Virus record (IMG/VR): IMGVR_UViG_3300017691_000006
Coordinates: 12,751-76,750 of that record
DNA from: a virus
Taxonomy: Duplodnaviria; Caudoviricetes
Reading direction: 5' to 3' (one strand)
DNA length: 64,000 nt
Shown here: in pieces, positions 1 through 64,000 of the stretch
Layout: every line of letters starts with the position of its first letter
How positions within the stretch are numbered: the first letter of the stretch is position 1
The notes under the pieces: generated by a model
Told to the model about the DNA's origin: nothing
The model's database searches: none
The model's input: the letters and a program-made list of their open reading frames with translations, nothing else
Position numbers and translations under genes: made by a program

Positions 1-61
1 GGCGCGAGGTCGTGCGGAGCACGTAGCCCATATCGAAGGGCGGCGGAGTATCTTCTGCCAT
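1..61 (-). CDS. 5' end of a gene running off the left edge (MAEDTPPPFDMGYVLRTTSR...), by position probably a tail assembly chaperone
   Basis: ATG at 61-59 preceded by AGGA; follows tail tube gene and tRNA; truncated by window. Confidence 0.4.
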   Translation of the reverse strand, partial: MAEDTPPPFDMGYVLRTTSR

Positions 62-78
62 GATTTCCTGTGTGATGT

Positions 79-152
79 TGGCGAGTCGGCCAGGTGTCGA
101 ACCTGGGTCGTCGGTTTTGGAGACCGATGCTCTACCGTTGAGCTACCTACCC
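79..152 (-). tRNA. tRNA-Trp (anticodon CCA), with encoded 3' CCA
   Basis: Reverse complement folds as a cloverleaf: GGGTAGG/CCGACTC acceptor stem (one mismatch), D arm GCTC-AACGGTA-GAGC, anticodon arm TCGGT-CTCCAAA-ACCGA, T arm CCAGG-TTCGACA-CCTGG, ends GCCA. Confidence 0.93.
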
Positions 153-187
153 GAGGGTGGGAGGGACCGGAGCCCCTCCCGTGAGCC

Positions 188-790
188 TTAGCTCGTGAAC
201 GGGCCGAAGAACGAGCCCTGCATCGACAGCGTGAGCGCCGCCGTGTTGGCGTCGGTCAGCTGCGGGTTGACCTGCAGCGCCTCGACCTTGCCGACCCAGA
301 AGAACTGCGAGTTCTGCGTGGTGCCGAGACCAGTCGAGCTCGACGCGAACGCCGTCGCGGTGGTGCCGGTGGGCGGCGAGTTCAGGAGCGAGAAGCGGAA
401 CACGCGCGAGACGGCGTCGTTGACCATCGGCGCGAGCAGCTGACCGGCGACGTCCTTCGCCCAGTCGGCAGCGATGTAGTTCAGCGTCAGCTCCAGCGAG
501 GGAGCGTCGGCCTGGCCCTGAATCTGCGACGAGGTCGCCTGACCGTAGGCCGGGACGTTGACGATGTTCGCGGGTACGCCCATCGCGGGGAACTCGCGGA
601 CGTTCTTCACGCGGATGAACGCGCCGGCAGCGCGGGTGCCGCCCGTGGTGTTGATCTCCGAGGCGAAGAGCGCCTGGAAAGCAGCCGCCGTGTTGAGCGC
701 TGCGAGGGCGGTCGGCGTGAGCTCGGCCACCGGGGTTGCGATGGACAGGTCCGAGTAGTTACCCGAACCGATCGAAGCGATATGTGCCAT
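188..790 (-). CDS. major tail tube protein
   Basis: 200 aa, beta-rich; segment RVKNVREFPAMGVPANIVNVPAYGQ...QIQGQADAPSLELTLNY resembles siphovirus tail tube proteins; synteny after neck genes. Confidence 0.75.
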   Translation of the reverse strand: MAHIASIGSGNYSDLSIATPVAELTPTALAALNTAAAFQALFASEINTTGGTRAAGAFIRVKNVREFPAMGVPANIVNVPAYGQATSSQIQGQADAPSLELTLNYIAADWAKDVAGQLLAPMVNDAVSRVFRFSLLNSPPTGTTATAFASSSTGLGTTQNSQFFWVGKVEALQVNPQLTDANTAALTLSMQGSFFGPFTS

Positions 791-791
791 T

Positions 792-1203
792 CTAGTTACT
801 TACTCCGTAGAGGTTGAAAGGTACCGTGTACTGAGACCGGGTGAGGGAGGGGTTCGCCTTGTCGGCGCCTCTCCCCTGCAGCGTGGAGCCCTTGAACTCC
901 AAGCTGAGTCCTGCTGACAGCTGCACCGTCTTGAAGTGCATGTACTTGTCCAGGACGTCGGCGATAGCGAGGGCTCGGGCTGGACCCTCACCGTCGGCCG
1001 TGTAGATGTCTAAGATACAGATGCCAGATACGGAGACCTTGTTCAGCCCCTTCGCCGAGGGGATGACAGATACGCGTACGTACTCCTTGCTCGCCCTGTC
1101 CGGGACAACGTCCTGGGGGAAGGCGGGAATGTTCTCGGCCAGCCACGGGGCTGATCCGAAGATGGAGTTGACGGCGTCCTGCGCCTGCGTGTAGCGACCC
1201 AAC
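792..1203 (-). CDS. putative tail terminator / tail completion protein
   Basis: Synteny just upstream of tail tube; likely TTG start at 1203 after GGAGG (ORF track extends to 1238); YVRVSVIP...GICILDIYT pattern. Confidence 0.6.
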
Positions 1204-1557
1204 CTACGCCTCCCTGAACAGCTTGACCATCCAGACACGTCCGGACTCGTGCAGCCTTTCGCCGAGCTTCCAGTCGAAGCCCTCGAACTTGACGCTGTCG
1301 TACGAGTTCAGGTCGCCGACCTCGGAAGCCTTGAGCAGCACGGTCTTGACGATCGTGTTGGTGCCCTTGGCAGGCTTCTCGGTCTCGACGACGACCAGCT
1401 TGACGGCGATGGGGGCGAGCGACGTTGACGTCGTCTTGCCCGCGTTCCAGTCGAAGCCGGTGGACGTGCGCTTGGTGAAGGTCGCCTCGACGGCCAGGTC
1501 CTTCACCTTGTTGAAGGCGTTGGACACTTGCTTGTCAATGAGCGACCTGTAGCTCAC
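1204..1557 (-). CDS. putative head closure / head-tail joining protein
   Basis: 117 aa beta-rich protein in the neck gene position between adaptor and terminator. Confidence 0.55.
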   Translation of the reverse strand: MSYRSLIDKQVSNAFNKVKDLAVEATFTKRTSTGFDWNAGKTTSTSLAPIAVKLVVVETEKPAKGTNTIVKTVLLKASEVGDLNSYDSVKFEGFDWKLGERLHESGRVWMVKLFREA

Positions 1558-2030
1558 CAGGCTCTCCAGACTGTGCGACCGCCGCCGTTGCGCAGCAGGG
1601 GTCGCAGGTTACGCTTGACCTGGGACGGGATCACCGAGGCGTTCCTCAGCTTCTTCAGCAGGATCGGGCCGAGGCTCAGGTCCTCGACCGTACCCGTGTC
1701 GTCCAGCAGGCCGTCGTTGTTCAGCAGGTGGTAGGCCAGCTCGCAGGTGGCGTTCGCAACCCTGTCCGGGATGCTGTCCGTGCGGACGAGCCTTCCTAGG
1801 CGGGGGTCGAAGAACACCACGCGGCGGGGCCACGCTAGGGACTGGGTCTCCGAGACGGCGTACCCCTCCCACTCCAGGGAGTCCAGCAGCAGGGTGGCCG
1901 TAGCCAAGGCCCTGGAACGCTGGTCCTCCGACGCCTCCTCCCAAGCGGCAGCGTCGAGCCGCAGCGCGAAGTACGCCACAGCATCGGCGACCGTCACGTA
2001 GGTGTTGGTGCCCTTGGTCAGGGTAGCCAT
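1554..2030 (-). CDS. head-tail adaptor (DnaT-like phage family)
   Basis: N-terminal TNTYVTVADAVAYF...AW...RALATAT motif typical of this family; directly downstream of major capsid gene. Confidence 0.7.
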   Translation of the reverse strand: MATLTKGTNTYVTVADAVAYFALRLDAAAWEEASEDQRSRALATATLLLDSLEWEGYAVSETQSLAWPRRVVFFDPRLGRLVRTDSIPDRVANATCELAYHLLNNDGLLDDTGTVEDLSLGPILLKKLRNASVIPSQVKRNLRPLLRNGGGRTVWRAW

Positions 2031-2043
2031 GTCTCAGGCCTCC

Positions 2044-3231
2044 TTACGCGTGGAAGATCGGCAGGATGCCCAGCTGGAGAGCCGAGTTGGTCTTGCGCTG
2101 CCACACGCCGCGAACGTTCGCGATGTTGGCGTCGACCATGTTCACGGCCTTGCGGAGCGTGCCGGCGTCCATGACCGAGGCGTAGTCCGCGTCGGACGGG
2201 AAAGCCTCTTCCGGGCCAGCCCAGGTGTAGCCAGCCGGGTGAGCCACGTAGCCCCAGCGATGCCAGATCTCGGCGACGCCGGTACCCTTGTACGACGCCT
2301 CACGGTTGTCCACGCCGACCGGGTTCGGGATCGCCAGCTGCTCCATGGCGATCGCGCCGGGGAGGATGACGTACGAGACGTACTGGCCGACGAGGTCGAC
2401 GCCGGCGCCAACGTTGATCTTGGTGATCTCCGCCGGGCTGAGGTCCATGCTCGTGCGGGTCATGAGCAAGCGGAACTTGCCCTGGAAGATCGTGGTGAAC
2501 TCGATGTTGCCGTCCACGACCTTGTCCTGGTCGACGAGGTTCGCCGAGCGCAGCGACGCCATGACCGCGGGGTCGATGACGAGGTACAGGTACTCGGGCT
2601 CGTAGTCCTTCCAGGCCATGCCGACTGCCTTCAGGAAGGCCTCCGCGCGCTGTGCGCCCTGCGAAGTGGTCGTGGGAGCGCCGACCATCTGGGCAGCACC
2701 CAGGTCGACGTAGAAGCCGTAGCGGCGGTCGGTCGGGTCGTTGTAGAAGGTCTGACCGCCCAGGCCGGTCTGGCCCGAGCCGGTGGCGGTACCGTTGAGC
2801 AGCTCCGAGATGGCGACGCCCTTGAGGATCGAGCGGACGGCCGAGTCCTCGTCGAGGGCGCGGTGCTCACCGAACGACTTGCCCATCTGGACGAGGTCGT
2901 CGGTCTTCGTGATCAGCTCGGTCAGGTTGCGCTTCTTCGCGCCCCAGGTGCGGACCGTCTTGATGTACTGCGAGTAGTCGCTGGAGAAGTCGTTGTACGC
3001 GCCGTCCGAGGCGTCGGTGATCGACGCGACGTTGATGACGGGGTTCATCGGCTTGAACCAGCGCATCTGACCGACGAACGTCTCCGTGTTCTTGTCGATC
3101 ATGGGGTTGCCGCCCACGATCGCCGTGGTCGACAGTCGCTTGGCGTTGGTGTACGCCTCATCGCTGTACGCGGTGAGGGTCTCCTGCAGGACGAAGTTCG
3201 TCGCGCCTGCCGGGATTACGGGTGCGGGCAT
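2044..3231 (-). CDS. major capsid protein
   Basis: 395 aa, strongly biased codon usage, follows scaffold gene, precedes neck genes. Confidence 0.8.
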   Translation of the reverse strand: MPAPVIPAGATNFVLQETLTAYSDEAYTNAKRLSTTAIVGGNPMIDKNTETFVGQMRWFKPMNPVINVASITDASDGAYNDFSSDYSQYIKTVRTWGAKKRNLTELITKTDDLVQMGKSFGEHRALDEDSAVRSILKGVAISELLNGTATGSGQTGLGGQTFYNDPTDRRYGFYVDLGAAQMVGAPTTTSQGAQRAEAFLKAVGMAWKDYEPEYLYLVIDPAVMASLRSANLVDQDKVVDGNIEFTTIFQGKFRLLMTRTSMDLSPAEITKINVGAGVDLVGQYVSYVILPGAIAMEQLAIPNPVGVDNREASYKGTGVAEIWHRWGYVAHPAGYTWAGPEEAFPSDADYASVMDAGTLRKAVNMVDANIANVRGVWQRKTNSALQLGILPIFHA

Positions 3232-3246
3232 TCAGTTGTCCTTGTG

Positions 3247-3939
3247 TTATCCGCGCGCGGGCTTGCCGGCGAGGATGTTGCGCATGACCTCGGAAGGGTC
3301 GACGTCGAAGATTGACTTGGGCTTCTGCTGGGTACCCGGTGCCGGGTTCAGCGGGGCGTCTCCGCCCGTGCCGGTGGAACGCTTCGGCTTGAGGAGGAAC
3401 TGGTTGTCCGCGTCCTCGAAGAACGCCTTGGCGTGGTCGGCGATGCTCTTACCCTCGCGGGATACCCAGACACCGTTGGCGTCCTTGACCAGGTCAGTGG
3501 TGATGTCCTTGACGGCCATCGCGCGTGCCTTGGCGTTCCGGAACTCGTAGGTCGCGAGCGCGTCGCTCACGTCACGGTCACGGGTCAGGCCCACGTTCGC
3601 CTTGGTAAGCTCCTTCATCTGATTCTGGAGGTCCTCCAGCTCTCGTGCGTGAGCTTCCTTTTCCTGTCCTGCGTCGCGGAGACGCGCGGTCTCTCGGTCT
3701 CGCTCCAGCTTCTCCAGCTCCTTCGTGCGGGCCTCGGCCGCGTCCTTCGCCTCGTAGGCGGAGTTCAGACGCGCCTTGATCGGAGCCAACGCTGCGGCGA
3801 CTGCCTTCTCGATGTCGGTGCGGTTGTCTTCCGCCGGCTCGATCGGGGTGCCGTCCTCGTTCTTCGTGGGGTCGAAGTCCGGGTTGTCGATCATCTGGCC
3901 CTCGTTGTCGGGGTCCGGAATCTGCTTGGGGTTCGGCAT
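3247..3939 (-). CDS. capsid scaffolding protein
   Basis: Acidic Pro-rich N-terminus, long coiled coil, Gly/Thr C-terminal STGTGG; probable ATG at 3939 after AGAGGA (ORF track starts at 4047). Confidence 0.7.
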   Translation of the reverse strand: MPNPKQIPDPDNEGQMIDNPDFDPTKNEDGTPIEPAEDNRTDIEKAVAAALAPIKARLNSAYEAKDAAEARTKELEKLERDRETARLRDAGQEKEAHARELEDLQNQMKELTKANVGLTRDRDVSDALATYEFRNAKARAMAVKDITTDLVKDANGVWVSREGKSIADHAKAFFEDADNQFLLKPKRSTGTGGDAPLNPAPGTQQKPKSIFDVDPSEVMRNILAGKPARG

Positions 3940-4051
3940 TGTTGGTATCTTCCTCTGAGCACAGCTCAATTGCGGCAGGGGCCACAGACCTCTACCAAAT
4001 GGAATGTCGGTGTGGGCCGCTGGGAGTACAACTCCTTTACAGCCCATACCT

Positions 4052-4071
4052 GGGTTAATTCAACGGGTTGG
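4052..4071 (-). promoter_or_regulatory. class A conserved motif, copy 1 (CCAACCCGTTGAATTAACCC)
   Basis: 20-bp motif repeated 6 times with one variable base; here immediately after the MuF-RNAP stop and upstream of scaffold/capsid. Confidence 0.8.
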
Positions 4072-4073
4072 CG

Positions 4074-7000
4074 TCAACCTACCCCGTACCATCCGTAATT
4101 CTGCTCGAAGTCGTAAGGGACCTCCTCCCTCACGTCGTCTTGCGTCAGGATGTCGTCCTCCGTCATCACCTTGCCGCCGACCACGGACCTGCCCGCAACG
4201 GGTATCAGGCCAGTGTCGATAGCTTCATCTAAGTACCTCTGGTATATCTCCTCGGGCAGTCCGCGACCCTTCATCTCGTCCAGGGTCATCTTTACCACGT
4301 TCTTGTCCAGCGTCTCTGCGTAAATCTCTCGGAGAGCCGAGCGACCGGGCAGCAGGTCGGCGATGTTGGTGAAGAACGCGTCGTGGATGGTGCTCGTGGC
4401 TACGCCCACGCGCTTGCCCCACTGGTGGAACTTCTTCACGATCACGGCGTCGTTGGAGTGGTTACCGTTCACGGCGAAGGCGGTGCGTGCCTTCGTGGGG
4501 TCGGCGATGTCGTTGATGGTACCAGCCTTGTTAAGGGTCTGGTCCCACCAGCTGGCCTCGGACTTCTGCGGGATCATCAGGATGTTGGTGACCCAGTTAC
4601 CCTCCTTGTCCTTGTAGACCAGTCTCTCCTCGAACGTCTGGGTGAAGTTCTGCTCGATCACCTTGCCGTCGAAGTTGACCCACGGGGCTCGAGTCCAGCT
4701 GCCCGGGACGGCGTTCTTGTCCTTGTACAGCACGTTGACCTCGGTCGCCTTCGTCAGGTCCTTGAGGGCCGTGATGCCGGTGTACTTCTCCAAGATGTCC
4801 GGGGCGTACCCCAGGTCCAGCTTGAAGAGCCGCTTACCCACGGTCCTGGTCTCGGGAGCCTGGGTGCCGTGCAGCAGCGTGTACAGCCCGGAGTCGGGCT
4901 TCCAGTCGTAGAAGTACTTCTCCAGCAGCTGCTCGGTCAGCGGGGTGCGCGCTGGCAGCCCCAGCATCTTGGACACGGCTGGAGGCAGGGTGTAACCCTT
5001 CTTGTAGTCACCTCGCAGGGCGAAGGAGGCCACGGACTTCCAGTCCAGCTCCGCGTTCGACGGCTTGGCGTTCCCGAGGAACTCGCCGGCCAGTCGCCCG
5101 AAGAAGCGGGTGAAGTCCTTGAGGATGGGGACCTGCTCCGCCAGGTGCTCGCTCATGATCTTGGCGATGCCCTGGAAGTCGGCGGGGGTCACGATCCGCT
5201 CGTACTGCTGGCTCAGCTTGTCCACGAGGTCGCGGGTGGCCGGGTCCAGGAAGTACAGCTGCTCCATGATCTCGTCGCCGGGGTCCTGCCCCTTGTTGAA
5301 GATGTCGCGCACGTTGGCACGCAGACCTCGGAGCTTCTCAGCACCGTCCGCGTCGTAGCGCTCCACCCTGGCGATGCGGGCGTCTATCTCGTTGAGCACC
5401 TTCTGCCGGTCGGAGGCGGTGACCACCAGCGTTCCGGAGTCCTTGCCCAGCACCTTGCCGAGCTTGCCCTCTACGTTGAGGATGCCCGTCTTCTCGCCCG
5501 CGCCGTAGAACGTGACCATGTTCTGTGCCTTAGCGGCCTTCTGCAGGTCCTTGAGCTTGAGGCCCAGCTTCTCGTTCAGCACCTTGAAGCGAGGGTCGTT
5601 GTAGGTGGCTGCCGCGATCTCGTCGTACAGGCGTCGCTTCTGCGTCGTCGGCACCACGTTGGACAGCGAGGCCAGCTGCTTGTTCCTCGTCGTGAGGGCG
5701 ATGATCTGTGCCCCCGAGGACGAGGCGTCCTGCTCCATGGCTAGCGCGGTCATGTAGTCGTCCAGCTTGTACAGGTTCGACTTCTCGAAGTTGCCGCGCA
5801 GGTGCTTGTTGAGCTTGGCCATCTCGATGGCGAACCGGAAGAACTTGCCCAGCTCCTCGCCGTCCACCTCGGCCACCACCGGGCTCTCCAGCACGAAGCG
5901 GAGGTCCGACGGCTTGGAGGAGATCATGGCCTCGCCTATCTCCACCAGCTCCGCCCTCCAGGCCTCGGCGATCCGCTGGCGACCCACGAAGGTGAGGCCG
6001 TCGTGGCGTCCCTCGAAGTAGTCGCTGAGGCCACCGAGGAAGGAGCCGATCTGGTCGGTGAGGGCGTAGTAGCCGTCCACCCCCAGGGGCTTCTCCACCG
6101 AGGTGTTGAGGAACGGGCGGAAGCTCTCGCCCGACTGCGGGCTGATGAGGCCACGGTCGTAGACGCGGGCGCGGTGGTCGATGAACGGGTGGTTGCTGAA
6201 CGCGACCTCCCTGCCCCTCAGCCACTGCATGGACTTGAACCGCTCGTAGGCGTCGCCGCGCGACGTGATGTACTTGCGGTAGTGGTTGAGCTCGTCGTAC
6301 TTCTTCGCGCTACCGCGGTCGTCGCGGAAGTACAGCAGCTTCTCGATGAAGTCGTAGAAGTCGGGGTCGATCTTGTACTGGGTCTGAGCGGCCCAGTTGA
6401 GCGCGTCCGACAGGCTCTTGTCCACGAACTCGACGGGGAAGTCGGAGAACGAGGAGGTCGAGGTGATCGGGATGCGGGTGTCGTAGTAGCCCAGCCCCTT
6501 CTTCACGAAGTAGGTCTTGTACCCCTCGCGCACCAGCAGCCGGTTGGACTCGTCGGTGACGGCCACGCGCAGCCCGAGCTCGATCTTGCGGTTGAGCTTG
6601 GAGTACTCTAGGATACGCGGGTCCACGACCTTGATGTAGTACGACAGCGTGTCGTAGTACGGGCCGAAGTAGGCTCCCGAGAGACGAGAGCGCATCCGTC
6701 GCTTCTGGACGGCGAACGCGTCGATCTCGAACAGGTGGCCGGCGTTCTTCTCCAGCAGCTTGAGCCCCAGGTTGTACCACTCCTTCCGCGTGCCGTTCAT
6801 GTTGGCGGCGTTGAAGAGGTCGCGACCCAGGGAGACGGCGACGCTGTCCCGGTCGGGGCTGTCTGCCATGCCCAGCCGCTGGGCGAACCGCTGGTAGAAC
6901 TCGCTGATCTGCTGCTCGGTCAGTCGGCTCCTGATCTTCTTGGGGATGTTCAGGTCGAGGATGTCACGGAGCTCGTTGGCGAGCTTGGGTGCCATGCTGT

Positions 7001-8744
7001 CGTCCCAGAGGTTCTTCCTCACGATGTTCGGGATGAAGTCTCGGGCCAGCTCGTCCAGCTGCGTCTCGCCCAGCACGGGGTCCACGTAGGCGTCCTTGGT
7101 CAGCTTGCGCAGCACGTCCTTGTCCTTGCGCAGCTGCGTCTCGATCGCGTCCGAGATGTTCATCACGTCGAACTTGATCTGGCTGTTCAGGACCGCCTTG
7201 AGGTTGCCCCAGGGCTCGCCGTTCCTGCGGAAGCGACCGATAGTGACGCGGAGGTTCTCGACCACCACGGCTCGCTCGTTCATGCCCATCTTTAGGGCCA
7301 GCGAGTCGTCCAGCTGGTTGATGAACTCCTTGTCCTGCTTGAGCAGGTCCGTGCTCTCGTCCACGCGCCTGAGGGCGCCCATGTAGACGTCCTGGTTGGG
7401 CTGGTAGACGCGCACGTCGTCGTAGCGCTGCGTCAGCGGGTTGTAGCGACGCTGGTCCTCGGTCGGAGGGGTCGTCAGCACCCGGTTGCGGGTGTTGCGC
7501 TTGTTGTGCAGCAGCGTGCCACGGTAAGAGGTGATGGACAGGTTGCCGTTCAGGTCGCCCGCCTGCAGGAGGTAGTAGTCCTGGAGCGTCTTCTGCATCC
7601 GGTACAGGTCCTCCGGCATGGAGGCTCCCAGCTGCATCGCGTCGAGGCGGGCCTTGGCGTTGGCGAACTTGCGGGTGTCGCCGGGGATGACGTAGTCGCT
7701 GTCGGTGAGCTGCCTGAGCTCCTTGATGCCGAGCGAGTTGCCCTCCGGGTTCGTGAACTTGTCTACGGTGAGCTCGCCCGAGTTGAGCATGCCCACCTGC
7801 TTGTAGTCGCCTAGGTGCCTGAGCTGAACGTCCAGCGGCTGTCGGAGCAGCCAGTCGTTGTAGCTCTCCCTGAGAGGGGTCTGCCCGTCGTAGAACGCCT
7901 TCTGGGCGTCCGTCAGGCCGTTGAGGTTGCGCCGACGCACCTCGCCGAGGCCCTCCAGCTTGCCGACGTCCTCCCAGCTCTTGAACACCGGGACAGTAGT
8001 GCTCCGGCAGTTCCAGTGAGCCGGAGGTAGGTGAGAGACATCACCGACAGGGTATATCTGACCGTCTCGGTGGGCGCAGATAGGGGTGGTACGGGAGTCG
8101 AGCACAGCCACGTACTGGTAGCCATCGATAGCCTTCGCGTTGGCCTCGTACACGGCGTGGTCTGCCTGCGCGTGCACCGAGGTGACGGCGGTCACGACCA
8201 AGGCCCTGGACTGCAGGCGCGTGATCTTGTTGACGTTGTTGCGGCGCAGGTCCAGCGCCATCTGCTCTACCGTGTCGCCGCGAGCGATGCCTGCCCGGAT
8301 GAGCAGGTCGATACGCTTGCGCTCGTTGGCGGAAACGTTCGACCACCCCGAAGCCAGGGTGGTCTCTCCGTAGAGCGGTCGCTCCAGCACGATCTCCTCC
8401 GCCACGCGGCGTACGGGTCGCTGGGTGCGCCATATCTTGCCCATCGTGTTCTCGACGGACTGGTAGGCGAAGGAGAGCTGGTCGGACACGAGGTCCAGCA
8501 GCGAGCGGCGCGACAGGGAGAAAGTCTCCTCGTGCGTGCGCATCAGCTCCTGGTCCACGGCCTCCCGCAAGCGCAGGAGACCCTTGGTGGAGGTCTCCGC
8601 GCCCCGGACCAGCTCGTCCAGCCGCTCCTCGTGGCCGTCAAGCACCAGGCTCACCTTGCCGTTCACACGCCGCTCGTACAGCCGTACCATGGCCGCGCGG
8701 TCGACGATCTTGTCGTAAAGTTGAGTGTTGGCGTTGTCGGCCAT
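4074..8744 (-). CDS. MuF/SPP1-gp7-like head morphogenesis domain fused to a T7-like single-subunit RNA polymerase (putative virion RNAP)
   Basis: MuF signature GYQYVAVLDSRTTPIC...PPAHWNCRST near aa 205-250; RNAP motifs IDHRARVY, EQDASSSGAQ (A), KAQNMVTFYG (B), HSNDA and TIHDAF (C); lies between portal and scaffold. Confidence 0.9.
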   Translation of the reverse strand: MADNANTQLYDKIVDRAAMVRLYERRVNGKVSLVLDGHEERLDELVRGAETSTKGLLRLREAVDQELMRTHEETFSLSRRSLLDLVSDQLSFAYQSVENTMGKIWRTQRPVRRVAEEIVLERPLYGETTLASGWSNVSANERKRIDLLIRAGIARGDTVEQMALDLRRNNVNKITRLQSRALVVTAVTSVHAQADHAVYEANAKAIDGYQYVAVLDSRTTPICAHRDGQIYPVGDVSHLPPAHWNCRSTTVPVFKSWEDVGKLEGLGEVRRRNLNGLTDAQKAFYDGQTPLRESYNDWLLRQPLDVQLRHLGDYKQVGMLNSGELTVDKFTNPEGNSLGIKELRQLTDSDYVIPGDTRKFANAKARLDAMQLGASMPEDLYRMQKTLQDYYLLQAGDLNGNLSITSYRGTLLHNKRNTRNRVLTTPPTEDQRRYNPLTQRYDDVRVYQPNQDVYMGALRRVDESTDLLKQDKEFINQLDDSLALKMGMNERAVVVENLRVTIGRFRRNGEPWGNLKAVLNSQIKFDVMNISDAIETQLRKDKDVLRKLTKDAYVDPVLGETQLDELARDFIPNIVRKNLWDDSMAPKLANELRDILDLNIPKKIRSRLTEQQISEFYQRFAQRLGMADSPDRDSVAVSLGRDLFNAANMNGTRKEWYNLGLKLLEKNAGHLFEIDAFAVQKRRMRSRLSGAYFGPYYDTLSYYIKVVDPRILEYSKLNRKIELGLRVAVTDESNRLLVREGYKTYFVKKGLGYYDTRIPITSTSSFSDFPVEFVDKSLSDALNWAAQTQYKIDPDFYDFIEKLLYFRDDRGSAKKYDELNHYRKYITSRGDAYERFKSMQWLRGREVAFSNHPFIDHRARVYDRGLISPQSGESFRPFLNTSVEKPLGVDGYYALTDQIGSFLGGLSDYFEGRHDGLTFVGRQRIAEAWRAELVEIGEAMISSKPSDLRFVLESPVVAEVDGEELGKFFRFAIEMAKLNKHLRGNFEKSNLYKLDDYMTALAMEQDASSSGAQIIALTTRNKQLASLSNVVPTTQKRRLYDEIAAATYNDPRFKVLNEKLGLKLKDLQKAAKAQNMVTFYGAGEKTGILNVEGKLGKVLGKDSGTLVVTASDRQKVLNEIDARIARVERYDADGAEKLRGLRANVRDIFNKGQDPGDEIMEQLYFLDPATRDLVDKLSQQYERIVTPADFQGIAKIMSEHLAEQVPILKDFTRFFGRLAGEFLGNAKPSNAELDWKSVASFALRGDYKKGYTLPPAVSKMLGLPARTPLTEQLLEKYFYDWKPDSGLYTLLHGTQAPETRTVGKRLFKLDLGYAPDILEKYTGITALKDLTKATEVNVLYKDKNAVPGSWTRAPWVNFDGKVIEQNFTQTFEERLVYKDKEGNWVTNILMIPQKSEASWWDQTLNKAGTINDIADPTKARTAFAVNGNHSNDAVIVKKFHQWGKRVGVATSTIHDAFFTNIADLLPGRSALREIYAETLDKNVVKMTLDEMKGRGLPEEIYQRYLDEAIDTGLIPVAGRSVVGGKVMTEDDILTQDDVREEVPYDFEQNYGWYGVG

Positions 8745-8771
8745 CGTTCTAGTCGTCCTTGGTTGGGAGCC

Positions 8772-9059
8772 TCACAGCTGCGAGCTCCTGTGTGCGTAGG
8801 CCTCCAGACCCCACAGCTTGCGCATGGCGTCGTCCCGAGCGAACTTCTCGCCCACGGCCTTGTCGAAGTTCTCCACGCTGATGCAGGCGCTCTCGCCCGT
8901 CACCGTGAAGCCGTTGCGCGTGGTCAGCACGCAGATGGTGAGCGTCTTGTACACGTGGAAGTACGTGTCCACGATCGCGGCCTCGACGTCGGCCAGCGTG
9001 ATGCGCTTGGCGACGGCGACCGATGCGGCGAGCTCCTCGCCTGCCTGTAACGTGCTCAT
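8772..9059 (-). CDS. phage Gp49/gp66-family protein
   Basis: LTICVLTTRNGFTVTGESACIS.ENFD.AVGEKFA.DDA..KLWGLEAY is the characteristic family pattern. Confidence 0.8.
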   Translation of the reverse strand: MSTLQAGEELAASVAVAKRITLADVEAAIVDTYFHVYKTLTICVLTTRNGFTVTGESACISVENFDKAVGEKFARDDAMRKLWGLEAYAHRSSQL

Positions 9060-9496
9060 GCCTGCTTGTCCTCCTTAGCTGGCGAATGGAAACCGATCAC
9101 CCCCTTCCCGTTGTCCGCAGACTTCTTGACTACCGAATAACCGAGCTCGCGCATGGCGTGCTCAACGATGTGGTCCAGCAAGTAGGCCTCAGCCTCCATA
9201 CTCGGGTTCTGCTCGCCGATGGTGCGCCAGATGAGCTGCACCGCGTGCATGCTCTCGTGAGCGATCACCGCCGCCGGGCAGACGTCCTCGTCCTCGTGCA
9301 TGTCCTCCGGGAAGGCCAGGAGCACGTAGGTGCCCTCCGGCGTCCCGTAGAAGACGGTGGTGGCGTAGCTGTCCTCGAGAGGGTTAGCCACGGGTAGGTC
9401 GTTCTTCCGCTGGAAGCGCTTGATGGCGGCGGGCGAGTCGGTCACGCCGACCAGCACCGGATACATCAGCCCCTTCAGCCAGGCTATCTTGTTCAT
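9056..9496 (-). CDS. small HExxH putative zinc metallopeptidase-like protein
   Basis: VIAHESMHAV followed by EAEAY; paralogous to 60528..60881. Confidence 0.55.
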   Translation of the reverse strand: MNKIAWLKGLMYPVLVGVTDSPAAIKRFQRKNDLPVANPLEDSYATTVFYGTPEGTYVLLAFPEDMHEDEDVCPAAVIAHESMHAVQLIWRTIGEQNPSMEAEAYLLDHIVEHAMRELGYSVVKKSADNGKGVIGFHSPAKEDKQA

Positions 9497-11184
9497 TTCG
9501 GTGGTGGCTTCTTGTCCTTAGACTTGTCCCCGCCCTGGAGCTTGGACTTCATCTGGGTTGCGAAGTTGTCCTGCTGCTGGTCGTTCTGCTCGCGCAGCCC
9601 CACGACCGTCTCGTCCGCGTTGATCTCCTTCTGACCCTCCTCGTCGTTGTAGTCGGGGGCCAGCATGTCGTTCTGCTTCAGGATGAGCAGCCACGCCGTG
9701 CGGGGGATCAAACCGTTCTGGTACCACTCGGTCGCCAGCCTCAGCCAGTCCGCGCCCTGCGGCACGGGGTTGAAGTCTGAAGACAGCTCGAAGTCGATCT
9801 CCGAGGGCTTGAGCTCCAAGTCGTAGTGCCAGTTCACCATGAAGCAGATGACCGCCCGCATGGTGTTGGAGACCTTGGTGTTCAGGGCACCCAGCTGTGC
9901 CGTCTGCGTCGCGTTCCTCAGCTCCAGCGCCACGCCAGACTGGTCGCCCGTCTCCGGGGCCAGCATGCGCACGCCTAGCTTCGCGATCTCCTCGTAACCG
10001 GCGGCGATCGCCAGCTCCATGTCCTTGAGCGCCTCGGTGGGCGTCTTGAGGACGTCTGCCGTGTCGCCCTGCTCCAGGTGGAGCCAGGTGCCGAGACCGC
10101 CCTCCACGACCTCGTCGAACTTATCGTCGGACATGTTCGAGGAGATGACGGGCGTGTAGGTCGCCGCGCCGTACATGAGGTGGTTGCGGCGGGAGATCTT
10201 GTTGTAGAGCGCGATCTCCTTGTTCACGATCGCCATGAGCATGGGCTCGTCGCGGTCGATGGAGCCGTTCAGGGGCCAGGCGGGGATGATGTCGATCTCC
10301 TCGTCCCTGATCTTGACCGGGACGGTGTCGACCAGCTGGAAGACCGGCTCTCCGCCGAACTTGACCTGCTTCTGCCCGCCGACGATCTCCACCGAGTCGG
10401 TGCTGTCGTCGACCTTGAAGATGCGCACGCGGTACTTGCCCCGCTGGTCCAGCTCGTGGACCCACACGGTGGGCACGTACTTGGGGTGGAACTCGTGCTT
10501 GTCGTTGTCGTAGACCTCGGTGTGGCCCTTGACGATGACGCGGTCCAGCACGGTCCTGCCCTTGGCGTCGGTGCGGGTGCGCGTGTTGATGACGCTCTCG
10601 CCCGCCACCAGGACGGGGTACGGCCTGGGCTCCTCGCCCTCCTCGTACTCCTCGTCCTCGCCGACCTTGGGGTAGTCCACGAACAGCCAGGGAGCGGAGG
10701 TCTGCACCTCCTCCCACAGGGCGTCGTCCAGGAAGGCTGACAGCGCGCTGTCGTCCTTGCCGAACTCGTGGATGATCCAGCGGGCGGCGTCCTCCTGCTG
10801 CTCCTGCGGCATCGAGTCCGGGAACTTGATCGTGGGCTGCTTGCGCAGGAGACCGCCGACCAAGGTCTTGGCGAACTGGGAGGTGATGCCGGGCAGCTCA
10901 GCCTCGGCCTTGTAGAAGGCGTACTGGTCCTGCCGCATGGAGGGCGAGAAGGGGATCAGCAGGTTGGTGAAGCCCACCGTGTCCAGGTGAGAGTCGTAGT
11001 CCTTGACAAACTGCTCGCCCCTGCACACGGCCCTGCTCTTGCGCCACACGCCCACCAGGGACGCGTAGGCGGCGGAGGGGTCGGCCACCGTCTTCACCGT
11101 CTCGTGGGCGTTCGACGTCACCGCCGTCGCCTGGCGAGGTGCGAAGCCAGCGCCCTTTAGGCTCTCGTAGGTGGCCTCGTCCAC
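9493..11184 (-). CDS. portal protein (DUF4055-type)
   Basis: 563 aa between terminase cluster and MuF/scaffold/capsid; TGDQSGVALELR motif typical of portals. Confidence 0.8.
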   Translation of the reverse strand: MDEATYESLKGAGFAPRQATAVTSNAHETVKTVADPSAAYASLVGVWRKSRAVCRGEQFVKDYDSHLDTVGFTNLLIPFSPSMRQDQYAFYKAEAELPGITSQFAKTLVGGLLRKQPTIKFPDSMPQEQQEDAARWIIHEFGKDDSALSAFLDDALWEEVQTSAPWLFVDYPKVGEDEEYEEGEEPRPYPVLVAGESVINTRTRTDAKGRTVLDRVIVKGHTEVYDNDKHEFHPKYVPTVWVHELDQRGKYRVRIFKVDDSTDSVEIVGGQKQVKFGGEPVFQLVDTVPVKIRDEEIDIIPAWPLNGSIDRDEPMLMAIVNKEIALYNKISRRNHLMYGAATYTPVISSNMSDDKFDEVVEGGLGTWLHLEQGDTADVLKTPTEALKDMELAIAAGYEEIAKLGVRMLAPETGDQSGVALELRNATQTAQLGALNTKVSNTMRAVICFMVNWHYDLELKPSEIDFELSSDFNPVPQGADWLRLATEWYQNGLIPRTAWLLILKQNDMLAPDYNDEEGQKEINADETVVGLREQNDQQQDNFATQMKSKLQGGDKSKDKKPPPK

Positions 11185-11187
11185 GGG

Positions 11188-11385
11188 TTAGCCCCGGAGG
11201 CGCGCGTTGAACTCTGCGCGCGTGCCCTCGAAGGTCTCGCGGGTCGAGTAGTTGGTACCCACGATCGTGTCGGGGTCGTCCTCGTGCTCGACCAGCGACC
11301 AGTCGCTCGGGCAGCGGCCCTTGAACTGCTCCACCGGCGTCTGCTCGGGGGTAACGGTCTCGGTCTTGTCGAAGATGTCGGCCAT
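11188..11385 (-). CDS. hypothetical protein
   Basis: 65 aa, RBS AAGGA upstream, typical codon bias. Confidence 0.6.
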   Translation of the reverse strand: MADIFDKTETVTPEQTPVEQFKGRCPSDWSLVEHEDDPDTIVGTNYSTRETFEGTRAEFNARLRG

Positions 11386-11400
11386 GGTATTCTTTCCTTG

Positions 11401-12639
11401 TTATGCGAAGAGTATCGTACCGACCAGCAGCGAGGCCGTGGCGGGTAGGGCGGTGTTGTCCAGGTCGGCGGGCAGGGTCGTCACGGCGTAGGTGATGCCC
11501 GTGCTGAACGCGAACCCGTACTGGTCGAAGATGTCCGCGAAGTTCACGAACCCACCGGCGGGGATGGGCAGCTGGAACAGCGGGACCGTGGTACCGAGGG
11601 TGACGCCGCCCGTTGAGGTCGCGTTGAAGAACTTCATGTACAGCGGGGCGGTGTGCGTGTTGTGGACTATGCCTCCCACGATGCGCCCGATGCTGGACTT
11701 GATGTTGTTCAGGTTCGTCGTGCTCGCGACCGTGTTGACCTTGTGGTACTGGCTGCCGTTGCTGCCCGTGGTCACGCGCGCGTCGGTGACGTTGACGTTC
11801 GTGTTGCCGCCGACCACGTTGACGGGAACGCTGGCGGCGCCGGAGGAGTTGCCTCGGCCACCGCCCACCTCGACCTGCAGCTCCTGCACGTCCATCGACA
11901 GGATGCGCTGTACGGTCAGCTGCGCGTTGGTGGTCGCCGCCGTGTTGCGCACCCAGATGAAGGGAGCGTAGCGCTTGGCGTGCGAGGGCACCATGCTGTT
12001 GATGCGGCCCACGTTGGCCGACCGTGCACCGCCGCTGTTCGCGGGGTTGTGCGAGTAGACCACGTCCTCGGGCCTGACCTCGATGGCCGACTCGATGTTG
12101 CCGTTCGAGCCGTTCTGACCTCCGAAGTTGACCTGGGTGCTGGTGGGGTTGCCTCCCGACAGCGTCTCCAGGATCGTGTTCGTGGTCGACGTGCCGTTGA
12201 GCAGCATCGCGCAGAAGTTGTTCGGGAAGTTCGTCAGGTTCGGGTTGGCGACCATGTTGCCCGCCGCGTCCACCTCCAGGTAGCCCATGCGGACCTCCTG
12301 GTTGGCGTTCCTCGCAGACAGCGACCAGGTGATGGTCAGGTTCTGCGGGATGGTGCAGATGTGCCTGCCGACCAGCAGCATCTCGTTGCCCGAGGCTGTG
12401 CCGGTGTTGATCAGCAGGGCGGAGCCGGTCTCCTGGATGGTGACGGAGCCCACGTTGCGGACCACGTTCCAGTTCTCGGCGATGGCAGCCAGGGTGGCCG
12501 CTCCGGCCGCGAGGTTGGGGCCCGAGAAGCCGTCGCTCCACTTGGTCATGGTCGTGCCGATCTGCGTGACCCGGCTCAGGTCGGGCAGCTGGACGGTGGA
12601 GTCGAGAGCCAGCCCGCCCAGGATGTTAACTAGGCTCAT
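11401..12639 (-). CDS. putative virion fibre/decoration protein, beta-rich
   Basis: 412 aa rich in G/N/T/S/V and poor in charged residues; in the late operon. Confidence 0.5.
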   Translation of the reverse strand: MSLVNILGGLALDSTVQLPDLSRVTQIGTTMTKWSDGFSGPNLAAGAATLAAIAENWNVVRNVGSVTIQETGSALLINTGTASGNEMLLVGRHICTIPQNLTITWSLSARNANQEVRMGYLEVDAAGNMVANPNLTNFPNNFCAMLLNGTSTTNTILETLSGGNPTSTQVNFGGQNGSNGNIESAIEVRPEDVVYSHNPANSGGARSANVGRINSMVPSHAKRYAPFIWVRNTAATTNAQLTVQRILSMDVQELQVEVGGGRGNSSGAASVPVNVVGGNTNVNVTDARVTTGSNGSQYHKVNTVASTTNLNNIKSSIGRIVGGIVHNTHTAPLYMKFFNATSTGGVTLGTTVPLFQLPIPAGGFVNFADIFDQYGFAFSTGITYAVTTLPADLDNTALPATASLLVGTILFA

Positions 12640-12640
12640 G

Positions 12641-12847
12641 TCAGTTGCCGTCCTCTATCCAGATGGTTACCTTGCCCGCCTGCCCGTCCACGTTGGTCTG
12701 GATCCACAGGTAGGGCTGCGTCTGCCCGGTGGGCTGCGCGTCGCTGATGAACACGTTGTTCAGCAGCTTGAAGTTGGCGTCGAGCTCGCCGAAGGTCAGC
12801 GGACCTCCCTTCGTGGCCCGTAGCGTGGGGTACTGTGCTAGTGCCAT
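12641..12847 (-). CDS. small putative virion protein with fibre N-terminal-like motif
   Basis: LRATKGGPLTFGELDANF resembles the LRxxKGxPLTxxExDxNF motif at the start of many phage fibre proteins. Confidence 0.5.
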   Translation of the reverse strand: MALAQYPTLRATKGGPLTFGELDANFKLLNNVFISDAQPTGQTQPYLWIQTNVDGQAGKVTIWIEDGN

Positions 12848-12850
12848 GCG

Positions 12851-13048
12851 TCAGGTGCTCGCGTAGTTGTTGGGGAGCCAGTAGTTGAAGCCCACGTACA
12901 GCGCGTTGTTGGGGGCCGGCCTGTCCCAGAAGCCGTTCTCCGTGTGGTAGCCGCCCTCCTCCACGTCGGGTGCGACGGTCACCGCCAGCGGCGTGGGGAA
13001 GCCGTAGGTCTCCAGCGGCTCGGGCGATCCCTTGGTCTTGATCGCCAC
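12851..13048 (-). CDS. hypothetical protein (late operon)
   Basis: 65 aa ORF with typical codon bias. Confidence 0.55.
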   Translation of the reverse strand: MAIKTKGSPEPLETYGFPTPLAVTVAPDVEEGGYHTENGFWDRPAPNNALYVGFNYWLPNNYAST

Positions 13049-13051
13049 GGC

Positions 13052-13636
13052 TCAGGTCACGCCGTCGGTGGGCGAGAACTGCAGCTCCACCATGCCTCGC
13101 ACCGGCTTCCAGGTCTGCTGGTACGCGCCGAGGGTCTCGGAGCAGCGCAGCTCGAAGAAGCCGTACACGTGGTTGGCGGTGGAGGGCTTCTGCGCCCAGT
13201 CGCTCCCCAGCGCCGAGGGGAAGCGTACGTAGATGCGCTGCAGCGTCGTGGGTCGCCACAGGTTGGGCAGCGAGGTGGGCGGCGTCGTGGACTGGTACTG
13301 CGCGCCCTGGTAGAGCTCGTAGTAGCCTCCCTGGTACGCCACCAGGTCTCCCCTGCTGTAGTTGGTGGTGCCCGACCAGTTGCCCATGTTCGGGGGAACT
13401 CGGGTGGTCAGCACGGTGGTCTTGCCCCCAGCCAGCACGTTGCCGGGAGGGGAGTCCTGGTTGGCCACGTTCTGAGCCTCCACGACCACGGCCCTCAGCG
13501 TCAGCTGCGCGGCGTCGTTGTAGAAGTTCAGGTCGACCGGGTACTCGATCTGCTCGCCCTTGACGAAGGAGAACAGGACCGAGCCGGCGTCCGTGATCGG
13601 GTCCAGGCTGGGGTCCGTTATCTTAGCTCGCGCCAT
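13052..13636 (-). CDS. putative virion protein with a CBM5/12-like carbohydrate-binding motif
   Basis: WSGTTNYSRGDLVAYQGGYYEL matches the W..Y..GD.V.Y.G..Y pattern. Confidence 0.55.
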   Translation of the reverse strand: MARAKITDPSLDPITDAGSVLFSFVKGEQIEYPVDLNFYNDAAQLTLRAVVVEAQNVANQDSPPGNVLAGGKTTVLTTRVPPNMGNWSGTTNYSRGDLVAYQGGYYELYQGAQYQSTTPPTSLPNLWRPTTLQRIYVRFPSALGSDWAQKPSTANHVYGFFELRCSETLGAYQQTWKPVRGMVELQFSPTDGVT

Positions 13637-14033
13637 AGGCCCTCACCACGTTGTTGATGTCCAGGCCGGTGTGCGACCCGTCCACCCTCTGCTCGGCCTC
13701 GTGTTGGCGTCGCTTGATGGCGTTCGTGTGCTCCAGCGTGAAGTCGTAGATCAGGAGCACCATCTGCGCCCCCAGGTCCACGAGGTTGCCGTTCATGAGC
13801 CTGACCGGGTGCGACCAGGTCTTGCTGTCACCGGCTCTGATGGCGCCCACCGCTCCCCGGTACAGGTCGAGCTGACCCTCCCTGTCCAGGCATATGTCCC
13901 CGTAGGGGGAGTCGTAGGAGCCGTAGGTCTGCGTCAGGAAGTGCGCCCTGAGGCGGGCCTTAGCGTCAGCTCGGAGCATGGGCAGGTCGTCCAGCTCCGG
14001 GAATAGGCTGTACTGCATCTCACCTCCTGTCAC
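13623..14033 (-). CDS. hypothetical protein
   Basis: 136 aa GTG-start ORF filling the gap; typical codon bias. Confidence 0.55.
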   Translation of the reverse strand: MTGGEMQYSLFPELDDLPMLRADAKARLRAHFLTQTYGSYDSPYGDICLDREGQLDLYRGAVGAIRAGDSKTWSHPVRLMNGNLVDLGAQMVLLIYDFTLEHTNAIKRRQHEAEQRVDGSHTGLDINNVVRAYGAS

Positions 14034-14034
14034 T

Positions 14035-14361
14035 TTACTTGTCCTGCTTCTTGTCCAGCTTCCCGTCGATGCGCTCGAGGGTGGTGGCCACGCCGGCGAA
14101 CAGCTCCTTGAGCTCCGCCTTGGTGACGTACTGCTTCGCGAGCAGGACCTCCAGCGAGGAGAGGCGTGCCAGCTGGGCCAGCACCTCGTCCTGTGCCTTG
14201 TCGATCGTCGTCTTGGGCACGTATGTCTGGGCGACGTGGAGCTCGAGCTTGTCGACCTTCTCCTTCGTCGCCCTCAGGTCGGCCCACACCGTCTTGACCC
14301 ACCAGCTGAGCATGGTGATCACGATGGTGAGGACCAGACCGAGTACTTTCTCTAGGTCCAT
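14035..14361 (-). CDS. single-TM coiled-coil protein (MDLEKVLGLVLTIV...)
   Basis: ATG at 14361 overlaps terL stop (ATGA); N-terminal hydrophobic helix; internally repeated xxxYVxK motif. Confidence 0.65.
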   Translation of the reverse strand: MDLEKVLGLVLTIVITMLSWWVKTVWADLRATKEKVDKLELHVAQTYVPKTTIDKAQDEVLAQLARLSSLEVLLAKQYVTKAELKELFAGVATTLERIDGKLDKKQDK

Positions 14362-15716
14362 CAGAAGTTGAATCCCCTGGCCGTAGCCTTCTTGGCGCTC
14401 CTTATCGGCGCAAGGTAATCTGCTGCATACCGGACACCGTCGGAGTGATGCTCCACGCCCTCGCTCTTGTCGATGGTCGCCGTGTTCGGGTTGTTGTCCA
14501 CCCACTTGGTGCGCTCCATCGAGGTGATGGTGTTCTTGCAGCGCGGGTGGAAGTACATGGAGACCTTCCCGTCGGCCGTCTTGAGCGCCGCGTTGACCGC
14601 GTTGACGCTGTCGACCATGGGAGGGGCCTTGCTGTGCGCCAGGCAGCGTATGCCGTGGCTCTCCAGGATGGCGAAGTCGGTGACGCCCACCGTGGCCGAG
14701 GTCTTGCGCGCCCTGCCGCTCGGGTCGGGGTACGCGAAGATCCTGTGACCCCTGTACCGCGTCTTGAGCGCGATGGCCAGGGTCTCGGTGTCGGGGTGGC
14801 CGTGCATCTCGTCCAGGAAGTGGAACACCTTGCCCCTGCGGGCGAAGATGCTGGACGCCTGGATGCCGACGTTGAAGTCGATCGCCACGTGCACGTCCTC
14901 TCCGTCCACCTTCGTGGGGGAGGAGGGCTTGGCGAAGTCGGGCAGGTCGTGGACCACGTGCTCCTTGCGGTCGAAGCAGTAGAACACGTTGTTGCCCGAG
15001 TCCTTGAACTGAGCCAGGTACTCGGCGGCGAACGACCTGTCGTCCACCGTCGCCCTCAGCGCCTCTATCTCCTTGGGGTCCAGGTAGGGCGAGCCCAGGT
15101 AGTCGTAGTGGTACGACTTCCAGTTCTCGGGGTCCAGGTCCTGCATGTTGTACAGGTCGTAGAAGAAGTCGTAGCCGTTCGGTGTCGAGGCTATCAGCGC
15201 CCTGCCCGGCGACCTCGCGCCGTAGCGCCTGGCGTTCTCGGGGCTCCAGCGGGTCGAGATGCAGGGCCGGATGACGCTGTCCCAGGCCTTCTTCGGCTCG
15301 ATGCCCCTCGTGCAGGTCGTCACCTCGTCCCAGGCCACGAAGTAGTAGCCCTTGCCGCGCATTCGCTCGACCGCCTCGTAGGACAGCAGCCTGAGCTCCA
15401 CGTTGTTGGGCATGACGAACCTCGCCTGGTCCTGGGAGGACTTGATGGCGTACTGCTCGAAGCCCATGTCGTAGGCCAGCACGGGGTAGTAGATGTCCGT
15501 CACCTGGTCGTAGGTCGGGGCCACGATGGCGACGCGCTTGTTGGGCACCCAGGCGGGCAGCTCCATCAGCTCGAAGGTCGCGGTGGCGGCGGCGGTCGCC
15601 AGGAAGTAGCTCTTGCCCCAGCCGCGCGCGCAGCACACCGTGATGAAGCGGTGCTTGAGGTCGATGAACATGTCCTCGTAGGCCTCGGTCTGGCCCTCGT
15701 GCAGGTGTATCGCCAC
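14361..15716 (-). CDS. terL: terminase large subunit
   Basis: Walker A CARGWGKS, Walker B FVAWDE, IASTPNG motif, RNase H-like VAIDFN and C-terminal HHSDGVRY. Confidence 0.93.
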   Translation of the reverse strand: MAIHLHEGQTEAYEDMFIDLKHRFITVCCARGWGKSYFLATAAATATFELMELPAWVPNKRVAIVAPTYDQVTDIYYPVLAYDMGFEQYAIKSSQDQARFVMPNNVELRLLSYEAVERMRGKGYYFVAWDEVTTCTRGIEPKKAWDSVIRPCISTRWSPENARRYGARSPGRALIASTPNGYDFFYDLYNMQDLDPENWKSYHYDYLGSPYLDPKEIEALRATVDDRSFAAEYLAQFKDSGNNVFYCFDRKEHVVHDLPDFAKPSSPTKVDGEDVHVAIDFNVGIQASSIFARRGKVFHFLDEMHGHPDTETLAIALKTRYRGHRIFAYPDPSGRARKTSATVGVTDFAILESHGIRCLAHSKAPPMVDSVNAVNAALKTADGKVSMYFHPRCKNTITSMERTKWVDNNPNTATIDKSEGVEHHSDGVRYAADYLAPIRSAKKATARGFNF

Positions 15717-15717
15717 C

Positions 15718-15819
15718 TCAGTCGCTCGCGAACAGCAGGTACAGCAGGAACACCAGCAGGGCCAGCGGGTAGTGGGTGAACAGCATGCAGAACAGCACGA
15801 CCATGAGCACCGTGTCCAT
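15718..15819 (-). CDS. 33-aa hydrophobic micropeptide (MDTVLMVVLFCMLF...)
   Basis: ATG at 15819 after GAGGA; almost entirely hydrophobic. Confidence 0.5.
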   Translation of the reverse strand: MDTVLMVVLFCMLFTHYPLALLVFLLYLLFASD

Positions 15820-15953
15820 TACTCTATATCCTCTTGTATGTGGTTGTCCAGCGGGACGTAGAGCACGTCGTCGTCCCTGAGCTGGAAGGGGTAGCAGTCG
15901 CGAGGGGCGTCGGCCACGGGCACCCAGCAGGTACCCTCCAGCGCGTAGGTCAT
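15819..15953 (-). CDS. 44-aa hypothetical protein (MTYALEGTCW...)
   Basis: ATG overlaps stop of upstream gene (ATGA) after GGAGG; below the ORF-track cutoff. Confidence 0.5.
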   Translation of the reverse strand: MTYALEGTCWVPVADAPRDCYPFQLRDDDVLYVPLDNHIQEDIE

Positions 15954-16390
15954 CCCTCCACCACCTGATCGTCCTCCTCGCGGTCACCCGTGTGGTAGAC
16001 GGCTCCCTTCTTCGTGGTGTGAACGACGAACGCGGGCATCCTCTTGTCCTCCACCACCGTGGTCTCGGGAACGCGACCGTACCCGTACCTCAGCAGCTTG
16101 TCGCTGATGTTCATCTTCTTGTCCAGCAGCTTGTCCAGGTTGTCCGGGTACCACGCCATCTCCAGACCCTTGGTCGTGAAGCGGATGATCTCCCTGTCCC
16201 TGTACTTGTACTCTAGTTGGATCAGCGCCTCGACCTCACGGTACAGCACCACCAGCTCCTGTATGGGGTCGAAGCTGAGCTGAGCCAGTCGTTCCTTGGA
16301 GCGGGCAGACCCAGCGTGCATACGCTTCTGGGCTGTCAGCTGGTTGTCGTGAAGGCGAGGTTGCTCGATCACGCGCTTTGCGTCTGTCAC
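15950..16390 (-). CDS. putative terminase small subunit
   Basis: 146 aa helical protein, first gene of late operon, shortly upstream of terL. Confidence 0.55.
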   Translation of the reverse strand: MTDAKRVIEQPRLHDNQLTAQKRMHAGSARSKERLAQLSFDPIQELVVLYREVEALIQLEYKYRDREIIRFTTKGLEMAWYPDNLDKLLDKKMNISDKLLRYGYGRVPETTVVEDKRMPAFVVHTTKKGAVYHTGDREEDDQVVEG

Positions 16391-16698
16391 GGCTACACCT
16401 CTGAGACTGCGGGCACAAAACTCCTTGAGAGCGCATCCCCGCTGTGTTAGTATCGTTAATCTAACGGCCTCGGTGCAAGCCGCGTGTGGCTGACCCCAGC
16501 GTGCGGTCCCGTCGCTCTCCTCCCTATGTACGATCCGTGGACCCTCTCGGGTACGATCCCTCAGCGAGAGGGTGCTGACCCAGGGTACCCTCCCCTAGCC
16601 TCCTCTATCAGTATATAGATATATTATATATTTGTTATACCCTATACCTACCCTACCCAGAGGGGGATAGAGGGGCCTTACGGCCGGGAGGCGGCTCA

Positions 16699-16718
16699 GG
16701 GTTAATTTAACGGGTTGG
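16699..16718 (-). promoter_or_regulatory. class A conserved motif, copy 2
   Basis: GGGTTAATTTAACGGGTTGG on plus strand, at the head of the terminase/late operon. Confidence 0.8.
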
Positions 16719-16765
16719 GCCCTAAGGCGCGAGGTTGACAGTGCGTTGCTCTGAGGTATATAGCC

Positions 16766-16845
16766 AAAAAATAAATAAGGTAGGAGCCCCTCCGGGCACA
16801 CCATTCCAGCCCGCGAGGGACCAGAACGATGTGCCCGGAGGGGCT
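16766..16845 (-). terminator. long hairpin followed by a U-rich tract, ending the accessory operon
   Basis: Perfect 16-bp inverted repeat 16785-16800/16830-16845, then TTATTTATTTTTT on the minus strand. Confidence 0.65.
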
Positions 16846-16849
16846 GAGG

Positions 16850-17089
16850 TCAGATCATAGAGTGGTAGGTGCCCACCAAGCAGCCTAGGAAGCCCTTGAC
16901 GAAGTCCTCGTTGACGCTGAAGCCGTTGGTGTCGGCCGACTTGGCGTAGAAGCTGCAGTCGGTGCCGTGCCAGACGCACTCCACGGATACTTGGCCGTTG
17001 GGGCTGCTGATCTTGTAGCGACCAGGCGCCTTGCGACCGTTCTCCAGCCAGTTGTTCATGGCGTGGAGCTTGATGTCGTTAAGCCTCAC
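16850..17089 (-). CDS. hypothetical protein
   Basis: 79 aa GTG-start ORF, coupled to upstream gene. Confidence 0.55.
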   Translation of the reverse strand: MRLNDIKLHAMNNWLENGRKAPGRYKISSPNGQVSVECVWHGTDCSFYAKSADTNGFSVNEDFVKGFLGCLVGTYHSMI

Positions 17090-17256
17090 CGCAGCTCCAC
17101 CTTAACGCAGCCGTAGCGCTTGTAGTTGCGCGCGGCCGTGTAGATGGTCTTGAACAGGCTGTTGCCGTCGTACAGCTTCTCGTAGTGGTAGATGCCCTCG
17201 GGCCAGAGCGTCGTCTTCTCGTCTGTCCAGCCCCACACCTGGTGCTTCCAGCCCAT
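17086..17256 (-). CDS. hypothetical protein (MGWKHQVWGW...)
   Basis: ATG at 17256 overlaps upstream stop. Confidence 0.55.
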   Translation of the reverse strand: MGWKHQVWGWTDEKTTLWPEGIYHYEKLYDGNSLFKTIYTAARNYKRYGCVKVELR

Positions 17257-17714
17257 CAGTGACCTCCCGCGGTCAGCAGCTCGAGCCGCTCGTCGAGAGC
17301 CCACTCGTACAGTCGCATGGCGTCCGCCTGGCGCTCCATCAGCATCTGCATCTCGCCGCTCACGAGGGTCTCGGCCTTGGTGGCCAGGAACTCCTCCAGG
17401 CGCTTGATGTTTTCTCGCAGCGCTGTTTGTTCGTCGTGGACCCGCTCGTAGAACGTGGTCTCGGCCTTCTCCGAGAACAGCTTGTCGAACAGGGCTCGGG
17501 CGAACACGGCGAGCGACTCGTCGGGCAGCTTGACGATCATGTCGCCGTCCTTGACGCGGGCGCCCTTGAGGAAGGTGTGGCCCTCGTCGTTCAACGTGAG
17601 CTCCTTCGCTACGACGGCCTGGATGACCCAGCGAGGGAGGGCGATGGTGTCCTCGCCGAAGTTGTCTCGGTGCTCGAAGGCTTCGACCTCGGTCTGGTTC
17701 AGCAGGTACTTCAT
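17256..17714 (-). CDS. hypothetical protein with crAss001_48-like C-terminal helix pair
   Basis: ERVHDEQTALRENIKRLEEFL...LMERQADAMRLYEWALDERL pattern recognised by eye. Confidence 0.5.
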   Translation of the reverse strand: MKYLLNQTEVEAFEHRDNFGEDTIALPRWVIQAVVAKELTLNDEGHTFLKGARVKDGDMIVKLPDESLAVFARALFDKLFSEKAETTFYERVHDEQTALRENIKRLEEFLATKAETLVSGEMQMLMERQADAMRLYEWALDERLELLTAGGH

Positions 17715-17724
17715 TGTTTTCTCC

Positions 17725-17946
17725 TCAGTTCACGAACGGGTGCCGCAGGCGACCCTCCTTGTCGAAGCAGAGCTTGCTCGGGCTGCCCTTACCGTTGTAC
17801 ACGATCTCGCCGCCCAGTTTCAGACAGTTGGTGTTCCACTGCACTCGGCGGCGCTCCTCCTCCTTGATCTGCTTCTCCCAATCGGCACAGCCGACCGTGA
17901 CGAAGCTACATGCAAGGACGAGGGCGAACGTCAGCAGCTGGCGCAT
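17725..17946 (-). CDS. putative lipoprotein
   Basis: Hydrophobic signal then VTVGC lipobox-like; two further Cys. Confidence 0.55.
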   Translation of the reverse strand: MRQLLTFALVLACSFVTVGCADWEKQIKEEERRRVQWNTNCLKLGGEIVYNGKGSPSKLCFDKEGRLRHPFVN

Positions 17947-18151
17947 CCAGCATCTCCTTCTTGTTGGTTGCCATGCGAACGAACTCGAGCAGGTGGTCCC
18001 TGTCGCAGTACTCGTTGCCCGTGTACCTGCACTTGTACAGCTTGTAGACCCCGAGACCGATCTCCCAGGCGATGACCTGGGCCATCGTGATCTCCGAGGC
18101 TGTCAGCTTGAGGTTGTCGAACTCCTGCTTGCTGCGGAATACGTAGATCAA
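17906..18151 (-). CDS. hypothetical protein
   Basis: Probable TTG start at 18151 after GAGG; typical codon bias. Confidence 0.5.
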   Translation of the reverse strand: MIYVFRSKQEFDNLKLTASEITMAQVIAWEIGLGVYKLYKCRYTGNEYCDRDHLLEFVRMATNKKEMLDAPAADVRPRPCM

Positions 18152-18282
18152 TGGATCACCTCGTCTGCCAGGTAGCACATGCCGACGATCGTGACGGCTA
18201 GGAGCGCCATGACCAGCCCGACGAAGATCATGATCTCCATGAAGTGAGCCGTAGCGTAGATTATCTCGAGTAGTTTCGACAT
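18148..18282 (-). CDS. 44-aa membrane micropeptide (MSKLLEIIYATAHF...)
   Basis: Read manually; one hydrophobic helix; not in ORF track. Confidence 0.5.
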   Translation of the reverse strand: MSKLLEIIYATAHFMEIMIFVGLVMALLAVTIVGMCYLADEVIH

Positions 18283-18386
18283 TCTTCTCTCTTGAGTTTG
18301 ATGTGGACGTAGGTGGCCACGGCCGACGAGACCGTGACCGCTGCTACAAGACCCACGCCCAGGGTGAGCGCGAGGTCGGCTATCAA
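18261..18386 (-). CDS. 41-aa membrane micropeptide (MIADLALTLGVGLV...)
   Basis: TTG start overlaps previous stop; one hydrophobic helix. Confidence 0.45.
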   Translation of the reverse strand: MIADLALTLGVGLVAAVTVSSAVATYVHIKLKREECRNYSR

Positions 18387-18484
18387 CCGGTCAGCTTGCC
18401 GATCGTCGCGGAGATGGTGCCGATCAGCACCGCCCCGACGACCGTGAGCGAGAGCACGGTCCCGAAGAACAGCGTGAGGCTCAC
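18383..18484 (-). CDS. 33-aa membrane micropeptide (MSLTLFFGTVLSL...)
   Basis: GTG overlaps previous stop (GTGA); hydrophobic. Confidence 0.5.
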   Translation of the reverse strand: MSLTLFFGTVLSLTVVGAVLIGTISATIGKLTG

Positions 18485-18669
18485 GACCAGATGAGCCCCA
18501 GGGCCGACGCGGCCACGGAGCCGGCCAGCAGGTAGATGCTCAGGCCGGCGACGTTCTGGCCCAGCGAGATGGTGTCTCGGTTGTAGGACTGCGAGACCAC
18601 CATGCCGCCGAAGATGCCCAGGCAGGACAGCACGGCGAACGTGAGGCTGATGCAGACGAAGGTGGTCAT
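18481..18669 (-). CDS. 62-aa two-TM membrane protein
   Basis: RBS AAGGAG; two hydrophobic helices. Confidence 0.65.
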   Translation of the reverse strand: MTTFVCISLTFAVLSCLGIFGGMVVSQSYNRDTISLGQNVAGLSIYLLAGSVAASALGLIWS

Positions 18670-18680
18670 GTTGTTACTCC

Positions 18681-18848
18681 TTATGACTTTGCGATTGCGT
18701 AGAGGCCCATCGAGACGACGGACACGGTCAGGAGACCCATGCCGAGCATGCCCATGGCCTTGCCGGTGGTGCCCATGAAGTCTTGGGTCGCGTCGACGAT
18801 GAAGCCCGCCACGAAGGTGCCGACCGACAGCAGGGCCACGACCAGCAT
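18681..18848 (-). CDS. 55-aa two-TM membrane peptide (MLVVALLSVGTF...)
   Basis: Read manually; two hydrophobic helices; typical codon bias. Confidence 0.55.
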   Translation of the reverse strand: MLVVALLSVGTFVAGFIVDATQDFMGTTGKAMGMLGMGLLTVSVVSMGLYAIAKS

Positions 18849-18870
18849 GATTTTGATAAACAGAGGAATG

Positions 18871-19098
18871 TCAGCGGTCCTTGAGCGCGAGGAACGCCTG
18901 AGCGTTCTCGATGAGGTGGTTGAAGGTGTCGGCGGAGAGGTCGAGCTGCCTGTTCTCGGGCATGCGCGAGTGCAGGGTACCCGGCCTCGGCGACTTGTCG
19001 ATGATGCGGTAGGTCACCTCACCGGCGATGTTCGTGTCACAGACGACCTTGAGCTTGTCGGTCTCGGCGACGGTGGAGCGGCTTGATCGGATGTCCAT
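18871..19098 (-). CDS. hypothetical protein
   Basis: 75 aa, coupled to upstream gene. Confidence 0.55.
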   Translation of the reverse strand: MDIRSSRSTVAETDKLKVVCDTNIAGEVTYRIIDKSPRPGTLHSRMPENRQLDLSADTFNHLIENAQAFLALKDR

Positions 19099-19352
19099 TA
19101 CCAGCGCTTCCCCTTGAAGGTCTCGAACTTGCGGTTGTAGAGCTCGTGCACGGCGTCAGTGGTGCAGAGGTCGGCGCTCTCGCTCAGCTTCTTGGCCTCC
19201 TCGATACGCGCCTTGAACTGCGCGATGTCGTGCTCGCTCTCGGCGATCGAGTCCTCGCACTGGCGAACCAGACTCACGAGGTTCATCATGTTGGAGTTGT
19301 GCAGGGACTCGGTCTTCTCCTGCATGAGCTCGTCGAAGGTCTTCATTGCCAT
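19098..19352 (-). CDS. hypothetical coiled-coil protein
   Basis: 84 aa, typical codon bias. Confidence 0.55.
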   Translation of the reverse strand: MAMKTFDELMQEKTESLHNSNMMNLVSLVRQCEDSIAESEHDIAQFKARIEEAKKLSESADLCTTDAVHELYNRKFETFKGKRW

Positions 19353-19354
19353 GT

Positions 19355-19837
19355 TCAGTTACCTGCCTGCAGCTTGCGGTACGAGTGGAAGACGCCGTTC
19401 GCGTCGGGCGCGACGACGAAGTTGCCCCGGTGGGCCTTGAGGAAGCCGTTGAGCTTGGCGACGATGGCGGTCAGCTCGCCGTTCGCCGTGACCTTGTCGA
19501 TGATCGGGTTGGTCTCGGTCTCCGACGGGATCGCCGGCTTCTCGGCCACGTAGGCCTTGACGTTGATCTCCAGCTGGCGTCCGGGGAGCGGCATGCCCTC
19601 GACGCGCTCCATGCGGACGAGCAGCAGCTGCAGCCGGATCGACTTGGGCAGCGTGACGATGTGGCGGTCGATCGTGTCCTTGTACTGGATCGCGATCTTG
19701 CCGCCCGGCGACGGGATCAGCACGATGCTCTCGCCCTGCAGCGTGACGTCGACGTAGTCGGGGCGACCCAGCTGCTCGACGTCGTTGTCGGTGAGGGTCA
19801 GGTAGGAGGACTTGTCGGTGACGGTGATGTAGCTCAT
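19355..19837 (-). CDS. hypothetical protein (MSYITVTDK...)
   Basis: Probable ATG at 19837 after GAGAG; ORF track extends to 19999. Confidence 0.55.
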   Translation of the reverse strand: MSYITVTDKSSYLTLTDNDVEQLGRPDYVDVTLQGESIVLIPSPGGKIAIQYKDTIDRHIVTLPKSIRLQLLLVRMERVEGMPLPGRQLEINVKAYVAEKPAIPSETETNPIIDKVTANGELTAIVAKLNGFLKAHRGNFVVAPDANGVFHSYRKLQAGN

Positions 19838-19859
19838 GTGTTCTCTCTCTCGATGTAGT

Positions 19860-20174
19860 TCAGGCGAGCGCGACGGAGACGGGCACTCCGTCCTCGAGCT
19901 GCACCTTGACGCAGACGGCGCTGCCGGCGACGAAGCCCTCGAGCTCGCTCTTCTCGACCTTGTTCTCGGCGCGCAGGCCGGTGAGCCTGAAGTTGGCAAA
20001 CCTGTTCGGCGTCGTGATGTAGCCGTTGGCAGGGTCGATGAGCACCAGGTCGTTGCTGACCGACGGGTCGCGCTCGCTGCGCAGCACCTCCGCCACGACG
20101 CGGCCGTTCTCGATGGTGCCGATGACCTTAACGTTGTACTTACCGATTACGATCGGCTTGCGAATGTTGATCAA
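19860..20174 (-). CDS. hypothetical protein
   Basis: 104 aa TTG start, typical codon bias. Confidence 0.55.
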   Translation of the reverse strand: MINIRKPIVIGKYNVKVIGTIENGRVVAEVLRSERDPSVSNDLVLIDPANGYITTPNRFANFRLTGLRAENKVEKSELEGFVAGSAVCVKVQLEDGVPVSVALA

Positions 20175-20417
20175 GGGGTTGGTCTTCCTGTGCGTAGAGT
20201 TTGCCGCGCGAGAGCACCACCCAGCCGCCCTGGGGCACGATGGCGCTCTCTACAGCGGATAGCCGGATGGCTGCCTGACCTGGTCGCGTGACGGACTCGT
20301 GCACCCTCGCGTCCTCGGCGAGCCACGCGGGCCACACGGACTTGTCCATGTTGTTTACTTGGTAAGCTTGCATACCAGGTCTCCTGTGAGGGCCATCGCA
20401 CGGCCCTCGGGTTGTCG

Positions 20418-20804
20418 TCAGTCGAGCGCGGCGAGCTGCAGCTTGAGCTCCTCGACCGAGGCGCCGGAGAGCTTCTCGTCCTCCTTGTTCTCGATCAAGC
20501 GCATGATCTTGTCGCGCTTCTCCTTGTTCTCGCGGCGCTCGGTGGCCTTCTTGGCCTCCTCCTGCTTGACCTCGATGATGCGCTTGACGACCTCGAGCCG
20601 GGTCTTGAGGTCCGGGTCGGCGGTCGCCGTCTGCACGAGCGACTCGGTCTCGGTCGCCTTGATGTCGGCCAGCAGCACGGTGCCGATGGCGTTGAGGCTC
20701 GTGTCGCCGAGGATCGGCAGCGACCACAGCTGCTCGACGGTGAGCTGGCCCTTGTTGGAGTCGAAGCGGAGCTTCTTGCGGGTGACGGTCTCGAATGCGT
20801 TCAT
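20418..20804 (-). CDS. conserved phage hypothetical protein, coiled-coil C-terminus
   Basis: R.KLRF.S.KG.LTVEQLW.LP motif; RBS AAGGGA. Confidence 0.65.
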   Translation of the reverse strand: MNAFETVTRKKLRFDSNKGQLTVEQLWSLPILGDTSLNAIGTVLLADIKATETESLVQTATADPDLKTRLEVVKRIIEVKQEEAKKATERRENKEKRDKIMRLIENKEDEKLSGASVEELKLQLAALD

Positions 20805-20829
20805 GGTAGTCTGTATCCCTTCTTGGTTG

Positions 20830-22821
20830 TTACATCTTCACCCGGTACGGGCGACCGTCGGCGACCACCTCGAAGGTGGCCGAGTTCGTGGAGGAGAAGC
20901 CGACGCCCGCCAGCTGGTCCTCCGTGGGCTCGCACTTGGTCTTGGAGCCCAGCACCTCCAGCACCTTGCGGTGCTCCTGCAGCTCCGGCCGCAGCGCCTC
21001 GTTGAAGAAGCCGCGGACGGGGTCGGGCGACCTGCAGTCCTTGAGCATCAGGAACAGGTGCTTGTTGCCCTGCTGCCGCGACTGCTCCCAGTAGTTGGGC
21101 GAGAGCAGCACGGTCTCGACGGGCACGCGCTCGCCGAGCTTGACGCCCCACTTCTCGCCGCCTCGCATGGAGCCCTCGCGGACGAGCTTGGACTTCTCGA
21201 CGTTGACGACCTCGCCGTCGCGCACGGTGACCAGCAGGTAGGTGTTCTTGCCGCGCACCTCCTGGTCGAAGTGGAACTGGCGCACGACGCCCTTGTTCTC
21301 CAGCTCCAGCGTGAAGCCGAAGTCCTTGCCCTCGCGCTGCTTGTACTGGTTCACCTGCACCTGGTACGTGCCGTCCCGCAGGTTGAAGCGGGTGTAGGAC
21401 ACGTTCTCGACGGCGTCCCGCACCGGTTGCGACACGTTCATGTCGACGTCGAGCTTGCCGGCCTTGTTGCCGTGGTAGACGACGTGGCCGGTGGGCTCCG
21501 TGACCCAGATGTCGAGGTCGTCCAGGTTGAACCAAGCCAGCGAGATGCGGAGGGCGGCGTTCGTGACGTTACCGCCCTTAGCCTCCACCCGGTTCCTGAT
21601 GCTGGCGTCCGCGACGTCGCCGTCGTAGGACCATGCGAAGTCGTTGCCCCACGAGAAGAGCCCGCCCGAGGCCTCGTCCTGCGCCGCCGTCAGGGCGACG
21701 AAGTTGGTCGAGTTCTCGGGACGGACCACGGCCTCTAGCTTGCGGGTGCCCGGCAGCACCTCGCTCAGGAACGTCTGCACCGGGATGTCGGTGAACGCCT
21801 GGGGCAGCTTGTCGCCCTTGCCGACCGAGGTCCCCAGGATGTCCGACAGGCTCTCGGCGCCCTTCATGCGGTCGCGGACGTCGTTGTCCACGAACAGCAC
21901 GTCGTTCACGTTGAGGTCGTCGGGCCGCGCCATGCGGCGACGGATCGCCCCGCCCAGGCCGAGCTCCTCCAGCTTCTTGGAGGCGTTCTCGACCATCTGC
22001 GCCGAGATCGGGGCGCTGGTACGGCGGTAGTTGTCGGGAGCCACCTTGCTCTCGAACGAGGCCACGGCCCTCTCCAGCAGAACGTCGTTCGACAGGTCGA
22101 CGACGAGGGTGCCGATCGCCGTGTTGCGGAAGCGGGTCGCGGGCTGGTGCAGGTTGCCCCAGATGAAGTCCTCGCTGCGGCCCGACTCGGACCAGAGGTT
22201 CTTCAGCTTGAGGAAGTCTGCAACCGCCTTGCGATGCTCCTCACCGCGGTAGAGCTGCTTGCCGTCGATGAGCTCGAGCACGGTCTCCAGCGAGCCCGTG
22301 AGCAGCTCCTTGAGGCCGCGCTGCAGGACCTGGTAGGTCGAGTTGAGCTCGCCCGCCTTCTTGTCCGGCGTGAGCGAGAAGTGACGGTCCTCGACGCGGC
22401 CGTGGAAGTGGTGGAACTTCCGGTCGCTCTTGTCGTCGAAGTTGCTCTCGGTGCCGAACGAGCGCTCCTTGCTACGGAACACGCCGACGATCGGCGCGGC
22501 CATCAGCAGGTCGTGCAGCTTCTTGGCCACGACCTCGTACGCGTAGTAGCTGACCATGGCGTCGCCGAGGTCCCAGCAGGTCGTGCGGTTGCCCGCGCTG
22601 TCGACGGCCACCAGCGAGCCGAGGCGTCGCAGGTACTGCTTGCAGCAGTTGCAGTCGTGCTCGGTGCGCTCACGGAACAGCGGGTTGGTGCCGTCCGGGA
22701 ACGCGGCGAGGTAGTGGTCGAACACGTCGACGTCGAGGCGCACGACGAACAGCTCGCTCGTCTTGGCCATGTCGTTGTACTTGGTGTGGACGCGGTCTGC
22801 GAATGACTTGAAGTCGGACAT
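20830..22821 (-). CDS. large conserved phage protein with HDCNCC motif and YfaP/DUF2135-like domain
   Basis: 663 aa; TEHDCNCCKQY near N-terminus; ISLAWFNLDDLDIWVTEP...LDVDMN resembles YfaP-type domains. Confidence 0.6.
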   Translation of the reverse strand: MSDFKSFADRVHTKYNDMAKTSELFVVRLDVDVFDHYLAAFPDGTNPLFRERTEHDCNCCKQYLRRLGSLVAVDSAGNRTTCWDLGDAMVSYYAYEVVAKKLHDLLMAAPIVGVFRSKERSFGTESNFDDKSDRKFHHFHGRVEDRHFSLTPDKKAGELNSTYQVLQRGLKELLTGSLETVLELIDGKQLYRGEEHRKAVADFLKLKNLWSESGRSEDFIWGNLHQPATRFRNTAIGTLVVDLSNDVLLERAVASFESKVAPDNYRRTSAPISAQMVENASKKLEELGLGGAIRRRMARPDDLNVNDVLFVDNDVRDRMKGAESLSDILGTSVGKGDKLPQAFTDIPVQTFLSEVLPGTRKLEAVVRPENSTNFVALTAAQDEASGGLFSWGNDFAWSYDGDVADASIRNRVEAKGGNVTNAALRISLAWFNLDDLDIWVTEPTGHVVYHGNKAGKLDVDMNVSQPVRDAVENVSYTRFNLRDGTYQVQVNQYKQREGKDFGFTLELENKGVVRQFHFDQEVRGKNTYLLVTVRDGEVVNVEKSKLVREGSMRGGEKWGVKLGERVPVETVLLSPNYWEQSRQQGNKHLFLMLKDCRSPDPVRGFFNEALRPELQEHRKVLEVLGSKTKCEPTEDQLAGVGFSSTNSATFEVVADGRPYRVKM

Positions 22822-22832
22822 TGACTTTCTCC

Positions 22833-23087
22833 TCAGAGGTGGTGTTGTGGTGTGGTCAGGGTGATCACGAGCTGGTGCCTGTGCGTCTTCCTGAAGCTCA
22901 GCTTCGTGAAGCGCCAGTGCCAGCCCTCCCGCTGCGTGTCCTTGCCCGTACCTACGTGGTACAGGCCGACGACGCCGGGTATCTTCCAGGAGCGGCGGGT
23001 CGCCCAGCCGTTGGTCCCGCCGTTGCGGGTGTAGACGATAGCGCCGAACAGCCGCCTGTGGCCCGCGTCGACGCGCTTGTTCTCCAC
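22833..23087 (-). CDS. hypothetical basic protein
   Basis: 84 aa GTG start. Confidence 0.5.
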   Translation of the reverse strand: MENKRVDAGHRRLFGAIVYTRNGGTNGWATRRSWKIPGVVGLYHVGTGKDTQREGWHWRFTKLSFRKTHRHQLVITLTTPQHHL

Positions 23088-23136
23088 GCGCTTGTAGAGG
23101 CCGAAGAACCTCTCTGTCTCGTCGAAGTCGTAGATG

Positions 23137-23295
23137 TTACTTCTCCTTCTTCCGGAACACGCCGAGCACGGTTATCCGCGTCAGCCTGCGTACGTCGAGT
23201 ACAGCCAAGTAGGCCTCCTCGCGGGTCATCCAGTGCGCTGAGCACCAGTACCCCACGTGCTCGCTGTAGTAGGCGAGCTTGCAGTCCTCTTTCAC
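23137..23295 (-). CDS. 52-aa hypothetical protein
   Basis: GTG overlaps upstream stop (GTGA) after GGAGG. Confidence 0.45.
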   Translation of the reverse strand: MKEDCKLAYYSEHVGYWCSAHWMTREEAYLAVLDVRRLTRITVLGVFRKKEK

Positions 23296-23978
23296 CAGCC
23301 CTCCATCGGGAACTCGAGGTACACCTGCGCCTGCTGGCGTATCTCGTTGGTGATGCGGTCGACGCGGTCGGTGTTGCGCGAGACGCGGCCGAACCAGCGC
23401 CAGCCGGAGCCCACCGCTTTGGTACCCTGGTGAAAGGCCTGCCAGTCGAAGAACACCAGCGACCTGTCGGGCACGGGTGACCTCTCCATCTTGCCCGCCT
23501 CGATGGCGGCGACCACCTCCGCGTGCCACTTGCGGTAGATGAGCTCGCCCTCCGACGGTATCTCCAGCTCGATCTCGCCCAGGGCGAAGTCGGTAGGCGC
23601 GACGTCGGCGTTGACGAGGCCGAGGATGTGCTCGCTCTTGTAGCGCGGGTTACGGTAATCGGGCTGGCCCGCCGTGGCGAAGTGCTGGCCCACCGGGATA
23701 GGAGGCCGTGGCACGTCGTCGTGGTGGTACCCTGGGATGGCCGGGTACCAGCCGGGCATGAGCATGTGCACTCGGCTGTCGAACACGCAGTTCTGGTGTG
23801 TCCAGCTGCGCGGCAGGGCGTCGACGAAGCTGCGCGTGATCGGACCTCCGTGCTGGTAGGCGAAGCTGATGTCGCAGTTGAAGAACATGGGCTCGTCCTT
23901 CACGCGCTCGTTGCCGACCTCCTGCGCGAAAGGGCGGAGGACCATGGCGTCGGAGCTGATCTTGATGGTGTCTACCAT
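23292..23978 (-). CDS. putative 2-oxoglutarate/Fe(II) dioxygenase-like (DSBH) protein
   Basis: GYHHDD (HxD) and distal FHQG...WRWFGR (H and R ligands); probable ATG at 23978 after AGAGG. Confidence 0.6.
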   Translation of the reverse strand: MVDTIKISSDAMVLRPFAQEVGNERVKDEPMFFNCDISFAYQHGGPITRSFVDALPRSWTHQNCVFDSRVHMLMPGWYPAIPGYHHDDVPRPPIPVGQHFATAGQPDYRNPRYKSEHILGLVNADVAPTDFALGEIELEIPSEGELIYRKWHAEVVAAIEAGKMERSPVPDRSLVFFDWQAFHQGTKAVGSGWRWFGRVSRNTDRVDRITNEIRQQAQVYLEFPMEGW

Positions 23979-23994
23979 TCTGTACCTCTTGGTG

Positions 23995-24225
23995 CTAGGG
24001 GTTGAGTCTGTAGCCGACGACGTTGCCGGCCTCGAAGCGTTCCAGGCAGCGCTCAGCCGCCTCCTTCGTAACGTAGTACTCGGAGTCGCGGGAGCCCGGC
24101 TCGTCGCCGAACTCACCATGGTAGACGGTACCCACGTACCATCCTGCAGGTGACTTCATGACCTGCAGCTCGCTGTAGTTAGGCTCGCCCTCGGGGTGTA
24201 CCTTGGACGCCTGCAGCGACCTCAC
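23995..24225 (-). CDS. conserved small phage protein
   Basis: LQVMKSPAGWYVGT...PGSRDSEYY motif. Confidence 0.6.
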   Translation of the reverse strand: MRSLQASKVHPEGEPNYSELQVMKSPAGWYVGTVYHGEFGDEPGSRDSEYYVTKEAAERCLERFEAGNVVGYRLNP

Positions 24226-24770
24226 AGGCCGGCCTCCTTCTTGAATGCCCTGACCGCTTCTACAGCGGTCTCTACGCCGCAGTGGGTGCGGGTAAGGGCT
24301 ACAGCGAATATTTTAGCGATCTGCTCAAGCTGAACGTTATCGTAAACGGGCTTCTCGGGCGCGTCGCAGTCCTCTACCTCGGGGGCGAGTCGAGCGTAGA
24401 GCATCTCGAGCTCCTCGGCCATCACGCGGCACTTGTCGTAGTGGCTCTCGATGTAGGGCAGCCGCTCGCCGGGCTGGCGGTTCTTTGGCATGTCGCCGTA
24501 GCGCTTGAGGGCGGAGATGAACTCCTCGATGCGCGGGCGGTCGAGCGTCGCGATGAGCTCGATGCGGGCCGTGTCGCCGTTGAGGTTCCTGCGCTCCGCT
24601 GCGTAGTAGTTGGCTGCTCCCGGTGACTCGAACTTCACCATGTTGGTGAAGCCGCCGTAGGTGTCGTCCAGTACCAGGTAGATGCCGTCGTTGTAGGCGC
24701 TGATGTGGCCGTTCTTGTCGGCCTGGGTGTTCACGACGCGGACGGTGTTGAATCGCTTGAAGTCTTGCAC
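24222..24770 (-). CDS. hypothetical protein
   Basis: 182 aa, GTG start after GAGGAG. Confidence 0.55.
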   Translation of the reverse strand: MQDFKRFNTVRVVNTQADKNGHISAYNDGIYLVLDDTYGGFTNMVKFESPGAANYYAAERRNLNGDTARIELIATLDRPRIEEFISALKRYGDMPKNRQPGERLPYIESHYDKCRVMAEELEMLYARLAPEVEDCDAPEKPVYDNVQLEQIAKIFAVALTRTHCGVETAVEAVRAFKKEAGL

Positions 24771-24824
24771 GGGGTCTCTCCTCGGGTGGGTTAGGGCCTA
24801 CCAAGCCAGCAGGCCCTGGGGGTG

Positions 24825-25334
24825 TCAGACGCGCGGTCGGGGGTGGCGAGTCATGGGTGCGCCCGTGCGGCGCTCCTGCGTACCTATCGCTGGCACAGGA
24901 GCTGGTACGGGTGTGCGGTCGATGAGGCGAGAGTGGTCGAGCCAGCCGGCGTCGGCCTGCTTGAACGCCTTAGCGTCGTGTCTCGGCGTGACGATCACCA
25001 TCAGGCAGCCGTTGAGCGTTATGGAGCGGGCCGTGACCGTGCCCACGATGCCCGTGATCTTGTCCTCGACCAGCTGCCCCAGGTCAACCTTGAAGGGCAG
25101 CTCGGCTTGCGGCAGGAGGTCGCACAGCTCCTCGTCTACGACCTCCATGGCGTAGTGATCAAAGCCGATCCGCTCCGGCACGGTCCCGCCGTCCGTGACC
25201 TTGGGTTGCACGATGAGGTGTACGGAGCCGTTGTGCAGCTCGGTGAAGGACTCGAGGATACCCTCCAGCCCGGTGATCTTGTCGCGAACCTTCTGGCCGC
25301 GCTTGAACCCGCTCGGGATTGTGAAGTCTACCAT
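24825..25334 (-). CDS. protein with two tandem copies of a small beta-barrel-like domain
   Basis: GQKVRDKITGLEG...LHNG..LIVQP repeated as GQLVEDKITGIVG...LNG..VIVTP; probable ATG at 25334. Confidence 0.6.
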   Translation of the reverse strand: MVDFTIPSGFKRGQKVRDKITGLEGILESFTELHNGSVHLIVQPKVTDGGTVPERIGFDHYAMEVVDEELCDLLPQAELPFKVDLGQLVEDKITGIVGTVTARSITLNGCLMVIVTPRHDAKAFKQADAGWLDHSRLIDRTPVPAPVPAIGTQERRTGAPMTRHPRPRV

Positions 25335-25338
25335 GTCG

Positions 25339-25764
25339 CTATTCCTCTTGGATGTTGATGAACTCACGGGCGAACGCCTGCAGCGCCGCCATGTACTCCT
25401 TGTCGTTCCATATCCTGCAGATGCCGCTGGTGTGCGGGAGCAGCAGGACGTTGTCTACTACGTCTCCTATCTTCATGTTGCGAAACTTCACGGGCATGGC
25501 TCGGTTGGCCGAGATACCCATGACCAGGAATGGGTGCATGCCCGACCGGTTGTAGTACCGGCTGACGCGCTCCCTGACGTGGGTGCGGGTCGTGGGCGTC
25601 TTCCCCTCCTCGACGGCGTTCATGCGGGTCGTCCCCGCCCTGTACTCGTCGGACGACATGCCCAGCAAGGCCGCGAGGCGCTTGCCGGACATGCTGTCGT
25701 CGGGGTCCAGGGGAGAGGACGGGTCGGTGTTGGGACCGGGCCGCTCCCCCAGCACGTAGATCAC
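25339..25764 (-). CDS. minimal uracil-DNA-glycosylase-superfamily protein
   Basis: N-terminal VLGERPG and C-terminal LLPHTSG..RIWN match the two UDG-superfamily motifs; GTG at 25764 overlaps upstream stop. Confidence 0.6.
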   Translation of the reverse strand: MIYVLGERPGPNTDPSSPLDPDDSMSGKRLAALLGMSSDEYRAGTTRMNAVEEGKTPTTRTHVRERVSRYYNRSGMHPFLVMGISANRAMPVKFRNMKIGDVVDNVLLLPHTSGICRIWNDKEYMAALQAFAREFINIQEE

Positions 25765-26219
25765 CCCACGCAGACGTCGTTGACGCGCGGGGCGTAGCGG
25801 TGTTGGATCCACTCGTACTCGAAGCCCTGCGCCATCGCGAAGCCCACGGCGAGGCACCTGAACACCTCCCTGTCCCAGGTGGACGTGGGGCTCAGGCCGA
25901 GGTGGGCCGCGTCGTGCAGCACCTGCAGTCGGCTGAGGAACTCCTCCGACACGCCCTGCTTGGCGAGGCGCTCCGCCACGTCGGGGTTGTTCGCGAAGTA
26001 GGTGCCCACGCTGCCGTACAGCGTGCTGTCGTTGGCCAGCTCCGCCTCGGTGAGTAGCCAACCCACGGCGCAGTGCACGTTGGGCTCCTTGTCCAGCTTG
26101 TAGGCGCAGAGCATGTCCACGTGGTTGTAGCAGCGCTTGCCCTGCTGGATGATGCCGTAGACGGAGACCTTGAAGGCGTCCTCCTCGGACGCTACTTCCA
26201 GTTGTACGTTCTCTCGCAC
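25761..26219 (-). CDS. tandem paralog 3 of 3 (CAVGWLL family)
   Basis: Shares C.Y...CAVGWLLTE.E...FL.RLQ.LHD...FR..A.GFA.A.GF with the two upstream genes. Confidence 0.7.
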   Translation of the reverse strand: MRENVQLEVASEEDAFKVSVYGIIQQGKRCYNHVDMLCAYKLDKEPNVHCAVGWLLTEAELANDSTLYGSVGTYFANNPDVAERLAKQGVSEEFLSRLQVLHDAAHLGLSPTSTWDREVFRCLAVGFAMAQGFEYEWIQHRYAPRVNDVCVG

Positions 26220-26671
26220 TTGCGAAGCTCCTTGATTGGTGCTAGGTGTTCGTTGTCGATGAAGGGCCAGGAGCCCTCTGTGGTGAGCCAGGTGGTGGAG
26301 AAACCCATGGCTTGGGCGAAGCCGACGGCCTTCATTCGGAAGAAGTCGAAGTCGAACTCTAAGCCCTTGCTGTAGTCGGTACGGTCGTGAAGCTGCTGCA
26401 TACGGCTGAGGAACCGCATCCCGTCCTCACGAGACATGCCGGTTTGCTCCAGCAGCCTCTCACCCACCGCCGGGAACCTGGTGAACAGCTGTTCGACATC
26501 CATAGACTCTAGGCCTACGGTGGCCTTCGCCTCCTCTTCGGTCAGCAGCCAGCCGACCGCGCAGCGCTTGCCCTCCGGGTCCAGGTAGACGCAGGACGGG
26601 CCGTAGAAGGCCCTGCCGTTCTGCTTGAGGATGTTGTAGACCGCCTTGCGGAACAGGTTCTCGGCGCTCAT
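26192..26671 (-). CDS. tandem paralog 2 of 3 (MSAENLFRKAVYNILKQN...)
   Basis: ATG at 26671 overlaps upstream stop; same motifs. Confidence 0.7.
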   Translation of the reverse strand: MSAENLFRKAVYNILKQNGRAFYGPSCVYLDPEGKRCAVGWLLTEEEAKATVGLESMDVEQLFTRFPAVGERLLEQTGMSREDGMRFLSRMQQLHDRTDYSKGLEFDFDFFRMKAVGFAQAMGFSTTWLTTEGSWPFIDNEHLAPIKELRKCERTYNWK

Positions 26672-27114
26672 GCCTCGAATACCTTGTTCAGGGGCGGGTG
26701 GTCCTCGCCGTCGAAGTAAACGGAGATACCGGTCTCCAGCAGCCAGCCGGCTCCGAAGCCCATGGCCTGGGAGAAACCGTAGGCGCGCTGGCGGAAGGCG
26801 TCGCGGTCGAACGCCGTCATGTCGTCGTGAAGCGCCTGCAAACGTGACAAGAACTCCCTGTCGCTGCCCTTGTACTCCTCGTTCATGTCGACCTGCAGCC
26901 GATCGGCGACGGCGGGGAGGTGTTGCAGCAGCTTGACCGCTGTCATCGACGGCATGGTCTGGGTGACCAGCGCCTCCTCCTCCGTCAGCAGCCAGCCGAC
27001 CGCGCACCGGCGCTCGCCGTCCTTGTACACGCAGGAGCCCGTCTTGCCGACCGCGCGGGCGTTCTGCTTGAGGATGTTGTAGACGGCCTTGTTGAATACG
27101 AACTGTCTGTTCAT
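26668..27114 (-). CDS. tandem paralog 1 of 3 (MNRQFVFNKAVYNILKQN...)
   Basis: Same motifs; RBS AGGA. Confidence 0.7.
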   Translation of the reverse strand: MNRQFVFNKAVYNILKQNARAVGKTGSCVYKDGERRCAVGWLLTEEEALVTQTMPSMTAVKLLQHLPAVADRLQVDMNEEYKGSDREFLSRLQALHDDMTAFDRDAFRQRAYGFSQAMGFGAGWLLETGISVYFDGEDHPPLNKVFEA

Positions 27115-27297
27115 GGTGTTGTTCCTACTTGAGGGCGTTTGAGACGACGGCGTTGACGTACTGGCTCTCGCTGCTGCTGGCGACGAAGCGGGCGTTGGCC
27201 CAGCTCCGTAGGTCCTGCAGAGCCTGCTGCTGTCGCGCGTTGGTGGCGATGAGCTCGACGACGTCGACCTCGACCTCCTCGCTGGCGATCTTGACGA

Positions 27298-27687
27298 TCA
27301 CTGGGCGTTCTCGAGGATGTAGTCGCCGATCTCCTCGAAGCTCTTCTGCTCGTCGTCGTTCATGCGGACGAAAATCATCATCGAGAAGCCCATGTCCGTG
27401 AGCAGCTGGTCCACAGCGTTTGGGTCGGAAGCTTGCTCGCGGTGCGTGCGGTGCTGCACGACCACCGGCGCGCCGAGGTGTGACACAGCCAGCACGTCCA
27501 GGCAGCAGTGCGCGGTCGCCTTACCGTCCTCGGTGCGGTGACTGTTGTTCCAGTTGCCGCGATTCTGCTCGAACTTACCGCTCTTGAGGTCGGCAGCCCA
27601 CCTCTCCGCGATCTTGCGGCTCTCGGTCTTCGGCACGCAGCTGTCGATACGGAACCAAGCTGCGATCTTCTTGAGGATGTTCTTCAT
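27298..27687 (-). CDS. hypothetical protein, paralog of 29924..30223
   Basis: L.SG.F.Q...CCL.VL...MND....F.EI.DY.; probable ATG at 27687. Confidence 0.6.
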   Translation of the reverse strand: MKNILKKIAAWFRIDSCVPKTESRKIAERWAADLKSGKFEQNRGNWNNSHRTEDGKATAHCCLDVLAVSHLGAPVVVQHRTHREQASDPNAVDQLLTDMGFSMMIFVRMNDDEQKSFEEIGDYILENAQ

Positions 27688-27745
27688 GGGGTCTCGCTTG
27701 ATGAAGGGTTGCCCTCCCACGGGATTGCGAGAGGGCGTGTGGTCG

Positions 27746-27955
27746 TCAGGCCGGGGCCATCGTCTGTTGGGTGTCGCGGAACTTCTCGACAGCGTCGCTG
27801 GCGAAGCCCATCGGGTCGGGCATGTCCAGCTCGCCGGCGGTCAGCAGGGCGTTGTTGAACACCTGGCTCTCGATCTCCTTGATCTTGTTGTTGTTGAAGC
27901 GCCGGAACTCGTTGATGCCCCGGTCGAACGTCGCGCGGTCGTTGAAGTCGAACAT
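27746..27955 (-). CDS. hypothetical protein
   Basis: 69 aa, typical codon bias. Confidence 0.5.
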   Translation of the reverse strand: MFDFNDRATFDRGINEFRRFNNNKIKEIESQVFNNALLTAGELDMPDPMGFASDAVEKFRDTQQTMAPA

Positions 27956-27956
27956 G

Positions 27957-28550
27957 TCAGCGGCGACCCGACGAGAATGACGACGAGCGGAAGCTGCTCG
28001 ACGACGAGTACGAGGGGCGGCTGTACGACGAGGACGAGCGGTACGAGCTGGTGTAGCTCGGGCGGCTGTAGGTGGTCCGGGTCGTCGTGGTCGTGCGCGA
28101 GTAGGAGTTCGGCGTCACGACGCGCGAGGTGCTGCCGTCGCTGTTGAACCGCACCGTCGACGCCTTGTTGACGTAGGGGCTGCGGTAGGTGCTCGGGTTG
28201 GCGATGCGGGTCACCGAGCGGTACGAGGCCGGCGAGCGGTGGATGATCGTGGTCTTCTGCGACACGATCGTGCGGTAGTTCTGGCGGTAGTAGTCGTGGC
28301 GCACCGGCGGGCGGTAGCCGCTGTAGTTCGGCGTCGGCTGCAGGTAGGTCTGTCCCGAGCCCATGCGGCCGATCATGTAGCCGGCCATGCCGTAGAGCAG
28401 GTACTGGCTGACGTCGCCGCCCGCGTTGCTGTACTGGCGGCACTCCGCCGGGTTGGTCGCCGCTGCGCACTGGTCACCGCCGCCCATCTGCGGGCCGCAG
28501 GCGGTCAGGGTCAGGACGGAGGCGACGGCTGCGATGATGATCTTCTTCAT
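27957..28550 (-). CDS. lipoprotein with Ser/Arg/Tyr/Thr-rich low-complexity C-terminus
   Basis: MKKIIIAAVASVLTLTAC signal with lipobox; tail ends SYSRPSYSSSSSFRSSSFSSGRR. Confidence 0.7.
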   Translation of the reverse strand: MKKIIIAAVASVLTLTACGPQMGGGDQCAAATNPAECRQYSNAGGDVSQYLLYGMAGYMIGRMGSGQTYLQPTPNYSGYRPPVRHDYYRQNYRTIVSQKTTIIHRSPASYRSVTRIANPSTYRSPYVNKASTVRFNSDGSTSRVVTPNSYSRTTTTTRTTYSRPSYTSSYRSSSSYSRPSYSSSSSFRSSSFSSGRR

Positions 28551-28577
28551 GTGATGGTCTTCCTTGTAGCTTGAGGT

Positions 28578-29012
28578 TCAGAGGGCGATGATGCGCGGGT
28601 TGCAGACCCAGGGCTCAGCGCCGGGTCGATCGCACAGGTTCTGCAGTTGCAGCAGGATGCTCTCGGCGGTCTCGAGGTCGTACGCCTCGACGCCGTCGAT
28701 GTCGAAGTTCTTCTCGCGGGTGACGTCGTTCATCAGCGAGTAGTTGCACTCCATCGAGAAGCTGTAGGAGCAGGCCGCAGCGTATACCGTCTTCCCGTTT
28801 TCGGACTGGTCCGTGAAATTGGAGGCGACATCGGCGGCGACCAGGTACTTGTTGCTCTCGGAGTAGGGGATGTAGTCGGCCGCCGTGATGACGATCTCCT
28901 CGTGCTCCGAGACGACCTCGACGGGGTGGCGGCGAACGTACAGCCAGACGCCGACGAAGCCGAGAAACAGGAGCGCGGTGGCGAAGAGCATGATCAGAGT
29001 CTTTGCGTGCAT
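28578..29012 (-). CDS. membrane-anchored hypothetical protein
   Basis: N-terminal TM helix, four Cys. Confidence 0.55.
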   Translation of the reverse strand: MHAKTLIMLFATALLFLGFVGVWLYVRRHPVEVVSEHEEIVITAADYIPYSESNKYLVAADVASNFTDQSENGKTVYAAACSYSFSMECNYSLMNDVTREKNFDIDGVEAYDLETAESILLQLQNLCDRPGAEPWVCNPRIIAL

Positions 29013-29016
29013 GGTG

Positions 29017-29400
29017 TCAGTAGTCCTTGCGTGCGAGTTGGGTGTGGGTGTAGGAGCGGACGGCCCGCAGCACGAGTATCTCCTTGCCCGGCATGAGCTT
29101 GGCGATACGCTGTGCCTCGGCGTCGGCCTTGTCGAGGTTCGGCTGGCGAACCTTCGGCTTCTCGCCGTCGGGGTTGAACACGAAGTACGTGCCCTGGCCT
29201 CCGCGCGTCAGCACCTTGCGGGTAAACTCGTTGTTGACGTCGTAGAGCGTGGCGGAGAGGGTCCCGCCTCCGCCGTGTAGCGGCCAGCGCAGCTCGTGGT
29301 TGGGCGCGATCATCGGGTTCTTACGCAGGTCGTTGACCAGCTCGCCCAACAGGTCGTCGCCCACGAACAGCTTGTGGGTGATACTGAGGTTATGGTCCAT
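29017..29400 (-). CDS. hypothetical protein
   Basis: 127 aa, typical codon bias. Confidence 0.55.
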   Translation of the reverse strand: MDHNLSITHKLFVGDDLLGELVNDLRKNPMIAPNHELRWPLHGGGGTLSATLYDVNNEFTRKVLTRGGQGTYFVFNPDGEKPKVRQPNLDKADAEAQRIAKLMPGKEILVLRAVRSYTHTQLARKDY

Positions 29401-29921
29401 CAGAGCACCCAGTAGGCGACCGACTGCAGCACGAAGCCGGCCAGCAGGGTGTAGCGCACGATGTTGTGGTGCCGCAAGCTAACGTAGCGGCGGTGCCAGC
29501 CCTCGTGGTCGGTGACGCTGTCGAACTCGATCTCCGCCGAGTGCCGGTCGGCGTGGGCGACATGGACGGTCACGCCGTCGTGCAGCACGTGGTCGGAGCG
29601 GCGCTCGTAGGCGTCCCGGAAGTAGTCGCGCTCCTTGATGATCACCTCGGTCGCGGCTGCGGCGACCTTGATGCCCTGCGCCGCCTCGTCCAGGCGGAGC
29701 GTGGTCTGCGCGATGGCAGCGCCCATACGGTCGCGGTGCAGCTGGTAGGCCAGCGAGTTGATGCTGATGGACCGACCCATCTGGTCGATGAGCATGTAGG
29801 ACGGCACGCCGGTCTGCACCAGCTTGTCGTTGCTGTAGACGTTGTAGTGGCCCTTGTCGGCCTCCTCGATGCGCACGGTGATGTCGCCTGCGATCAGGTA
29901 GCGGGTGGTCTCACGGGTCAT
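29400..29921 (-). CDS. hypothetical protein with C-terminal hydrophobic anchor
   Basis: Probable ATG at 29921; ORF track extends to 30005. Confidence 0.5.
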   Translation of the reverse strand: MTRETTRYLIAGDITVRIEEADKGHYNVYSNDKLVQTGVPSYMLIDQMGRSISINSLAYQLHRDRMGAAIAQTTLRLDEAAQGIKVAAAATEVIIKERDYFRDAYERRSDHVLHDGVTVHVAHADRHSAEIEFDSVTDHEGWHRRYVSLRHHNIVRYTLLAGFVLQSVAYWVL

Positions 29922-29923
29922 GT

Positions 29924-30223
29924 TCAGAACTTTTCCTCTACGTAGTCCGCGATCTGGGCGAACGTGAGCTCGTCCCGATCGTTCAGGTGTATGATAGTCA
30001 TGCATTGTTCGAGGGTAAGGGATGTTTTCCGCAGCACGTCAGTCCAGTGAACCGGCATCATGCTGGCGCCCACCTGTACGAGAGGTTCGTTCAGGGTTAG
30101 CAGCAGTACGCCCAGCGCGCAGGCGCAGCTGCGGTTCTCGGGGTCGACGTAGATGCGTCGTATCTGCTTGTAGCGCCCCGAGCGAAGGTTGGTGAGGAAT
30201 GCGGCCTTCACGTGCGGTGGCAT
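29924..30223 (-). CDS. hypothetical protein, paralog of 27298..27687
   Basis: LRSGRYKQ...CALGVL...LND...TFAQIADYVE; RBS GAGGAG. Confidence 0.6.
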   Translation of the reverse strand: MPPHVKAAFLTNLRSGRYKQIRRIYVDPENRSCACALGVLLLTLNEPLVQVGASMMPVHWTDVLRKTSLTLEQCMTIIHLNDRDELTFAQIADYVEEKF

Positions 30224-30260
30224 GGTTTCTCCTCTCGGCCGTAAAAAGTTTAGGTGGGAG

Positions 30261-30287
30261 GGTCAGTTTAGCGTCGTGACCAGGACG
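30261..30287 (-). ncRNA. H-type pseudoknot element, copy 1
   Basis: RNA CGUC-CUGGUCAC-GACG-CUAAAC-UGACC; loop GGUCA pairs with UGACC. Confidence 0.7.
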
Positions 30288-30293
30288 TGTTCG

Positions 30294-30881
30294 TTACGCG
30301 GTGTGGTGCCGCTTGCTCGCGGCCTTCCTCGCGGCCTTGGCCTTGCGGCGGCGGTCCCGGCGGTTGCCGGTGAAGACCTGCTCCGGCTCCTCGCCGAAGG
30401 CGGCGGTGGTCGGCTCGTCCATGTCGGCGAACTCGACCTCGCGGTCGTCCTCGTCGGGCTCCAGCGAGACCATCTGGAGACGGAGCTCCTCCACCAGCTC
30501 GGGGCTGATGTTCATGCCGATCTGCTTGAGCTTGGTGTCGATGATCGCTCGCGCAACCTCGTGGCTGAGCGTCGGGTCCTTGAGCTGGTCAGCAGCGGAC
30601 GCGATGTGGAGGTCTGCGGGGACGAGACCAGCGGCCTCCATCTGCGCGCTGAACGGCTCCAGCTCACCCCTGTCGACCAGGAAGAGCTCAGCGCCCTCCG
30701 GCAGTGCGAGCGCCTCCTCGGAGGTCTCCACCTCGACCAGGCCGTCCTCGTTGTGCGTGCAGAGAGCGTACCACTTGTTCGAGAGACCCTCCTCGACCAG
30801 CTCCACGGTCGCTGCGGGCTTGCCCTTGGCGATCAGGAACAGGTTGGCGACGAGCGCGCTGTCGTAGTTCTTCATGTGCAT
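30294..30881 (-). CDS. acidic hypothetical protein with basic C-terminal tail
   Basis: About 195 aa; ends NRRDRRRKAKAARKAASKRHHTA. Confidence 0.6.
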   Translation of the reverse strand: MHMKNYDSALVANLFLIAKGKPAATVELVEEGLSNKWYALCTHNEDGLVEVETSEEALALPEGAELFLVDRGELEPFSAQMEAAGLVPADLHIASAADQLKDPTLSHEVARAIIDTKLKQIGMNISPELVEELRLQMVSLEPDEDDREVEFADMDEPTTAAFGEEPEQVFTGNRRDRRRKAKAARKAASKRHHTA

Positions 30882-30910
30882 TCTCACTTGAGGTTGTTAG
30901 TGGTGGGTCA

Positions 30911-30938
30911 AGCCAGTTTAGCGTCGTGGCTCAGGACG
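30911..30938 (-). ncRNA. H-type pseudoknot element, copy 2
   Basis: RNA CGUC-CUGAGCCAC-GACG-CUAAAC-UGGCU; AGCCA pairs with UGGCU. Confidence 0.7.
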
Positions 30939-31009
30939 TCACAGCCGTTTGCGTGCGGCATTTTACTCTGGTATCGTTTGGGGTTGTTGAACTTACTTCA
31001 TGATAACCT

Positions 31010-31045
31010 CCTAGGTGTTTCATATAAGATGCTCAGTTCTGCGCG
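31010..31045 (-). promoter_or_regulatory. class B conserved motif, divergent copy
   Basis: Plus strand CCTAGGTGTTTCATATAAGAT-10 nt-GCGCG, same spacing as the three closer copies. Confidence 0.6.
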
Positions 31046-31326
31046 AGCCACTCCTCGACGTGCTGGACCGACACGAGGCCGATCTTGCTGCCCATCAGCA
31101 CCCCGTTCTTGAACAGGTACAGGGTGGGCACGGCCCGGAGCTCCAGCTCCTTGGCCACCAGCGCGTTCTCGGTGACGTCGCAGACGAGCACGTCCTCGCG
31201 GTCGGACAGGCGTTCACCCATCTCGACCGCCAGGTTGGACCAGTCGGTGCGGCAAAGCAGCATCACCCTCCCCGCGCGCTGCTTCACCTTCGCCTCGAAG
31301 TTGGCGTCCGTTACGGCCTCAGGCAC
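31033..31326 (-). CDS. thioredoxin-fold protein lacking CxxC
   Basis: AVTDANFEAKV start, VCDVTEN..VAKELELRAVPTLYLFKNG cis-Pro motif; WCxxC replaced by CRTDWSN. Confidence 0.65.
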   Translation of the reverse strand: MPEAVTDANFEAKVKQRAGRVMLLCRTDWSNLAVEMGERLSDREDVLVCDVTENALVAKELELRAVPTLYLFKNGVLMGSKIGLVSVQHVEEWLAQN

Positions 31327-31645
31327 TCAGCCGCACCTGCACGGGAGCGGACATCTCGCGGATGTCCAGCTCCGCCTCGATGGCGTGCTTGAAGTGTACG
31401 CCGTGCACCGTGATGCGGTAGACCTCGGGACCGACCTCCTTGATGAGGCCGTACTTCAGCAGCTCCTGGATGGAGCGCGCCGACGGGGTGTTAGCCATGA
31501 CGAGCTTCTTCTCGCCGGTCGCCAGCACGTCCTTCTGGAGGTCAGTCACCGTGAAGGGCTTGTTGATGGGAGCCCTGCTCAAGCACAACATCGTGCCTAA
31601 GCTAACCTTGTTGATCAATGCGTGGAAACCGGTAAGCATATTCAT
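31319..31645 (-). CDS. hypothetical protein, possibly winged-helix
   Basis: SIQELLKYGLIKEVGPEVYRIT pattern; probable ATG at 31645. Confidence 0.45.
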   Translation of the reverse strand: MNMLTGFHALINKVSLGTMLCLSRAPINKPFTVTDLQKDVLATGEKKLVMANTPSARSIQELLKYGLIKEVGPEVYRITVHGVHFKHAIEAELDIREMSAPVQVRLSA

Positions 31646-31658
31646 ATCTCCTCTTGGA

Positions 31659-31961
31659 TCAATCGACCTCAATGATGAGGTTCTCGTGGCCATGTTTGTG
31701 GAGGTAGGCCACCCTGTCCTCGTAGCTCATGTTGTCGAGCTCGGCCTGGTTGGACCGTCGAACGAAGGCGTTGACTTGTTTCTCTGCGAAGGCGTTCACC
31801 ATCCGCTGCAGGTCCTGGGGCATGCCGCCCCGGATGATCTGCTCCATCACGTCCTGGCTGATGTCGTCCCGCGCGTGAAGGCTCACGTTCGGTGCGATCA
31901 TGCCGCGGACTCTCTCCTCTACCTCAACTGCCTGTCTGTTCAACATACCACCCCACTCCAC
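31659..31961 (-). CDS. hypothetical protein
   Basis: About 95-100 aa. Confidence 0.5.
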   Translation of the reverse strand: MEWGGMLNRQAVEVEERVRGMIAPNVSLHARDDISQDVMEQIIRGGMPQDLQRMVNAFAEKQVNAFVRRSNQAELDNMSYEDRVAYLHKHGHENLIIEVD

Positions 31962-32026
31962 TCAGTTTGTTGTTGCTGCGGTTGTACTTGCACTATCCCA
32001 CTTGGGCTTTGTCCTTTCATATGGTG

Positions 32027-32287
32027 TTACTGCAGCATATGCAGCTGCGACTCGGCCCGCATGCGCAGGTCGAGAACGGACTCCACCTCCGACGCCTCGC
32101 GGCTCGGGGTCGAGATGTTGAGCACGGGAGGGCCTGCGGGCTTGTGGTCGACCTGCTGGTCGCCCTCGCTCGCCGTGCGTGTCTTGGTGAACTGGTCGAG
32201 CTGCAGCTCAGCTACAACTCCGTTGATGGCGACGACCGCGCCGGGATCGAATTGTTCGAGAAGGTGAATCAGCTGGTGGTTGCGCAT
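32027..32287 (-). CDS. hypothetical protein
   Basis: 86 aa, ATG after CAGG. Confidence 0.45.
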   Translation of the reverse strand: MRNHQLIHLLEQFDPGAVVAINGVVAELQLDQFTKTRTASEGDQQVDHKPAGPPVLNISTPSREASEVESVLDLRMRAESQLHMLQ

Positions 32288-32300
32288 GTTGCCTGCATTT

Positions 32301-32332
32301 AAAAGGGAGTGACACCCGAAGGCATCACTCCC
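32301..32332 (-). terminator. intrinsic terminator
   Basis: GGGAGTGATGCC-TTCG-GGTGTCACTCCC-TTTT. Confidence 0.8.
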
Positions 32333-32342
32333 GTAGTTGTCG

Positions 32343-32630
32343 TCAGAGCGTCTCGAACACCGCCTCGAGCTCGTCCTTGAGCGGGTGGTCCGCTGCGACG
32401 GCTGCGCGCTGGAACACGTCGCGTCGCTCCTCGGAGCCCTCGACCCAGGGCACCAGCACGGACATGATCGAGGCGACGTCGCTCGCCCTATTCTCCGGGT
32501 GGTCCCGGAAGTGACGCGTCATCACGGTCACGGCGTTCTCGCCGGCGTCGGAGACCACGGCCTCGTCCACCTTCGGCGACACCGCCGCGTCGTCGATCAC
32601 GATGTCGTTCGCGTCGTTTTCATCGGCCAT
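32343..32630 (-). CDS. acidic hypothetical protein
   Basis: 95 aa, RBS GAGGA. Confidence 0.6.
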   Translation of the reverse strand: MADENDANDIVIDDAAVSPKVDEAVVSDAGENAVTVMTRHFRDHPENRASDVASIMSVLVPWVEGSEERRDVFQRAAVAADHPLKDELEAVFETL

Positions 32631-32871
32631 TCTTCTTGTCTTCCTCTTCGAGTAGCTTCCTGAGGTCCTCGTAGCCGCCGACGTGGCGACCTCCCATGAA
32701 GACCTGTGGTACGGTGGTGAAGCCGGCGCCTACCAGGAACTCCTTGAACTTGGAGTCCTGGCTGTAGTTGAACAAGCCGACACCCACACCGCGGCTAAGC
32801 AGAAGGTCCTTAGCCCTGTCACACCACTCACAGTTGTCGCGGGTGACAATCACGGCACAGTTGTTATTCAT
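32620..32871 (-). CDS. glutaredoxin (NrdH/Grx-like)
   Basis: CEWC active site, TVPQVF, GGYEDL; probable ATG at 32871. Confidence 0.85.
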   Translation of the reverse strand: MNNNCAVIVTRDNCEWCDRAKDLLLSRGVGVGLFNYSQDSKFKEFLVGAGFTTVPQVFMGGRHVGGYEDLRKLLEEEDKKNGR

Positions 32872-33089
32872 TTTCGAGCAGTTCCTGCAGTGTTCGTCGA
32901 GGCCGTACTCGCGGAGTCCGCATGGTCCACAGGCCATACTTGTTTGCCCTCCTTGATGTCGAAGATGGTCGCGCCCTCCCTCAGCGCCTTGGCGTACGAG
33001 AGGGCGGCGCAGTACAGTTTGAATGCCGTTTGGCCGTAGGTCCAGTCGTCGTCGTGTCCGGAGACGCGGTAACGGTTAACCTTGAACAA
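32868..33089 (-). CDS. hypothetical protein
   Basis: Probable TTG at 33089 after GAGAGG. Confidence 0.4.
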   Translation of the reverse strand: MFKVNRYRVSGHDDDWTYGQTAFKLYCAALSYAKALREGATIFDIKEGKQVWPVDHADSASTASTNTAGTARK

Positions 33090-33582
33090 GCGGCCTCTCC
33101 CTGAACTTCTCCCACAGGGGCCACAGGTCGACGACCTGGACACCCTGCTCGCGAGCGTAGCGTACGGTGTACTCGGAGCCGCCGGTGCCGCTCGATAGCG
33201 ACAGCAGCTTCTGGCTCTCGTCGACCATCTGCCGGTTGCGCTTGAGGTACGCGTCGTCGGTGAAGGTGGGCGACGTCACCGTCACCGTCTCGCACCTAGC
33301 CAGCAGCCGCCTGTAGCGCGTCTGCGCGTCGGCTGGCCAGTGGCGCTCCTGCCCCTCGAACGGCACCCTGGCGTGCACGGGGATACCCAGGACGACGCAA
33401 GCGTCGCACACCGCCTGGTCCCAGCCCTGCGCCATGCCTTGCACGACGTGGAACGCCGTGTCCTGCTCGGCGACCTCGTTGTTGAGGATCAGCCGCGCGA
33501 AGGCGTACAGCTTGTTGCGGCCCTCGATGGAGTAGCCGCCCAGCTTCTCGGGCCTGTGACCCGTCACGGAGAGGCGCATCAT
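33076..33582 (-). CDS. SLOG-superfamily protein (YspA/DUF2493-like)
   Basis: VTGHRPEKL, GMAQGWD, VPFEGQE..W, YLKRNRQMVD.S, SGGSEYTVRYA motifs. Confidence 0.8.
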   Translation of the reverse strand: MMRLSVTGHRPEKLGGYSIEGRNKLYAFARLILNNEVAEQDTAFHVVQGMAQGWDQAVCDACVVLGIPVHARVPFEGQERHWPADAQTRYRRLLARCETVTVTSPTFTDDAYLKRNRQMVDESQKLLSLSSGTGGSEYTVRYAREQGVQVVDLWPLWEKFRERPLVQG

Positions 33583-33782
33583 GTGCGCTTCTGCCTCACG
33601 CCGCCGGGAACGCACCGGTCGATGCGCTCCTTGAGGTCGTCGTAGGTGATGTTCACCATCAGCGACTTGCCGGAGACCATCGTGATCTCGCAGTCGGTGG
33701 CGCCGGGATAGATGAACTCGACGTTGTCGAAGTTCACCATCGTCATCTTGCCGGTGTAGCGGAGGGGTAGCTCAATTACCAT
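33579..33782 (-). CDS. hypothetical protein
   Basis: 67 aa. Confidence 0.5.
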   Translation of the reverse strand: MVIELPLRYTGKMTMVNFDNVEFIYPGATDCEITMVSGKSLMVNITYDDLKERIDRCVPGGVRQKRT

Positions 33783-33966
33783 CGTAGATGCACTCCATGC
33801 TCATGAAGTGGCGGTACAGCATGATCATCTTGCCGCCGTGGAACAGACGGAGCACGCCCCTGTCGTCGCAGCCGTGGTTGTCGACAGTGTGCTCGGTGAC
33901 GCGGTTCTCGTGGGTGACCTTCACCTTGTAGGGCTTGGTCTCGCGGATCATGATATTCAAGCTCAT
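33772..33966 (-). CDS. hypothetical protein
   Basis: 64 aa, ATGA overlap. Confidence 0.5.
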   Translation of the reverse strand: MSLNIMIRETKPYKVKVTHENRVTEHTVDNHGCDDRGVLRLFHGGKMIMLYRHFMSMECIYDGN

Positions 33967-34670
33967 AGGAAGATGTCCTTGGCACTTACCTTGGCAGACA
34001 CAGGTTGCTTCTGAGCGACCGGCTCGGGCTGCCGTACCGGCTCCTTCGGGGTGAAGAAGCTCATGTCCAGGTCGCTGTAGTCGACGGTGGCCGCCACCGC
34101 CTTCTTGACCTCCTTGTACGCGATCACCCAGTCGGGCTGCGCGCGGTTGGTCCAGTTGTTGCCGTTGATCTTCTCGGCCAGGTAGTAGGCCCGGTACGCC
34201 TGCATCGTGTTCTCCCGGTCCATCGGGTCACGCTTGTAGACGTCCGGCACGCATGCTTTCGGCGTCGTGTGGTTGAGGATGACGAACTTGCTCAACCAGT
34301 ACTTCATGGCGGGCACGATCACTCGCGCTCGCTCGAACTTGTCCGGGTTGCCTGGGTAGCGATAGTCGTACTCGTTGACCATCGCTCGGAGGTGGTCCAC
34401 CAGCCAGCTCACGTTCCCGAGGCCCTCGTTCAGCCAGAGGGCGGCGGGGTGGTTGGCGTGGGACAGCCCCGTCCAGGGCACGTCCGGAGCCTTGTCGGGC
34501 ACCAGGTCGGTCTCCACGAACTGGTGCGTCTCGTCGTCGTGCGGGCCGGTGTATCGGCTGGCCCACACGGACAGCAGCTGGCACGATTCGGATATCATTT
34601 TGATGATATGCCGGTCATGCAGCGCGATAGCTGCTTTTGCAGGGTCTTTATCGACGTAGAATATATTCAC
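33963..34670 (-). CDS. pyrimidine-dimer DNA glycosylase-like protein (DenV-related)
   Basis: MNIF.VD.DP..AA..L.D.H..KM..E..QLLS and H.NHP...W signature. Confidence 0.8.
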   Translation of the reverse strand: MNIFYVDKDPAKAAIALHDRHIIKMISESCQLLSVWASRYTGPHDDETHQFVETDLVPDKAPDVPWTGLSHANHPAALWLNEGLGNVSWLVDHLRAMVNEYDYRYPGNPDKFERARVIVPAMKYWLSKFVILNHTTPKACVPDVYKRDPMDRENTMQAYRAYYLAEKINGNNWTNRAQPDWVIAYKEVKKAVAATVDYSDLDMSFFTPKEPVRQPEPVAQKQPVSAKVSAKDIFL

Positions 34671-35173
34671 AGGCCAAGTAGCTCCATCTGGCTGGCTTTG
34701 GCTTTACTGTAAGCTGCCTCAGCCTCCTCGGGCGTGTTGAAGTGCCCGAGATTCTTCTTTTGGAAAGTTGCGCGCCACTTGGCTGTAGAGGGTACGAAGG
34801 ACACACCTAGTATTCCGGTGAGACTGTCCTTGTGAGCAACCACGTTGAGCATGTTGCCAGCTCTCGTGACCAACCGCAGGTTCTCAATGCGGTTGTTGCT
34901 CTTGTTTTGATCTATATGATCTATGTCCATCCCTGCAGGGATAGGTCCGTTGTGCATTATCCAGACCAGCTGGTGCACTCTGAACTTCTTACCCAGCAGG
35001 GTGGTCTGTACGTAGCCTTGCCCGTCGTCGCTGCCTACCCGGCTACCAACCTTAACACGATTACTGGTAGACACGAGCCAGAACAGCTCTCCTTCCTTGT
35101 ACTCAAAGAAGTAGGCTAGGTCCTCAGGGCTGAACTGCACCCTGGGGCGGCACGTGGTTGTTGTGGTATTCAC
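34667..35173 (-). mobile_element. free-standing HNH homing endonuclease with C-terminal AP2-like DNA-binding region
   Basis: HQLVWIMHNG...DIDHIDQNKSNNRIENLRLVT; KWRATF..LGHFNT.EEA..AY; codon usage visibly less GC-biased than neighbours. Confidence 0.88.
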
Positions 35174-35690
35174 TGCTGTGCACCGGGCCGTCCTTCGTGT
35201 GGAAGAACCACGCCTTCTCCTTGCGGAGGGTGGCGAACAGCGAGAGGCAGTCCTTGGACGTGTACACGATCGCGTGCACGGACTCGGCGCTGCGGAGGAC
35301 GACGTCGCCCGCGCTGCGCCACTCGGTCGAGATCAGCTTGTTGGTGCCGGCCTCGTACATCGCCTCGCAGTACTTGCCGCGCACCACCAGCGTGGCGTTG
35401 GACCACGGGTGGCAGTGCGGGTCGTCCGCGTCGCTTCGGGCGTACTCGTGCAGGTAGACGTTCTCCAGCTCGGAGTGCATCCACCCGGAGAAGCCCAGCT
35501 GCTTCGCGGGGTCGTCGTAGATCGGGACGACGGCCTTTCGGGCCAGCATCCAGCGGTTGATGTACGCCGAACCGTTGCGCATGATCGGCTGGTTCGGCGC
35601 GCGGTCCCGCATGACGGCCTCGCAGGCGGAGCGGATCAGTCCCGTCAGCTCGGGCGTCACCGCTTGCGGCAGGTAGCGGAAGTCATTCAT
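35124..35690 (-). CDS. cupin-fold protein
   Basis: YLHEY..SD.DDPHCHPW..ATLVVRGKY.E and VHAIV motifs. Confidence 0.65.
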   Translation of the reverse strand: MNDFRYLPQAVTPELTGLIRSACEAVMRDRAPNQPIMRNGSAYINRWMLARKAVVPIYDDPAKQLGFSGWMHSELENVYLHEYARSDADDPHCHPWSNATLVVRGKYCEAMYEAGTNKLISTEWRSAGDVVLRSAESVHAIVYTSKDCLSLFATLRKEKAWFFHTKDGPVHSSEYHNNHVPPQGAVQP

Positions 35691-36021
35691 TGTCGTTCTT
35701 CTCGCGCTTGATCTTCTTGAACTCGAGGCGACGGTCCCGGTCGTACTCCTCGTTGCTGATCAGGTTCGCGGCCATCTCCCTGACGGTCTCCGGGTCCCGC
35801 TTGAGGGCGGGAGGGAGGCTGTCCGGGTCCGGGTGCTCGATGACCTTGAGCGGGTGCTCGGCCAGGATGGCGTCGCGGGCACGGCGCTGCACCTGGTTGT
35901 CGGTGGACAGGAAGTAGTTGTCGAACTTGTCCTTGCCCGGCTTGTCGTCGTGGAGCTTGCGCGTGTTGGACACGATCTTGTCCGAGATGTCGCGCAGCTC
36001 CTGCATGTGGTCTTCCTGCAT
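35683..36021 (-). CDS. hypothetical protein
   Basis: 112 aa, typical codon bias. Confidence 0.55.
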   Translation of the reverse strand: MQEDHMQELRDISDKIVSNTRKLHDDKPGKDKFDNYFLSTDNQVQRRARDAILAEHPLKVIEHPDPDSLPPALKRDPETVREMAANLISNEEYDRDRRLEFKKIKREKNDNE

Positions 36022-36249
36022 CTAGCCCTTCCTGTAGCGTTCGGACGCACGTCCCTTGAAGGTGTTCTTGTACTCGCGCTCGAAGTCCGCAGGAGACATC
36101 TCGAAGTGCCTGAAGTACGGCCTCATCGGCGGGTGCCAGCCCTCTGCGCGGCCCTTGAGCGGGCTGACAGCTGGACCGCTGGGCTTCACCTTGGCGAGAC
36201 GCTCCGCCAGCATGACGTCCTGCATGCAGTACCGCATGATGTCCTGCAT
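36022..36249 (-). CDS. hypothetical protein
   Basis: 75 aa. Confidence 0.45.
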   Translation of the reverse strand: MQDIMRYCMQDVMLAERLAKVKPSGPAVSPLKGRAEGWHPPMRPYFRHFEMSPADFEREYKNTFKGRASERYRKG

Positions 36250-36299
36250 GTGGGACTTACCGCCCCCGCGAGGCTGGTAGAGGATCTCCGAGCAGGGGC

Positions 36300-36596
36300 T
36301 CAGAACGTGTAGTAGCTGCCCCCGAAAGGGTCGTTCGTCCGGAGTGCCTCCTCTGCCTTGTTGAGGGCAGCGTCGACCTCTGCCTGGCTCTCCAGGCTCC
36401 TGTCGTCTCCGGCGAAGTTGTCGAGCGCCATGCGTGCCTGTACCAGCTTGGCAGCGGCCTCCTGCGCGTCGATAGCGGCCTTGTCGAGCGCCTCGATCTT
36501 CGCGATCAAGGTCTCGCGCTTGCCTGCCAGCTGCTGCGCGCGCTGCTTGAGCTTCGCAATGTTGTTCTCGTCACGGACTTCCTGGTAGATGCTCAT
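36300..36596 (-). CDS. coiled-coil hypothetical protein
   Basis: 98 aa, RBS AGAGGA. Confidence 0.6.
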   Translation of the reverse strand: MSIYQEVRDENNIAKLKQRAQQLAGKRETLIAKIEALDKAAIDAQEAAAKLVQARMALDNFAGDDRSLESQAEVDAALNKAEEALRTNDPFGGSYYTF

Positions 36597-36617
36597 GGTG
36601 TAGTTCCTCTGGTTGCA

Positions 36618-36657
36618 AATTTAAAGCCCACCCCGCCGGTTAGGGCAGAGTGGGCTT
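36618..36657 (-). terminator. probable intrinsic terminator
   Basis: AAGCCCACTCTGCC-loop-GGCGGGGTGGGCTT followed by TAAATTT. Confidence 0.6.
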
Positions 36658-36761
36658 AGAGCGCGGTACGGGCGCACCGTGTGGTAGACGCGTAGATCAA
36701 CCTTGCTGGTGTCGTTTAGTGCGCGGCCTGCTAGTGCGACGCACCCTTACGGGGCATGGTG

Positions 36762-36790
36762 GTGCAGTTTATAGTCATGCTCCAGGACTA
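36762..36790 (-). ncRNA. H-type pseudoknot element, copy 3 (variant)
   Basis: RNA UAGUC-CUGGAGCAU-GACUA-UAAAC-UGCAC; stem 1 covaries. Confidence 0.6.
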
Positions 36791-36798
36791 ACTCGGGC

Positions 36799-37389
36799 TT
36801 AGCCCTGCGCTTCGGCAGCGGCTTCCTTCTCGGCCTTCTGCGCCGCCATCTTCTGGCGGTACGCCTCCAGGCCGGCGGCTGCCTGCGGCGAGACCTCGCG
36901 CTTCGGCTTGCCCGCGTCGAACGACGTCAGGATGGCGTCCTTGTTCGCGTAGACGAGCTCGGCGAGCTTCTCGTTGCCCTCGGCGACCTCGGTCAGCGCT
37001 GCGGTCGCTGCGGCGCTCTGCTCCTCGTCCGTCATGCGCTTGACCGACGGCCAGCGGAACGACGCCTTGAACGCGTCGACGTTGTCCACGACGAACGCGG
37101 CCTGGCGGTCGCCGGCGAGGGTCGTCGCGATGTAGTCGAGCGCCTTGGTGAGCGCGGTGTTCTCGGACTTGGTGACGCGCTTGATCTTGCCGGTCTCGAG
37201 TGCGACCTCGACCTTCTCGCGGTTCTCGACCAACCAGTTGGCGATCTTCTCGTTCGCCTCACCGGCGGGCAGTGCAGCGCGCAACGCCGCGACGATCTGC
37301 GGGCGACGCTGGTAGTCCTGGGCCTCGGCCTTGGTCTCGAAATAGATGCCGTCGACGACGTAAACGGGCTTCAGTTCGTTCGATGCCAT
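36799..37389 (-). CDS. helical hypothetical protein behind two class A motifs
   Basis: 196 aa (MASNELKPV...), very strong codon bias suggesting high expression. Confidence 0.65.
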   Translation of the reverse strand: MASNELKPVYVVDGIYFETKAEAQDYQRRPQIVAALRAALPAGEANEKIANWLVENREKVEVALETGKIKRVTKSENTALTKALDYIATTLAGDRQAAFVVDNVDAFKASFRWPSVKRMTDEEQSAAATAALTEVAEGNEKLAELVYANKDAILTSFDAGKPKREVSPQAAAGLEAYRQKMAAQKAEKEAAAEAQG

Positions 37390-37438
37390 GTGAATCAAAT
37401 CTCTCTCAGATGCGGGCCGCAGGTGCGCGACCCTTTCA

Positions 37439-37458
37439 GGGTTAATTTAACGGGTTGG
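37439..37458 (-). promoter_or_regulatory. class A conserved motif, copy 3
   Basis: GGGTTAATTTAACGGGTTGG. Confidence 0.8.
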
Positions 37459-37485
37459 GGTGCCCGTCGCTCAGCCCTGTGAACA

Positions 37486-37505
37486 GGGTTAATTTAACGG
37501 GTTGG
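37486..37505 (-). promoter_or_regulatory. class A conserved motif, copy 4
   Basis: GGGTTAATTTAACGGGTTGG, 47 bp from copy 3. Confidence 0.8.
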
Positions 37506-37655
37506 GCTGGCTGACGGGAGCGGGCGGGTGCCCGCAGAGTGCCGCTTCTGGCACGCCTCTGGCTCGCTCGGCAACGCCGCGCTTGGGGGTGGGCCTCGGT
37601 GACCCCGGCGCGACTCGGCGCTGCCCCGCTCCAACGCGGAACGGGGCGTAACCGA

Positions 37656-38036
37656 TCAGTCGACCTCGACCCTACCGTCGACGGCGTTCTGCTCGATGTA
37701 GCGACGCTGGGCCTTCTTCACGAGGCCGACGCGGTGCTGTCGAGCGAAGTCGTAAACGTTCTGGGGGCTGCCGTACTGGCAAGTGGGAACGAATTCCTTG
37801 ATGAACTCCCAGATGCACTGCAGGCGAGCCTCCTCCAGCGGCGTCTTCGGTGCCGAGAACGTGGCGTCCAGGTCGCCGCAGAGAAGGTGGTAGAGCCAGG
37901 ACTTCTCGTCGACGACGCCCTCGGTGAGGTAGTCGGTCAACAGGCCTCGGACGTGCAGGGGCACGACGAGACCGGAGGAGCTCTGCCAGCCCATGAAGAG
38001 CTTGCCCCAGGCGAGACGGTGGAGTGGGTTCGACAT
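37656..38036 (-). CDS. hypothetical protein (MSNPLHRLAWG...)
   Basis: Probable ATG at 38036 after AAGGA. Confidence 0.55.
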   Translation of the reverse strand: MSNPLHRLAWGKLFMGWQSSSGLVVPLHVRGLLTDYLTEGVVDEKSWLYHLLCGDLDATFSAPKTPLEEARLQCIWEFIKEFVPTCQYGSPQNVYDFARQHRVGLVKKAQRRYIEQNAVDGRVEVD

Positions 38037-38046
38037 GTCGGTGTCC

Positions 38047-38370
38047 TTACTGTTGTTGTCGGGGTTTGTGGGTCGCCTCGAAGTCTTCGAGACGTTTCTT
38101 GTATTCCAACACCTTCTCTCGCCAGCGTTGCGGCGACATAGGCATTGCCTTCTGCTCCTCCGTCTCCGGAGGGTAGTTCTGGTCTTCCATGAACCGGCTG
38201 TACACGCGCATGGACTGGAACAAAAACGCCATGCCCATGCCGTCATCCCGGTCGAAGAAGCCGGAGACGAAGCCGGCCTCAGTGTTGTAGGTCGGCTGAG
38301 CTGCCTTACGCGCCTCCAAGCGTCGCGCATCGGCTAGCGTAGGCTGTCGTACCAGTTCTTGCTTCTTCAC
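38047..38370 (-). CDS. hypothetical protein
   Basis: 107 aa GTG start. Confidence 0.5.
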   Translation of the reverse strand: MKKQELVRQPTLADARRLEARKAAQPTYNTEAGFVSGFFDRDDGMGMAFLFQSMRVYSRFMEDQNYPPETEEQKAMPMSPQRWREKVLEYKKRLEDFEATHKPRQQQ

Positions 38371-38572
38371 AGAATACCTCGGGTCGGATGAGGCCGCAGA
38401 TCAGGCCGTCGAGCAGCCACTGACCCCAGCCAAGTTTGATGAGAGTCTCGCAGCCCCACCGCAAGCCGCCGCTGTCGGGCATGTAGCGGTAGTTGAACCA
38501 GAAGTCTGCGGGACGGTCGCAGTGTCGCGCGACGAAGTTGTAGATCGTCTCGCGCTCGTTGCGCTTGTTCAA
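38306..38572 (-). CDS. hypothetical protein
   Basis: 88 aa TTG start after AGAGG. Confidence 0.45.
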   Translation of the reverse strand: MNKRNERETIYNFVARHCDRPADFWFNYRYMPDSGGLRWGCETLIKLGWGQWLLDGLICGLIRPEVFCEEARTGTTAYASRCATLGGA

Positions 38573-38790
38573 GCCTCTACCTCCTCCAGCAGGTCGAGTG
38601 GGTGCTCCACCGCCTTCTTGATGTACGAGCCGTCGCTGTTGAACGTCTCGAGCCTCTTGTTGACGACGACGATGAACTTGGTGTCGTCCGAGACCTTGGT
38701 GAAGTTGCGCCTGCCACCGACAGAGAAGGAGCGCTGGACGAGTCCAACGCCCCCGGACCGTGTGCGGTAGGACTTACCTACCTGCAGCAC
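38569..38790 (-). CDS. small hypothetical protein
   Basis: 73 aa; LQVGKSYRTRSG...FNSDG..HPLDLLEE pattern. Confidence 0.55.
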   Translation of the reverse strand: MLQVGKSYRTRSGGVGLVQRSFSVGGRRNFTKVSDDTKFIVVVNKRLETFNSDGSYIKKAVEHPLDLLEEVEA

Positions 38791-39165
38791 TTACTTGGTC
38801 TTGGTGGCGGCGCGTGCGCCGACCGCGATGTCGTGCGCGGCCTGGGCGCGCTTGATCAGGTTGCCCTCTAGCTTGATGATCTCGTCGAGGGCGTCGCGGT
38901 ACAGGTTGCCGCGATCGCGCAGCGAGTTCACCGCGTTGCGGAAGTCGGTCGTGACGCGGCTGTGCTCGGTACGCTCACGGTCGATGCTGGCGAGCAGGTT
39001 GTCGTGCTGCAGCTGCCACGCGTTGGACCGCTTAGCGCTGGCCTCGGCGTTCTGGCGCAGCGACGTGTTCAGGTCACGCAGGTCTGCCAGGCGGTTCATC
39101 TGGCGCGTGATGGTGATCGCCGCACCGATGAGAAGGGCGGCGAGCAGGATGAGAGTGAAGGTCAT
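38791..39165 (-). CDS. N-terminal TM plus coiled-coil protein
   Basis: MTFTLILLAALLIGAAITIT then heptads; topology resembles an i-spanin but it is outside the lysis cassette. Confidence 0.5.
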   Translation of the reverse strand: MTFTLILLAALLIGAAITITRQMNRLADLRDLNTSLRQNAEASAKRSNAWQLQHDNLLASIDRERTEHSRVTTDFRNAVNSLRDRGNLYRDALDEIIKLEGNLIKRAQAAHDIAVGARAATKTK

Positions 39166-39166
39166 G

Positions 39167-40150
39167 TTATTCGAATACCTTGTCGATGAGTTGTGCAACG
39201 TAGGTGGCGTCCGGCGTGCCCTTGTGCTTGGACAGCTCGGACAGGAGCTGGGACATGTAGGCCTGGTCGACCCCGATCAGCTGCTCTCGCAGCACGAGCG
39301 GGTCCTTGAGGTCGATGGCGTTGAGCTGCCAGATGATCTTGAGCATCTGACCTGCTGTGATCCGCCAGCCGCGAGCGATGAACTTGCGGGTGCGGAACAG
39401 GGAAGCGATGGGGTACAGCGAGCCCTTGTACACGAGCGTCTTCGAGAGCAAGGCCTCCATGGCCTCCTCGCTGATCGACACCTTACCCGTGGCGTGGTCG
39501 TAGTAGCCCATCGCGTGGGCGAAGTCGTAGTTGCGGTGCAGCTCGGCCGGCTCGCCGTAGAACCGGATGATAAGCTGCACGCGGTCGGAGAGGGTCACGG
39601 CGTTCTCGGACATGAACACCGGGCGGTACTTGCCCTTCTTCTTGACCTCCTCCACCGCTGCCTCCGCGAGGTCGCCCTTGTCGAGGACCTCCTCGGGCAG
39701 GACACCGAACACGCCGTCGATGAACTCAGCGGACGCTTCCGGCGGCTGGCTCTCGAAATAGGTGTAGTCTGGCGTGTCGTTGTTCTCGCCGGCGACGCCA
39801 GCGGACTGCATCCAGATGACGATCCTGGGCTCTTCCTCGCCTAGGATATTGGTGCGTACAATCTCCTTAACTGTCGGAGAATAGCCTCGTACCTTTGTTC
39901 GACAGTCGGATACCTCGTTGAACTTACGTACGTAGTAATGAGCAACTGCGAGTGTTGTGTCCTTAGTACGAAAATAAACATCGTAGTCGTTGACCTCCTC
40001 TCCCAACATCATGGAGGCTACGCAACCGCCCGTAACGATGATGTCGCGAGCCATCGCCTCGCGGACCGCTTGGTCGTCGATAGTCTCCAGGAGGCTGTTG
40101 ATTTTCTTTTTGATGACGGCAGCGATGGTGCTCCGCTTCATTCCAGCCAT
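39167..40150 (-). CDS. Pol-beta-superfamily nucleotidyltransferase (CCA/poly(A)-polymerase-like head)
   Basis: IVTGGCVASMMLGEEVNDYDVYF (hG[GS]...DxD) and YDFAHAM downstream. Confidence 0.7.
   Translation of the reverse strand: MAGMKRSTIAAVIKKKINSLLETIDDQAVREAMARDIIVTGGCVASMMLGEEVNDYDVYFRTKDTTLAVAHYYVRKFNEVSDCRTKVRGYSPTVKEIVRTNILGEEEPRIVIWMQSAGVAGENNDTPDYTYFESQPPEASAEFIDGVFGVLPEEVLDKGDLAEAAVEEVKKKGKYRPVFMSENAVTLSDRVQLIIRFYGEPAELHRNYDFAHAMGYYDHATGKVSISEEAMEALLSKTLVYKGSLYPIASLFRTRKFIARGWRITAGQMLKIIWQLNAIDLKDPLVLREQLIGVDQAYMSQLLSELSKHKGTPDATYVAQLIDKVFE
39841..39981 (-). CDS. candidate overprinted 46-aa ORF inside the nucleotidyltransferase gene (+1 frame)
   Basis: ATG 12 nt after AGGAGG; ORF limits match an AT-rich codon patch in the host gene. 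Confidence 0.4.
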   Translation of the reverse strand: MFIFVLRTQHSQLLITTYVSSTRYPTVEQRYEAILRQLRRLYAPIS

Positions 40151-40158
40151 AGTCAGAG

Positions 40159-40410
40159 TTACCCTTGCTTGGGGATTACGAACAACAGCCTCGGCACCGT
40201 CACGCGGACGTTGCGGGGGCTGTAGCGGCGTTGCCTAGGGTGCCCCCAGTAGGCAGTAGTGTCGCTGTGAGGCTGCGGGACAGCGCTCAGCAGCACGTCC
40301 TTCTCGTTCACCTCGAGGACCGTGCGTCGCGTGAACTTGCACTGGCTAGCGCTGGTGGCCTGGACCACCTCGTCGCCGACCTTGATCTCAGTGCCCTCGA
40401 AGTCCTTCAC
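40159..40410 (-). CDS. hypothetical protein
   Basis: 83 aa GTG start. Confidence 0.5.
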   Translation of the reverse strand: MKDFEGTEIKVGDEVVQATSASQCKFTRRTVLEVNEKDVLLSAVPQPHSDTTAYWGHPRQRRYSPRNVRVTVPRLLFVIPKQG

Positions 40411-40661
40411 TGCTTCTTCTCCTTCGGTCTGCCGTCCGGGAACTCCCAGCGCACGCAGACGTCGTAGTCGTGCGCCGGTACCACGTTCGGTATCTGGCTT
40501 ATGATGGTCACTGTACCACCCGGTCCCGCGCCGTAGATGGGTATCATCTCTACGTACTCGGGAGCCGTACGCGTCTCAGAGGCGAGGCACTTGCCCCGGT
40601 CCACGCACCCACCCGCGACCAACAGCAGGAGGGGCATAAGGAATAGCTTCTTCATGTTCAC
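40407..40661 (-). CDS. putative lipoprotein
   Basis: MKKLFLMPLLLLVAGGC lipobox-like. Confidence 0.55.
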   Translation of the reverse strand: MNMKKLFLMPLLLLVAGGCVDRGKCLASETRTAPEYVEMIPIYGAGPGGTVTIISQIPNVVPAHDYDVCVRWEFPDGRPKEKKQ

Positions 40662-41566
40662 AGGTCCATCTTGTCGCGGAAGCCGAGCGCGCGAGCCTGA
40701 CGCAGCTCGTCCTTCGCGCCGTGCGGGAAGTGGCGGGCCTTGAGTATCTTGCCCTTGTCGCGCGGCCAGTTGTCCCAGATGTCCTGGAGCTGGTCGTGAT
40801 TGAACTGGCCGGGAGCGACGCTGATCTCTCGGCCGTTGTAGATGCCTCGGAACTTGCCTACGGTACCCATCGGCACGAGGCCTTCCTTGGCGGTGGAACG
40901 CTTGGCTTGCCCGAGTGCGCCGCGCTCCTGCACGTTGCTGTTGTGCATGCGCTCGATGAGACCGCTGAGCTCGACCTCGACGTCCTCCTCACGCTTGAGC
41001 TTGAAGACGATGCCCTGGTTCACCGTGCCGCGACCCTGCTTGTAGGGAGACAGCGGGTTGCTCAGCATCACGCCCTCGAAGCCCTGCTCCAGGAACTCGG
41101 CCTCGGCGGCGAGCAGGTCGTCCATGTTGTAGACCGGCTGGTGCTGGACCAGCTCGGCACCCTTCGGCAGCTCCAACATACCCAGCGCCTCCAGTCGGCG
41201 GAAGTACTCCTTGCCGATGAAGTCCGGGTGGAAGTAGTCGAAGATGTGAAAGCCGAGGTCACCGGGGTTGCTGAACGCCATGACGTGCGACTGCGTCAGG
41301 TTGTAGACGTCGGGCGCTGCGGCGGGGCCAGCCACGGCCTCGCCGTCGCAGTAGGCCAGGTGTCCGAACTCGCCCTGCAGCTGGTAGCTGCGGAGCGGGT
41401 CGCCCTTGCGGGACAGGCAGAGACCCTCCTGGACCATACAGCGGATGCCGTCGATCTTGGGGCTGAGCAGCCAGCCAGCCTCCTTGAACCCCTTCTCGAC
41501 CCGCTCGAAGTACGCGGGGTTGCCGTTGGGGCTGAAAGTCGGGGCGAGTTGGGGCTTGATCAGCAT
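40658..41566 (-). CDS. ATP-dependent DNA ligase
   Basis: Motif I SPKIDGIRC, motif III CDGE, IIIa FHIFD, IV FEGVML, V KLK. Confidence 0.92.
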   Translation of the reverse strand: MLIKPQLAPTFSPNGNPAYFERVEKGFKEAGWLLSPKIDGIRCMVQEGLCLSRKGDPLRSYQLQGEFGHLAYCDGEAVAGPAAAPDVYNLTQSHVMAFSNPGDLGFHIFDYFHPDFIGKEYFRRLEALGMLELPKGAELVQHQPVYNMDDLLAAEAEFLEQGFEGVMLSNPLSPYKQGRGTVNQGIVFKLKREEDVEVELSGLIERMHNSNVQERGALGQAKRSTAKEGLVPMGTVGKFRGIYNGREISVAPGQFNHDQLQDIWDNWPRDKGKILKARHFPHGAKDELRQARALGFRDKMDL

Positions 41567-42009
41567 CAGGTGCGATCCTTCGCGTCGCCTGCGGTGGTGC
41601 CCATCATGAAGGCGTCGTTGCCCCGCTTGAGGGCGCTCTGCAGCTCCAAGAAGCCGCTCTCGTAGTTGGTGTAGGTCTTGCCGACGTACTCCTGATAGAA
41701 GTGGTCGAAGGCGAAGACGACGAACACGCGCGAGTCCACCGTGAATCGACTGTACATGAGCAGCGGCCGACTGACGTTCGATACCAGCGGAAGCTTGGCT
41801 AACCAGCGGCGCATGTCGAGTGCGCTGAGGAACTCGCGCAGCAGGAGCTTGTAGCCCCGGTTGTGGTGGTAAACCGCTGCGTAGGCCGGCTTGTTCGGGG
41901 ACTTGTAGTGGGTGGCTGCCCAGCGCTTCTTGGCCGGCTGCTCCGCCGCGAGGGTGTTCATCTGCTCTTCAACTTGAGCTTCGGTAGGTACGGTCTTGGC
42001 TTGCATCAC
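41566..42009 (-). CDS. hypothetical protein
   Basis: Probable GTG at 42009 overlapping upstream stop. Confidence 0.5.
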   Translation of the reverse strand: MMQAKTVPTEAQVEEQMNTLAAEQPAKKRWAATHYKSPNKPAYAAVYHHNRGYKLLLREFLSALDMRRWLAKLPLVSNVSRPLLMYSRFTVDSRVFVVFAFDHFYQEYVGKTYTNYESGFLELQSALKRGNDAFMMGTTAGDAKDRT

Positions 42010-42356
42010 TTGATCTCCCGAATCATCTTGACGTTGCACTCCTTGTACATCGCCTGTCGTTTCTGTAGTGTCTTGAAGTAGCGGCGGTAGCGCTGTCGCA
42101 TGTTACGGCACCGCCAGTGGAAGGGTGCCGTGCCCGCGCTCGCTTGTCCGTCGGGCCACTCCATGAAGATCATCAGCCCGGACGAGAACTCTTCGTCCGA
42201 GAAATGCTTGGTGTTGTACTGCTGTGCGCCGACGAAAACCTTGTCGCCGCACTCCTTCTGGCGCTTGCCGAACCACTTGGCGTCATTCTTCCGGTCGAAG
42301 GGTGTGACCTTGACTTCGCCGGATTTGTCTTTGTGAACGACGTAATATGCTGACAT
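42006..42356 (-). CDS. hypothetical basic protein
   Basis: 116 aa, RBS GAGG. Confidence 0.55.
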   Translation of the reverse strand: MSAYYVVHKDKSGEVKVTPFDRKNDAKWFGKRQKECGDKVFVGAQQYNTKHFSDEEFSSGLMIFMEWPDGQASAGTAPFHWRCRNMRQRYRRYFKTLQKRQAMYKECNVKMIREIK

Positions 42357-42364
42357 TGTGCCTC

Positions 42365-42395
42365 AAATAAAAGGGGAGAGGCCTGAGCCCCTCCC
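42365..42395 (-). terminator. intrinsic terminator after the RNR operon
   Basis: GGGAGGGG-CTCAGG-CCTCTCCC-CTTTTATTT. Confidence 0.75.
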
Positions 42396-42401
42396 GGTTA
42401 G

Positions 42402-42749
42402 TCACTTGTTCTTCTGCTGGTGGTCCATCGCCTCGTGCATCATATTCCGCAGACGCTCGAAGTCCGAGTTGTCGAATCGGATGATGTCGTCGAAGGTCAC
42501 CGGCTCCCCGTCTACGCGCAGGGCGCGCTGCAGGAAGCGGGCGTTCCGGTGGTTGCCGGGGTTCGTGGCGATGACCACGTCCTCGTAGGTGAGGCGGTAA
42601 AGGATTGCCTCACGACCGTCCCGCAGGTAGATCGCGCCGATGATGTTCAGGCGCATTGTGTCCAGAGGCGGGAAGAGGCGGTCCAGCAGACTGTCTTTGC
42701 TCTTGTGGTACTTGAGCCGTAGGATCGGCCGGTTAGGTGTCTTGTCCAT
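42402..42749 (-). CDS. hypothetical protein (MDKTPNRP...)
   Basis: Probable ATG at 42749. Confidence 0.5.
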   Translation of the reverse strand: MDKTPNRPILRLKYHKSKDSLLDRLFPPLDTMRLNIIGAIYLRDGREAILYRLTYEDVVIATNPGNHRNARFLQRALRVDGEPVTFDDIIRFDNSDFERLRNMMHEAMDHQQKNK

Positions 42750-42759
42750 GCGTGGTCTC

Positions 42760-44682
42760 TCAGCGGACAGGGCAGGCGCCTCCAGCGCACTCGTCGATGC
42801 CCTCGAACTCGGCGGAGTCGATGGACGTGATGAGCTGCGTCGTCGCCTGCAGGTCCAGGTACTGTTGTTCGGTGATCTCCTCGTAGGGAGCCTGGTCGAA
42901 GCCGTGGCCACTGTGCAGCAGGAACGAGAGGCTCTTGTGCACGGTGCGGTAGTTCTTGGCCAGGTACTCCTTGATCTCGGGGAGCTCCTCGAGGCGGTAG
43001 TATACGGTACAGCTAACGCTGTTGTCCGACCACACGGTCTGGAGATGTTCGATCACCTTGAGCTGGTCGATCGCCGTCATGTCCGCGGCCAACCGGGCGT
43101 TCTCCGGGTAGGCGTACGGGAAGGTGGCGATCATCGAGCCGTAGTCGTTGCTCTTGTCGAAGTTGCGCTTGTACTCGACCGGATACCCGTGGTCCTTGAT
43201 GACCTGGATCAGCGGGTGGTCGGATGCGACGGTAATACGCCGGTACATGAAGCGGGCGTAGCCTGGGTGACAGCCGGGCAGCACGCCTGGCAGCAACGAC
43301 AGCGTGCCCGAAGGCTTCACCGTCGTGAGCTTGACGCTTACGTTCCACTTCTTGATCTGCGAGTAGGCCTCGTCGAACTGGCGCAGGTGGTCGTAGGCCG
43401 GGTCGCACCAGCCCATCTGCTCCGGCGTGCACTGTAGCCAGCCGGTGACGCCGATGCCCATGCGCATGTTCTTGTGCACGATCTCCTGCGTGTCGCGGTT
43501 GTGGCACGGCAGCGCGAGCGAGTGCTTGTTGATGCGGTACACGAGCTCCAGGATGTCGAGGAACTCGTAGTACGACGTCACGTTGGGAAGGAAGATCTCC
43601 GCCAAGCAGCACGTCTCCTTGCTGGCGAGCGACTGCTCCGCGCAGGGGTTGTAGCCCTCGACGTCGGGGTCGGGGTACTCGGTCTCGCCCAGCCGACCGA
43701 TCTTGCGGCTGAGCTCCAGGTTGATGAGGCCGTACGGCTCGCCCTTGCCCTCGTAGCCGTCCCAGAAGTAGTCGTGGAGCTCGGAGATGTCCGAGGCCAC
43801 CACGCTGTTGTTCGAGAGGGCGCGCCACTTCGGGATGTTGCCGAGGTCCCAGCGCTTGGCCAGGAGGTACTCGACGTCGTCGGGGTCGCCGATCGCGATC
43901 TCCGCCGACCGACGCACGTTGCCGGCGACGATGATGTACGCGATGATGTTCATGATGTCGAGGGCGTCGATCGGCCTGATCTGCTTGCCCGCGCGTCGGA
44001 TGAGGATCTTGCTGATCTCGGCGATGCCGTAGACCAGGTCCTCGGGTCCGCTCGCGGTGCCGCCGAAGCCCTTGATCGGCGTGCCCTTGCCACGGACAGC
44101 GCCGGTGTAGTACGTGAAGGTGCCCTTGTCCTCGTGGTCGGAGAGGAACGCGGCCTTGAGGGTCTTGCCCAGGAACTTGACCCAGCCCTCGCGGCTGTCG
44201 GGGATGATGAAGTCAGCGCCCGCGTCCTCGACGCGCGTGGGCGCCTTGAACCAGGTCTTCACCGTGGGGAGCTTGTCGACGTGCTTCTTCTGGATGTTGA
44301 AGCCGACGCCCGAGCCGAGCGCCAGCATGTCCATAGCCCAGCAGAAGGGCCGGACGGGCTCGTCGACTACGGTGAACGCGCAGTTCTGGAGGCTGGCCAA
44401 GCCGAGCTTGCCGACGGTGCCGGTGCCCAGCTGCCACAGGAAGCGGCCAGCTACCGAGCACTTGAGGCTCAGCATGTAGTAGCGGAGGCGGTCCTCCTCC
44501 TCGCGCGTGAAGCCCACCTTGAGCTGTTCTCGGCAAGCGGTGATCACCCGCTCGACGGTATCGGGAAACTCCTCCGTGCGCCCGGTCTCGTTACCGTTCT
44601 CGTCCAGGATGGGACGCGAGTAGGTGCGCTTGTAGGTCAGGTAGCCGACCGACGACCACGGAGTTTTTACGTCATAGCTCAT
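42760..44682 (-). CDS. nrdJ: class II (adenosylcobalamin-dependent) ribonucleotide reductase, monomeric type
   Basis: AGRFLW, LQNCAF, NVRRSAEI, active site NPCAEQ, TTVKPSGT, C-terminal ECAGGACPVR; no beta subunit gene seen. Confidence 0.9.
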   Translation of the reverse strand: MSYDVKTPWSSVGYLTYKRTYSRPILDENGNETGRTEEFPDTVERVITACREQLKVGFTREEEDRLRYYMLSLKCSVAGRFLWQLGTGTVGKLGLASLQNCAFTVVDEPVRPFCWAMDMLALGSGVGFNIQKKHVDKLPTVKTWFKAPTRVEDAGADFIIPDSREGWVKFLGKTLKAAFLSDHEDKGTFTYYTGAVRGKGTPIKGFGGTASGPEDLVYGIAEISKILIRRAGKQIRPIDALDIMNIIAYIIVAGNVRRSAEIAIGDPDDVEYLLAKRWDLGNIPKWRALSNNSVVASDISELHDYFWDGYEGKGEPYGLINLELSRKIGRLGETEYPDPDVEGYNPCAEQSLASKETCCLAEIFLPNVTSYYEFLDILELVYRINKHSLALPCHNRDTQEIVHKNMRMGIGVTGWLQCTPEQMGWCDPAYDHLRQFDEAYSQIKKWNVSVKLTTVKPSGTLSLLPGVLPGCHPGYARFMYRRITVASDHPLIQVIKDHGYPVEYKRNFDKSNDYGSMIATFPYAYPENARLAADMTAIDQLKVIEHLQTVWSDNSVSCTVYYRLEELPEIKEYLAKNYRTVHKSLSFLLHSGHGFDQAPYEEITEQQYLDLQATTQLITSIDSAEFEGIDECAGGACPVR

Positions 44683-44685
44683 ATG

Positions 44686-46416
44686 TTACTTTTTCGCCCA
44701 AGTTGATTCAACAGGTCCGAACGACTCTTCCTCGTCGTCCATCGAGTCCACGTCAGCTGCGTGGAGACGGCCAGTATCGTGGTCGTAGATCGCGCCCGTA
44801 ACCCGGCCCGTGAGGCCGGTGGTGCGCGCCTTGAGCACAGCCATCTTGATCGTGTTTCTTGCCTTCTCCTCCTTCGCGTTCAGGTTACGTGCGAACGCGA
44901 TGATGTCGAAGCAGATCTGCTTGATCGAGCCGGAGCCCTTGATGTCGTCCAGGGTGGGCAGCTTGCCCTCCTCGAACGATACGGCGCCGGAGCCCACCTT
45001 ACGTAGGTGGCTGACCAGACCGATCCACACCGGGTACCGCTTGACGATACTCAGCAGGTCGTTCATGATCTTGTCTTGGGCCTCGTTGCCCTGCAGCTTC
45101 TCAACACCCTCCGACACGAGGATGGTGATGTGGTCGATGATGATGTACTTGCAGCCCATGAGGCACATGTACTCGATCTTGTCGATGATCGAGGTATCGT
45201 TCATGCTGCCCTGGTGGTCGAGCATCATGATGCGCTCTGGCTCGTCGTCCGTGCCGAACAGCTCGTCGAAGCCACGCTCGAGCTCCTCGAACGCCATCTC
45301 CTCCTTCGCCGTGTTGCGGCTGAGCTGCATGCCCGACAGGCGTCGAGCCTCTGCCTCGGGCGACTCCTCCAGCGCACAGATGCCGATCTTGTCCTCGGGC
45401 GCTGCGGCGCGCTTGATCTCCAGCACGATCTCGCGCAGGAGGGTGGACTTGCCGGAGCCGGTGCCCGAGGTCAGCAGCGTGATCTCGCCGAAGCGCATGC
45501 CCTTGAGCTTGCTGTTCACGCCCTCCATGCACGCCGGGTAGGGCAGCGCGGAGACCGAGTTCAGCAGACGCATGCGCTCCTTGAGGACCGCGCGCGTGAG
45601 GATGCCGCCGGGGGTGGCGGGCATGGCGTCGAAGATCACCTGCGTGATCGCCTTGATGCCGGGCACCTCGGTCGAGCGCAGCAGCGTCTCGTTGGCGTCC
45701 TTGAAGGTCTGGTGCTTCGCCAGCTTGACCTTGTCGTAGCCGATCATCTTGGTAGCCTTCTCGGCTGCCTCCCTGCCCGGCTCGTCGTTGTCGAACCAGA
45801 GGATGACCTCGCCGAAGGACCTGATCCACTCGCGGTTCATCGCGATGAGTTTCAGGTTGGCGCTGCTGCCCATCGTGACGACGGGGTAGATCTTGTTCCA
45901 GGTCTTGCGGCTGGCGTAGGCCACCGCCATCGCGTCGGGCTCGCCCTCAGTGATGATCAGCCGCTTGCCGCCGCCGTTGAACTTGTCTTGACCGAACAGC
46001 CGCTCCTGGCTGCCGACCTGGAAGAAGTCCTTGTCGTGGACCTTGCGCACGTTGTAGGCGTTGTCGCCGTACGGGTAGTAGTGCGTGTCGATGTCGCCCT
46101 TGGTGTCGAACGAGACCCTGACCTCGAAGAACTCGGCGATGTCGCGCGGGATACCCCGCTCTCGAAAGCCTCGCATCTGGAAGGTCTTGACCTCCTCTAC
46201 CGTCAGCTTCTTCGCCACCGGAGCGAAGTCATCGTCGTCGTCGCGCACCCTGGGTTTTACCTCGATTGTACCTGCTGCGTCCACTTGGCGCTTGGTGAAG
46301 TTTTCCTTGCACGAGAAGCAGAAGGCGCTCCCGTCCTCGTACAGAGCCATCGCGTTCGATGACTTACAGAAGTCTTGATCTAGACAGGGGTTCTTGTACT
46401 TGACAATTGTACCCAA
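44686..46416 (-). CDS. T7 gp4-like primase-helicase
   Basis: N-terminal Cys4 zinc finger (CLDQDFC...CFSC), TOPRIM ITEGEPDA and WFDND, Walker A SGTGSGKS, IIIDHI, VSHLR, GSGSIKQ. Confidence 0.93.
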   Translation of the reverse strand: MGTIVKYKNPCLDQDFCKSSNAMALYEDGSAFCFSCKENFTKRQVDAAGTIEVKPRVRDDDDDFAPVAKKLTVEEVKTFQMRGFRERGIPRDIAEFFEVRVSFDTKGDIDTHYYPYGDNAYNVRKVHDKDFFQVGSQERLFGQDKFNGGGKRLIITEGEPDAMAVAYASRKTWNKIYPVVTMGSSANLKLIAMNREWIRSFGEVILWFDNDEPGREAAEKATKMIGYDKVKLAKHQTFKDANETLLRSTEVPGIKAITQVIFDAMPATPGGILTRAVLKERMRLLNSVSALPYPACMEGVNSKLKGMRFGEITLLTSGTGSGKSTLLREIVLEIKRAAAPEDKIGICALEESPEAEARRLSGMQLSRNTAKEEMAFEELERGFDELFGTDDEPERIMMLDHQGSMNDTSIIDKIEYMCLMGCKYIIIDHITILVSEGVEKLQGNEAQDKIMNDLLSIVKRYPVWIGLVSHLRKVGSGAVSFEEGKLPTLDDIKGSGSIKQICFDIIAFARNLNAKEEKARNTIKMAVLKARTTGLTGRVTGAIYDHDTGRLHAADVDSMDDEEESFGPVESTWAKK

Positions 46417-46417
46417 G

Positions 46418-46915
46418 TTACTCTTCGAAGGTTTCCATGTTCATAACGCGCTCCAGTCTGTCTTTGTGTCTGTCGGTCACGTCCTCGCTGACGTTCCACG
46501 TGACCTCTTCGATTCGCTTGTTGTACCAGGTCTCGCCGAACGGAGCCTTGACCTGCACGAGGCCCCAGGTCTCCGCCCAGCCAACCGCCCCCTTGAACCT
46601 GTATTGCTCGAGAACGATCGCGTCGAACTCGCTCCAGGGGCGGTGCTGCAGGATGGTCTTGATCGTGTTGCTGGAGCTCTTGTACGTCTTCCAGTCGCTC
46701 TCCTTGAAGCCCGCACCCGTGGTGAAGAACTTCTTGCCCATGTAGAAGCGCCCCAGGACGTTGTCCCTGAGCACGTACACGAAGCCGGAGTGCTTGCCTC
46801 CCAGCTGTTCCGGGAAGGACCAGTGACCGTTAGGCCGGAGGTGCGCCGGGAGCCGCGCCGCGTTTCCGCCTGTTGCGGCGCCCAGGTCGATCGACGCTGC
46901 GCTTATCGTTACCAT
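46418..46915 (-). CDS. GIY-YIG endonuclease
   Basis: GFVY.L...RFYMGKK and WKTYKSSS; probable ATG at 46915. Confidence 0.75.
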   Translation of the reverse strand: MVTISAASIDLGAATGGNAARLPAHLRPNGHWSFPEQLGGKHSGFVYVLRDNVLGRFYMGKKFFTTGAGFKESDWKTYKSSSNTIKTILQHRPWSEFDAIVLEQYRFKGAVGWAETWGLVQVKAPFGETWYNKRIEEVTWNVSEDVTDRHKDRLERVMNMETFEE

Positions 46916-47099
46916 TGTTCCACCTGTGTACGAGGGCCTCGGCGCAGCGCGCCCTCGACTGTGGTGTCGATCCCGCGTCCACCGGCCCGAACATGAAGAG
47001 CGAGCAGCTGGTACAGGATATGTACGGCGCACCAGACGCCGTGCGGCCGGTTGTGATTGTATCGCGGTTACATACGCGACAGTTTCTTAGGTTGAGCAA
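46830..47099 (-). CDS. Lar-like (restriction alleviation) zinc-finger protein
   Basis: TTG start at 47099; CRVC...YISCTSC...ALVHRWN pattern. Confidence 0.5.
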   Translation of the reverse strand: MLNLRNCRVCNRDTITTGRTASGAPYISCTSCSLFMFGPVDAGSTPQSRARCAEALVHRWNNGNDKRSVDRPGRRNRRKRGAAPGAPPA

Positions 47100-47932
47100 G
47101 CCAGTATCTCCTGCGCGATGGGCCAATCTTCGAGGTCGAACCAGTCGTTCTCGTGGCGCATGATGTGGATCAACTTGCCGTTCGCCAGCAGCTGGTTGTG
47201 CCACTGATCCTGGTAGTGCCGTATGTACATGTCGACCACGGCGTACTGGTACTCTTCTACGGTCGTGCAAGCGGCCAGCGCCTTCTGCGCCTTGACGGGA
47301 CCGATGCCGACGATGCCAGGGATGTTGTCGATCTGGTCGCCCTGGATCAGCTGCTCGTAGTACAGCCGGAGCGCCGCCGCCTCGTCGACGTCGGTGAACT
47401 CCTCCTTCTTGATGTTGTAGTGCTTGCCGGGGATACACAGCAGGTCCTTGTCGATGGACGCCACCACGTACTCCTGGCCGCACGCCCTCGCCTCGTTCGC
47501 CCAGATGCGGATGAGGTCGTCTGCCTCGCAGCCGACTGAGGGGATGGCCAAGCCACCTTTCACGGCGAGCTGCCTGATGGTCGGAACCAGCTGGGACATC
47601 TCGCTCGGCTTGTAGGCTCGGCTCTTCTGCTGCTTGTACATGGGGTACATCTTGGCCCGGAAGTTGCCCGGACCCTGCACCGCCATGACGTACTCGTCGC
47701 AGAAACAGGCATCCACGAGGTCCGGCAGCTTCCTCTCGAAGCGCTGCCAGGTCTGCATCAGATACTCTGCGTTTTCCTCTTGGGTGTAGGTCTTGACGCG
47801 GGGTGTCGCCTTGCCCGTTTCCGGGTCGATGTCGAACACCCTCTGTCCATGTGCATCGACGTTGTACTCCCAGCGGGGCTCGAACGAGCGGTACGCCAGG
47901 ACGTCACCGTCGATAATGCACAGTCTGCTCAC
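47087..47932 (-). CDS. 5'-3' exonuclease (T7 gp6/FEN-like)
   Basis: IIDGDVLAY, NFR..YP.YK, EADDL, SIDKDL, GDQIDNIPGIVGIGPVKA; probable GTG at 47932. Confidence 0.9.
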   Translation of the reverse strand: MSRLCIIDGDVLAYRSFEPRWEYNVDAHGQRVFDIDPETGKATPRVKTYTQEENAEYLMQTWQRFERKLPDLVDACFCDEYVMAVQGPGNFRAKMYPMYKQQKSRAYKPSEMSQLVPTIRQLAVKGGLAIPSVGCEADDLIRIWANEARACGQEYVVASIDKDLLCIPGKHYNIKKEEFTDVDEAAALRLYYEQLIQGDQIDNIPGIVGIGPVKAQKALAACTTVEEYQYAVVDMYIRHYQDQWHNQLLANGKLIHIMRHENDWFDLEDWPIAQEILACST

Positions 47933-48027
47933 GCGGGGCTGAGGTCGTCGTCGTCGAATGCCCGCACGATGGCCCATATCACGCCGATGGCCAATGCCAT
48001 CAGCAGCAGCTGTTGTTCAGGCGTCAT
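47929..48027 (-). CDS. 32-aa membrane micropeptide (MTPEQQLLLMALAIG...)
   Basis: Read manually; TM helix with acidic tail; stop overlaps exonuclease start. Confidence 0.45.
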   Translation of the reverse strand: MTPEQQLLLMALAIGVIWAIVRAFDDDDLSPA

Positions 48028-48269
48028 AGGATTACCCTTATCTCTCTGAGGCCGAGGCGCTGGGCGAGCTCCTGCACCACGGCGATGTCTTCCATTTGGT
48101 GGTAGTCGTTGATGTAGAACACCCGCGCGCCGGGACGGTTCACACCCCGCATCTGTCTGCCGGAGTAGATGTGCCGTGCGTTGCGCGGGTCCATGTTGAA
48201 CACCTGCAGGAACGATTGGTAGAGGTGGCGGTTGCGAGCCACCACGTAGAACAGCTCAGTGGATGTCAT
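48024..48269 (-). CDS. hypothetical protein
   Basis: Probable ATG at 48269. Confidence 0.5.
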   Translation of the reverse strand: MTSTELFYVVARNRHLYQSFLQVFNMDPRNARHIYSGRQMRGVNRPGARVFYINDYHQMEDIAVVQELAQRLGLREIRVIL

Positions 48270-50238
48270 ACCATGATCTTCCGAGTTTCGCCTCACCACC
48301 GTCCATGATGGTGACGCCGAACATCGCCGGGCCGTCCTTGAAGCACTGGCGACCGATCTTGCCGGCCTCCTCAGCGAACTCGTCCGGGACCATGAAGTCC
48401 AACTCGTCGTGCATGAACACGCAGGGGATGTATGGGATGCCAGCCGCCTCCAGCCGCTCCATCAGGAGCATGCAGGCTGCCGAGCACGTGATCTTCTCGC
48501 AGGACTGCAGCAGGTACACCAGCAGCTTGTGGAAGCTGTCGACGTACACCCTGTTGCCCGCGAGAGAGGGTATCCAGCCCTCGCCGTACTTCTTCGAGGC
48601 ACCGTAGAGGTTCTCGAGCTTGTCCATCAGCGCCTTGAAACCGGGCACCGACTTCGTGAAGCCGTTCTTGAGCTTGTTGCCGTTGGCCGCGTCCTGCGCG
48701 CTGAACACGTAGGACCACAGCTTCTTGCCGGAGGCGCCGAACAGGAACGCGTAGAGGATGCGCTTAGCCGCCGCGCGCTTCACAGCCGCCAGCGCCTTCT
48801 TCGCACCCTCGGAGCCGCCCCTGAGGTACTCCTCCTTGGAGCCGTAGTTGCTCCAGAGCTTCTCGTCGACCTGAGCCTTCCCGGTCTTGATGATGTAGGC
48901 GTCCCACGACGTGCCCATGGCGGTCAACACCTTGTCCAGCAGTTGGCCGTTGAAGGTGTGGATGTCGCCGTTGATAAGCGTGTCGGTGAACGCCGCGTTG
49001 TCCAGGAAGTGAGCTAGGCCGCGCGCCTGGTTGGACGCGGAGTCGCAGCCGATCAGGGTCCAGCCCGGCAGGGTGCCGAAGAGCTCGCGCATCTCCTTGC
49101 CGTACTTGGAGTCGCCCGAAGGGACGTTCACGATGATGCTGTGTGTGGCGCGCATGGACGGCGTGCCGATCGTCTTGCAGGTGCCGTGCAGCAGCCCCTT
49201 GTCGTCCGTGGCCTCGATCCAGCCCTTGAGGACGCCGTAGCGGCTGCCTGCGGTGAGGTAGTCCTTGTACAGCTTGCCGTCGCCGCCCAGGAACTCCAGG
49301 GAGTCCTCGGTGATCTTCGGCGACGTCTCGCGCTTCTTCTTCGTCTCGGGGTCCCAGACCGAGTTGTACTCGGTGGGCTCCCATCCGTTCCGGAACAGGA
49401 ACGTCTTCACGTCGTCGCTTGAGGAGAGCTTTAGCGGCTTCACCTCGACCCGGTGGAACGGACCCGCGACGGGTCGCTCCTCCAGGCCCGCGAGCGGGTC
49501 CACACCGAACCAGTTGGCGGTGTGGGAGTCGTACAGCCCGCTCTTGACCCACTTGGGATTCTTCGCGACGTACTCGCCCTTCTCCCTGTCCTTGTGCACC
49601 ACCTTGTAGCCGAGCCTGTGCTCGAGCTCGTCCGTCACCGACGCGAGCTCCGCCTCCAGCACGACCTTGAGCTGCTCAGCCTTGTCCAGGTTGAACGGCC
49701 AGCCGTGCTCGAAGGCCATGCGGCACCACCTTGCCACCGCGTGCTCGCAGCGCATGTAGTCCCGCATCAGCGGGTTCTTGCCGATCAGGGACTTGAACTC
49801 CAGCACGAGCTCCTCGTACACGAGGGCGGTCAGACGCACGTCCTGCAAGCAGTAGTGCTTCATCTCCTCCGAGTACTTCGAGAAGTCGTGGAAGTCGCCC
49901 TTGGGGTAGTTGAGGTGTCTGCCCCAGGCCGCGAGACCGTGACCCTGGTCGCCGAAGCGACGGTAGTCCAGCACGCGGCTCATGATGATCGTGTCGTGGA
50001 TGGTGCACGTCTTCGGGGCCTCCCACCCGAAGAGCTTCTTGAGGACGTAGAGGTCGTAGTCCATGATGTTGTGGCCTACGAGCAGGGTCGCCTGGTTGAA
50101 GGTCTCCTGCCAAGACAGGTCGCCCTCCAGCCAGTAGTACATCTTCTTCTCGTCGATGTTCCACGCCGCCAGGATCCACATGCGGGATACCTTGCGGTGC
50201 AGATCATCGCCTTCGATGTCGAATACCCAGCGGCTCAA
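48256..50238 (-). CDS. family A DNA polymerase with 3'-5' exonuclease (T7-like)
   Basis: Exo I FDIEGD, Exo II GHNIMDYD, Exo III YCLQDV; motif A IGCDSASNQAR, motif B AKRILYAFLFG, motif C MHDE. Confidence 0.95.
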   Translation of the reverse strand: MSRWVFDIEGDDLHRKVSRMWILAAWNIDEKKMYYWLEGDLSWQETFNQATLLVGHNIMDYDLYVLKKLFGWEAPKTCTIHDTIIMSRVLDYRRFGDQGHGLAAWGRHLNYPKGDFHDFSKYSEEMKHYCLQDVRLTALVYEELVLEFKSLIGKNPLMRDYMRCEHAVARWCRMAFEHGWPFNLDKAEQLKVVLEAELASVTDELEHRLGYKVVHKDREKGEYVAKNPKWVKSGLYDSHTANWFGVDPLAGLEERPVAGPFHRVEVKPLKLSSSDDVKTFLFRNGWEPTEYNSVWDPETKKKRETSPKITEDSLEFLGGDGKLYKDYLTAGSRYGVLKGWIEATDDKGLLHGTCKTIGTPSMRATHSIIVNVPSGDSKYGKEMRELFGTLPGWTLIGCDSASNQARGLAHFLDNAAFTDTLINGDIHTFNGQLLDKVLTAMGTSWDAYIIKTGKAQVDEKLWSNYGSKEEYLRGGSEGAKKALAAVKRAAAKRILYAFLFGASGKKLWSYVFSAQDAANGNKLKNGFTKSVPGFKALMDKLENLYGASKKYGEGWIPSLAGNRVYVDSFHKLLVYLLQSCEKITCSAACMLLMERLEAAGIPYIPCVFMHDELDFMVPDEFAEEAGKIGRQCFKDGPAMFGVTIMDGGEAKLGRSWYDIH

Positions 50239-50241
50239 GGA

Positions 50242-50862
50242 TCAGCGCGCCAGGATAGCGTCGACGTCGGCGGTGCGGATCGGCTGGTAGCCGTTCTTGG
50301 CGAACGCCGTGGCGAACTTGACGTACCAGAGGTACTTCACCTGCTCCTGCAGCTCGTCGTCCTTGCGGCCGAGTCGCGACTGGTAGCGGCTAGCCAGCAG
50401 CATGATCGCGTGGTAGAAGGCCTTGGGGTTGGCCCGCCAGAACGGCTCCAGCTGGTTCGCCTCCAGCCACTCCAGGCTGACGCCCAGACCCTCCAGGTAG
50501 CCCTTGTAGTGGGCGGCGCTGCCCTGGTTGCTGTACGCCGCCTCCATGAAGTCGGTCCGGATCGTCTCGTCCATCTCAAGAGGCGGAAGGGCGAGACCCG
50601 CCTCGGAAGCTGCTTCTGCCTCGTCGTCATTCGCGAGCGAGTAGTCGGGCACGACCGGGCTGAAGCGGTCGAAGGACGTGCGCCAGGTGGCGAACTCGTC
50701 GTGCGTGTTGAAGGTTCGCGCGTAGCGTCCGTCGTCGAACAGGTCGTAGACGCACGCGACGTCGCCGCGCTCGATGAAGTCGGACTCGTAGATTTGCTCG
50801 ATAGGTACGGGCTGCCCCGAACCGACCTCGGTGTTTGCTGCGCGATATTGGAAGCTGAACAT
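50242..50862 (-). CDS. DUF3310/gp1.7-like putative nucleotide kinase domain protein
   Basis: C-terminal AAHY...LE.L...RY.SRLGRKD...QVKYLWY resembles the DUF3310 pattern. Confidence 0.5.
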   Translation of the reverse strand: MFSFQYRAANTEVGSGQPVPIEQIYESDFIERGDVACVYDLFDDGRYARTFNTHDEFATWRTSFDRFSPVVPDYSLANDDEAEAASEAGLALPPLEMDETIRTDFMEAAYSNQGSAAHYKGYLEGLGVSLEWLEANQLEPFWRANPKAFYHAIMLLASRYQSRLGRKDDELQEQVKYLWYVKFATAFAKNGYQPIRTADVDAILAR

Positions 50863-50880
50863 CTTTATTCCCCGAAGCGT

Positions 50881-50918
50881 TTAAAGGGCACCTCTCGTAA
50901 CGCTTTGAGAGGTGCCCT
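50881..50918 (-). terminator. probable intrinsic terminator after SSB
   Basis: Perfect 12-bp stem AGGGCACCTCTC/GAGAGGTGCCCT then TTAAA. Confidence 0.65.
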
Positions 50919-50941
50919 GTTGAATCAGTTGATGGTTGAGA

Positions 50942-51544
50942 TCAGAAGATCTCGTCGGGGTCGATGTTCGCCGAGTGCGGGTTCGCAGCTGCAGCCGCCT
51001 GAGCGGGAGCAGGCTTCGGAGCCGGGGTCGCCTGAGCGCCGGGAGTCGCCTCCTCGGTCGGTGCCTCGACGCGGACGGTCGTGGCGGTGCCGAACTCGTC
51101 GCCCTCGTCGCGCACGCGCGGGACGTAGACGATGTGCGTGGTGAGCTGGACGCCCATGAGCACCGACGCCTTGCCGGACTGGCCGGACTCGCGGTCGGTG
51201 TAGTCGTACTGGAAGATTCGAATGTTCGCGATCGAGCCGTTGCCGATCGACTCGGGGTCAACGGGCTTCATGTCGCCGTCGATGAGGTCAGGCGCCTTGC
51301 CGTCCTCGCCGCTGGACTTCTTGGACTTCTTGCGCAGGTTCGCGCGGTAGTAGTCGATCGGCGCGTCCTCGTCCTGACGGACGGCGGTCACGCGGATGCC
51401 GAGCGCTCGCCACTCGTTCGCTTGGTCCTTGCTCTTGGTCCGGAGCTGGACTTCCCACGTGGGGTTCTCAGCGTTCACCTTCTTGCTGGGCTTCTCGGGA
51501 TTCAGCTTCGCGTACCAGATTTCGCAGTCACGGATAATGGCCAT
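50942..51544 (-). CDS. single-stranded DNA-binding protein (T7 gp2.5-like)
   Basis: OB-fold-like core, IGNGS.AN motif, acidic flexible tail ending in aromatic F (DPDEIF); upstream of DNA polymerase. Confidence 0.7.
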   Translation of the reverse strand: MAIIRDCEIWYAKLNPEKPSKKVNAENPTWEVQLRTKSKDQANEWRALGIRVTAVRQDEDAPIDYYRANLRKKSKKSSGEDGKAPDLIDGDMKPVDPESIGNGSIANIRIFQYDYTDRESGQSGKASVLMGVQLTTHIVYVPRVRDEGDEFGTATTVRVEAPTEEATPGAQATPAPKPAPAQAAAAANPHSANIDPDEIF

Positions 51545-51585
51545 TGTATACCTTCGTCGAGAATGAGTTGTTTGTGACCCTGTAA

Positions 51586-51605
51586 GGGTTAATTCAACGG
51601 GTTGG
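51586..51605 (-). promoter_or_regulatory. class A conserved motif, copy 5
   Basis: GGGTTAATTCAACGGGTTGG at the head of the SSB/replication operon. Confidence 0.8.
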
Positions 51606-51692
51606 AGGAACGTGAAAGTGTTTTCTCGACCTAGTGGTGCGTAGACTGTGTTGAAGGGGCGACCCTTGCCGGGAGCCGCCCCAGGTGCCGAC

Positions 51693-52259
51693 CTAGGCCA
51701 AGGCGAGACGCTCCTTAGCCGTCGTGCCGTGGCGCAGGAACTTGTGCTCGTCGGCTGTCAGCTGCTTGGCGTCGGGAATCTGGCGCTCGATGACGGTGCA
51801 GCTGATCGGCGACACGCGGCGGAAGGTCTTGAGCTCGCCGCGCATCGTGCGGGTCTCCACCTCCCCGTCACCTGCCTCGGTCAGCACGGCCTTGAGGTTG
51901 GGCACCTGCTCGACCAGCTCCCACGGCACGAAGTAGCCGGTACCGCCAGCGTCGCTGGTCGCCAGCATGAGAAAGGCCCAGTCCTGGCTCGGGAGCCGGT
52001 GGGCTGCGTCGAAGCCGGGCACGCCCTCCAGCACGCTGAGCTGCGTGTCGTCGGTAGCGGTAGAGTAGACGCCCTTCACCTCGCCGAGGTCGGACAGCTC
52101 CTGCACGATGCAGACGCCGCCGCCGAGCTCGTCCTCGAAGTTGAGGTCCAGCGGGTCGCCCACGTCGCTGTCCTGCAGCGCGGACCTGATCTCCAGGTAG
52201 AGCTCGTGCGGCACTGCCTGGACAGCCAGCATCTCCTTGAGGCTCTTGAATGTCAGCAT
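51693..52259 (-). CDS. acidic hypothetical protein downstream of RNAP
   Basis: 188 aa, RBS AGGAG. Confidence 0.6.
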   Translation of the reverse strand: MLTFKSLKEMLAVQAVPHELYLEIRSALQDSDVGDPLDLNFEDELGGGVCIVQELSDLGEVKGVYSTATDDTQLSVLEGVPGFDAAHRLPSQDWAFLMLATSDAGGTGYFVPWELVEQVPNLKAVLTEAGDGEVETRTMRGELKTFRRVSPISCTVIERQIPDAKQLTADEHKFLRHGTTAKERLALA

Positions 52260-52278
52260 CTAGTATTCTCCTTTTGGG

Positions 52279-54519
52279 TTAGACGAAACAGTAGTCGGAG
52301 TCCTTCACCAGCGTGATGTCGAGCGTGCCGAACTCGACCTGGCTGATGTCGCCCATGATGTCTTCCATGATGTTGCCGAGCGGGTCGGCGTCGTACAGCT
52401 CCACGAACGTGTCGCGGATCAGCTGGAAGAGCTCGGGCATGTCGGCCAGCAGGCAGCCGAACGAGTCGTGGATGGTAGTGATCGGGAAGTCTGCCTTGGC
52501 CACCGTGATGGTCAGGTGGGCGGCGTCGAGCGAGTGGATGGCGTTCGGCGAGGCGCCGGACACCTGCTTGCCCTTCGACGGCACCTGGTTCTCGATGAAG
52601 CAGATGGCGATCTGGTACGTGTTCGCGTAGTAGCCGGTGGACAGACGCTCGCCGACCGGCGGGCCGTACTGCACCCAGATCTTGCGCGACACGCCCTCGG
52701 TGTAGTACTGGACGACGGGGAAGTCGGTGACCGGCACGGTCCACGACAGGAACTCCCCGGCCTCCTCCGCCTCCCTGCCCGCGTTCTCGAACACGGACAG
52801 CAGCTGCATCGGGCGGCGGAGGCTGACCCGGCAGTCGTCGAACACGACGCGGCCTAGGTAAGAGCCCCACTTGTGCTCCATGAACAGGAGCTTGTCGATG
52901 CCGTGCTTCTTGGAGTCGTCGATCTGCTGCTGGCCCAGGCCGTACGGGGTGCCGCCGTAGGGCAGGGTCATGACGTTGCGCTTGACGATCTTGCGCCGCT
53001 CCTTGGCGTCCGTGACGGACAGCCAGTAGACGGGACTGGACAGGTCGCCGATGCGCTTGTGCATGTCCTTGTAGGCCCGGACCTCGTCGATGAGCATGCT
53101 GCGCTGCACGCTCTTCGGCTCGAGGTTCTGGATGGTCTTCTTGTACTGCACCAGCGTGTCGATGTAGGACACGCAGGCCTTGTAGTCCTCCGGCAAGTAC
53201 GCGGCGACCTCCAGCTGCAGCCGCTCCCACACGTGGTCGGCGACGTACTTGTAGAGGTCACCGGGCAGCTCGCTCGGCACCAGGTTGACGTGCGGCGCCG
53301 TCTCCTCGTCCCTGGTGAGCGCCGAGAGGTGCTGGCTGCCGTTGTTGGAGCCGTCGATGTACACCTCCAGCGAGGACTCGTAGTCGTAGTTCTCGTAGTC
53401 GCCGCCCTGCTGGGTCTGCCAGATACGGAGCTTCATCAGCTCGGTGCAGGCGGCAAGGAACTGCCAGGGCTTGTCGGCCTTCATCCAGCCCTGGTTCACG
53501 CGTGGCTGCTCGGCGTACGAGAGCAGGATGTCCTCGTGCTCCTTACACCACGCGTACCGATCCTTCAGAGGGATCTTGTCGGTCTTTGCCTTGTCTGGTC
53601 GACCAGCATCTCCTGCCCAATTCGAAGCAATGGAGACAAGGAGCCAGAAGAAACCAGGCTCGCCAATCCGCTTGCGATCTGCTCGGAGGAGAAGTCCCCT
53701 TGCCAGATCACTACCTTGCTCGTGGAGGTAGGCGGTGGTGGGGTACTTGCGCCCACGGAAGTCGAAGTAATAGAGATGGTAAAATCGTCGGCCAAGGAAC
53801 CGGCCAGCGATATCTCCAATCGCCTTCGCTTCTCTGAGCTTGGTGGCTCGGGCGTCTTTGCTAGACTGCTCCCAGATATCGCTGAAAGCATCTGTCTTGT
53901 TGCCCAGCGCCCAACGGTACGTTTGATAGATGTCTTGATTGACATTCCAACCAACCTCCTGTGCTTTGTTGAGACAAGCGAACAGCATCGGGTGCGTCTC
54001 GAGCGTGATCTTGTCGAGGACGTCCCTGCTGCCCGTCTTAACCATCGGCATCCCCGTGGCGTGCCTGGAGGTGGTCCAGGGCTCGTACGGGGTCACCGAC
54101 GGCAGCTTCTCGTTGGTCGAGGAGGTCACGGAGGACCACAGACCGACGATGCCGTCGTCGTCCACGAGTCGGACGATGTAGGCGGCGTGGCTCTTGTTGC
54201 CCTGACCGAGTATCACCTCGATCATCTGCAGCTTCTGGAAGGACCACAGCAGGAACGCGCCGGTCTTGGCGGCCAGGCTGGAGTCCCGCTTCTGCTTGAG
54301 CTTGGAGCGCACCGAGTGGCCCAGAGCAGCCACCATCTCCGAGAAGTAGATGGCGGTGCTGCCGAAGCCCTTCTTGACACGCGTGTACATGTACACGACC
54401 GAGATCACGGTGTCAAGGTATTCTTCCACTTGGAACTGCTTGAGGTACTTGAGCGGGTTGCGCGGCGAGACCTCAACCTCGAGCCGCTCCTCAATGCTCT
54501 TCTTCAGCTCAGCGCGCAT
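52279..54519 (-). CDS. T7-like single-subunit DNA-dependent RNA polymerase (746 aa)
   Basis: YYFDFRGRKY, KPWQFLA, IDGSNNGSQH (A), RKIVKRNVMTLPYG (B), PNAIHSLDAAHL and TIHDSF (C). Confidence 0.96.
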   Translation of the reverse strand: MRAELKKSIEERLEVEVSPRNPLKYLKQFQVEEYLDTVISVVYMYTRVKKGFGSTAIYFSEMVAALGHSVRSKLKQKRDSSLAAKTGAFLLWSFQKLQMIEVILGQGNKSHAAYIVRLVDDDGIVGLWSSVTSSTNEKLPSVTPYEPWTTSRHATGMPMVKTGSRDVLDKITLETHPMLFACLNKAQEVGWNVNQDIYQTYRWALGNKTDAFSDIWEQSSKDARATKLREAKAIGDIAGRFLGRRFYHLYYFDFRGRKYPTTAYLHEQGSDLARGLLLRADRKRIGEPGFFWLLVSIASNWAGDAGRPDKAKTDKIPLKDRYAWCKEHEDILLSYAEQPRVNQGWMKADKPWQFLAACTELMKLRIWQTQQGGDYENYDYESSLEVYIDGSNNGSQHLSALTRDEETAPHVNLVPSELPGDLYKYVADHVWERLQLEVAAYLPEDYKACVSYIDTLVQYKKTIQNLEPKSVQRSMLIDEVRAYKDMHKRIGDLSSPVYWLSVTDAKERRKIVKRNVMTLPYGGTPYGLGQQQIDDSKKHGIDKLLFMEHKWGSYLGRVVFDDCRVSLRRPMQLLSVFENAGREAEEAGEFLSWTVPVTDFPVVQYYTEGVSRKIWVQYGPPVGERLSTGYYANTYQIAICFIENQVPSKGKQVSGASPNAIHSLDAAHLTITVAKADFPITTIHDSFGCLLADMPELFQLIRDTFVELYDADPLGNIMEDIMGDISQVEFGTLDITLVKDSDYCFV
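53565..53945 (-). CDS. candidate overprinted 126-aa ORF inside the RNAP gene (+1 frame)
   Basis: ATG 9 nt after AGGAGG; stop-free for 126 codons; coincides with a sharp loss of GC3 bias in the RNAP frame. Confidence 0.55.
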   Translation of the reverse strand: MSIKTSIKRTVGRWATRQMLSAISGSSLAKTPEPPSSEKRRRLEISLAGSLADDFTISITSTSVGASTPPPPTSTSKVVIWQGDFSSEQIASGLASLVSSGSLSPLLRIGQEMLVDQTRQRPTRSL

Positions 54520-54666
54520 TCACTTCCTTTGGAGTAGGGACAGGACGGCTACGAGCGCGACGACGGAGCCGACGACTGCGGCAAGTTTCAGTGCCAGGGC
54601 GAACAGGATGATGAACACGAAGCCCTTGGCCAAGACATTACCGTTAGTCGACGAACTCTTTCTCAC
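54520..54666 (-). CDS. 48-aa membrane micropeptide (MRKSSSTNGNVLAKGFVF...)
   Basis: GTG after GAGGAG; stop abuts the RNAP ATG. Confidence 0.55.
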   Translation of the reverse strand: MRKSSSTNGNVLAKGFVFIILFALALKLAAVVGSVVALVAVLSLLQRK

Positions 54667-54684
54667 GCACGCTCCTCAATTATT

Positions 54685-54768
54685 TCAGTTGTGACACTTT
54701 CCGATGATGATCCCTAGGATCGTAATTAGCGCGCTGATGAGCAAGGGAGTGGCGTAGAGCACTTGCAT
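54685..54768 (-). CDS. 27-aa hydrophobic micropeptide (MQVLYATPLLISAL...)
   Basis: Read manually; single TM. Confidence 0.35.
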   Translation of the reverse strand: MQVLYATPLLISALITILGIIIGKCHN

Positions 54769-54790
54769 TAGGATACGGTGTGCGAGAGGG

Positions 54791-55150
54791 CTAGAGCAGC
54801 CCGTTCGCGTCGAGGAAGCCGACAGTTGCCATCACCAGGGCAAGACCGGGGCTGAGAGCCTGAGCTCCCGACTGCTGCGAGTGCTCGGCGTGCTTGACGA
54901 CGGCTTCTGCGGCCAGAACACCGGGCTCAGGAAACGTCGGCCGTAGCTCCCACAGAACGTCTGGGGGACAGACCGAGTACAGAAGGCGAAAAGCCTCGTC
55001 CAAGGAGCCGACGTAATCGGGGAGTAGGAAGGCCTTGAGGCCGGGGCGCCATGCATGGATTCTCTCGTTGATGTGTGTCGCGTCGTAGTGGCCCGTGACG
55101 CCTGCGGGCAGCTCGCTGAGGAAGGCGAGCAGCTCCTTCGTGTCAAGCAT
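54791..55150 (-). CDS. hypothetical protein
   Basis: 119 aa; DYVGSLDEAFRL...PD..W pattern. Confidence 0.55.
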   Translation of the reverse strand: MLDTKELLAFLSELPAGVTGHYDATHINERIHAWRPGLKAFLLPDYVGSLDEAFRLLYSVCPPDVLWELRPTFPEPGVLAAEAVVKHAEHSQQSGAQALSPGLALVMATVGFLDANGLL

Positions 55151-55556
55151 CCGTGAGGCTGTTCACGTTGAAGTCGTGGCCACGGTTGACAACCTCGTAG
55201 TCTGCCTCGGCCAGCAGGTCGACCTCGCCAGGGCCGGGGTTCGGCTTGGTGGTCGGCTTGCCGAACTGCTTGAGGCGGTTCTGGGCGCGCTGGCACTGGT
55301 TGCAGCTGACCGGGTCGTCGGTGCCGGCGAAGTCCTCGTTGGTCTGGAAGAAGTTGTGCTGCTTGCCGCACAGGTACGCCTCGCTGTCGTCCTCGTCGAC
55401 CGCGTGGGTGATCAGGAACTGGTTGAGGCCGACGCTCTCGACCGGCTGCTTGAGCTTCTTCGGCTTGTAGTCCGACTTGTAGCCCTCCTCGCCGCAGCCG
55501 GAGGCGGTCATCATCTGCGCCTGAACGGTGCCGGTAGCCTTGAAACGTGTCGACAT
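55143..55556 (-). CDS. hypothetical protein with Cys cluster
   Basis: 137 aa; YLCG...VSCNQC possible zinc site; RBS AGAGG. Confidence 0.6.
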   Translation of the reverse strand: MSTRFKATGTVQAQMMTASGCGEEGYKSDYKPKKLKQPVESVGLNQFLITHAVDEDDSEAYLCGKQHNFFQTNEDFAGTDDPVSCNQCQRAQNRLKQFGKPTTKPNPGPGEVDLLAEADYEVVNRGHDFNVNSLTDA

Positions 55557-55593
55557 GGTTGTACCTCTTAGCCGTAAAAAAGTTAGGTGTGGA

Positions 55594-55620
55594 GGCCAGT
55601 TTAACGTCGTAGCCAGGACG
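55594..55620 (-). ncRNA. H-type pseudoknot element, copy 4
   Basis: RNA CGUC-CUGGCUAC-GACG-UUAAAC-UGGCC. Confidence 0.7.
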
Positions 55621-55689
55621 TGCTCGAAGCCGAAAAATATTTTAGCGGAGAACGCCCACGAGGGGCGGCAGTAAAAATATTAGGTAGTA

Positions 55690-55716
55690 GGGCAGTTTTA
55701 CGACTTGCCCAGGTCG
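55690..55716 (-). ncRNA. H-type pseudoknot element, copy 5
   Basis: RNA CGAC-CUGGGCAA-GUCG-UAAAAC-UGCCC; both stems covary; contains the stop codon of the upstream gene. Confidence 0.7.
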
Positions 55717-55892
55717 CCCTTGAATCTCACGAATAGCAACCCTGCCAGCAGGACCGCCAGCCACTTGAAGAAGGAGAACGTACCTGCCGCGATCTTCACC
55801 GTCCCGGGAGGGAAGGCGAACAGCAGGTACACGAGCAGGGCGGCTCCGGACAGCTGTAGGCCGCCGGAGACGCTCTTGATCGCTGCCCTCAC
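55698..55892 (-). CDS. 64-aa two-TM membrane peptide
   Basis: GTG overlaps upstream stop; two hydrophobic helices. Confidence 0.55.
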   Translation of the reverse strand: MRAAIKSVSGGLQLSGAALLVYLLFAFPPGTVKIAAGTFSFFKWLAVLLAGLLFVRFKGDLGKS

Positions 55893-56092
55893 AGGTCCTC
55901 GAACGAGAAGACGACCTTGCCGGCCTTCTTGTTGGGGAGGCTCGCGATGCCCTTGCGGAACACGCCGAGCAGCGAGAGACCCTTCAGCCACACGAAGAGG
56001 CTGACCGCCGCCTTCGCCGAGACGAGCAGCATGCAGATCACCACGATGTAGGCAACGAGGTGTACGGTGTCAAAGAAACCGAGTCCGAACAT
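55889..56092 (-). CDS. 67-aa membrane peptide
   Basis: RBS GGAG; hydrophobic; directly behind a class B motif. Confidence 0.6.
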   Translation of the reverse strand: MFGLGFFDTVHLVAYIVVICMLLVSAKAAVSLFVWLKGLSLLGVFRKGIASLPNKKAGKVVFSFEDL

Positions 56093-56124
56093 TTCATTTC
56101 TCCGCTAAGAGTATTTCCGAGATA

Positions 56125-56162
56125 CCTAGGTGGATATCATATAAGATACCCGCTTTTGCGCG
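56125..56162 (-). promoter_or_regulatory. class B conserved motif
   Basis: Plus strand CCTAGGTGGATATCATATAAGATACCCGCTTTTGCGCG. Confidence 0.75.
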
Positions 56163-56165
56163 GTA

Positions 56166-56294
56166 TCAGTTGTTGTCGTTGGCCCGGTTCACCAGGTTCA
56201 CCGCACCGTTGATGATGTAACCGATCATGCGAATGATCGCCATGAAGCAGTAGATGGTGATGGTGAAGAAACCAGCGACGAGTGCTTCGAGCAT
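56166..56294 (-). CDS. 42-aa membrane micropeptide (MLEALVAGFFTITIYC...)
   Basis: ATG after AGGAG; behind a class B motif. Confidence 0.55.
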   Translation of the reverse strand: MLEALVAGFFTITIYCFMAIIRMIGYIINGAVNLVNRANDNN

Positions 56295-56313
56295 TTTATT
56301 TCTCCTGTTGATA

Positions 56314-56351
56314 CCTAGGGTGATATCATATAAGATACCCCTATTTGCGCG
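56314..56351 (-). promoter_or_regulatory. class B conserved motif
   Basis: Plus strand CCTAGGGTGATATCATATAAGATACCCCTATTTGCGCG. Confidence 0.75.
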
Positions 56352-56353
56352 TT

Positions 56354-56542
56354 TTAGAGGTGCTCCAGGATGTCCTTCACAGCGAAGGTTCTCACCGCGC
56401 GCTTGTCCACGTCGTAGGCGCGGAGCAGCCACTGCTTCTGGGGGTGGTACTTGTTTGAGCTCCACACCAGCGGGCGGTGGGCGTTGGGGACGACGTGCCG
56501 CACGGACACGTCTCCCTTGTAGTTCCGGTAGCGGAACCTCAT
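56354..56542 (-). CDS. stand-alone WYL-domain protein (62 aa)
   Basis: FRYRNYKG..S.RHVVP...WLLRAYDVDKRAVRTFAVKDI matches the WYL pattern; ATG at 56542 overlaps upstream stop. Confidence 0.7.
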   Translation of the reverse strand: MRFRYRNYKGDVSVRHVVPNAHRPLVWSSNKYHPQKQWLLRAYDVDKRAVRTFAVKDILEHL

Positions 56543-56691
56543 CGCTTGCGACGTTTCGCCTTCTTCTTCGCCCCGAACAGCAGCGCCTTCAGCCCGCTGG
56601 TCTTGGCCTTCTTCTTGCGGAGCTTCGCCTTCTTGGCCATCTCCGCGTGGGTGCCCTTCGGCACGTACGGTCTGTCCCATTTGTTTCCCAT
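56539..56691 (-). CDS. 50-aa Lys-rich basic peptide
   Basis: MGNKWDRPYVPKGTHAEMAKKAKLRKKKAKTSGLKALLFGAKKKAKRRKR; typical codon bias. Confidence 0.55.
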   Translation of the reverse strand: MGNKWDRPYVPKGTHAEMAKKAKLRKKKAKTSGLKALLFGAKKKAKRRKR

Positions 56692-56694
56692 CTC

Positions 56695-57039
56695 TCAATT
56701 ATCGGGCGTCGGGGTGTCCGTGCCCTCTGCTGCTGCGGCGTCGCTGAGCTGCTTGCTCTCGCCGCCCTGGTGCTCGCCGACGTTCAGGTCGGTCTGCTCC
56801 GTGTACTCGTCGTCTTCGGGTCGCATTTGCCATCCTTTCTCTGTCTGCTCGAACTTGCCGGACCTGACCAGCGCTCCGGCGATGCGCTTGCTCGTGAACT
56901 TGTTCTTGGGTAGCTTCTTACGCAGGGCGCTCAGCGATATAGCCGTCTGCCCAGCTGCAACCGCCACTGCCGTTGAGCAGATCAGCCTGTCGGTTTGCTT
57001 CTGCGACGAGCGCTGATGCGCGAGAACCGTGTAGGCCAT
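56695..57039 (-). CDS. hypothetical protein
   Basis: 114 aa, ATG after GGAG. Confidence 0.5.
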   Translation of the reverse strand: MAYTVLAHQRSSQKQTDRLICSTAVAVAAGQTAISLSALRKKLPKNKFTSKRIAGALVRSGKFEQTEKGWQMRPEDDEYTEQTDLNVGEHQGGESKQLSDAAAAEGTDTPTPDN

Positions 57040-57358
57040 CGTTCCACTCCCTCACCCAAACGTGCATGAACGCGAAGGCAGCCAGCGAGTGGCTGAATAT
57101 CCGCGTCTCAACGCAGTGCTCGGCGCCGCTCGCGTCCGCGAAGACGAAGCAGTGACCGTGCGCCCTTGACCACCCTCTTACGCTTCGAGCCACGAAGGGC
57201 CTTGGCAGGTTCCAGTACCGCAGCGTCTCCTCCTGCTGCCGGAGCTGCTGCCAGGCCTGCAGGGTCTCCGGCGTCAGCGTGTGCAGCAGGCCGAGGCCCT
57301 CGAGCCTTGGCAACGCCTCCAGGGCCAAAGAACGTAGGGCTGAGGTGGAGCTCATCAT
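56918..57358 (-). CDS. hypothetical protein
   Basis: Central part shows strong GC3 bias; overlaps both neighbours. Confidence 0.45.
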   Translation of the reverse strand: MMSSTSALRSLALEALPRLEGLGLLHTLTPETLQAWQQLRQQEETLRYWNLPRPFVARSVRGWSRAHGHCFVFADASGAEHCVETRIFSHSLAAFAFMHVWVREWNDGLHGSRASALVAEANRQADLLNGSGGCSWADGYIAERPA

Positions 57359-57746
57359 AGTAGTGGTTTCCGATCGGCTTGATGAACACGGGAGAGTCCT
57401 CGACCAGCCGGTGCGGCTGACCCATCTTCTCCGACGTGATGTTGAACTTCATGGCGGCTGCGGCCATGATGTCGATGCCCATGGCGGTGCAGAACATCTG
57501 CAGCGAGATGTAGCAGTCGCCCACCTCCTCCGCGATCTTCTGCATGACGTCTTCCTGCGTGAGGTCACGGTTGTCGTTGTAGCCGACGCGCAGCCGGTTC
57601 ATCTTCTTGTAGGCGTCGCTGAGCTCCCCGGACTCGCCGGCGAACTCCTGCAGCCACTCGCCCGGAGTCCAGTGCTCCAGAGGGCCGACGGCGTTGCCGC
57701 GTATGATGGTGGCCTGCTTGATGGTTGCGGGCGTGGTGTGGGTCAT
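57108..57746 (-). CDS. MazG-like nucleotide pyrophosphohydrolase
   Basis: FAGESGELSDAYKK...IAEEVGDCYISL...KFN EXXE motifs; last ~80 codons overlap the next gene and look non-coding. Confidence 0.75.
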   Translation of the reverse strand: MTHTTPATIKQATIIRGNAVGPLEHWTPGEWLQEFAGESGELSDAYKKMNRLRVGYNDNRDLTQEDVMQKIAEEVGDCYISLQMFCTAMGIDIMAAAAMKFNITSEKMGQPHRLVEDSPVFIKPIGNHYYDELHLSPTFFGPGGVAKARGPRPAAHADAGDPAGLAAAPAAGGDAAVLEPAKALRGSKRKRVVKGARSLLRLRGRERRRALR

Positions 57747-58339
57747 CGCATTAGCTCCTTTATCTGTTCGAGTCGCTTGAGTACGTAGTCTTCGTCGGGC
57801 TTGTCGTAGAGGCCGTCGAGCGAGGGCACCTCCTTGCCGTTGCCGAAGCGGAAGGCGAAGGTGTGTTCGTCGACCGGCACCTTGTCCTCGTGCTGGACCA
57901 GCAGCAGGACCGTCTGGGGGTCGTCGATCGAGATCGTGTGGATGTCGGTGTGGGCGCTGAAGTAGGACTTGTCACGCTCGTACTTGAACGCGCCCTTCTC
58001 CCGCATGGCCACCTCCCTGGCCCACTCGAAGCCGTCTCCGCCGTTGAGCGGGGTCATGTACCGGAACATCTGCGCGCGGTGCGTGCGCGGAGCCTCGGTG
58101 ACCAGCGGCGCGAGGTCGTAGGTGCGGTTCACCACGCTGCCGGCAAGGACGTGGGTGTAGAAGTCGTAGCGGTGGTCGTGCGGGACGACCGCCTCGGGCA
58201 GCTGCGATACCTCGCCCTCGAAGAAGTAGGCCTTGACGGTCAGCTGGGGCGACCGCGCCAGGCAGAGGTAGTCGAAGCCCTTGCAGTGGAAGTTGATGAA
58301 AGAGTTCTTCACGATGTCGTGCAGGTCGTCGTAGCGCAT
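57743..58339 (-). CDS. cupin-fold protein
   Basis: VVPHDHRYDFYTHVLAG and DIHTI metal-ligand motifs. Confidence 0.65.
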   Translation of the reverse strand: MRYDDLHDIVKNSFINFHCKGFDYLCLARSPQLTVKAYFFEGEVSQLPEAVVPHDHRYDFYTHVLAGSVVNRTYDLAPLVTEAPRTHRAQMFRYMTPLNGGDGFEWAREVAMREKGAFKYERDKSYFSAHTDIHTISIDDPQTVLLLVQHEDKVPVDEHTFAFRFGNGKEVPSLDGLYDKPDEDYVLKRLEQIKELMR

Positions 58340-58346
58340 TGTTACC

Positions 58347-58739
58347 TCAGAGCTGGATGCTGGCTGCCGACACCTTCGGGCCCTCGGGCTTCGGCGTCGG
58401 TACGTGGTCGGCGCTGACCTCCACCAGCTCGGGCTGGGGCAGCTGCGCCTCGTAGATCTTGTTGCGGCACGCCCAGATGGCGTCGTACAGGTGGACGCCG
58501 GTAGAGGACTGCGTGCCCTTCGGGTGCAGCATGGTCACCCTGAACATGCCGCGCGAGCTGTCCGGGTTCGGGGGCAGCACCTCGACCTTGGTCTCGAACG
58601 CCTCGGCGTGCATGCAGAGCTTCATCAGCGCCACCTCCAGCGCCTCCAGCTCCTCGCGTGTTGTGGGTATCGGCGCCTCGTTGAACAGCTGCCGCTCGCT
58701 CTTGAGCTGCGCCCTGATGCGCTCGTCTCTCTTGTTCAT
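58347..58739 (-). CDS. hypothetical protein
   Basis: 130 aa. Confidence 0.55.
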   Translation of the reverse strand: MNKRDERIRAQLKSERQLFNEAPIPTTREELEALEVALMKLCMHAEAFETKVEVLPPNPDSSRGMFRVTMLHPKGTQSSTGVHLYDAIWACRNKIYEAQLPQPELVEVSADHVPTPKPEGPKVSAASIQL

Positions 58740-58774
58740 GTCTTTGCTCTCGCCGAAAAGTAGTTAGGTGTGGA

Positions 58775-58801
58775 GGCCAGTTTAACGTCGTGGCCAGGAC
58801 G
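58775..58801 (-). ncRNA. H-type pseudoknot element, copy 6
   Basis: RNA CGUC-CUGGCCAC-GACG-UUAAAC-UGGCC. Confidence 0.7.
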
Positions 58802-58806
58802 GACTG

Positions 58807-59151
58807 CTACTGGTTGGCGGGAGCCGTGCGGAAGCTGAACTCCTCCGTGACCTTACCGTTGCACAGCCGCTCGATGCGCGAGGCGATCCTGCTGTTCGCC
58901 CGCTTCACGTACATGTTGTACTTGTCGTCGGCCTCGATCGAGTCGGGGTAGTGAACGACCATGGGCGGCGAGTTGTCGTTGAACACGACGCGGACGGCGT
59001 GGTCGTCCAGCCGCTCCAGCTGTTCCAGCAGGTTCTCCACCTCGTTGTCGAGAACGCTCTCGAGCGCGAGCAGGCCGTTGATGAGCTTCGTCAGCACCCA
59101 GATGGTACCGAGGAAGAGGTGGTAGAAGGTCTTGAGAAGGATCTTGTGCAT
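58807..59151 (-). CDS. hypothetical protein with N-terminal hydrophobic helix
   Basis: 114 aa. Confidence 0.55.
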   Translation of the reverse strand: MHKILLKTFYHLFLGTIWVLTKLINGLLALESVLDNEVENLLEQLERLDDHAVRVVFNDNSPPMVVHYPDSIEADDKYNMYVKRANSRIASRIERLCNGKVTEEFSFRTAPANQ

Positions 59152-59191
59152 GTTGACTCTCCGCTAGGGATGACTGTCGGGTTGGGTTGGT

Positions 59192-59542
59192 TCAGCGCAG
59201 CGATCGCGCCAGGCGGTCGGCAAAGGCCTTGTGCTCGGGGCACAGGTCCTTCGTCAGCTCGCGGTACTTCTGGATAACGAGGTAGTCGTCGCAGAGCTGG
59301 ACCATCACCGTCAGAGGCAGGCCCATCTCCGCCGCCGAGCGTGCGATCACGTCGGCGACGTGCTTGAGCTCGACCTTGCTTTCGATCTCGCCGTTCGCCT
59401 TGGCCTCCGCGCGTGCGGCCGAGCTAGCGGCCTTCTCCAGCAGGTCGAAGCCGAAGTCGTTCATGATAACGGCGATGGGGTGCTTTTCGAACGCCTTGCC
59501 GCCGGCGAATAGGTCGGCGAGGGTCTGTGCGAATACGATCAT
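59192..59542 (-). CDS. hypothetical protein (MIVFAQTL...)
   Basis: Probable ATG at 59542 after AAAGG. Confidence 0.5.
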   Translation of the reverse strand: MIVFAQTLADLFAGGKAFEKHPIAVIMNDFGFDLLEKAASSAARAEAKANGEIESKVELKHVADVIARSAAEMGLPLTVMVQLCDDYLVIQKYRELTKDLCPEHKAFADRLARSLR

Positions 59543-59556
59543 GGTGTTGTTACCTT

Positions 59557-59868
59557 TCACTTGTGGTTGATGGTCAGAGTTCTCTCGGAGCTGCGGTGTG
59601 GGTAGTGAACGTACCGCTTGTCTCCGATGAGGTCGTGAAGCTTCTTGTTGCTCTGCCGGAGCAGGAGCATGGGGACGGCGTACCAGCATCGGCAGCGGGT
59701 GAGCCTGAGCTCGCTGTCCAGCTCCTGCTTGCTGCGGACGATGTGCAGCTCGCTGACAGTGGTGAACAGCAGCGCGTAGTTGCCGCCCTCCAGCGTGTTC
59801 AAGAGGCGGTCCGCGCACACGCGGTGGAAGTGCTGCAGGAGCTCGTCCTGCTTGTAGAACTGCGTCAT
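59557..59868 (-). CDS. hypothetical protein
   Basis: 103 aa, RBS GGAG. Confidence 0.55.
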   Translation of the reverse strand: MTQFYKQDELLQHFHRVCADRLLNTLEGGNYALLFTTVSELHIVRSKQELDSELRLTRCRCWYAVPMLLLRQSNKKLHDLIGDKRYVHYPHRSSERTLTINHK

Positions 59869-59871
59869 GGC

Positions 59872-60447
59872 TCACTCCTTGCCGTCTGCTAGGGCAAATG
59901 CCTTGAGTACGTCAGCCCTGTCCTTCACCACCCACTCAGCGCGGTTAGGGCCTATAGATGGTAGCTTACCTACGGCCTCGCGAGCTTCCTCATCAGGTAG
60001 CGCGAGGTATTCTGCAACCTGCGCTCGCATTTCCAACAAGCGGAAGGCCGTCAGTTCGCCCACGAACGGCAGCCGTGCAAGGATGCGAACAGCCTCATTC
60101 CAGCGTGTGTAGCTGTCCTCCTCCTCTGGAGAAGAGAAGGCTGACGGCTCCCTGGGGACGAGCGCTAGGGCAGCTTGCACTTGCTCGCGCATTACCCACA
60201 GGGACCGCACCCAGTCAACGCGGAACTTTTCTGGCAAACCGTGCAGCAAGGCTAACCATCCCTCTGAGTAGTCCATCGATGCCGGTAGCTTGGCGTAGAG
60301 GTCAGTTATCTCTCTTCTGTAAGTTATTATAGTATTGACAGCAGTGCTGCCATTGATACCAGGCAACGCCTGTAGGGCGTCGTTGAGCACGGCCAACTCC
60401 TCGCCGCTGTACAGCGCGATAGTGGCCTTGACGTTGCGGAGCCTCAC
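59872..60447 (-). CDS. protein with two helix-hairpin-helix DNA-binding motifs, atypical codon usage
   Basis: LQALPGINGSTA and VGKLPSIGPNRA; probable GTG at 60447. Confidence 0.5.
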   Translation of the reverse strand: MRLRNVKATIALYSGEELAVLNDALQALPGINGSTAVNTIITYRREITDLYAKLPASMDYSEGWLALLHGLPEKFRVDWVRSLWVMREQVQAALALVPREPSAFSSPEEEDSYTRWNEAVRILARLPFVGELTAFRLLEMRAQVAEYLALPDEEAREAVGKLPSIGPNRAEWVVKDRADVLKAFALADGKE

Positions 60448-60527
60448 TTGCGGAACAGCCACTTGAAGACGTGGACCAGCACGAGGCACTTGATGAAGTC
60501 ACGGAACATAGTCATTCTCCTCTTGGG

Positions 60528-60881
60528 TTAGAACTTGTACTTACCAGTCGCTCGCATGAGCTTGTGGATGTGCCTGTACAGGTTGCCGACGGTGCAGGCC
60601 ACGGTCTCTTCGCCGGGATCGTCCTCACCGATGGCTTTCAGCAAGGCGACGGCGGCGTGGACGCACTCGTGCGCCAGCGTGGTCTGCAGCTCGAGGCCCC
60701 GCTGGGAGGCATCGATGTAGACCAGCAGCTGGCCGTCAAACAGCTTGTCGAAGACGCTGCCGTAGGGCGTACCATCCAGCGGCGGGAGGTCGTGCTTACG
60801 CATGAACTTGTTGAGCTTCTTAGCACTGGTGAACAGGCGGACAGATGCGCCGTCTGCCGAGACTAGCGTGATCTTTCGCAT
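60528..60881 (-). CDS. small HExxH putative zinc metallopeptidase-like protein
   Basis: TLAHECVHAA...IGEDDPGEE; paralog of 9056..9496; first gene after a class B motif. Confidence 0.6.
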   Translation of the reverse strand: MRKITLVSADGASVRLFTSAKKLNKFMRKHDLPPLDGTPYGSVFDKLFDGQLLVYIDASQRGLELQTTLAHECVHAAVALLKAIGEDDPGEETVACTVGNLYRHIHKLMRATGKYKF

Positions 60882-60890
60882 GGGTACTCC

Positions 60891-60921
60891 AAAATAAAGG
60901 GAGACCTCCGAAGAGATCTCC
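60891..60921 (-). terminator. intrinsic terminator after endolysin
   Basis: GGAGATCTC-TTCG-GAGGTCTCC-CTTTATTTT. Confidence 0.8.
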
Positions 60922-60957
60922 TAGGTGGATATCATATAAGATACCCGTTTTTGCGCG
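60920..60957 (-). promoter_or_regulatory. class B conserved motif at the start of the early region
   Basis: Plus strand CCTAGGTGGATATCATATAAGATACCCGTTTTTGCGCG. Confidence 0.75.
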
Positions 60958-61497
60958 CTACGCCTCGTTGGTAGAGAGCTTACCCTTGGCGCTGACGTGG
61001 TAGCGCTTCACCGAGGGCGGCAGCGCGGTCTTGAAGGCGGGGCGGCGAGCCTTGAACAGCCGGGACTTGGCGATGCGGGTCACGCACACCTTGTCGGACT
61101 GGTTGCCTCCCAGCACGTGGTAGGCGTCTGCGTCCTCTGCGACGTAGAAGCCGACGTGGCCACCGCCGTCGCGCTTGAAGGTCAGCAGGTCGCCCAGCTC
61201 CGGCGCTGCCTGCGCCGTACCGAACGTCGACCAGTTCAGCGCGTACAGCGGACCCTTGACCACCTCCTTGCCCGCGCGCTTGGAGACGATCGCGGCGAAC
61301 AGCCCGCACCAGGGTACGCTGTCGTCGGAGTACTTGTAGCCCAGCGCCGGGATGCCCAGCTCCGTGGCCCACGCCATGATGATGGGGTTGCTCTTCTTGC
61401 CGGGCGTCTCGACCGTGCCGTGGAGCTTGAGGGCCTCCTGCAGCAGCTTGGGGAGCGTGCCGAGGTCGTCCAGCCACTCGTAGCCGGGGACGCTCAC
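60958..61497 (-). CDS. putative endolysin, TIGR02594-family (NlpC/P60-CHAP-like Cys-His peptidase)
   Basis: NPIIMAWA, DDSVPWCGLF, GDLLTFKRDGGGHVGFY, VLGGNQSD. Confidence 0.8.
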   Translation of the reverse strand: MSVPGYEWLDDLGTLPKLLQEALKLHGTVETPGKKSNPIIMAWATELGIPALGYKYSDDSVPWCGLFAAIVSKRAGKEVVKGPLYALNWSTFGTAQAAPELGDLLTFKRDGGGHVGFYVAEDADAYHVLGGNQSDKVCVTRIAKSRLFKARRPAFKTALPPSVKRYHVSAKGKLSTNEA

Positions 61498-61661
61498 TTG
61501 CGCTTCTTCCCGGTGATCGCCTCGATGATGGCGGGCGCGTTCTCGGTCACGGTCGCCACGATGACCTGCTCCACCTTAGGCGTCGGGGTCGGCTGAGCCT
61601 TCGCGATCTTCGACAGCAGGAACGCCGTCGCCAGGTCCACCAGTACTTTTGGAATCTTCAC
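61494..61661 (-). CDS. 55-aa hypothetical protein in the lysis cassette
   Basis: GTG at 61661; stop overlaps endolysin start. Confidence 0.4.
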   Translation of the reverse strand: MKIPKVLVDLATAFLLSKIAKAQPTPTPKVEQVIVATVTENAPAIIEAITGKKRK

Positions 61662-61869
61662 TACGCTTCTCCTTGGCTGAGCCGAAGTAGTAGGTCACCA
61701 CCGTAGCCACGACCGTACCGAGCATGAAGCCCAGGATGGTGTCGGCGAATCGGACGGATGACTTCTCGATATGGATGAAGGTGATGCACGTGATGTACAC
61801 CGCCGAGAAGATCGACCAGAACACCGCGAGGAATGTCCTCACGGATAGGCGATCCAGGATAGTTGACAT
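61576..61869 (-). CDS. putative holin (two TM helices)
   Basis: Two hydrophobic segments, YYFGS and charged C-terminus; upstream of endolysin. Confidence 0.6.
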   Translation of the reverse strand: MSTILDRLSVRTFLAVFWSIFSAVYITCITFIHIEKSSVRFADTILGFMLGTVVATVVTYYFGSAKEKRSEDSKSTGGPGDGVPAVEDREGSADPDA

Positions 61870-61965
61870 CTGTACCCCTCTACCTTATAGTTATTCTCTT
61901 AGGGTCTCTATACCTACCCTCCCTCCCTCTATACTCCAGAGGGGCCTACGGCCGGGGGCGGCAAA

Positions 61966-61985
61966 GGGTTAATTTAACGGGTTGG
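61966..61985 (-). promoter_or_regulatory. class A conserved motif, copy 6
   Basis: GGGTTAATTTAACGGGTTGG at the head of the lysis cassette. Confidence 0.8.
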
Positions 61986-62048
61986 GCTAAGGCGACCCCG
62001 CACAGGCGTTAGTCCCGCGACGAGACCGCTATCGCTCACAAGCTGCGA

Positions 62049-62597
62049 CTAAGCAGGCTGGCCGCAGGGTGACCCCGACGGGGCGCGGCTACCCTGGGCA
62101 AGCGACCGGGCGCGAGGCCGCGTCTCGGGGCACCCCGCTTGCAGACGGTGATGGCGCGTGCGCCGGGTCAGGAAGCGCGAGCCGCGCCGCCACCCCGCCC
62201 TCTCCAGCAGCCTTGAGAAGACCTCGGACGAAGGCAGGATGCTGCTCGTGACGGCCACCTCGTACCCGAGGCGCTCGGCGTACTGGAACAGGTGCTCGTG
62301 AAATTCTACCAACGCTCTGGCGGCTCTGATGCCGGTCAGCTCGCTGTGGTAGTAGAGCTGGGTGAGCGCCCTCACGTCAGAGTGGTGCATGCCCGCCCCC
62401 TCGTGCGCGACCATCCAGCCCACCACCTCGCCCTCGAGCTCCATCACCCGGAAGTAGCGCATGTTGGCGAACGCCTCGAACGCTTGTGCGCAGGAGGCGT
62501 CGCTCACCGGGAAGTCAGGGTCGTTGTAGCGCTCGAACAGGCCCTGGCTTATGCGGCGGAGCGCCGGGAAGTCCGTGCGCCTGACCCCACGTATCAC
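62049..62597 (-). CDS. GNAT acetyltransferase-like protein
   Basis: MIRGVRRTDFP start, VMELEGEVVGWM, AARALV, LERAGW pattern; GTG at 62597 overlaps upstream stop. Confidence 0.55.
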   Translation of the reverse strand: MIRGVRRTDFPALRRISQGLFERYNDPDFPVSDASCAQAFEAFANMRYFRVMELEGEVVGWMVAHEGAGMHHSDVRALTQLYYHSELTGIRAARALVEFHEHLFQYAERLGYEVAVTSSILPSSEVFSRLLERAGWRRGSRFLTRRTRHHRLQAGCPETRPRARSLAQGSRAPSGSPCGQPA

Positions 62598-62866
62598 TCC
62601 TCGGTCGTCTCGGGCTGCGGGTCGACGATGCCGTAGGCCTGCTTCACGTTCTGCAGGTCGAAGCCGAAGGCCATGCCCACCGCGCCGCGCACGCGGTTCA
62701 GCAGCTGAGCAGCCGCGCTGTCCTGTCCGTACTCGGGCACGTCCGCTGCGATGGCGTCGAGCTTGGCGACGACGTCCTTGGCCACCGAGTCGATGGCCTT
62801 CACGGTAGCAACCTCCGAAGCGCGGATGGCTGCATAGTACTCGTTCAACTCTTCCTTGGTCAACAT
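62594..62866 (-). CDS. hypothetical protein
   Basis: 90 aa, RBS AGGA. Confidence 0.55.
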   Translation of the reverse strand: MLTKEELNEYYAAIRASEVATVKAIDSVAKDVVAKLDAIAADVPEYGQDSAAAQLLNRVRGAVGMAFGFDLQNVKQAYGIVDPQPETTEE

Positions 62867-62920
62867 GGTATTTTCCTATGATGTGAGGGAGGACGGGATT
62901 GCCCTCCCTCGTTGTTGAGC

Positions 62921-64000
62921 TCAAGGCTCGTAGGTGGTGATCTGCAGCTGCTCTACGACGACGTCGGCCTGGTAGGCCTTGCCCGTGACGCCTCCGTCGT
63001 AGAAGTCGTACACCCGCGCGCGCAGCTGGATCGGGTTCGTACCGCCGGTGGTGTCGGTGATCTCGATCGTCCCACTCGCAGACTTGCGCACGGTCGACGG
63101 CTCTCCCTCGTTCGCGACGCCGTTGTTGGCGCTCTCGTAGCGGTAGTTCCCGAGGGAGCCGGTGCCTAGCGTTGTCCAGGTGTTGTCGCTGTTCAGCCGC
63201 TCCAGCAGGAAGTTGGCCCTGGTGGCGCCGCCGTCAGCGTGGTTGGACCATCGGGTGCCCGTGAGCGAGAAGGCCAGGCTCGCCACGAAGTAGCGCGTTT
63301 TGCCGTTGGTCACGAACGGCCCCACGGCCACGGAGCTGTTGCCGTAGTCGTAGGTGGTCTTCTGGTTGCGGAGCTGGCCCTCGGCGATGCTGCCGTTGAA
63401 GAAGGCCTGCCCGTCGGTGCGGAGGTAGTACACGGCCTGGGCCTCGGTGCACTCGCCCACGCTGTTCTTGACCGGGCCGTACCACTCGATGAACTGGTTG
63501 GCCGAGCCGAAGCCCGTCCCGCTCACCTTCATGTGGGTGCCCGACTTCCAGATGATGCGACCTCCGCCGCCTACCAGGTCGTTGGCGATGGTGACGTTGC
63601 CGTTCTCCACTGTCAGGGCGGGGATCACCCTGCCGTCGGCCTTGTTCTTCAGCGCGATGGTCGTCGCCGTCAGCGACACGTTGGACGTGGGCTGGCCGGA
63701 GGCGTTGGTCGCCATGATCTCGACCGTGGCGTCCGCTCCCGGTACGGAGGCGGTCTTGCTGAAGTAGGCGGTCAGCTTGCCGTCGTGCGTGGCCACGGTG
63801 GTCTCCAGCGTGCCGACCTTGGCGCTGATGCCCGACACCTTGCCCGACTCCACCTCTGCGGTGGTCGCCGGCCTGATGCCGCACTTCTGCCAGATCGTGC
63901 GCAGGAAGCCCTGGTACCCGGCGAACCCGTCCCAGCCAGCCATCATGTAGAGCTGGATCTGACCCGTGTTGTTGCCGTTGTACACCAGCTTGGTGAAGCC
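62921..64000 (-). CDS. C-terminal part of tail tip / host-specificity protein (truncated at right edge)
   Basis: Frame open to the window edge; beta-rich G/T/N composition; SNVSLTATTIAL...ALTVENG resembles DUF1983-region tail-tip proteins. Confidence 0.6.
   Translation of the reverse strand, partial: GFTKLVYNGNNTGQIQLYMMAGWDGFAGYQGFLRTIWQKCGIRPATTAEVESGKVSGISAKVGTLETTVATHDGKLTAYFSKTASVPGADATVEIMATNASGQPTSNVSLTATTIALKNKADGRVIPALTVENGNVTIANDLVGGGGRIIWKSGTHMKVSGTGFGSANQFIEWYGPVKNSVGECTEAQAVYYLRTDGQAFFNGSIAEGQLRNQKTTYDYGNSSVAVGPFVTNGKTRYFVASLAFSLTGTRWSNHADGGATRANFLLERLNSDNTWTTLGTGSLGNYRYESANNGVANEGEPSTVRKSASGTIEITDTTGGTNPIQLRARVYDFYDGGVTGKAYQADVVVEQLQITTYEP

Follow-up and report, generated by a model that had tools for sequence, protein, structure and literature searches.

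Short, near-identical segments recur at the gene junctions of a tailed phage whose genome fragment (IMG/VR record IMGVR_UViG_3300017691_000006, positions 12,751–76,750) forms the 64,000-nt stretch analyzed here, henceforth the window. These segments raise the question of whether they act as RNA or as DNA sites and, if as RNA, what such a structure might do between genes.

A compact pseudoknot at gene junctions

A scan of the window finds six copies of the repeat, exclusively on the minus (gene) strand, each of which can be drawn as a self-contained H-type pseudoknot of 27–29 nt with the consensus S1(NGNC)-CU-S2(GNNCA)-Y-S1'(GNCN)-NWAAAC-S2'(UGNNC). The first stem is 4 bp long and closes with an invariant C-G pair, the loop L1 is the dinucleotide CU, the second stem has 5–6 bp with an invariant CA/UG end, and a single variable nucleotide (C, U or A) forms the S1/S2 junction. 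The A-rich loop L3 (NWAAAC) is likely to run along the S1 minor groove, as it does in the luteovirus and coremin pseudoknots. A degenerate form of the core pattern matches the window 4 times against an expectation of 0.12, a count reached in none of 100 shuffles.

Copy 1 (58775..58801; CGUC CU GGCCA C GACG UUAAAC UGGCC) begins 5 nt after the UAG of ORF 58807–59151, and the AUG of ORF 58347–58739 lies 35 nt further downstream. Copy 2 (55690..55716; CGAC CU GGGCA A GUCG UAAAAC UGCCC) holds the UAA stop of ORF 55698–55991 within its L3 loop and leads into a U-run and a GCCC-CUCG-UGGGC hairpin. Copy 3 (55594..55620; CGUC CU GGCUA C GACG UUAAAC UGGCC, its S2 including a U.G wobble) follows copy 2 in tandem, at 96 nt; the AUG of ORF 55143–55556 follows at 37 nt, and the copy lies upstream of an operon with a 746-aa RNA polymerase. 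Copy 4 (36761..36789; AGUC CU GGAGCA U GACU AUAAAC UGCACC), with a 6-position S2 containing one A.A mismatch, starts 9 nt after the stop of a gene of ~200 aa (36799–37398), whose orthologues have the pseudoknot 3' of the gene in four related phages too. Copy 5 (30910..30938; CGUC CU GAGCCA C GACG CUAAAC UGGCUU) has a 6-bp S2 with a terminal G.U, an AUG (30875) following at ~35 nt and its upstream stop 94 nt away, while copy 6 (30261..30287; CGUC CU GGUCA C GACG CUAAAC UGACC) sits 6 nt past the UAA of ORF 30294–30887 and 37 nt before the AUG of ORF 29924–30223. Thus, three copies start 5–9 nt past a stop, one contains the stop, one is the second of a tandem and one lies at 94 nt.

Four of the six copies run on into a shared sequence of the form ...CCUAA(C)-U4-6-(A)CGGC, and in three of these four an RBS and AUG come next, much as the preliminary description had it. 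The clade-specific extension of copy 1 (58752..58774, minus strand; UCCACACCUAACUAC-UUUU-CGGC) leads into the RBS and is unstructured by prediction; equivalent boxes on the same strand follow copies 2 (55667–55689), 3 (55571–55593) and 6 (30238–30260). Runs of at least five T are otherwise scarce: the sense strand of the 76.7-kb genome has seven, four of which adjoin pseudoknots.

The proposal of a compact pseudoknot with covarying stems was borne out using copies collected by a sequence-only model that made no demand on pairing. In the resulting set (23 copies from six related phages), 96.5% of the cells were paired, as against 76.3% after shuffling (a level matched in 0 of 500 shuffles) and 24–45% in controls with slid partners, and two-sided changes were seen in six of the nine pairs; in the seed alignment pairing was 100%. 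Conservation sits in the loops and junction (CU, Y and WAAAC), whereas the helices covary. The S1 variants originally listed (CGUC/GACG, CGAC/GUCG and AGUC/GACU) all recur, as do those of S2 (GGCCA/UGGCC, GGCUA/UGGCC, GGUCA/UGACC, (G)AGCCA/UGGCU(U) and GGGCA/UGCCC), except that the S2 list had omitted the mismatched GGAGCA/UGCACC stem of the copy placed at 36762.

RNA nature and distribution

Several observations establish that the element works at the RNA level, not as a site in duplex DNA, as had been argued from the kept pairing. Among variable pairs, 40 are G.U and 11 are A.C, which favors the sense strand, and the flanking ORFs lie on the same strand as the pseudoknot, with the antisense orientation as control. 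Spacers between stop codon and S1 are cut off sharply below 5 nt, which is also their commonest length (22 copies at exactly this distance and three in total below it); this is the pattern expected of a fold positioned immediately beyond a ribosome that is terminating. Frameshifting pseudoknots have the same 5-nt geometry. With this spacer the first base pair would fall at about +12 from the P site, just beyond the ribosomal helicase site, which Takyar et al. in 2005 reportedly placed at +11.

The pseudoknot is a member of a large family present in hundreds of unrelated phages and absent from RNA catalogues. In IMG/VR, one exact pattern scan returned 132 matches, 122 of which pair in at least 3/4 positions of S1 and 5/5 of S2; among bacterial genome contigs, where chance matches dominate, just 26 of 119 pair to the same standard. 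The motif also occurs in cultured phages of Staphylococcus, Vibrio, Synechococcus, Mycobacterium and others, and the carriers infect Firmicutes, Actinobacteria, Cyanobacteria and Proteobacteria. Its place in temperate S. aureus phages is between a MuF-like head gene and the genes for scaffold and capsid. This spread beyond the window phage had gone unnoticed in the preliminary description.

The placement of the family agrees with the view of a cis element at gene junctions. About half of the copies are anchored 4–12 nt past stop codons, and a start codon lies 13–40 nt past the end of the pseudoknot in 54 of the 122 copies, almost never closer; the tract that follows the pseudoknot is G-poor and unstructured by prediction. 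For about half of the copies there is no stop within 12 nt and no start within 40 nt, which tells against the roadblock considered below. In several contigs tRNA genes begin 5–13 nt downstream—the pseudoknot directly precedes tRNA-Asp(GUC) in five contigs and tRNA-Asn(GUU) in one, both queuosine tRNAs—and these tRNA-adjacent copies imply that the element is not translation-specific.

Relation to known elements

A search of Rfam 15 with the six copies gave nothing at the gathering score or at E <= 10, which disposes of the suggestion that they belong to STAXI or another Rfam family. STAXI is likewise a small repeated pseudoknot on mobile DNA; however, its consensus and gene context differ, and it was rejected as an identity. 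The same holds for preQ1-I (RF00522), to which there was no covariance-model match: this too is a pseudoknot of ~30 nt, its 3' end paired with the P1 loop and its A-rich 3' tail set into the P1 groove, but the phage L2 is one variable base rather than a 4–6-nt loop with a ligand-pairing C, and the phage element lacks an expression platform and lies between arbitrary genes.

On sequence and layout, the element closely resembles the coremin xrRNA, and especially its Watson–Crick variant xrRNA_WCC, the closest of the known elements. Coremin (xrRNA-C) and xrRNA_WCC come from eukaryotic RNA viruses, namely BNYVV, cucumoviruses and SPlV5 (Dilweg et al. 2019, PMC6546385; 2023, PMC10520033, PMC10321173). 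Both Xrn1 and scanning ribosomes stall at coremin, which also withstands ribosomes in elongation and needs a further hairpin, hp2, for Xrn1 resistance; S2 of the Watson–Crick variant is formed by loop and spacer (PMC6546385, PMC10520033, PMC10321173). Coremin also promotes -1 frameshifting (PMC10321173). Shared with the phage pseudoknot are a 4-bp hp1 (literally CGUC/GACG in four of the six window copies), a sequence-specific C-G pair that closes the loop, the remaining stem pairs covarying freely, a spacer (U)UAAACU whose AAACU is essential in coremin and invariant in the phage element, a proposed H-type topology with adenines in the S1 minor groove, a site in the 3' UTR or intergenic region a few nt past an ORF and, with xrRNA_WCC, the canonical loop-to-spacer S2. 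In contrast, the phage hp1 loop is 8 nt (CUGNNCAY) where the coremin rule is YGAD or YGNNAD, with the loop G at position 3 instead of 2; the base after AAACU is G rather than A; S2 has 5–6 Watson–Crick pairs after the C of AAAC as against three (positions 18–20) in xrRNA_WCC; and there is no hp2. The phage element, moreover, resides on DNA phages, in up to six copies per genome, in bacterial hosts without Xrn1, and any resistance it confers is putative.

Parallels can also be drawn with two other groups. The luteovirus -1 frameshift pseudoknots (BWYV, PLRV) are also compact and H-type, with a 2-nt L1 starting with C, one junction nucleotide and an A-rich loop crossing S1, and lie 5–7 nt downstream of the A-site codon; unlike them, the phage element has neither slippery site nor extended frame, follows stops or precedes tRNAs, and is dispersed and multi-copy. 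The PeSL cassettes of T4-like phages and the enterobacterial REP are similarly short, repeated, structured intercistronic modules at small-gene borders that influence segmental mRNA stability or gene shuffling, but they are plain hairpins (in PeSL with a sigma-70 promoter) and lineage-specific, whereas here a pseudoknot keeps its loop bases across phages of many phyla.

Candidate functions

We infer, with a probability of roughly 45%, that the pseudoknot serves as a directional roadblock or insulator between the cistrons of polycistronic phage mRNAs. Each repeat would be transcribed within a long polycistronic message and fold, and it would remain so at the very edge of the ribosome that terminates on the upstream gene, shortly before the next RBS or tRNA. 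There it would stop machines traveling 5' to 3' on naked RNA—RNase J-type exonucleases, RNase E scanning from the 5' end or post-termination scanning ribosomes—such that the downstream segment might gain stability and translation independent of the upstream part. Of the functions suggested earlier (a 5'–3' exoribonuclease block, a processing or stability signal, or a translational switch), the first has the closest published precedent in the coremin xrRNA, though as a function of the phage element it is still conjectural. RNase J is not known from many hosts of the carrier phages (Vibrio, Pectobacterium, Ralstonia), so that a single 5'–3' exonuclease cannot be the universal target; and since the loop departs from the coremin rule and hp2 is missing, resistance cannot be assumed from resemblance.

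Against the roadblock, terminator-like hairpins or the sigma-70-type promoter of the next gene come after several of the copies. Together with the gene of ~200 aa that precedes the pseudoknot in five related phages while the downstream genes are unrelated, this means that a role at the 3' end of the upstream gene fits these cases at least as well. Such an element would block the 3'–5' enzymes PNPase and RNase II/R after downstream cleavage or termination, stabilizing abundant upstream messages; in a variant, the pseudoknot and adjacent U-tract might themselves aid termination. The anchoring of about half of the copies past stops is in keeping with this, as are the recurrent upstream genes, which are of abundant-protein types (Hsp20, RNR, Gp2.5-like SSB and phrog_1221), and the tRNAs after some copies, 5' processing of which would leave the pseudoknot near a 3' end. 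UUUU is enriched 4–5-fold within the next 12 nt, but a U-run is present in only ~20% of copies, and those of the window lie 12–15 nt off, too far for an intrinsic terminator. Further, copies of the Hsp20 group lie anywhere from 5 to 72 nt past the upstream stop but keep a far steadier distance to the next start (~18–26 nt in most members), a few copies lie 7 nt past a TATAAT and hence likely at a 5' end, and the known relatives of the fold, the xrRNAs, resist from the 5' side. We regard the 3'-end role as rather improbable overall, if far from fanciful.

Conserved loops and junction with covarying helices are also the usual pattern of aptamers and protein sites, and the queuosine tRNAs directly downstream would suit a preQ1-I-like small-ligand aptamer; alternatively, the junctions could be regulated or processed by an RNA-binding protein or endonuclease for which the repeat is the operator. 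Recognition by such a trans-acting factor is unlikely: no preQ1-I or other Rfam riboswitch matched at E <= 10, the single variable base of L2 leaves no obvious pocket, no conserved expression platform was found, no protein common to carriers across Firmicutes, Actinobacteria, Cyanobacteria and Proteobacteria emerged, and the conserved loop bases are those expected for intramolecular triples. Slightly less probable still is a site of self-cleavage or of processing directed by host RNases. The repeat would then be either a novel, very small ribozyme or a guide for RNase P or RNase E, and polycistronic messages would be cut where one gene borders the next. It shares the ecology of the hammerhead, twister and pistol ribozymes, lying between genes, in several copies, on phages and beside tRNA genes, and the pairing of the P1 loop with a downstream segment across a GUUAAA linker is reminiscent of the 5' half of pistol ribozymes. 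Yet 27 nt without further conserved flank is below any known self-cleaving ribozyme, no conserved unpaired dinucleotide lies downstream, and no Rfam ribozyme matches.

As a promoter, the repeat would be either a sigma-70-type site with WAAACT as its -10 or a folded single-stranded DNA promoter for a virion MuF-RNA polymerase, resembling the hairpin promoters read by N4-like polymerases (PMC4496689, PMC9163698). BPROM annotation indeed places a promoter over the element, with WAAACT as -10, in S. aureus phages B236, phiJB and B166; some carrier phages have clear TTGACA-N17 promoters with TAAACT as the -10; the window phage has two T7-like polymerases; and the copies are co-oriented with genes, 13–40 nt before starts and 5–13 nt before tRNAs. 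Nevertheless, we hold this to be highly improbable, as covariation is foreign to duplex promoters, the supposed -10 opens with A and T equally often (64:64) and has no -35 before it, and the 5-nt floor past stops is a signature of ribosomes, not DNA. The wobbles favor the non-template strand, whereas N4 reads a template-strand hairpin, and extruding two helices of 4–5 bp, their loops 8 and 11 nt long, from a DNA duplex would exact a very high cost. Most carrier phages lack a phage polymerase, a homologue (T7-like) lying near only one of 120 loci, and the window phage already has two other classes of promoter-like repeat. A separate 20-mer of the window phage, CCAACCCGTTAAATTAACCC, is conserved across the whole phage family, the pseudoknot in one subclade only; this, the one polymerase-linked locus and the occurrence in temperate S. 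aureus phages led us to reject a phage-polymerase promoter.

The least credible reading, in which the pseudoknot stimulates read-through or frameshifting at the upstream stop, could draw on the 5-nt spacer and on coremin's promotion of -1 frameshifting (PMC10321173), but it is largely refuted by a median open extension of just 5–10 codons past the stop in every frame and slippery heptamers in only 4 of 127 copies, and half of the copies lie away from stops, some preceding tRNAs. The separate promoter-like repeats of the window phage had been overlooked in the preliminary description.

Fold and spread of the repeated pseudoknot

All six copies of a small RNA pseudoknot named in the preliminary description were recovered, every one of them on the minus strand of the window (58801-58775, 55716-55690, 55620-55594, 36789-36761, 30938-30910 and 30287-30261). 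Read as sense, the element can be written as S1(NGNC)-CU-S2(GNNCA)-Y-S1'(GNCN)-NWAAAC-S2'(UGNNC), 27 nt in total, with a sixth S2 position bringing two of the window copies to 29 nt; a degenerate pattern of this core is matched four times in the window as against 0.12 matches expected. To avoid selecting for pairing, a covariance model without base pairs (R1) was built from 11 equal-length copies and run first on 57 loci fetched through the RNA polymerase of the phage and then on the whole records of five carriers. It yielded 23 copies from six related phages, spanning a G+C range of about 35% to 63%. In these copies 96.5% of the cells are standard pairs versus 76.3% upon shuffling (0 of 500 shuffles as high), both sides have changed at six of the nine pairs, and sliding the 3' partner by 1-3 columns brings pairing down to 24-45%, with the outermost S1 pair being the sole one that is sometimes open (5/21). 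As pairing is thus kept in copies found without any pairing criterion, the structural reading of the preliminary description, i.e., a compact H-type pseudoknot with covarying stems, was right, and the element is a self-contained RNA pseudoknot. A structural descriptor free of sequence constraints was uninformative, its reversed controls giving as many matches as the real sequence. Two diverged versions of the element occur in a relative whose polymerase is 70% identical (L033:8897-8975): one, CGUC CUCGGCAC GACG UUAAAA GGCC..., has S2 down to about 3 bp, and the other, AGUC CC GUCC A GACU AUAAAC GGAC, has the conserved CA/UG end of S2 replaced. Hence, the family is broader than the scanning pattern.

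An exact scan of IMG/VR with the pattern CCTGNNCATGNNNNWAAACTG found at least 120 loci, and 122 of the 132 matches listed pair at three of four S1 positions or better and at all five of S2, where chance would pair all six free pairs in well under 1% of cases. Bacterial genome contigs form a far larger collection, whose matches are mostly due to chance, and there only 26 of 119 matches to this pattern are paired. Among cultured phages, BLAST with a 30-mer places the element in 168 records, 85 of which are Staphylococcus phages (including 80, 52A, 92, 96, phiETA, phiNM4 and SA13); the others include phages of Vibrio, Lactobacillus, Streptococcus, Synechococcus, Nostoc, Microcystis, Paracoccus, Lentibacter and Arthrobacter, Mycobacterium phage Labelle, Moorella and Bacillus phages, and a Geobacillus phage. 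BLAST of a typical copy against E. coli genomes gave no match. The window copies belong to an RNA family that is widespread among phages and absent from the catalogues; its loop bases, the ones expected to form intramolecular triples, are conserved in phages from many phyla.

Placement of the element between cistrons

The claim that the repeat is an RNA structure rather than a DNA site is borne out by three features. In 128 distinct copies, the variable pairs include 40 G.U as against 11 A.C (22 versus 4 without the outer pair), an excess that identifies the sense strand as the folded one, and long ORFs flank the element far more often on its own strand than on the opposite one. The distance from the upstream stop to the first S1 base has a sharp floor, with 22 copies at exactly 5 nt followed by a tail, and only three copies falling below it (one at 0 nt, two at 4 nt); the window's own copies include spacers of 5, 6 and 9 nt. 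With 5 nt of spacer, the pseudoknot begins to pair at about +12 from the P site, immediately beyond the helicase site of the ribosome, and the same geometry is seen in frameshifting pseudoknots. Taken with this ribosome geometry, the floor suggests that the element lies as near to the stop as it can while being folded during termination; no rule of this kind would be expected of a DNA site, and the spacer therefore also points to RNA. On the other side, the next start codon lies 13-40 nt from the end of the pseudoknot in 54 of 122 copies and is almost never closer. The element resides in intercistronic RNA, placed to escape both terminating and initiating ribosomes, and the gene-junction location noticed earlier holds in the window and the IMG/VR loci, where many copies lie near a stop or a start, and in the cultured phages, where nearly all BLAST matches are intergenic.

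In several contigs the element precedes a tRNA gene by 5-13 nt (tRNA-Asp five times, also Asn, Ala and Arg), and it is therefore not tied to translation of the next gene. Five unrelated IMG/VR contigs (L097, L105, L106, L142 and L150) share an arrangement of phrog_1221 gene, stop, 6-19 nt, pseudoknot, 5-13 nt and tRNA-Asp(GUC), and contigs related to this set have another pseudoknot about 150 nt upstream of the phrog_1221 gene, before a TTGACA-N17-TAAA(A/C)T promoter. The copy in S. aureus phage SA13 lies 9 nt past the stop of the MuF-like head-morphogenesis gene; next come CUUUUUAUAC and, at about 60 nt, the GP20 scaffold and capsid genes. Within the window's clade, one orthologous gene of about 200 aa (36799-37398 in the window, where it is headed by two tandem copies of a 20-mer repeat) has a pseudoknot after it in five phages; the genes downstream are unrelated among the five, with terminator-like hairpins then following in some. 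Upstream neighbours that recur elsewhere are Hsp20, ribonucleotide reductase (RNR), a Gp2.5-like SSB and phrog_1221; the window genes flanking the copies have no function in Pfam or PHROG. Some contigs have a clear TTGACA-N17-TAAA(A/C)T promoter 3' of the element, and a few have TATAAT 7 nt before it. The idea that a -10 hexamer just upstream puts the pseudoknot at transcript 5' ends was set aside, as such hexamers amount to a handful of cases with no clear peak.

Four window copies are followed by a clade-specific tail, ...CCUAA(C)-U4-6-(A)CGGC, which is predicted to be unstructured and in three of them leads to an RBS. T-runs of five or more are scarce in this genome, with seven on the sense strand, four of which adjoin elements. 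UUUU is enriched 4-5 times in the first 12 nt after the element, and the 10-12 nt downstream of it are G-poor and predicted unstructured. An SD-sequestering hairpin 3' of the pseudoknot was rejected for the window, where the predicted energies are only -1.6 to -4 kcal/mol. Between the tandem pseudoknots, the minus strand at 55625-55673 has a GCCC-CUCG-UGGGC hairpin and an extra CUAA-AUAUUUUU-CGGC box without a pseudoknot, with a T-run at 55637, suggesting that the downstream box is a separable module.

Likeness to coremin and possible function

The guess that the repeat might correspond to STAXI proved wrong. With Rfam 15 at the gathering score, a tRNA is the sole match in the whole window and the copies have none; two scans over the copies at E <= 10 returned nothing at the element. 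Thus, it is not STAXI, preQ1-I, GP20-a/b or any catalogued ribozyme. It further differs from preQ1-I (RF00522; no model match at E <= 10) in that its L2 is a single base (C, U or A), without the loop bearing the ligand-pairing C. A full-text literature search found no description of a phage pseudoknot of this kind.

The nearest published relative of the family is coremin, the xrRNA-C of plant-virus RNAs, which stalls Xrn1 and scanning ribosomes (PMC10520033). Its 5' part runs N1-G2-U3-C4 / C5-G6-A7-A8 / G9-A10-C11-G12 and is followed by the spacer U13-U14-A15-A16-A17-C18-U19-A20-C21 and then a second hairpin, hp2 (authors' numbering; PMC6546385). The first hairpin, hp1, has 3-5 bp with a sequence-specific C-G loop-closing pair (U-A tolerated) and other pairs free to covary, and in the conserved spacer UUAAACUAC A16-A20 (AACUA) are essential by mutation (PMC6546385). 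The hp1 loop, lp1, obeys the rule YGAD, or YGNNAD in longer loops, with position 2 always G (PMC10520033), and Xrn1 resistance needs an hp2 of at least 4 bp directly after the spacer. A Watson-Crick coremin, first selected and then found in nature, has a canonical loop-spacer S2, resembles BWYV-type pseudoknots and does not need hp2 in frameshift assays (PMC10321173). The phage element shares the BNYVV stem CGUC/GACG in four window copies and has the C-G closing pair in 23/23 and 128/128 copies with pairs 1-3 covarying. Its NWAAACU, which includes the essential AAACU of the coremin spacer, is invariant, but the next base is G rather than A and opens S2'. In contrast to coremin, its loop, CUGNNCAY, is 8 nt long with U at position 2 and G at position 3 and fails the lp1 rule, its S2 has 5-6 bp, and it lacks hp2, with no conserved hairpin after it. 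Owing to the failed loop rule, the different next base, the 5-6-bp S2 and the missing hp2, it is not filed as coremin; rather, it appears to be a new phage-borne variant of the coremin kind of fold.

The reading we favor, at a little under even odds (roughly 0.45), is that the element acts as a mechanical roadblock or insulator against 5'-to-3' machinery. It would stop RNase J, RNase E scanning from the 5' end, or post-termination ribosomes, and thereby give the downstream segment, be it the next cistron, a tRNA precursor or the scaffold and capsid message, its own lifetime. The strongest competing reading is the mirror image of this, namely that the upstream message is protected from 3' exonucleases, the U-tract helping in some copies; it draws on the synteny with upstream genes and the terminators 3' of the element, and we regard it as unlikely. 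That the fold is a site for a ligand or protein seems improbable, and that it is a tiny ribozyme or a processing guide more improbable still. A promoter is very unlikely: BPROM annotates one over the element in three S. aureus phages, but its '-10' begins equally often with A and with T, and covariation is not a property of duplex promoters. N4-like polymerases read hairpin promoters on the template strand, with a stem of at least 4-7 bp and a loop of 3-4 nt about 13-15 nt before the start (PMC4496689, PMC9163698); a promoter of this type (vRNAP or LUZ7 RNAPII) was discarded, the element having loops of 8 and 11 nt and wobbles favoring the non-template strand. A promoter of a phage polymerase was likewise discarded, given the existence of a separate conserved 20-mer and of carriers without the polymerase, and a T7-like polymerase gene near the element in just 1/120 among the IMG/VR loci listed excludes this as a general function. 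Recoding (-1 PRF or read-through) is scarcely credible, being excluded by the short extensions past the stop (medians of 5-10 codons, all frames) and by slippery heptamers in only 4 of 127 copies.

In its widest form, which is tentative and somewhat improbable, the roadblock would be the first exoribonuclease- or scanning-resistant RNA of the bacterial world: a 27-nt, hp2-less Watson-Crick coremin fold with which phages of nearly every bacterial phylum divide their polycistronic mRNAs into parts that each have a lifetime of their own, blocking RNase J, scanning by RNase E and scanning ribosomes. The element would then be related by descent to the coremin of plant, fungal and insect RNA viruses, or else a striking case of convergence on it, and its covarying S2 would reveal the coremin pseudoknot long sought. 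Were the roadblock reading true, phages would possess a universal portable 27-nt module setting the stability of an mRNA segment independently of sequence context, and the first xrRNA-like element directed against bacterial decay machinery, offering a test bed for stopping RNase J and 5'-end-dependent RNase E scanning. It would also furnish a natural model, backed by covariation, of the coremin fold that is still unsolved, a compact part for insulating synthetic operons, and an annotation key to the gene borders of many uncultured carrier-phage genomes. As there are carriers in culture (S. aureus phages 80, phiETA and SA13; Mycobacterium phage Labelle), the function of the element is testable now.

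The phage, its polymerases and its other repeats

The record spans 76,750 bp at 63% G+C, with all long ORFs on the minus strand; the window covers its bases 12751-76750. Among cultured phages, this one is closest to the roseophages DSS3_VP1 and PM1 (Naomviridae), which share its gene order and have 35% polymerase identity to it; DSS3_VP1 has no copy of the element. A free-standing T7-like RNA polymerase of 746 aa is encoded at 52279-54519 (minus), and a 1,564-aa ORF at 4074-8768 (minus) combines a MuF/SPP1-gp7-type minor head domain (aa 6-355) with a T7-like RNA polymerase domain (phrog_414, aa 862-1094); this fusion is a candidate capsid-delivered polymerase, besides the 746-aa one. The phage further encodes a family-A DNA polymerase, a primase-helicase, RNR, a ligase and a tape-measure-like protein of 3,250 aa. 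An N4-like reading was dismissed, this last ORF being tape-measure-like and no vRNAP. A tRNA gene (82-152, minus; 61.7 bits in Rfam) lies between the window's structural genes and the tape-measure-like gene just outside.

The 20-mer CCAACCCGTTAAATTAACCC(T) has six copies on the minus strand (61966-61985, 51586-51605, 37486-37505, 37439-37458, 16699-16718 and 4052-4071), often with a short CCCU...AGGG hairpin after it. Its core, CCCGTTAAATTAACCC, is always upstream of genes and is kept, as far as 43% polymerase identity, in almost all of the approximately 57 relatives; one of the two phage RNA polymerases likely uses it as promoter. The pseudoknots are located within units headed by the 20-mer and are carried by only a subclade of the phage family. 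A third repeat, ...GGGTATCTTATATGATATCCACCTAGG, is present four times. The box cgcgcaaaaNNgggTATCTTATATGAtatccacctagg has four minus-strand copies (sense-strand starts 60943, 56337, 56148 and 31031), which are partly palindromic, AT-rich and ahead of small genes with strong RBSs; the box may be a second promoter or an operator class. The same GGTATCTTATATGA box is found 3' of pseudoknots in two relatives (L022 and L032). About 70 nt are alike after two of the 20-mers (61900-61985 and 16630-16718, minus), gccgccYcccggccgtaRggcccctct...gggtaggtatag..., followed by a very AT-rich tract; an origin is one possibility here, a structured leader another. Near 16771, the AT-rich tract has one of the rare T-runs of the genome.

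Follow-up and report, generated by a model that had tools for sequence, protein, structure and literature searches.

On balance, class B, a 28-bp element found in four copies in the virus record IMGVR_UViG_3300017691_000006 (IMG/VR), appears to be the early promoter of a large uncultured phage family with two RNA polymerases, recognised as duplex DNA in the manner of T7 promoters and read by a divergent single-subunit polymerase that is fused to a MuF head-protein domain. It would serve as promoter for a large, globally distributed clade that includes cultured roseophages with deoxyuridine-containing DNA (dU-DNA). Host-independent early transcription is, to our knowledge, little documented beyond N4-like phages and uracil-DNA jumbo phages. 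If the assignment is true, a capsid-delivered polymerase need not rely on the N4 hairpin mechanism, and class B and its reader would form a compact orthogonal promoter/polymerase pair. Coordinates refer to the window, the whole 64,000-nt stretch of DNA that was analysed, which corresponds to positions 12,751 to 76,750 of the 76,750-bp genome.

A position matrix for class B, trained on relatives only, was run over both strands of the 76,750-bp genome. It returned exactly the four copies claimed in the initial annotation, all on the minus (gene) strand, and no further site above 12 bits on either strand (Table 1). The 19-mer GGTATCTTATATGATATCC is found on the minus strand at 60927–60945, 56132–56150 and, with one mismatch, 56321–56339; no matches are expected from 100 shuffles. 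B1 begins 1 nt past the stop codon of the late CHAP lysis gene, B2 is followed by a 42-codon hydrophobic ORF and B3 by a 67-aa ORF (56092–55889). The fourth copy, whose core ATCTTATATGA runs downwards from 31030, is real: its upstream part, GCGC-AGAA-CTG-AG-CATCTTATATGA, agrees with the family consensus, and the relatives G001 and G004 carry class B copies at the equivalent position. It lies within an accessory-gene block that follows the T7-like polymerase gene at a distance of ~21 kb, and the end of ORF 31326–31033 extends into its upstream half. The spacing previously described as shared by all copies holds for the upstream part of copy 4 only, as its TATGA-to-CCTAGG gap is 1–2 nt shorter. 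Similarly, CCACCTAGG, which had been counted as part of the element, lies outside the conserved region and is present only in the closest GC-rich relatives. A nucleotide search of the early region against GenBank phages gave no match.

Table 1. Class B copies and associated features, in window coordinates.
Feature	Position	Strand	Remarks
Class B promoter copy 1 (B1)	60930..60957	-	-24 to +4; predicted +1 G 60933; 45.8 bits
Class B promoter copy 2 (B2)	56324..56351	-	Predicted +1 G 56327; 45.4 bits
Class B promoter copy 3 (B3)	56135..56162	-	Predicted +1 G 56138; 41.5 bits
Class B promoter copy 4	31018..31045	-	Predicted +1 G 31021; 33.8 bits
Predicted 5′ leader stem of B2 transcript	56310..56327	-	GATATC-ACCCTA-GGTATC, from +1
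Predicted 5′ leader stem of B3 transcript	56121..56138	-	GATATC-CACCTA-GGTATC, from +1
9-bp stem-loop	60891..60921	-	GGAGATCTC-TTCG-GAGGTCTCC then CTTTATTTT; +13 to +43 of predicted B1 transcript
T7-like single-subunit RNA polymerase gene, 746 aa	52279..54519	-	Near distal end of B-only early region
MuF head-protein domain fused to divergent single-subunit RNA polymerase, 1556 aa	4074..8744	-	
CHAP / tail-lysozyme-like lysis gene	60958..61497	-	Last late gene before B1
Class A promoter-like 20-mer	61966..61985	-	Heads small late lysis cassette upstream of B1
Class A promoter-like 20-mer	51586..51605	-	Closes early region, opens replication module

Across the family, 76 distinct class B copies from about 50 IMG/VR relatives (31–65% GC) define the 28-bp consensus YGCGS-AAAAW-NNN-RG-TATCTTATAT-G-AWR. 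Conservation extends to positions that were not selected by the search (-24, -19 to -15, -12 to -10 and +2 to +4). Promoters of T7, T3 and SP6 combine an A/T-rich upstream part, a specific core, an AT-rich pre-start segment and an initiating G. Class B resembles them in being a near-identical, multi-copy element on the gene strand with structured 5′ leaders, and it shares with T7-type duplex promoters a contiguous block of at least ~20 bp that is near-identical among copies and reaches the start site. Within this block AAAAW occupies -19 to -15 and ATAT -4 to -1, followed by an invariant G, where +1 was placed from the leader stems. Class B differs from the T7 group in reaching further upstream (GCGS is conserved at -23 to -20), in serving genes that precede the T7-like polymerase gene and in having no sequence similarity to T7-group promoters.

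Transcription must start inside the motif, since in several copies a ribosome-binding site begins 0–2 nt past it (for example TATGAAA-AGGAGG-TACT-ATG in L004). In 19 of 76 copies the conserved G is the first base of a stem of 4 bp or more, compared with 6.0 ± 2.5 copies after shuffling, and the mean folding z-score of the RNA leaders is -1.22 for +1 to +30 and -0.07 for +31 to +60. In B2 and B3, the right arm GATATC of the repeat is predicted to form, with a GGTATC further downstream, a stem in the 5′ RNA leader instead of a DNA hairpin. The stem-loop downstream of B1 is predicted to act as a leader hairpin or as an attenuator/terminator; a 12-bp stem with a T-run occupies the corresponding place in G004, the closest relative.

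The genome encodes two single-subunit polymerases with intact catalytic motifs, both of them candidates for the cognate enzyme of class B. The gene for the MuF fusion sits in the late terminase–portal operon. Its product matches Pfam RNA_pol and MuF and retains the invariant residues D1006 (motif A), K1072/Y1080 (motif B) and H1454-D1455 (motif C). A profile of the fused protein gave a weak match to T7 RNA polymerase in the PDB (E 0.009), and a PDB search with its sequence alone gave none. The fused polymerase is encoded by at least 460 IMG/VR contigs, and the best 80 of 460 relatives all belong to one clade. A literature search retrieved no description of a MuF–polymerase fusion. The MuF domain and the late-operon position of the gene argue for packaging of the enzyme, without proving its ejection into the cytoplasm. 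Every tested genome that is at least 90% complete carries both motif classes and both polymerases, and the latter are encoded by all four tested B-bearing genomes of that completeness; because they always co-occur, presence or absence cannot separate the two enzymes.

In each of five full genomes, two to three class B copies precede the T7-like polymerase gene by 1–4 kb; in this phage, as in four other full genomes, three copies lie inside 4.8 kb upstream of that gene. Class A, which has no sequence in common with class B, heads the replication, packaging and capsid genes and has no site in the early region. The earlier proposal that class B is a promoter class preceding early genes is supported, and the class is distinct from class A. 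The early region is insulated from upstream transcription because the first class B copy is placed after the late lysis cassette and, in many relatives, after a terminator: in 13 of 76 copies a strong hairpin with a T-run ends no more than 18 nt upstream. The T7-like polymerase cannot start transcription of a B-only region, since its own gene lies inside that region. G001 has a class A and a class B site in tandem, separated by 64 nt. The 'direct terminal repeats' of G002 (127 bp) and G004 (123 bp) are products of assembly circularisation and are therefore uninformative on which end enters the cell first.

A similar organisation is found in the cultured roseophage DSS3_VP1, whose gp108 is 30% identical to the fused protein over its full length. 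Its B-like motif, GTGAGAAAACTAAGGCATCTATAATGA, which includes a perfect TATAAT, occurs twice, just past the terminator that ends the late region; it is homologous to class B and lies at the equivalent place. A second, T7-style class in DSS3_VP1, ATAGGGTGCGTTAAAG, has 13 copies, of which the sole early-region copy (38541) is apparently within a gene; this class and class A share CGTTAAA. DSS3_VP1 and DSS3_PM1 contain dU-DNA (PMC8323127), and no homologue of the DSS3_VP1 dCTP deaminase was found in this phage. The literature on Naomviridae, including the DSS3_VP1 and dU-DNA papers, contained no promoter, transcript, virion proteome or enzyme assay.

Four other explanations of class B were weighed. 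The initial annotation had pointed to an inverted repeat, GGTATC-TTATAT-GATA(T)CC, and to possible hairpin dependence. The repeat is present in three copies as a bulged 6-bp stem, and the virion polymerase of N4 requires a promoter hairpin (PMC13492108), both of which favour recognition of class B as an extruded hairpin; the fourth copy, however, is stemless. Folded as DNA, the stems reach -1.9 to -3.2 kcal/mol, no better than chance on either strand (z -0.4 to +0.9 against shuffles), and of the 76 family copies only 26 keep the 4-bp TATC:GATA pairing and only 3 have a 6-bp stem; compensatory changes are absent. An N4-type promoter was rejected on these grounds, a z-score of about 0 and an unconserved stem, and is exceedingly improbable. 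It is nearly as hard to regard class B as a protein operator or as an RNA processing or translation signal. The 14-mer TATCTTATATGATA is near-palindromic in this phage (12 of 14 positions), as an operator might be, but the palindrome is missing in about half of the family, in which the right end reads GAAA or GAAG, and the element is asymmetric across its 28 bp. Rfam gave no family match at B or C sites, and little or no transcript would enter class B in the 13 instances in which a terminator directly precedes it.

A reading in which the 746-aa T7-like enzyme uses class B as its second promoter class, and class A belongs to the fused polymerase, is improbable, even though the layout of A-tract, specific core, AT-rich segment and initiating G is like that of T7-group promoters. 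The gene for this enzyme lies behind class B sites only, and many relatives have a strong terminator before the region, so the enzyme would be unable to start its own synthesis. Furthermore, class A, rather than class B, heads the genes listed above and shares CGTTAAA with the 13-copy class of DSS3_VP1, in which no intergenic early-region copy is evident, the two classes have no common sequence, and the tandem in G001 is sensible only if the sites have different readers or are used at different times. Reading by host RNA polymerase, through sigma-70, an alternative sigma or a conserved host factor, with the fused polymerase otherwise employed, is unlikely but the strongest of these alternatives. 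Early genes of T7-like phages are transcribed by the host polymerase, and the DSS3_VP1 variant contains TATAAT. In addition, exact class B copies head bacterial operons in genomes in which no single-subunit polymerase was found (neither phage polymerase in five genomes bearing such orphan copies); these copies need expression without the phage enzyme, unless it co-arrives, which leaves room for a host factor. Against this, the 28 positions are constant over phages of 31–65% GC and over alpha-, beta- and gammaproteobacterial loci, and we know of no ordinary sigma-70 promoters with such constancy. The start site must fall inside the motif, and the exact motif has just 29 matches in 185,579 bacterial genomes (about 1 expected by our own calculation), all but one in mobile-element-like contexts. 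The -35/-10 geometry of sigma-70 promoters is lacking: a conserved GCGS replaces TTG, the hexamer at 16–17 bp is NNGCGS, and about half of the copies have A in place of the would-be -7 T of TATGAW. As the initial annotation rightly remarked, the hexamer found 17 nt before TATGAT does not resemble TTGACA. None of the B sites was called on the gene strand by a sigma-70 consensus scan; in the early region its matches were few, 6 compared with 1.7 ± 1.5 after shuffling, and half of the 6 were on the non-coding strand. Sigma-70 promoter identity was rejected on geometry and conservation.

Position, logic and exclusion make the MuF-fused polymerase the most likely reader of class B; this assignment and the injection of the enzyme are both inferred. 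It is proposed that class B is read by a polymerase already present when infection begins. The MuF-fused enzyme would be a late product that rides in the capsid by means of its MuF domain and enters the cell along with the DNA; it would then transcribe the ~9-kb early region from three B sites and one accessory block from the fourth. Recognition would be by sequence, as in T7, through the upstream A-tract, the specific core, the AT-rich melting segment and the initiating G; transcription would begin at or beside the invariant G, and many transcripts would open with a 5′ stem-loop. Early transcription would yield the T7-like polymerase, which would then take over from class A promoters and transcribe the genes for replication, packaging, the capsid and lysis.

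Host-independent transcription from the first minute is achieved by the uracil-DNA phages PBS2 and AR9 with virion and non-virion multisubunit polymerases. The proposed system is similar in assigning early genes to a virion enzyme, and its cultured relatives also have dU-DNA, but the PBS2/AR9 enzymes are multisubunit and unrelated to the single-subunit enzymes considered here. In coliphage N4, the early promoters P1–P3 are read by an injected virion RNA polymerase, in a relay to a second phage polymerase (PMC13492108). N4 (Schitoviridae) thus resembles the present phage in having three early promoters in 8–9 kb, few and clustered upstream of the next polymerase gene, and in the relay from a capsid-delivered polymerase that is proposed here. 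In contrast, N4 promoters are hairpins with a -11G that need supercoiling and SSB, and class B is a 28-bp sequence with no conserved stem; the N4 enzyme has 3500 aa, compared with the 1556-aa MuF fusion, and the packaging module is also different. A 2017 survey of polyvalent proteins found N4-like virion polymerases only in N4-like phages.

Twenty-eight non-phage bacterial loci have the exact motif heading small integrase/VapE/antirestriction elements, which are candidate satellites. A tyrosine integrase is present in 9 loci, plus 2 remnants, and VapE in L196 and L193, as well as in the plasmid element L214, whose B-like motif is diverged. The operons are co-directional and extend 4–6 kb from class B to int. 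As in satellites, an integrase and an own replication initiator are combined in a small element without capsid genes; direct repeats and tRNAs did not define att sites. The shared promoter and one shared gene (L210:2169–2672, a homologue of the phage gene that immediately follows that of the T7-like polymerase) are the only links of these elements to the phage family, and the B-driven genes gave no homologues in phage loci and no PADLOC hits. Tentatively, the elements may be silent until infection by a phage of this family brings in the capsid-borne polymerase and switches the whole element on, as satellites or as a defence trap wired to the helper's enzyme; on packaging in a helper capsid, co-packaged polymerase might allow the integrase and the antirestriction genes to be expressed once the next cell is entered. 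The late promoters of satellite P4 are switched on by Ogr of P2. The bacterial elements are like P4, PICI, PICMI and VEIME elements in being small and co-directional, with a tyrosine integrase and in many cases a VapE-type replication protein. In those satellites, however, a helper activator or anti-repressor acts on the host polymerase, and a helper promoter with a delivered helper polymerase is proposed here. No satellites described as using a helper polymerase promoter were retrieved by a literature search; the orphan copies thus suggest a way for satellites or defence islands to sense infection that is new relative to the literature found. The elements resemble the minimal marine satellites of PMC10803314 and PMC9618062. 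A class A-like site (1 mismatch), without the usual leader stem, occurs in one bacterial locus only, L190. Host leads from the orphan copies include Sphingomonadales, Caulobacterales, Methylophilaceae, Alteromonadales and others.

The AT-rich repeats (class B) are present at the positions named by the initial annotation, and their significance is far greater than four copies imply. A scanning matrix trained on relatives only recovers exactly four class B sites in the whole genome (33.8–45.8 bits), and no other position exceeds 12 bits. An IMG/VR search using the T7-like RNA polymerase of this phage yielded ~58 related loci (43–72% identity), and class B lies on the gene strand in nearly all of those that cover the upstream region. 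Seventy-six distinct copies, from genomes of 31–65% GC, give the consensus Y(-24) GCG S AAAA W NNN R G TATCTTATAT G A W R(+4), where +1 is the invariant G of TATG. The family search was keyed to the 10-nt core ATCTTATATG and GCG; conservation at unselected positions is found at -24, -20 to -15, -12 to -10 and +2 to +4. CCACCTAGG, which had been counted as part of the element, is conserved in the closest GC-rich relatives only. The proposal that class B is a promoter is well supported by this comparative evidence.

The window covers bases 12751–76750 of an IMG/VR phage record 76,750 bp long. All genes of the window (63% GC) are carried on the minus strand, among them those of two single-subunit RNA polymerases. 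The gene for the larger, in which a MuF head-protein domain is fused to a divergent polymerase part, sits in the late packaging operon and adjoins the portal gene. Alignment with three relatives shows invariant residues in motif A (D1006 with SSSG), motif B (K1072/Y1080-G) and motif C (H1454-D1455), and the alignment profile has T7 RNA polymerase as its top, weak match in the PDB (E 0.009). Among cultured phages, the closest to this one are the dU-DNA roseophages DSS3_VP1 and DSS3_PM1 (Naomviridae; T7-like polymerase 35% identical); a homologue of the DSS3_VP1 dCTP deaminase was sought in this phage and not found. In several related genomes (G001, G010–G013), the fused polymerase gene is in 2–5 pieces, 0.4–1 kb apart, and the ORF in G001 stops after 1099 aa. 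Insertions (introns, inteins or homing endonucleases) seem a better explanation for these split genes than decay. G010 and G004 also have the T7-like polymerase gene in two parts.

Features of the phage window and of bacterial loci with orphan class B copies
Feature	Coordinates	Strand	Remarks
Class B promoter motif	B1 60957–60930; B2 56351–56324; B3 56162–56135; B4 31045–31018	minus	
Class A 20-mer repeat, six copies	61966–61985; 51586–51605; 37486–37505; 37439–37458; 16699–16718; 4052–4071	minus	CCAACCCGTTAAATTAACCC
Class C repeat, five copies	58786; 55701; 55605; 30922; 30272	minus	~50 nt; core GTTAAACTGGCC
Mini-ORF region after B4	31004–30996	minus	AGGAGG, 5-nt spacer, two-codon ATG AAG TAA; precedes a class C element, then a 197-aa ORF
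T7-like single-subunit RNA polymerase	52279–54519	minus	746 aa; Pfam RNA_pol E 9e-65; PDB T7 RNA polymerase E 5e-45
Fused protein	4074–8744	minus	1556 aa; N-terminal MuF head-protein domain and divergent polymerase part (residues ~650–1556)
tRNA gene	82–152	minus	In structural region; Rfam 61.7 bits
Early-region ORF	57108–57746		Weak MazG-like pyrophosphatase match
Representative orphan B element, uncultured Erythrobacter	L196:1794–5973		
Representative orphan B element	L193:3248–7994		
Representative orphan B element, Methylophilus	L210:2681–7999		
Representative orphan B element	L209		
Methylophilus ORF just upstream of orphan B	L210:2169–2672; L191		Homologue of a phage gene
PARIS-like pair, Thalassotalea	L199:5587–7838		AAA_15/21 ATPase and DUF4435/TOPRIM; adjoins one of the B elements of this genus

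The layout of the repeats was compared across five full genomes, comprising this phage and four relatives of 74–79 kb. Class A, which is conserved in the four related genomes, heads the replication module, the terminase–portal–MuF–polymerase operon and, directly after the fused-polymerase stop, the scaffold/capsid genes. It is followed by a leader stem CCC(T)-N4-5-(A)GGG, and is likely to be the promoter of the 746-aa polymerase. Class A also heads a small cassette ~1 kb upstream of the first class B site, which in this phage encodes a CHAP/tail-lysozyme-like protein and is thus a late lysis unit. B1 begins 1 nt beyond the CHAP-gene stop codon, and 13 of the 76 family copies are preceded by a strong hairpin (-12 to -19 kcal/mol) and T-run ending no more than 18 nt upstream of the motif. 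Between the first class B site and the class A site that follows the polymerase gene, only B sites occur, together with class C elements, and the T7-like polymerase gene sits in this stretch. Three of the five genomes have an extra B site 18–21 kb downstream of that gene; the one in G001 follows a class A site at a distance of 64 nt.

The class A copies at 61981 and 16714 have ~30 more downstream nucleotides in common (gccgcc-c-cccggccgta-ggcccctct), and the corresponding pair likewise has downstream sequence in common in each of G001, G002 and G004. All five class C elements lie inside B-driven units and none inside A-driven units. By eye, they show compensating changes in one stem (CGTC/GACG versus CGAC/GTCG) and in another (GGTC/GACC, AGCC/GGCT, GGGC/GCCC); they have no match in Rfam.

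Several class B copies carry a Shine–Dalgarno sequence 0–2 nt past the motif, as in the relative phage locus L004 (TATGAAA-AGGAGG-TACT-ATG), which places the transcription start within the conserved block. Across the family, the 30-nt stretch beginning at the G folds more stably than shuffled sequences (mean z -1.22), compared with -0.07 for the following 30 nt. A helix of at least 4 bp begins exactly at the G in 19/76 copies, as against 6.0 ± 2.5 (maximum 12) for shuffled downstream sequence. These leader stems vary in sequence among copies (GATAAC/GTTATC, GAAGAG/CTCTTC, GGTATA/TATACC), and in B2 and B3 GATATC pairs with a downstream GGTATC. Judged from sequence, the class B transcript probably starts at or next to the G, with its 5′ end paired.

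The hairpin mechanism suggested earlier for class B, modelled on the N4 virion enzyme, is not supported. As single-stranded DNA, the inverted repeat folds at -1.9 to -3.2 kcal/mol on either strand, close to chance (z -0.4 to +0.9), and the fourth copy has no such stem. The TATC:GATA core pairs in only 26/76 family copies, since about half of the copies end on the right in GAAA or GAAG, and a 6-bp stem forms in 3/76. The N4 enzyme requires a promoter stem (PMC13492108), and class B does not look like such a promoter. Its layout of A-tract, specific core, ATAT and predicted initiating G is instead like that of T7-kind promoters.

Recognition of class B by host sigma-70 fits badly: TATGAW could serve as a -10 element, but has no conserved -7T, and the upstream block is conserved as GCGS rather than TTG. 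A sigma-70 start site would land within the ribosome-binding site, 28 positions are constant across very different genomes, and sigma-70-like matches in the early region are few and weak. The 746-aa enzyme cannot be what reads class B first, since its own gene lies behind B sites only and terminators insulate the region in many relatives. With both disfavoured, a polymerase that enters with the DNA remains. MuF proteins belong to the phage head and often carry fused effector domains that are injected (PMC5512222), and the MuF-fused protein, as a putative virion polymerase, is the best available candidate for the reader of class B. Both enzymes are present in all four of the tested B-bearing genomes that are at least 90% complete, so co-occurrence cannot tell the readers apart. 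The conservation of two promoter classes alongside two polymerases is compatible with a relay, in which the virion enzyme would read class B, the T7-like enzyme would be produced, and this enzyme would then read class A.

Through the cultured relative DSS3_VP1, which grows on Ruegeria pomeroyi DSS-3, the hypothesis becomes accessible to tests in culture. The fused protein is homologous over its full length to DSS3_VP1 gp108, which is annotated ‘head morphogenesis’. DSS3_VP1 carries 13 copies of a T7-style class, ATAGGGTGCGTTAAAG, which has CGTTAAA in common with class A and whose sole early-region copy (38541) is apparently within a gene. A B-like motif, GTGAGAAAACTAAGGCATCTATAATGA, is present in three copies: 35808 and 36255 immediately follow the terminator of the tape-measure gene, and 67792 follows another terminator, before a homologue of window ORF 22821–20830. 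The same B-like pair is carried by DSS3_PM1. The start G of CATCTATAATG-A is predicted at ~35820, 36267 and 67804 in DSS3_VP1, and the stem of the second copy begins at the G. Published work on DSS3_VP1 contains no transcription or virion data, and GTGAGAAAACTAAGGCATCTATAATGA and ATAGGGTGCGTTAAAG are neither annotated nor discussed there.

Class B also occurs as orphan copies in bacteria. Scanning 185,579 bacterial genomes (one per species) with an exact 25-nt degenerate pattern gave 29 matches, where ~1 is expected by chance by our estimate (about 40 bits over both strands of 596 Gb). One match lies on a phage contig that had been binned into a MAG; at the remaining 28 loci, a Methylophilus ORF excepted, nothing is homologous to the proteins of the five phage genomes. 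These orphan copies occur in alpha-, beta- and gammaproteobacterial chromosomes, and provide host leads for the phage family. On chromosomes or MAG contigs, they were found in Pontixanthobacter, Erythrobacter, Sphingomonas, Sphingobium, Brevundimonas, Caulobacter, Methylophilus, Nitrosomonas, Thalassotalea, Marinomonas, Methylophaga, Crenothrix and Cellvibrionales. Strains with such loci include Brevundimonas terrae DSM 17329 (L188), Thalassotalea litorea MCCC 1K03283 (L199/L212) and Methylophilus rhizosphaerae CBMB127 (L210); in the uncultured Erythrobacter (L196) the element from B to the integrase is intact. Leader stems from +1 are present in 10/25 orphan copies, compared with 3.25 ± 1.6 after shuffling (mean z -1.21).

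The orphan loci are related to one another. Downstream of the motif and co-directional with it is a protein family with the N-terminus ‘IRIIKQxTC’ (11 loci and two plasmid loci) or, alternatively, another small protein family (six loci and one plasmid locus); RadC, a KlcA/ArdB-type antirestriction protein (four loci) or a DUF4230 protein is also found. A VapE-type replication protein comes next at two loci and in the plasmid element L214, and a tyrosine integrase is last, 4–6 kb from the motif, at nine loci (two plasmid loci included) and as two remnants. The architecture recurs on a Pseudomonas plasmid, where the motif has diverged (CACCTTATATGA) and is accompanied by a leader stem.

The orphan elements are most simply read as satellite-like or defence elements that borrow a phage early promoter, which makes them candidate satellites or defence traps. 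A host factor may read class B, but an operon of integrase and replication genes would be unstable if a host promoter drove it constitutively, which argues that a phage-borne enzyme reads class B. In five of these bacterial genomes the 14-nt core is confined to the orphan B sites, and Pfam RNA_pol and the fused-protein profile found no match, such blanks being weak evidence. Apart from the promoter, the only phage link is provided by the Methylophilus ORF, which is 35–37% identical (E 1e-27) to the gene that, in G001 and G004, comes directly after that of the T7-like polymerase. Orphan B elements often neighbour defence genes. A Schlafen-like helicase adjoins the L184 element, and a reverse transcriptase adjoins that of L207.
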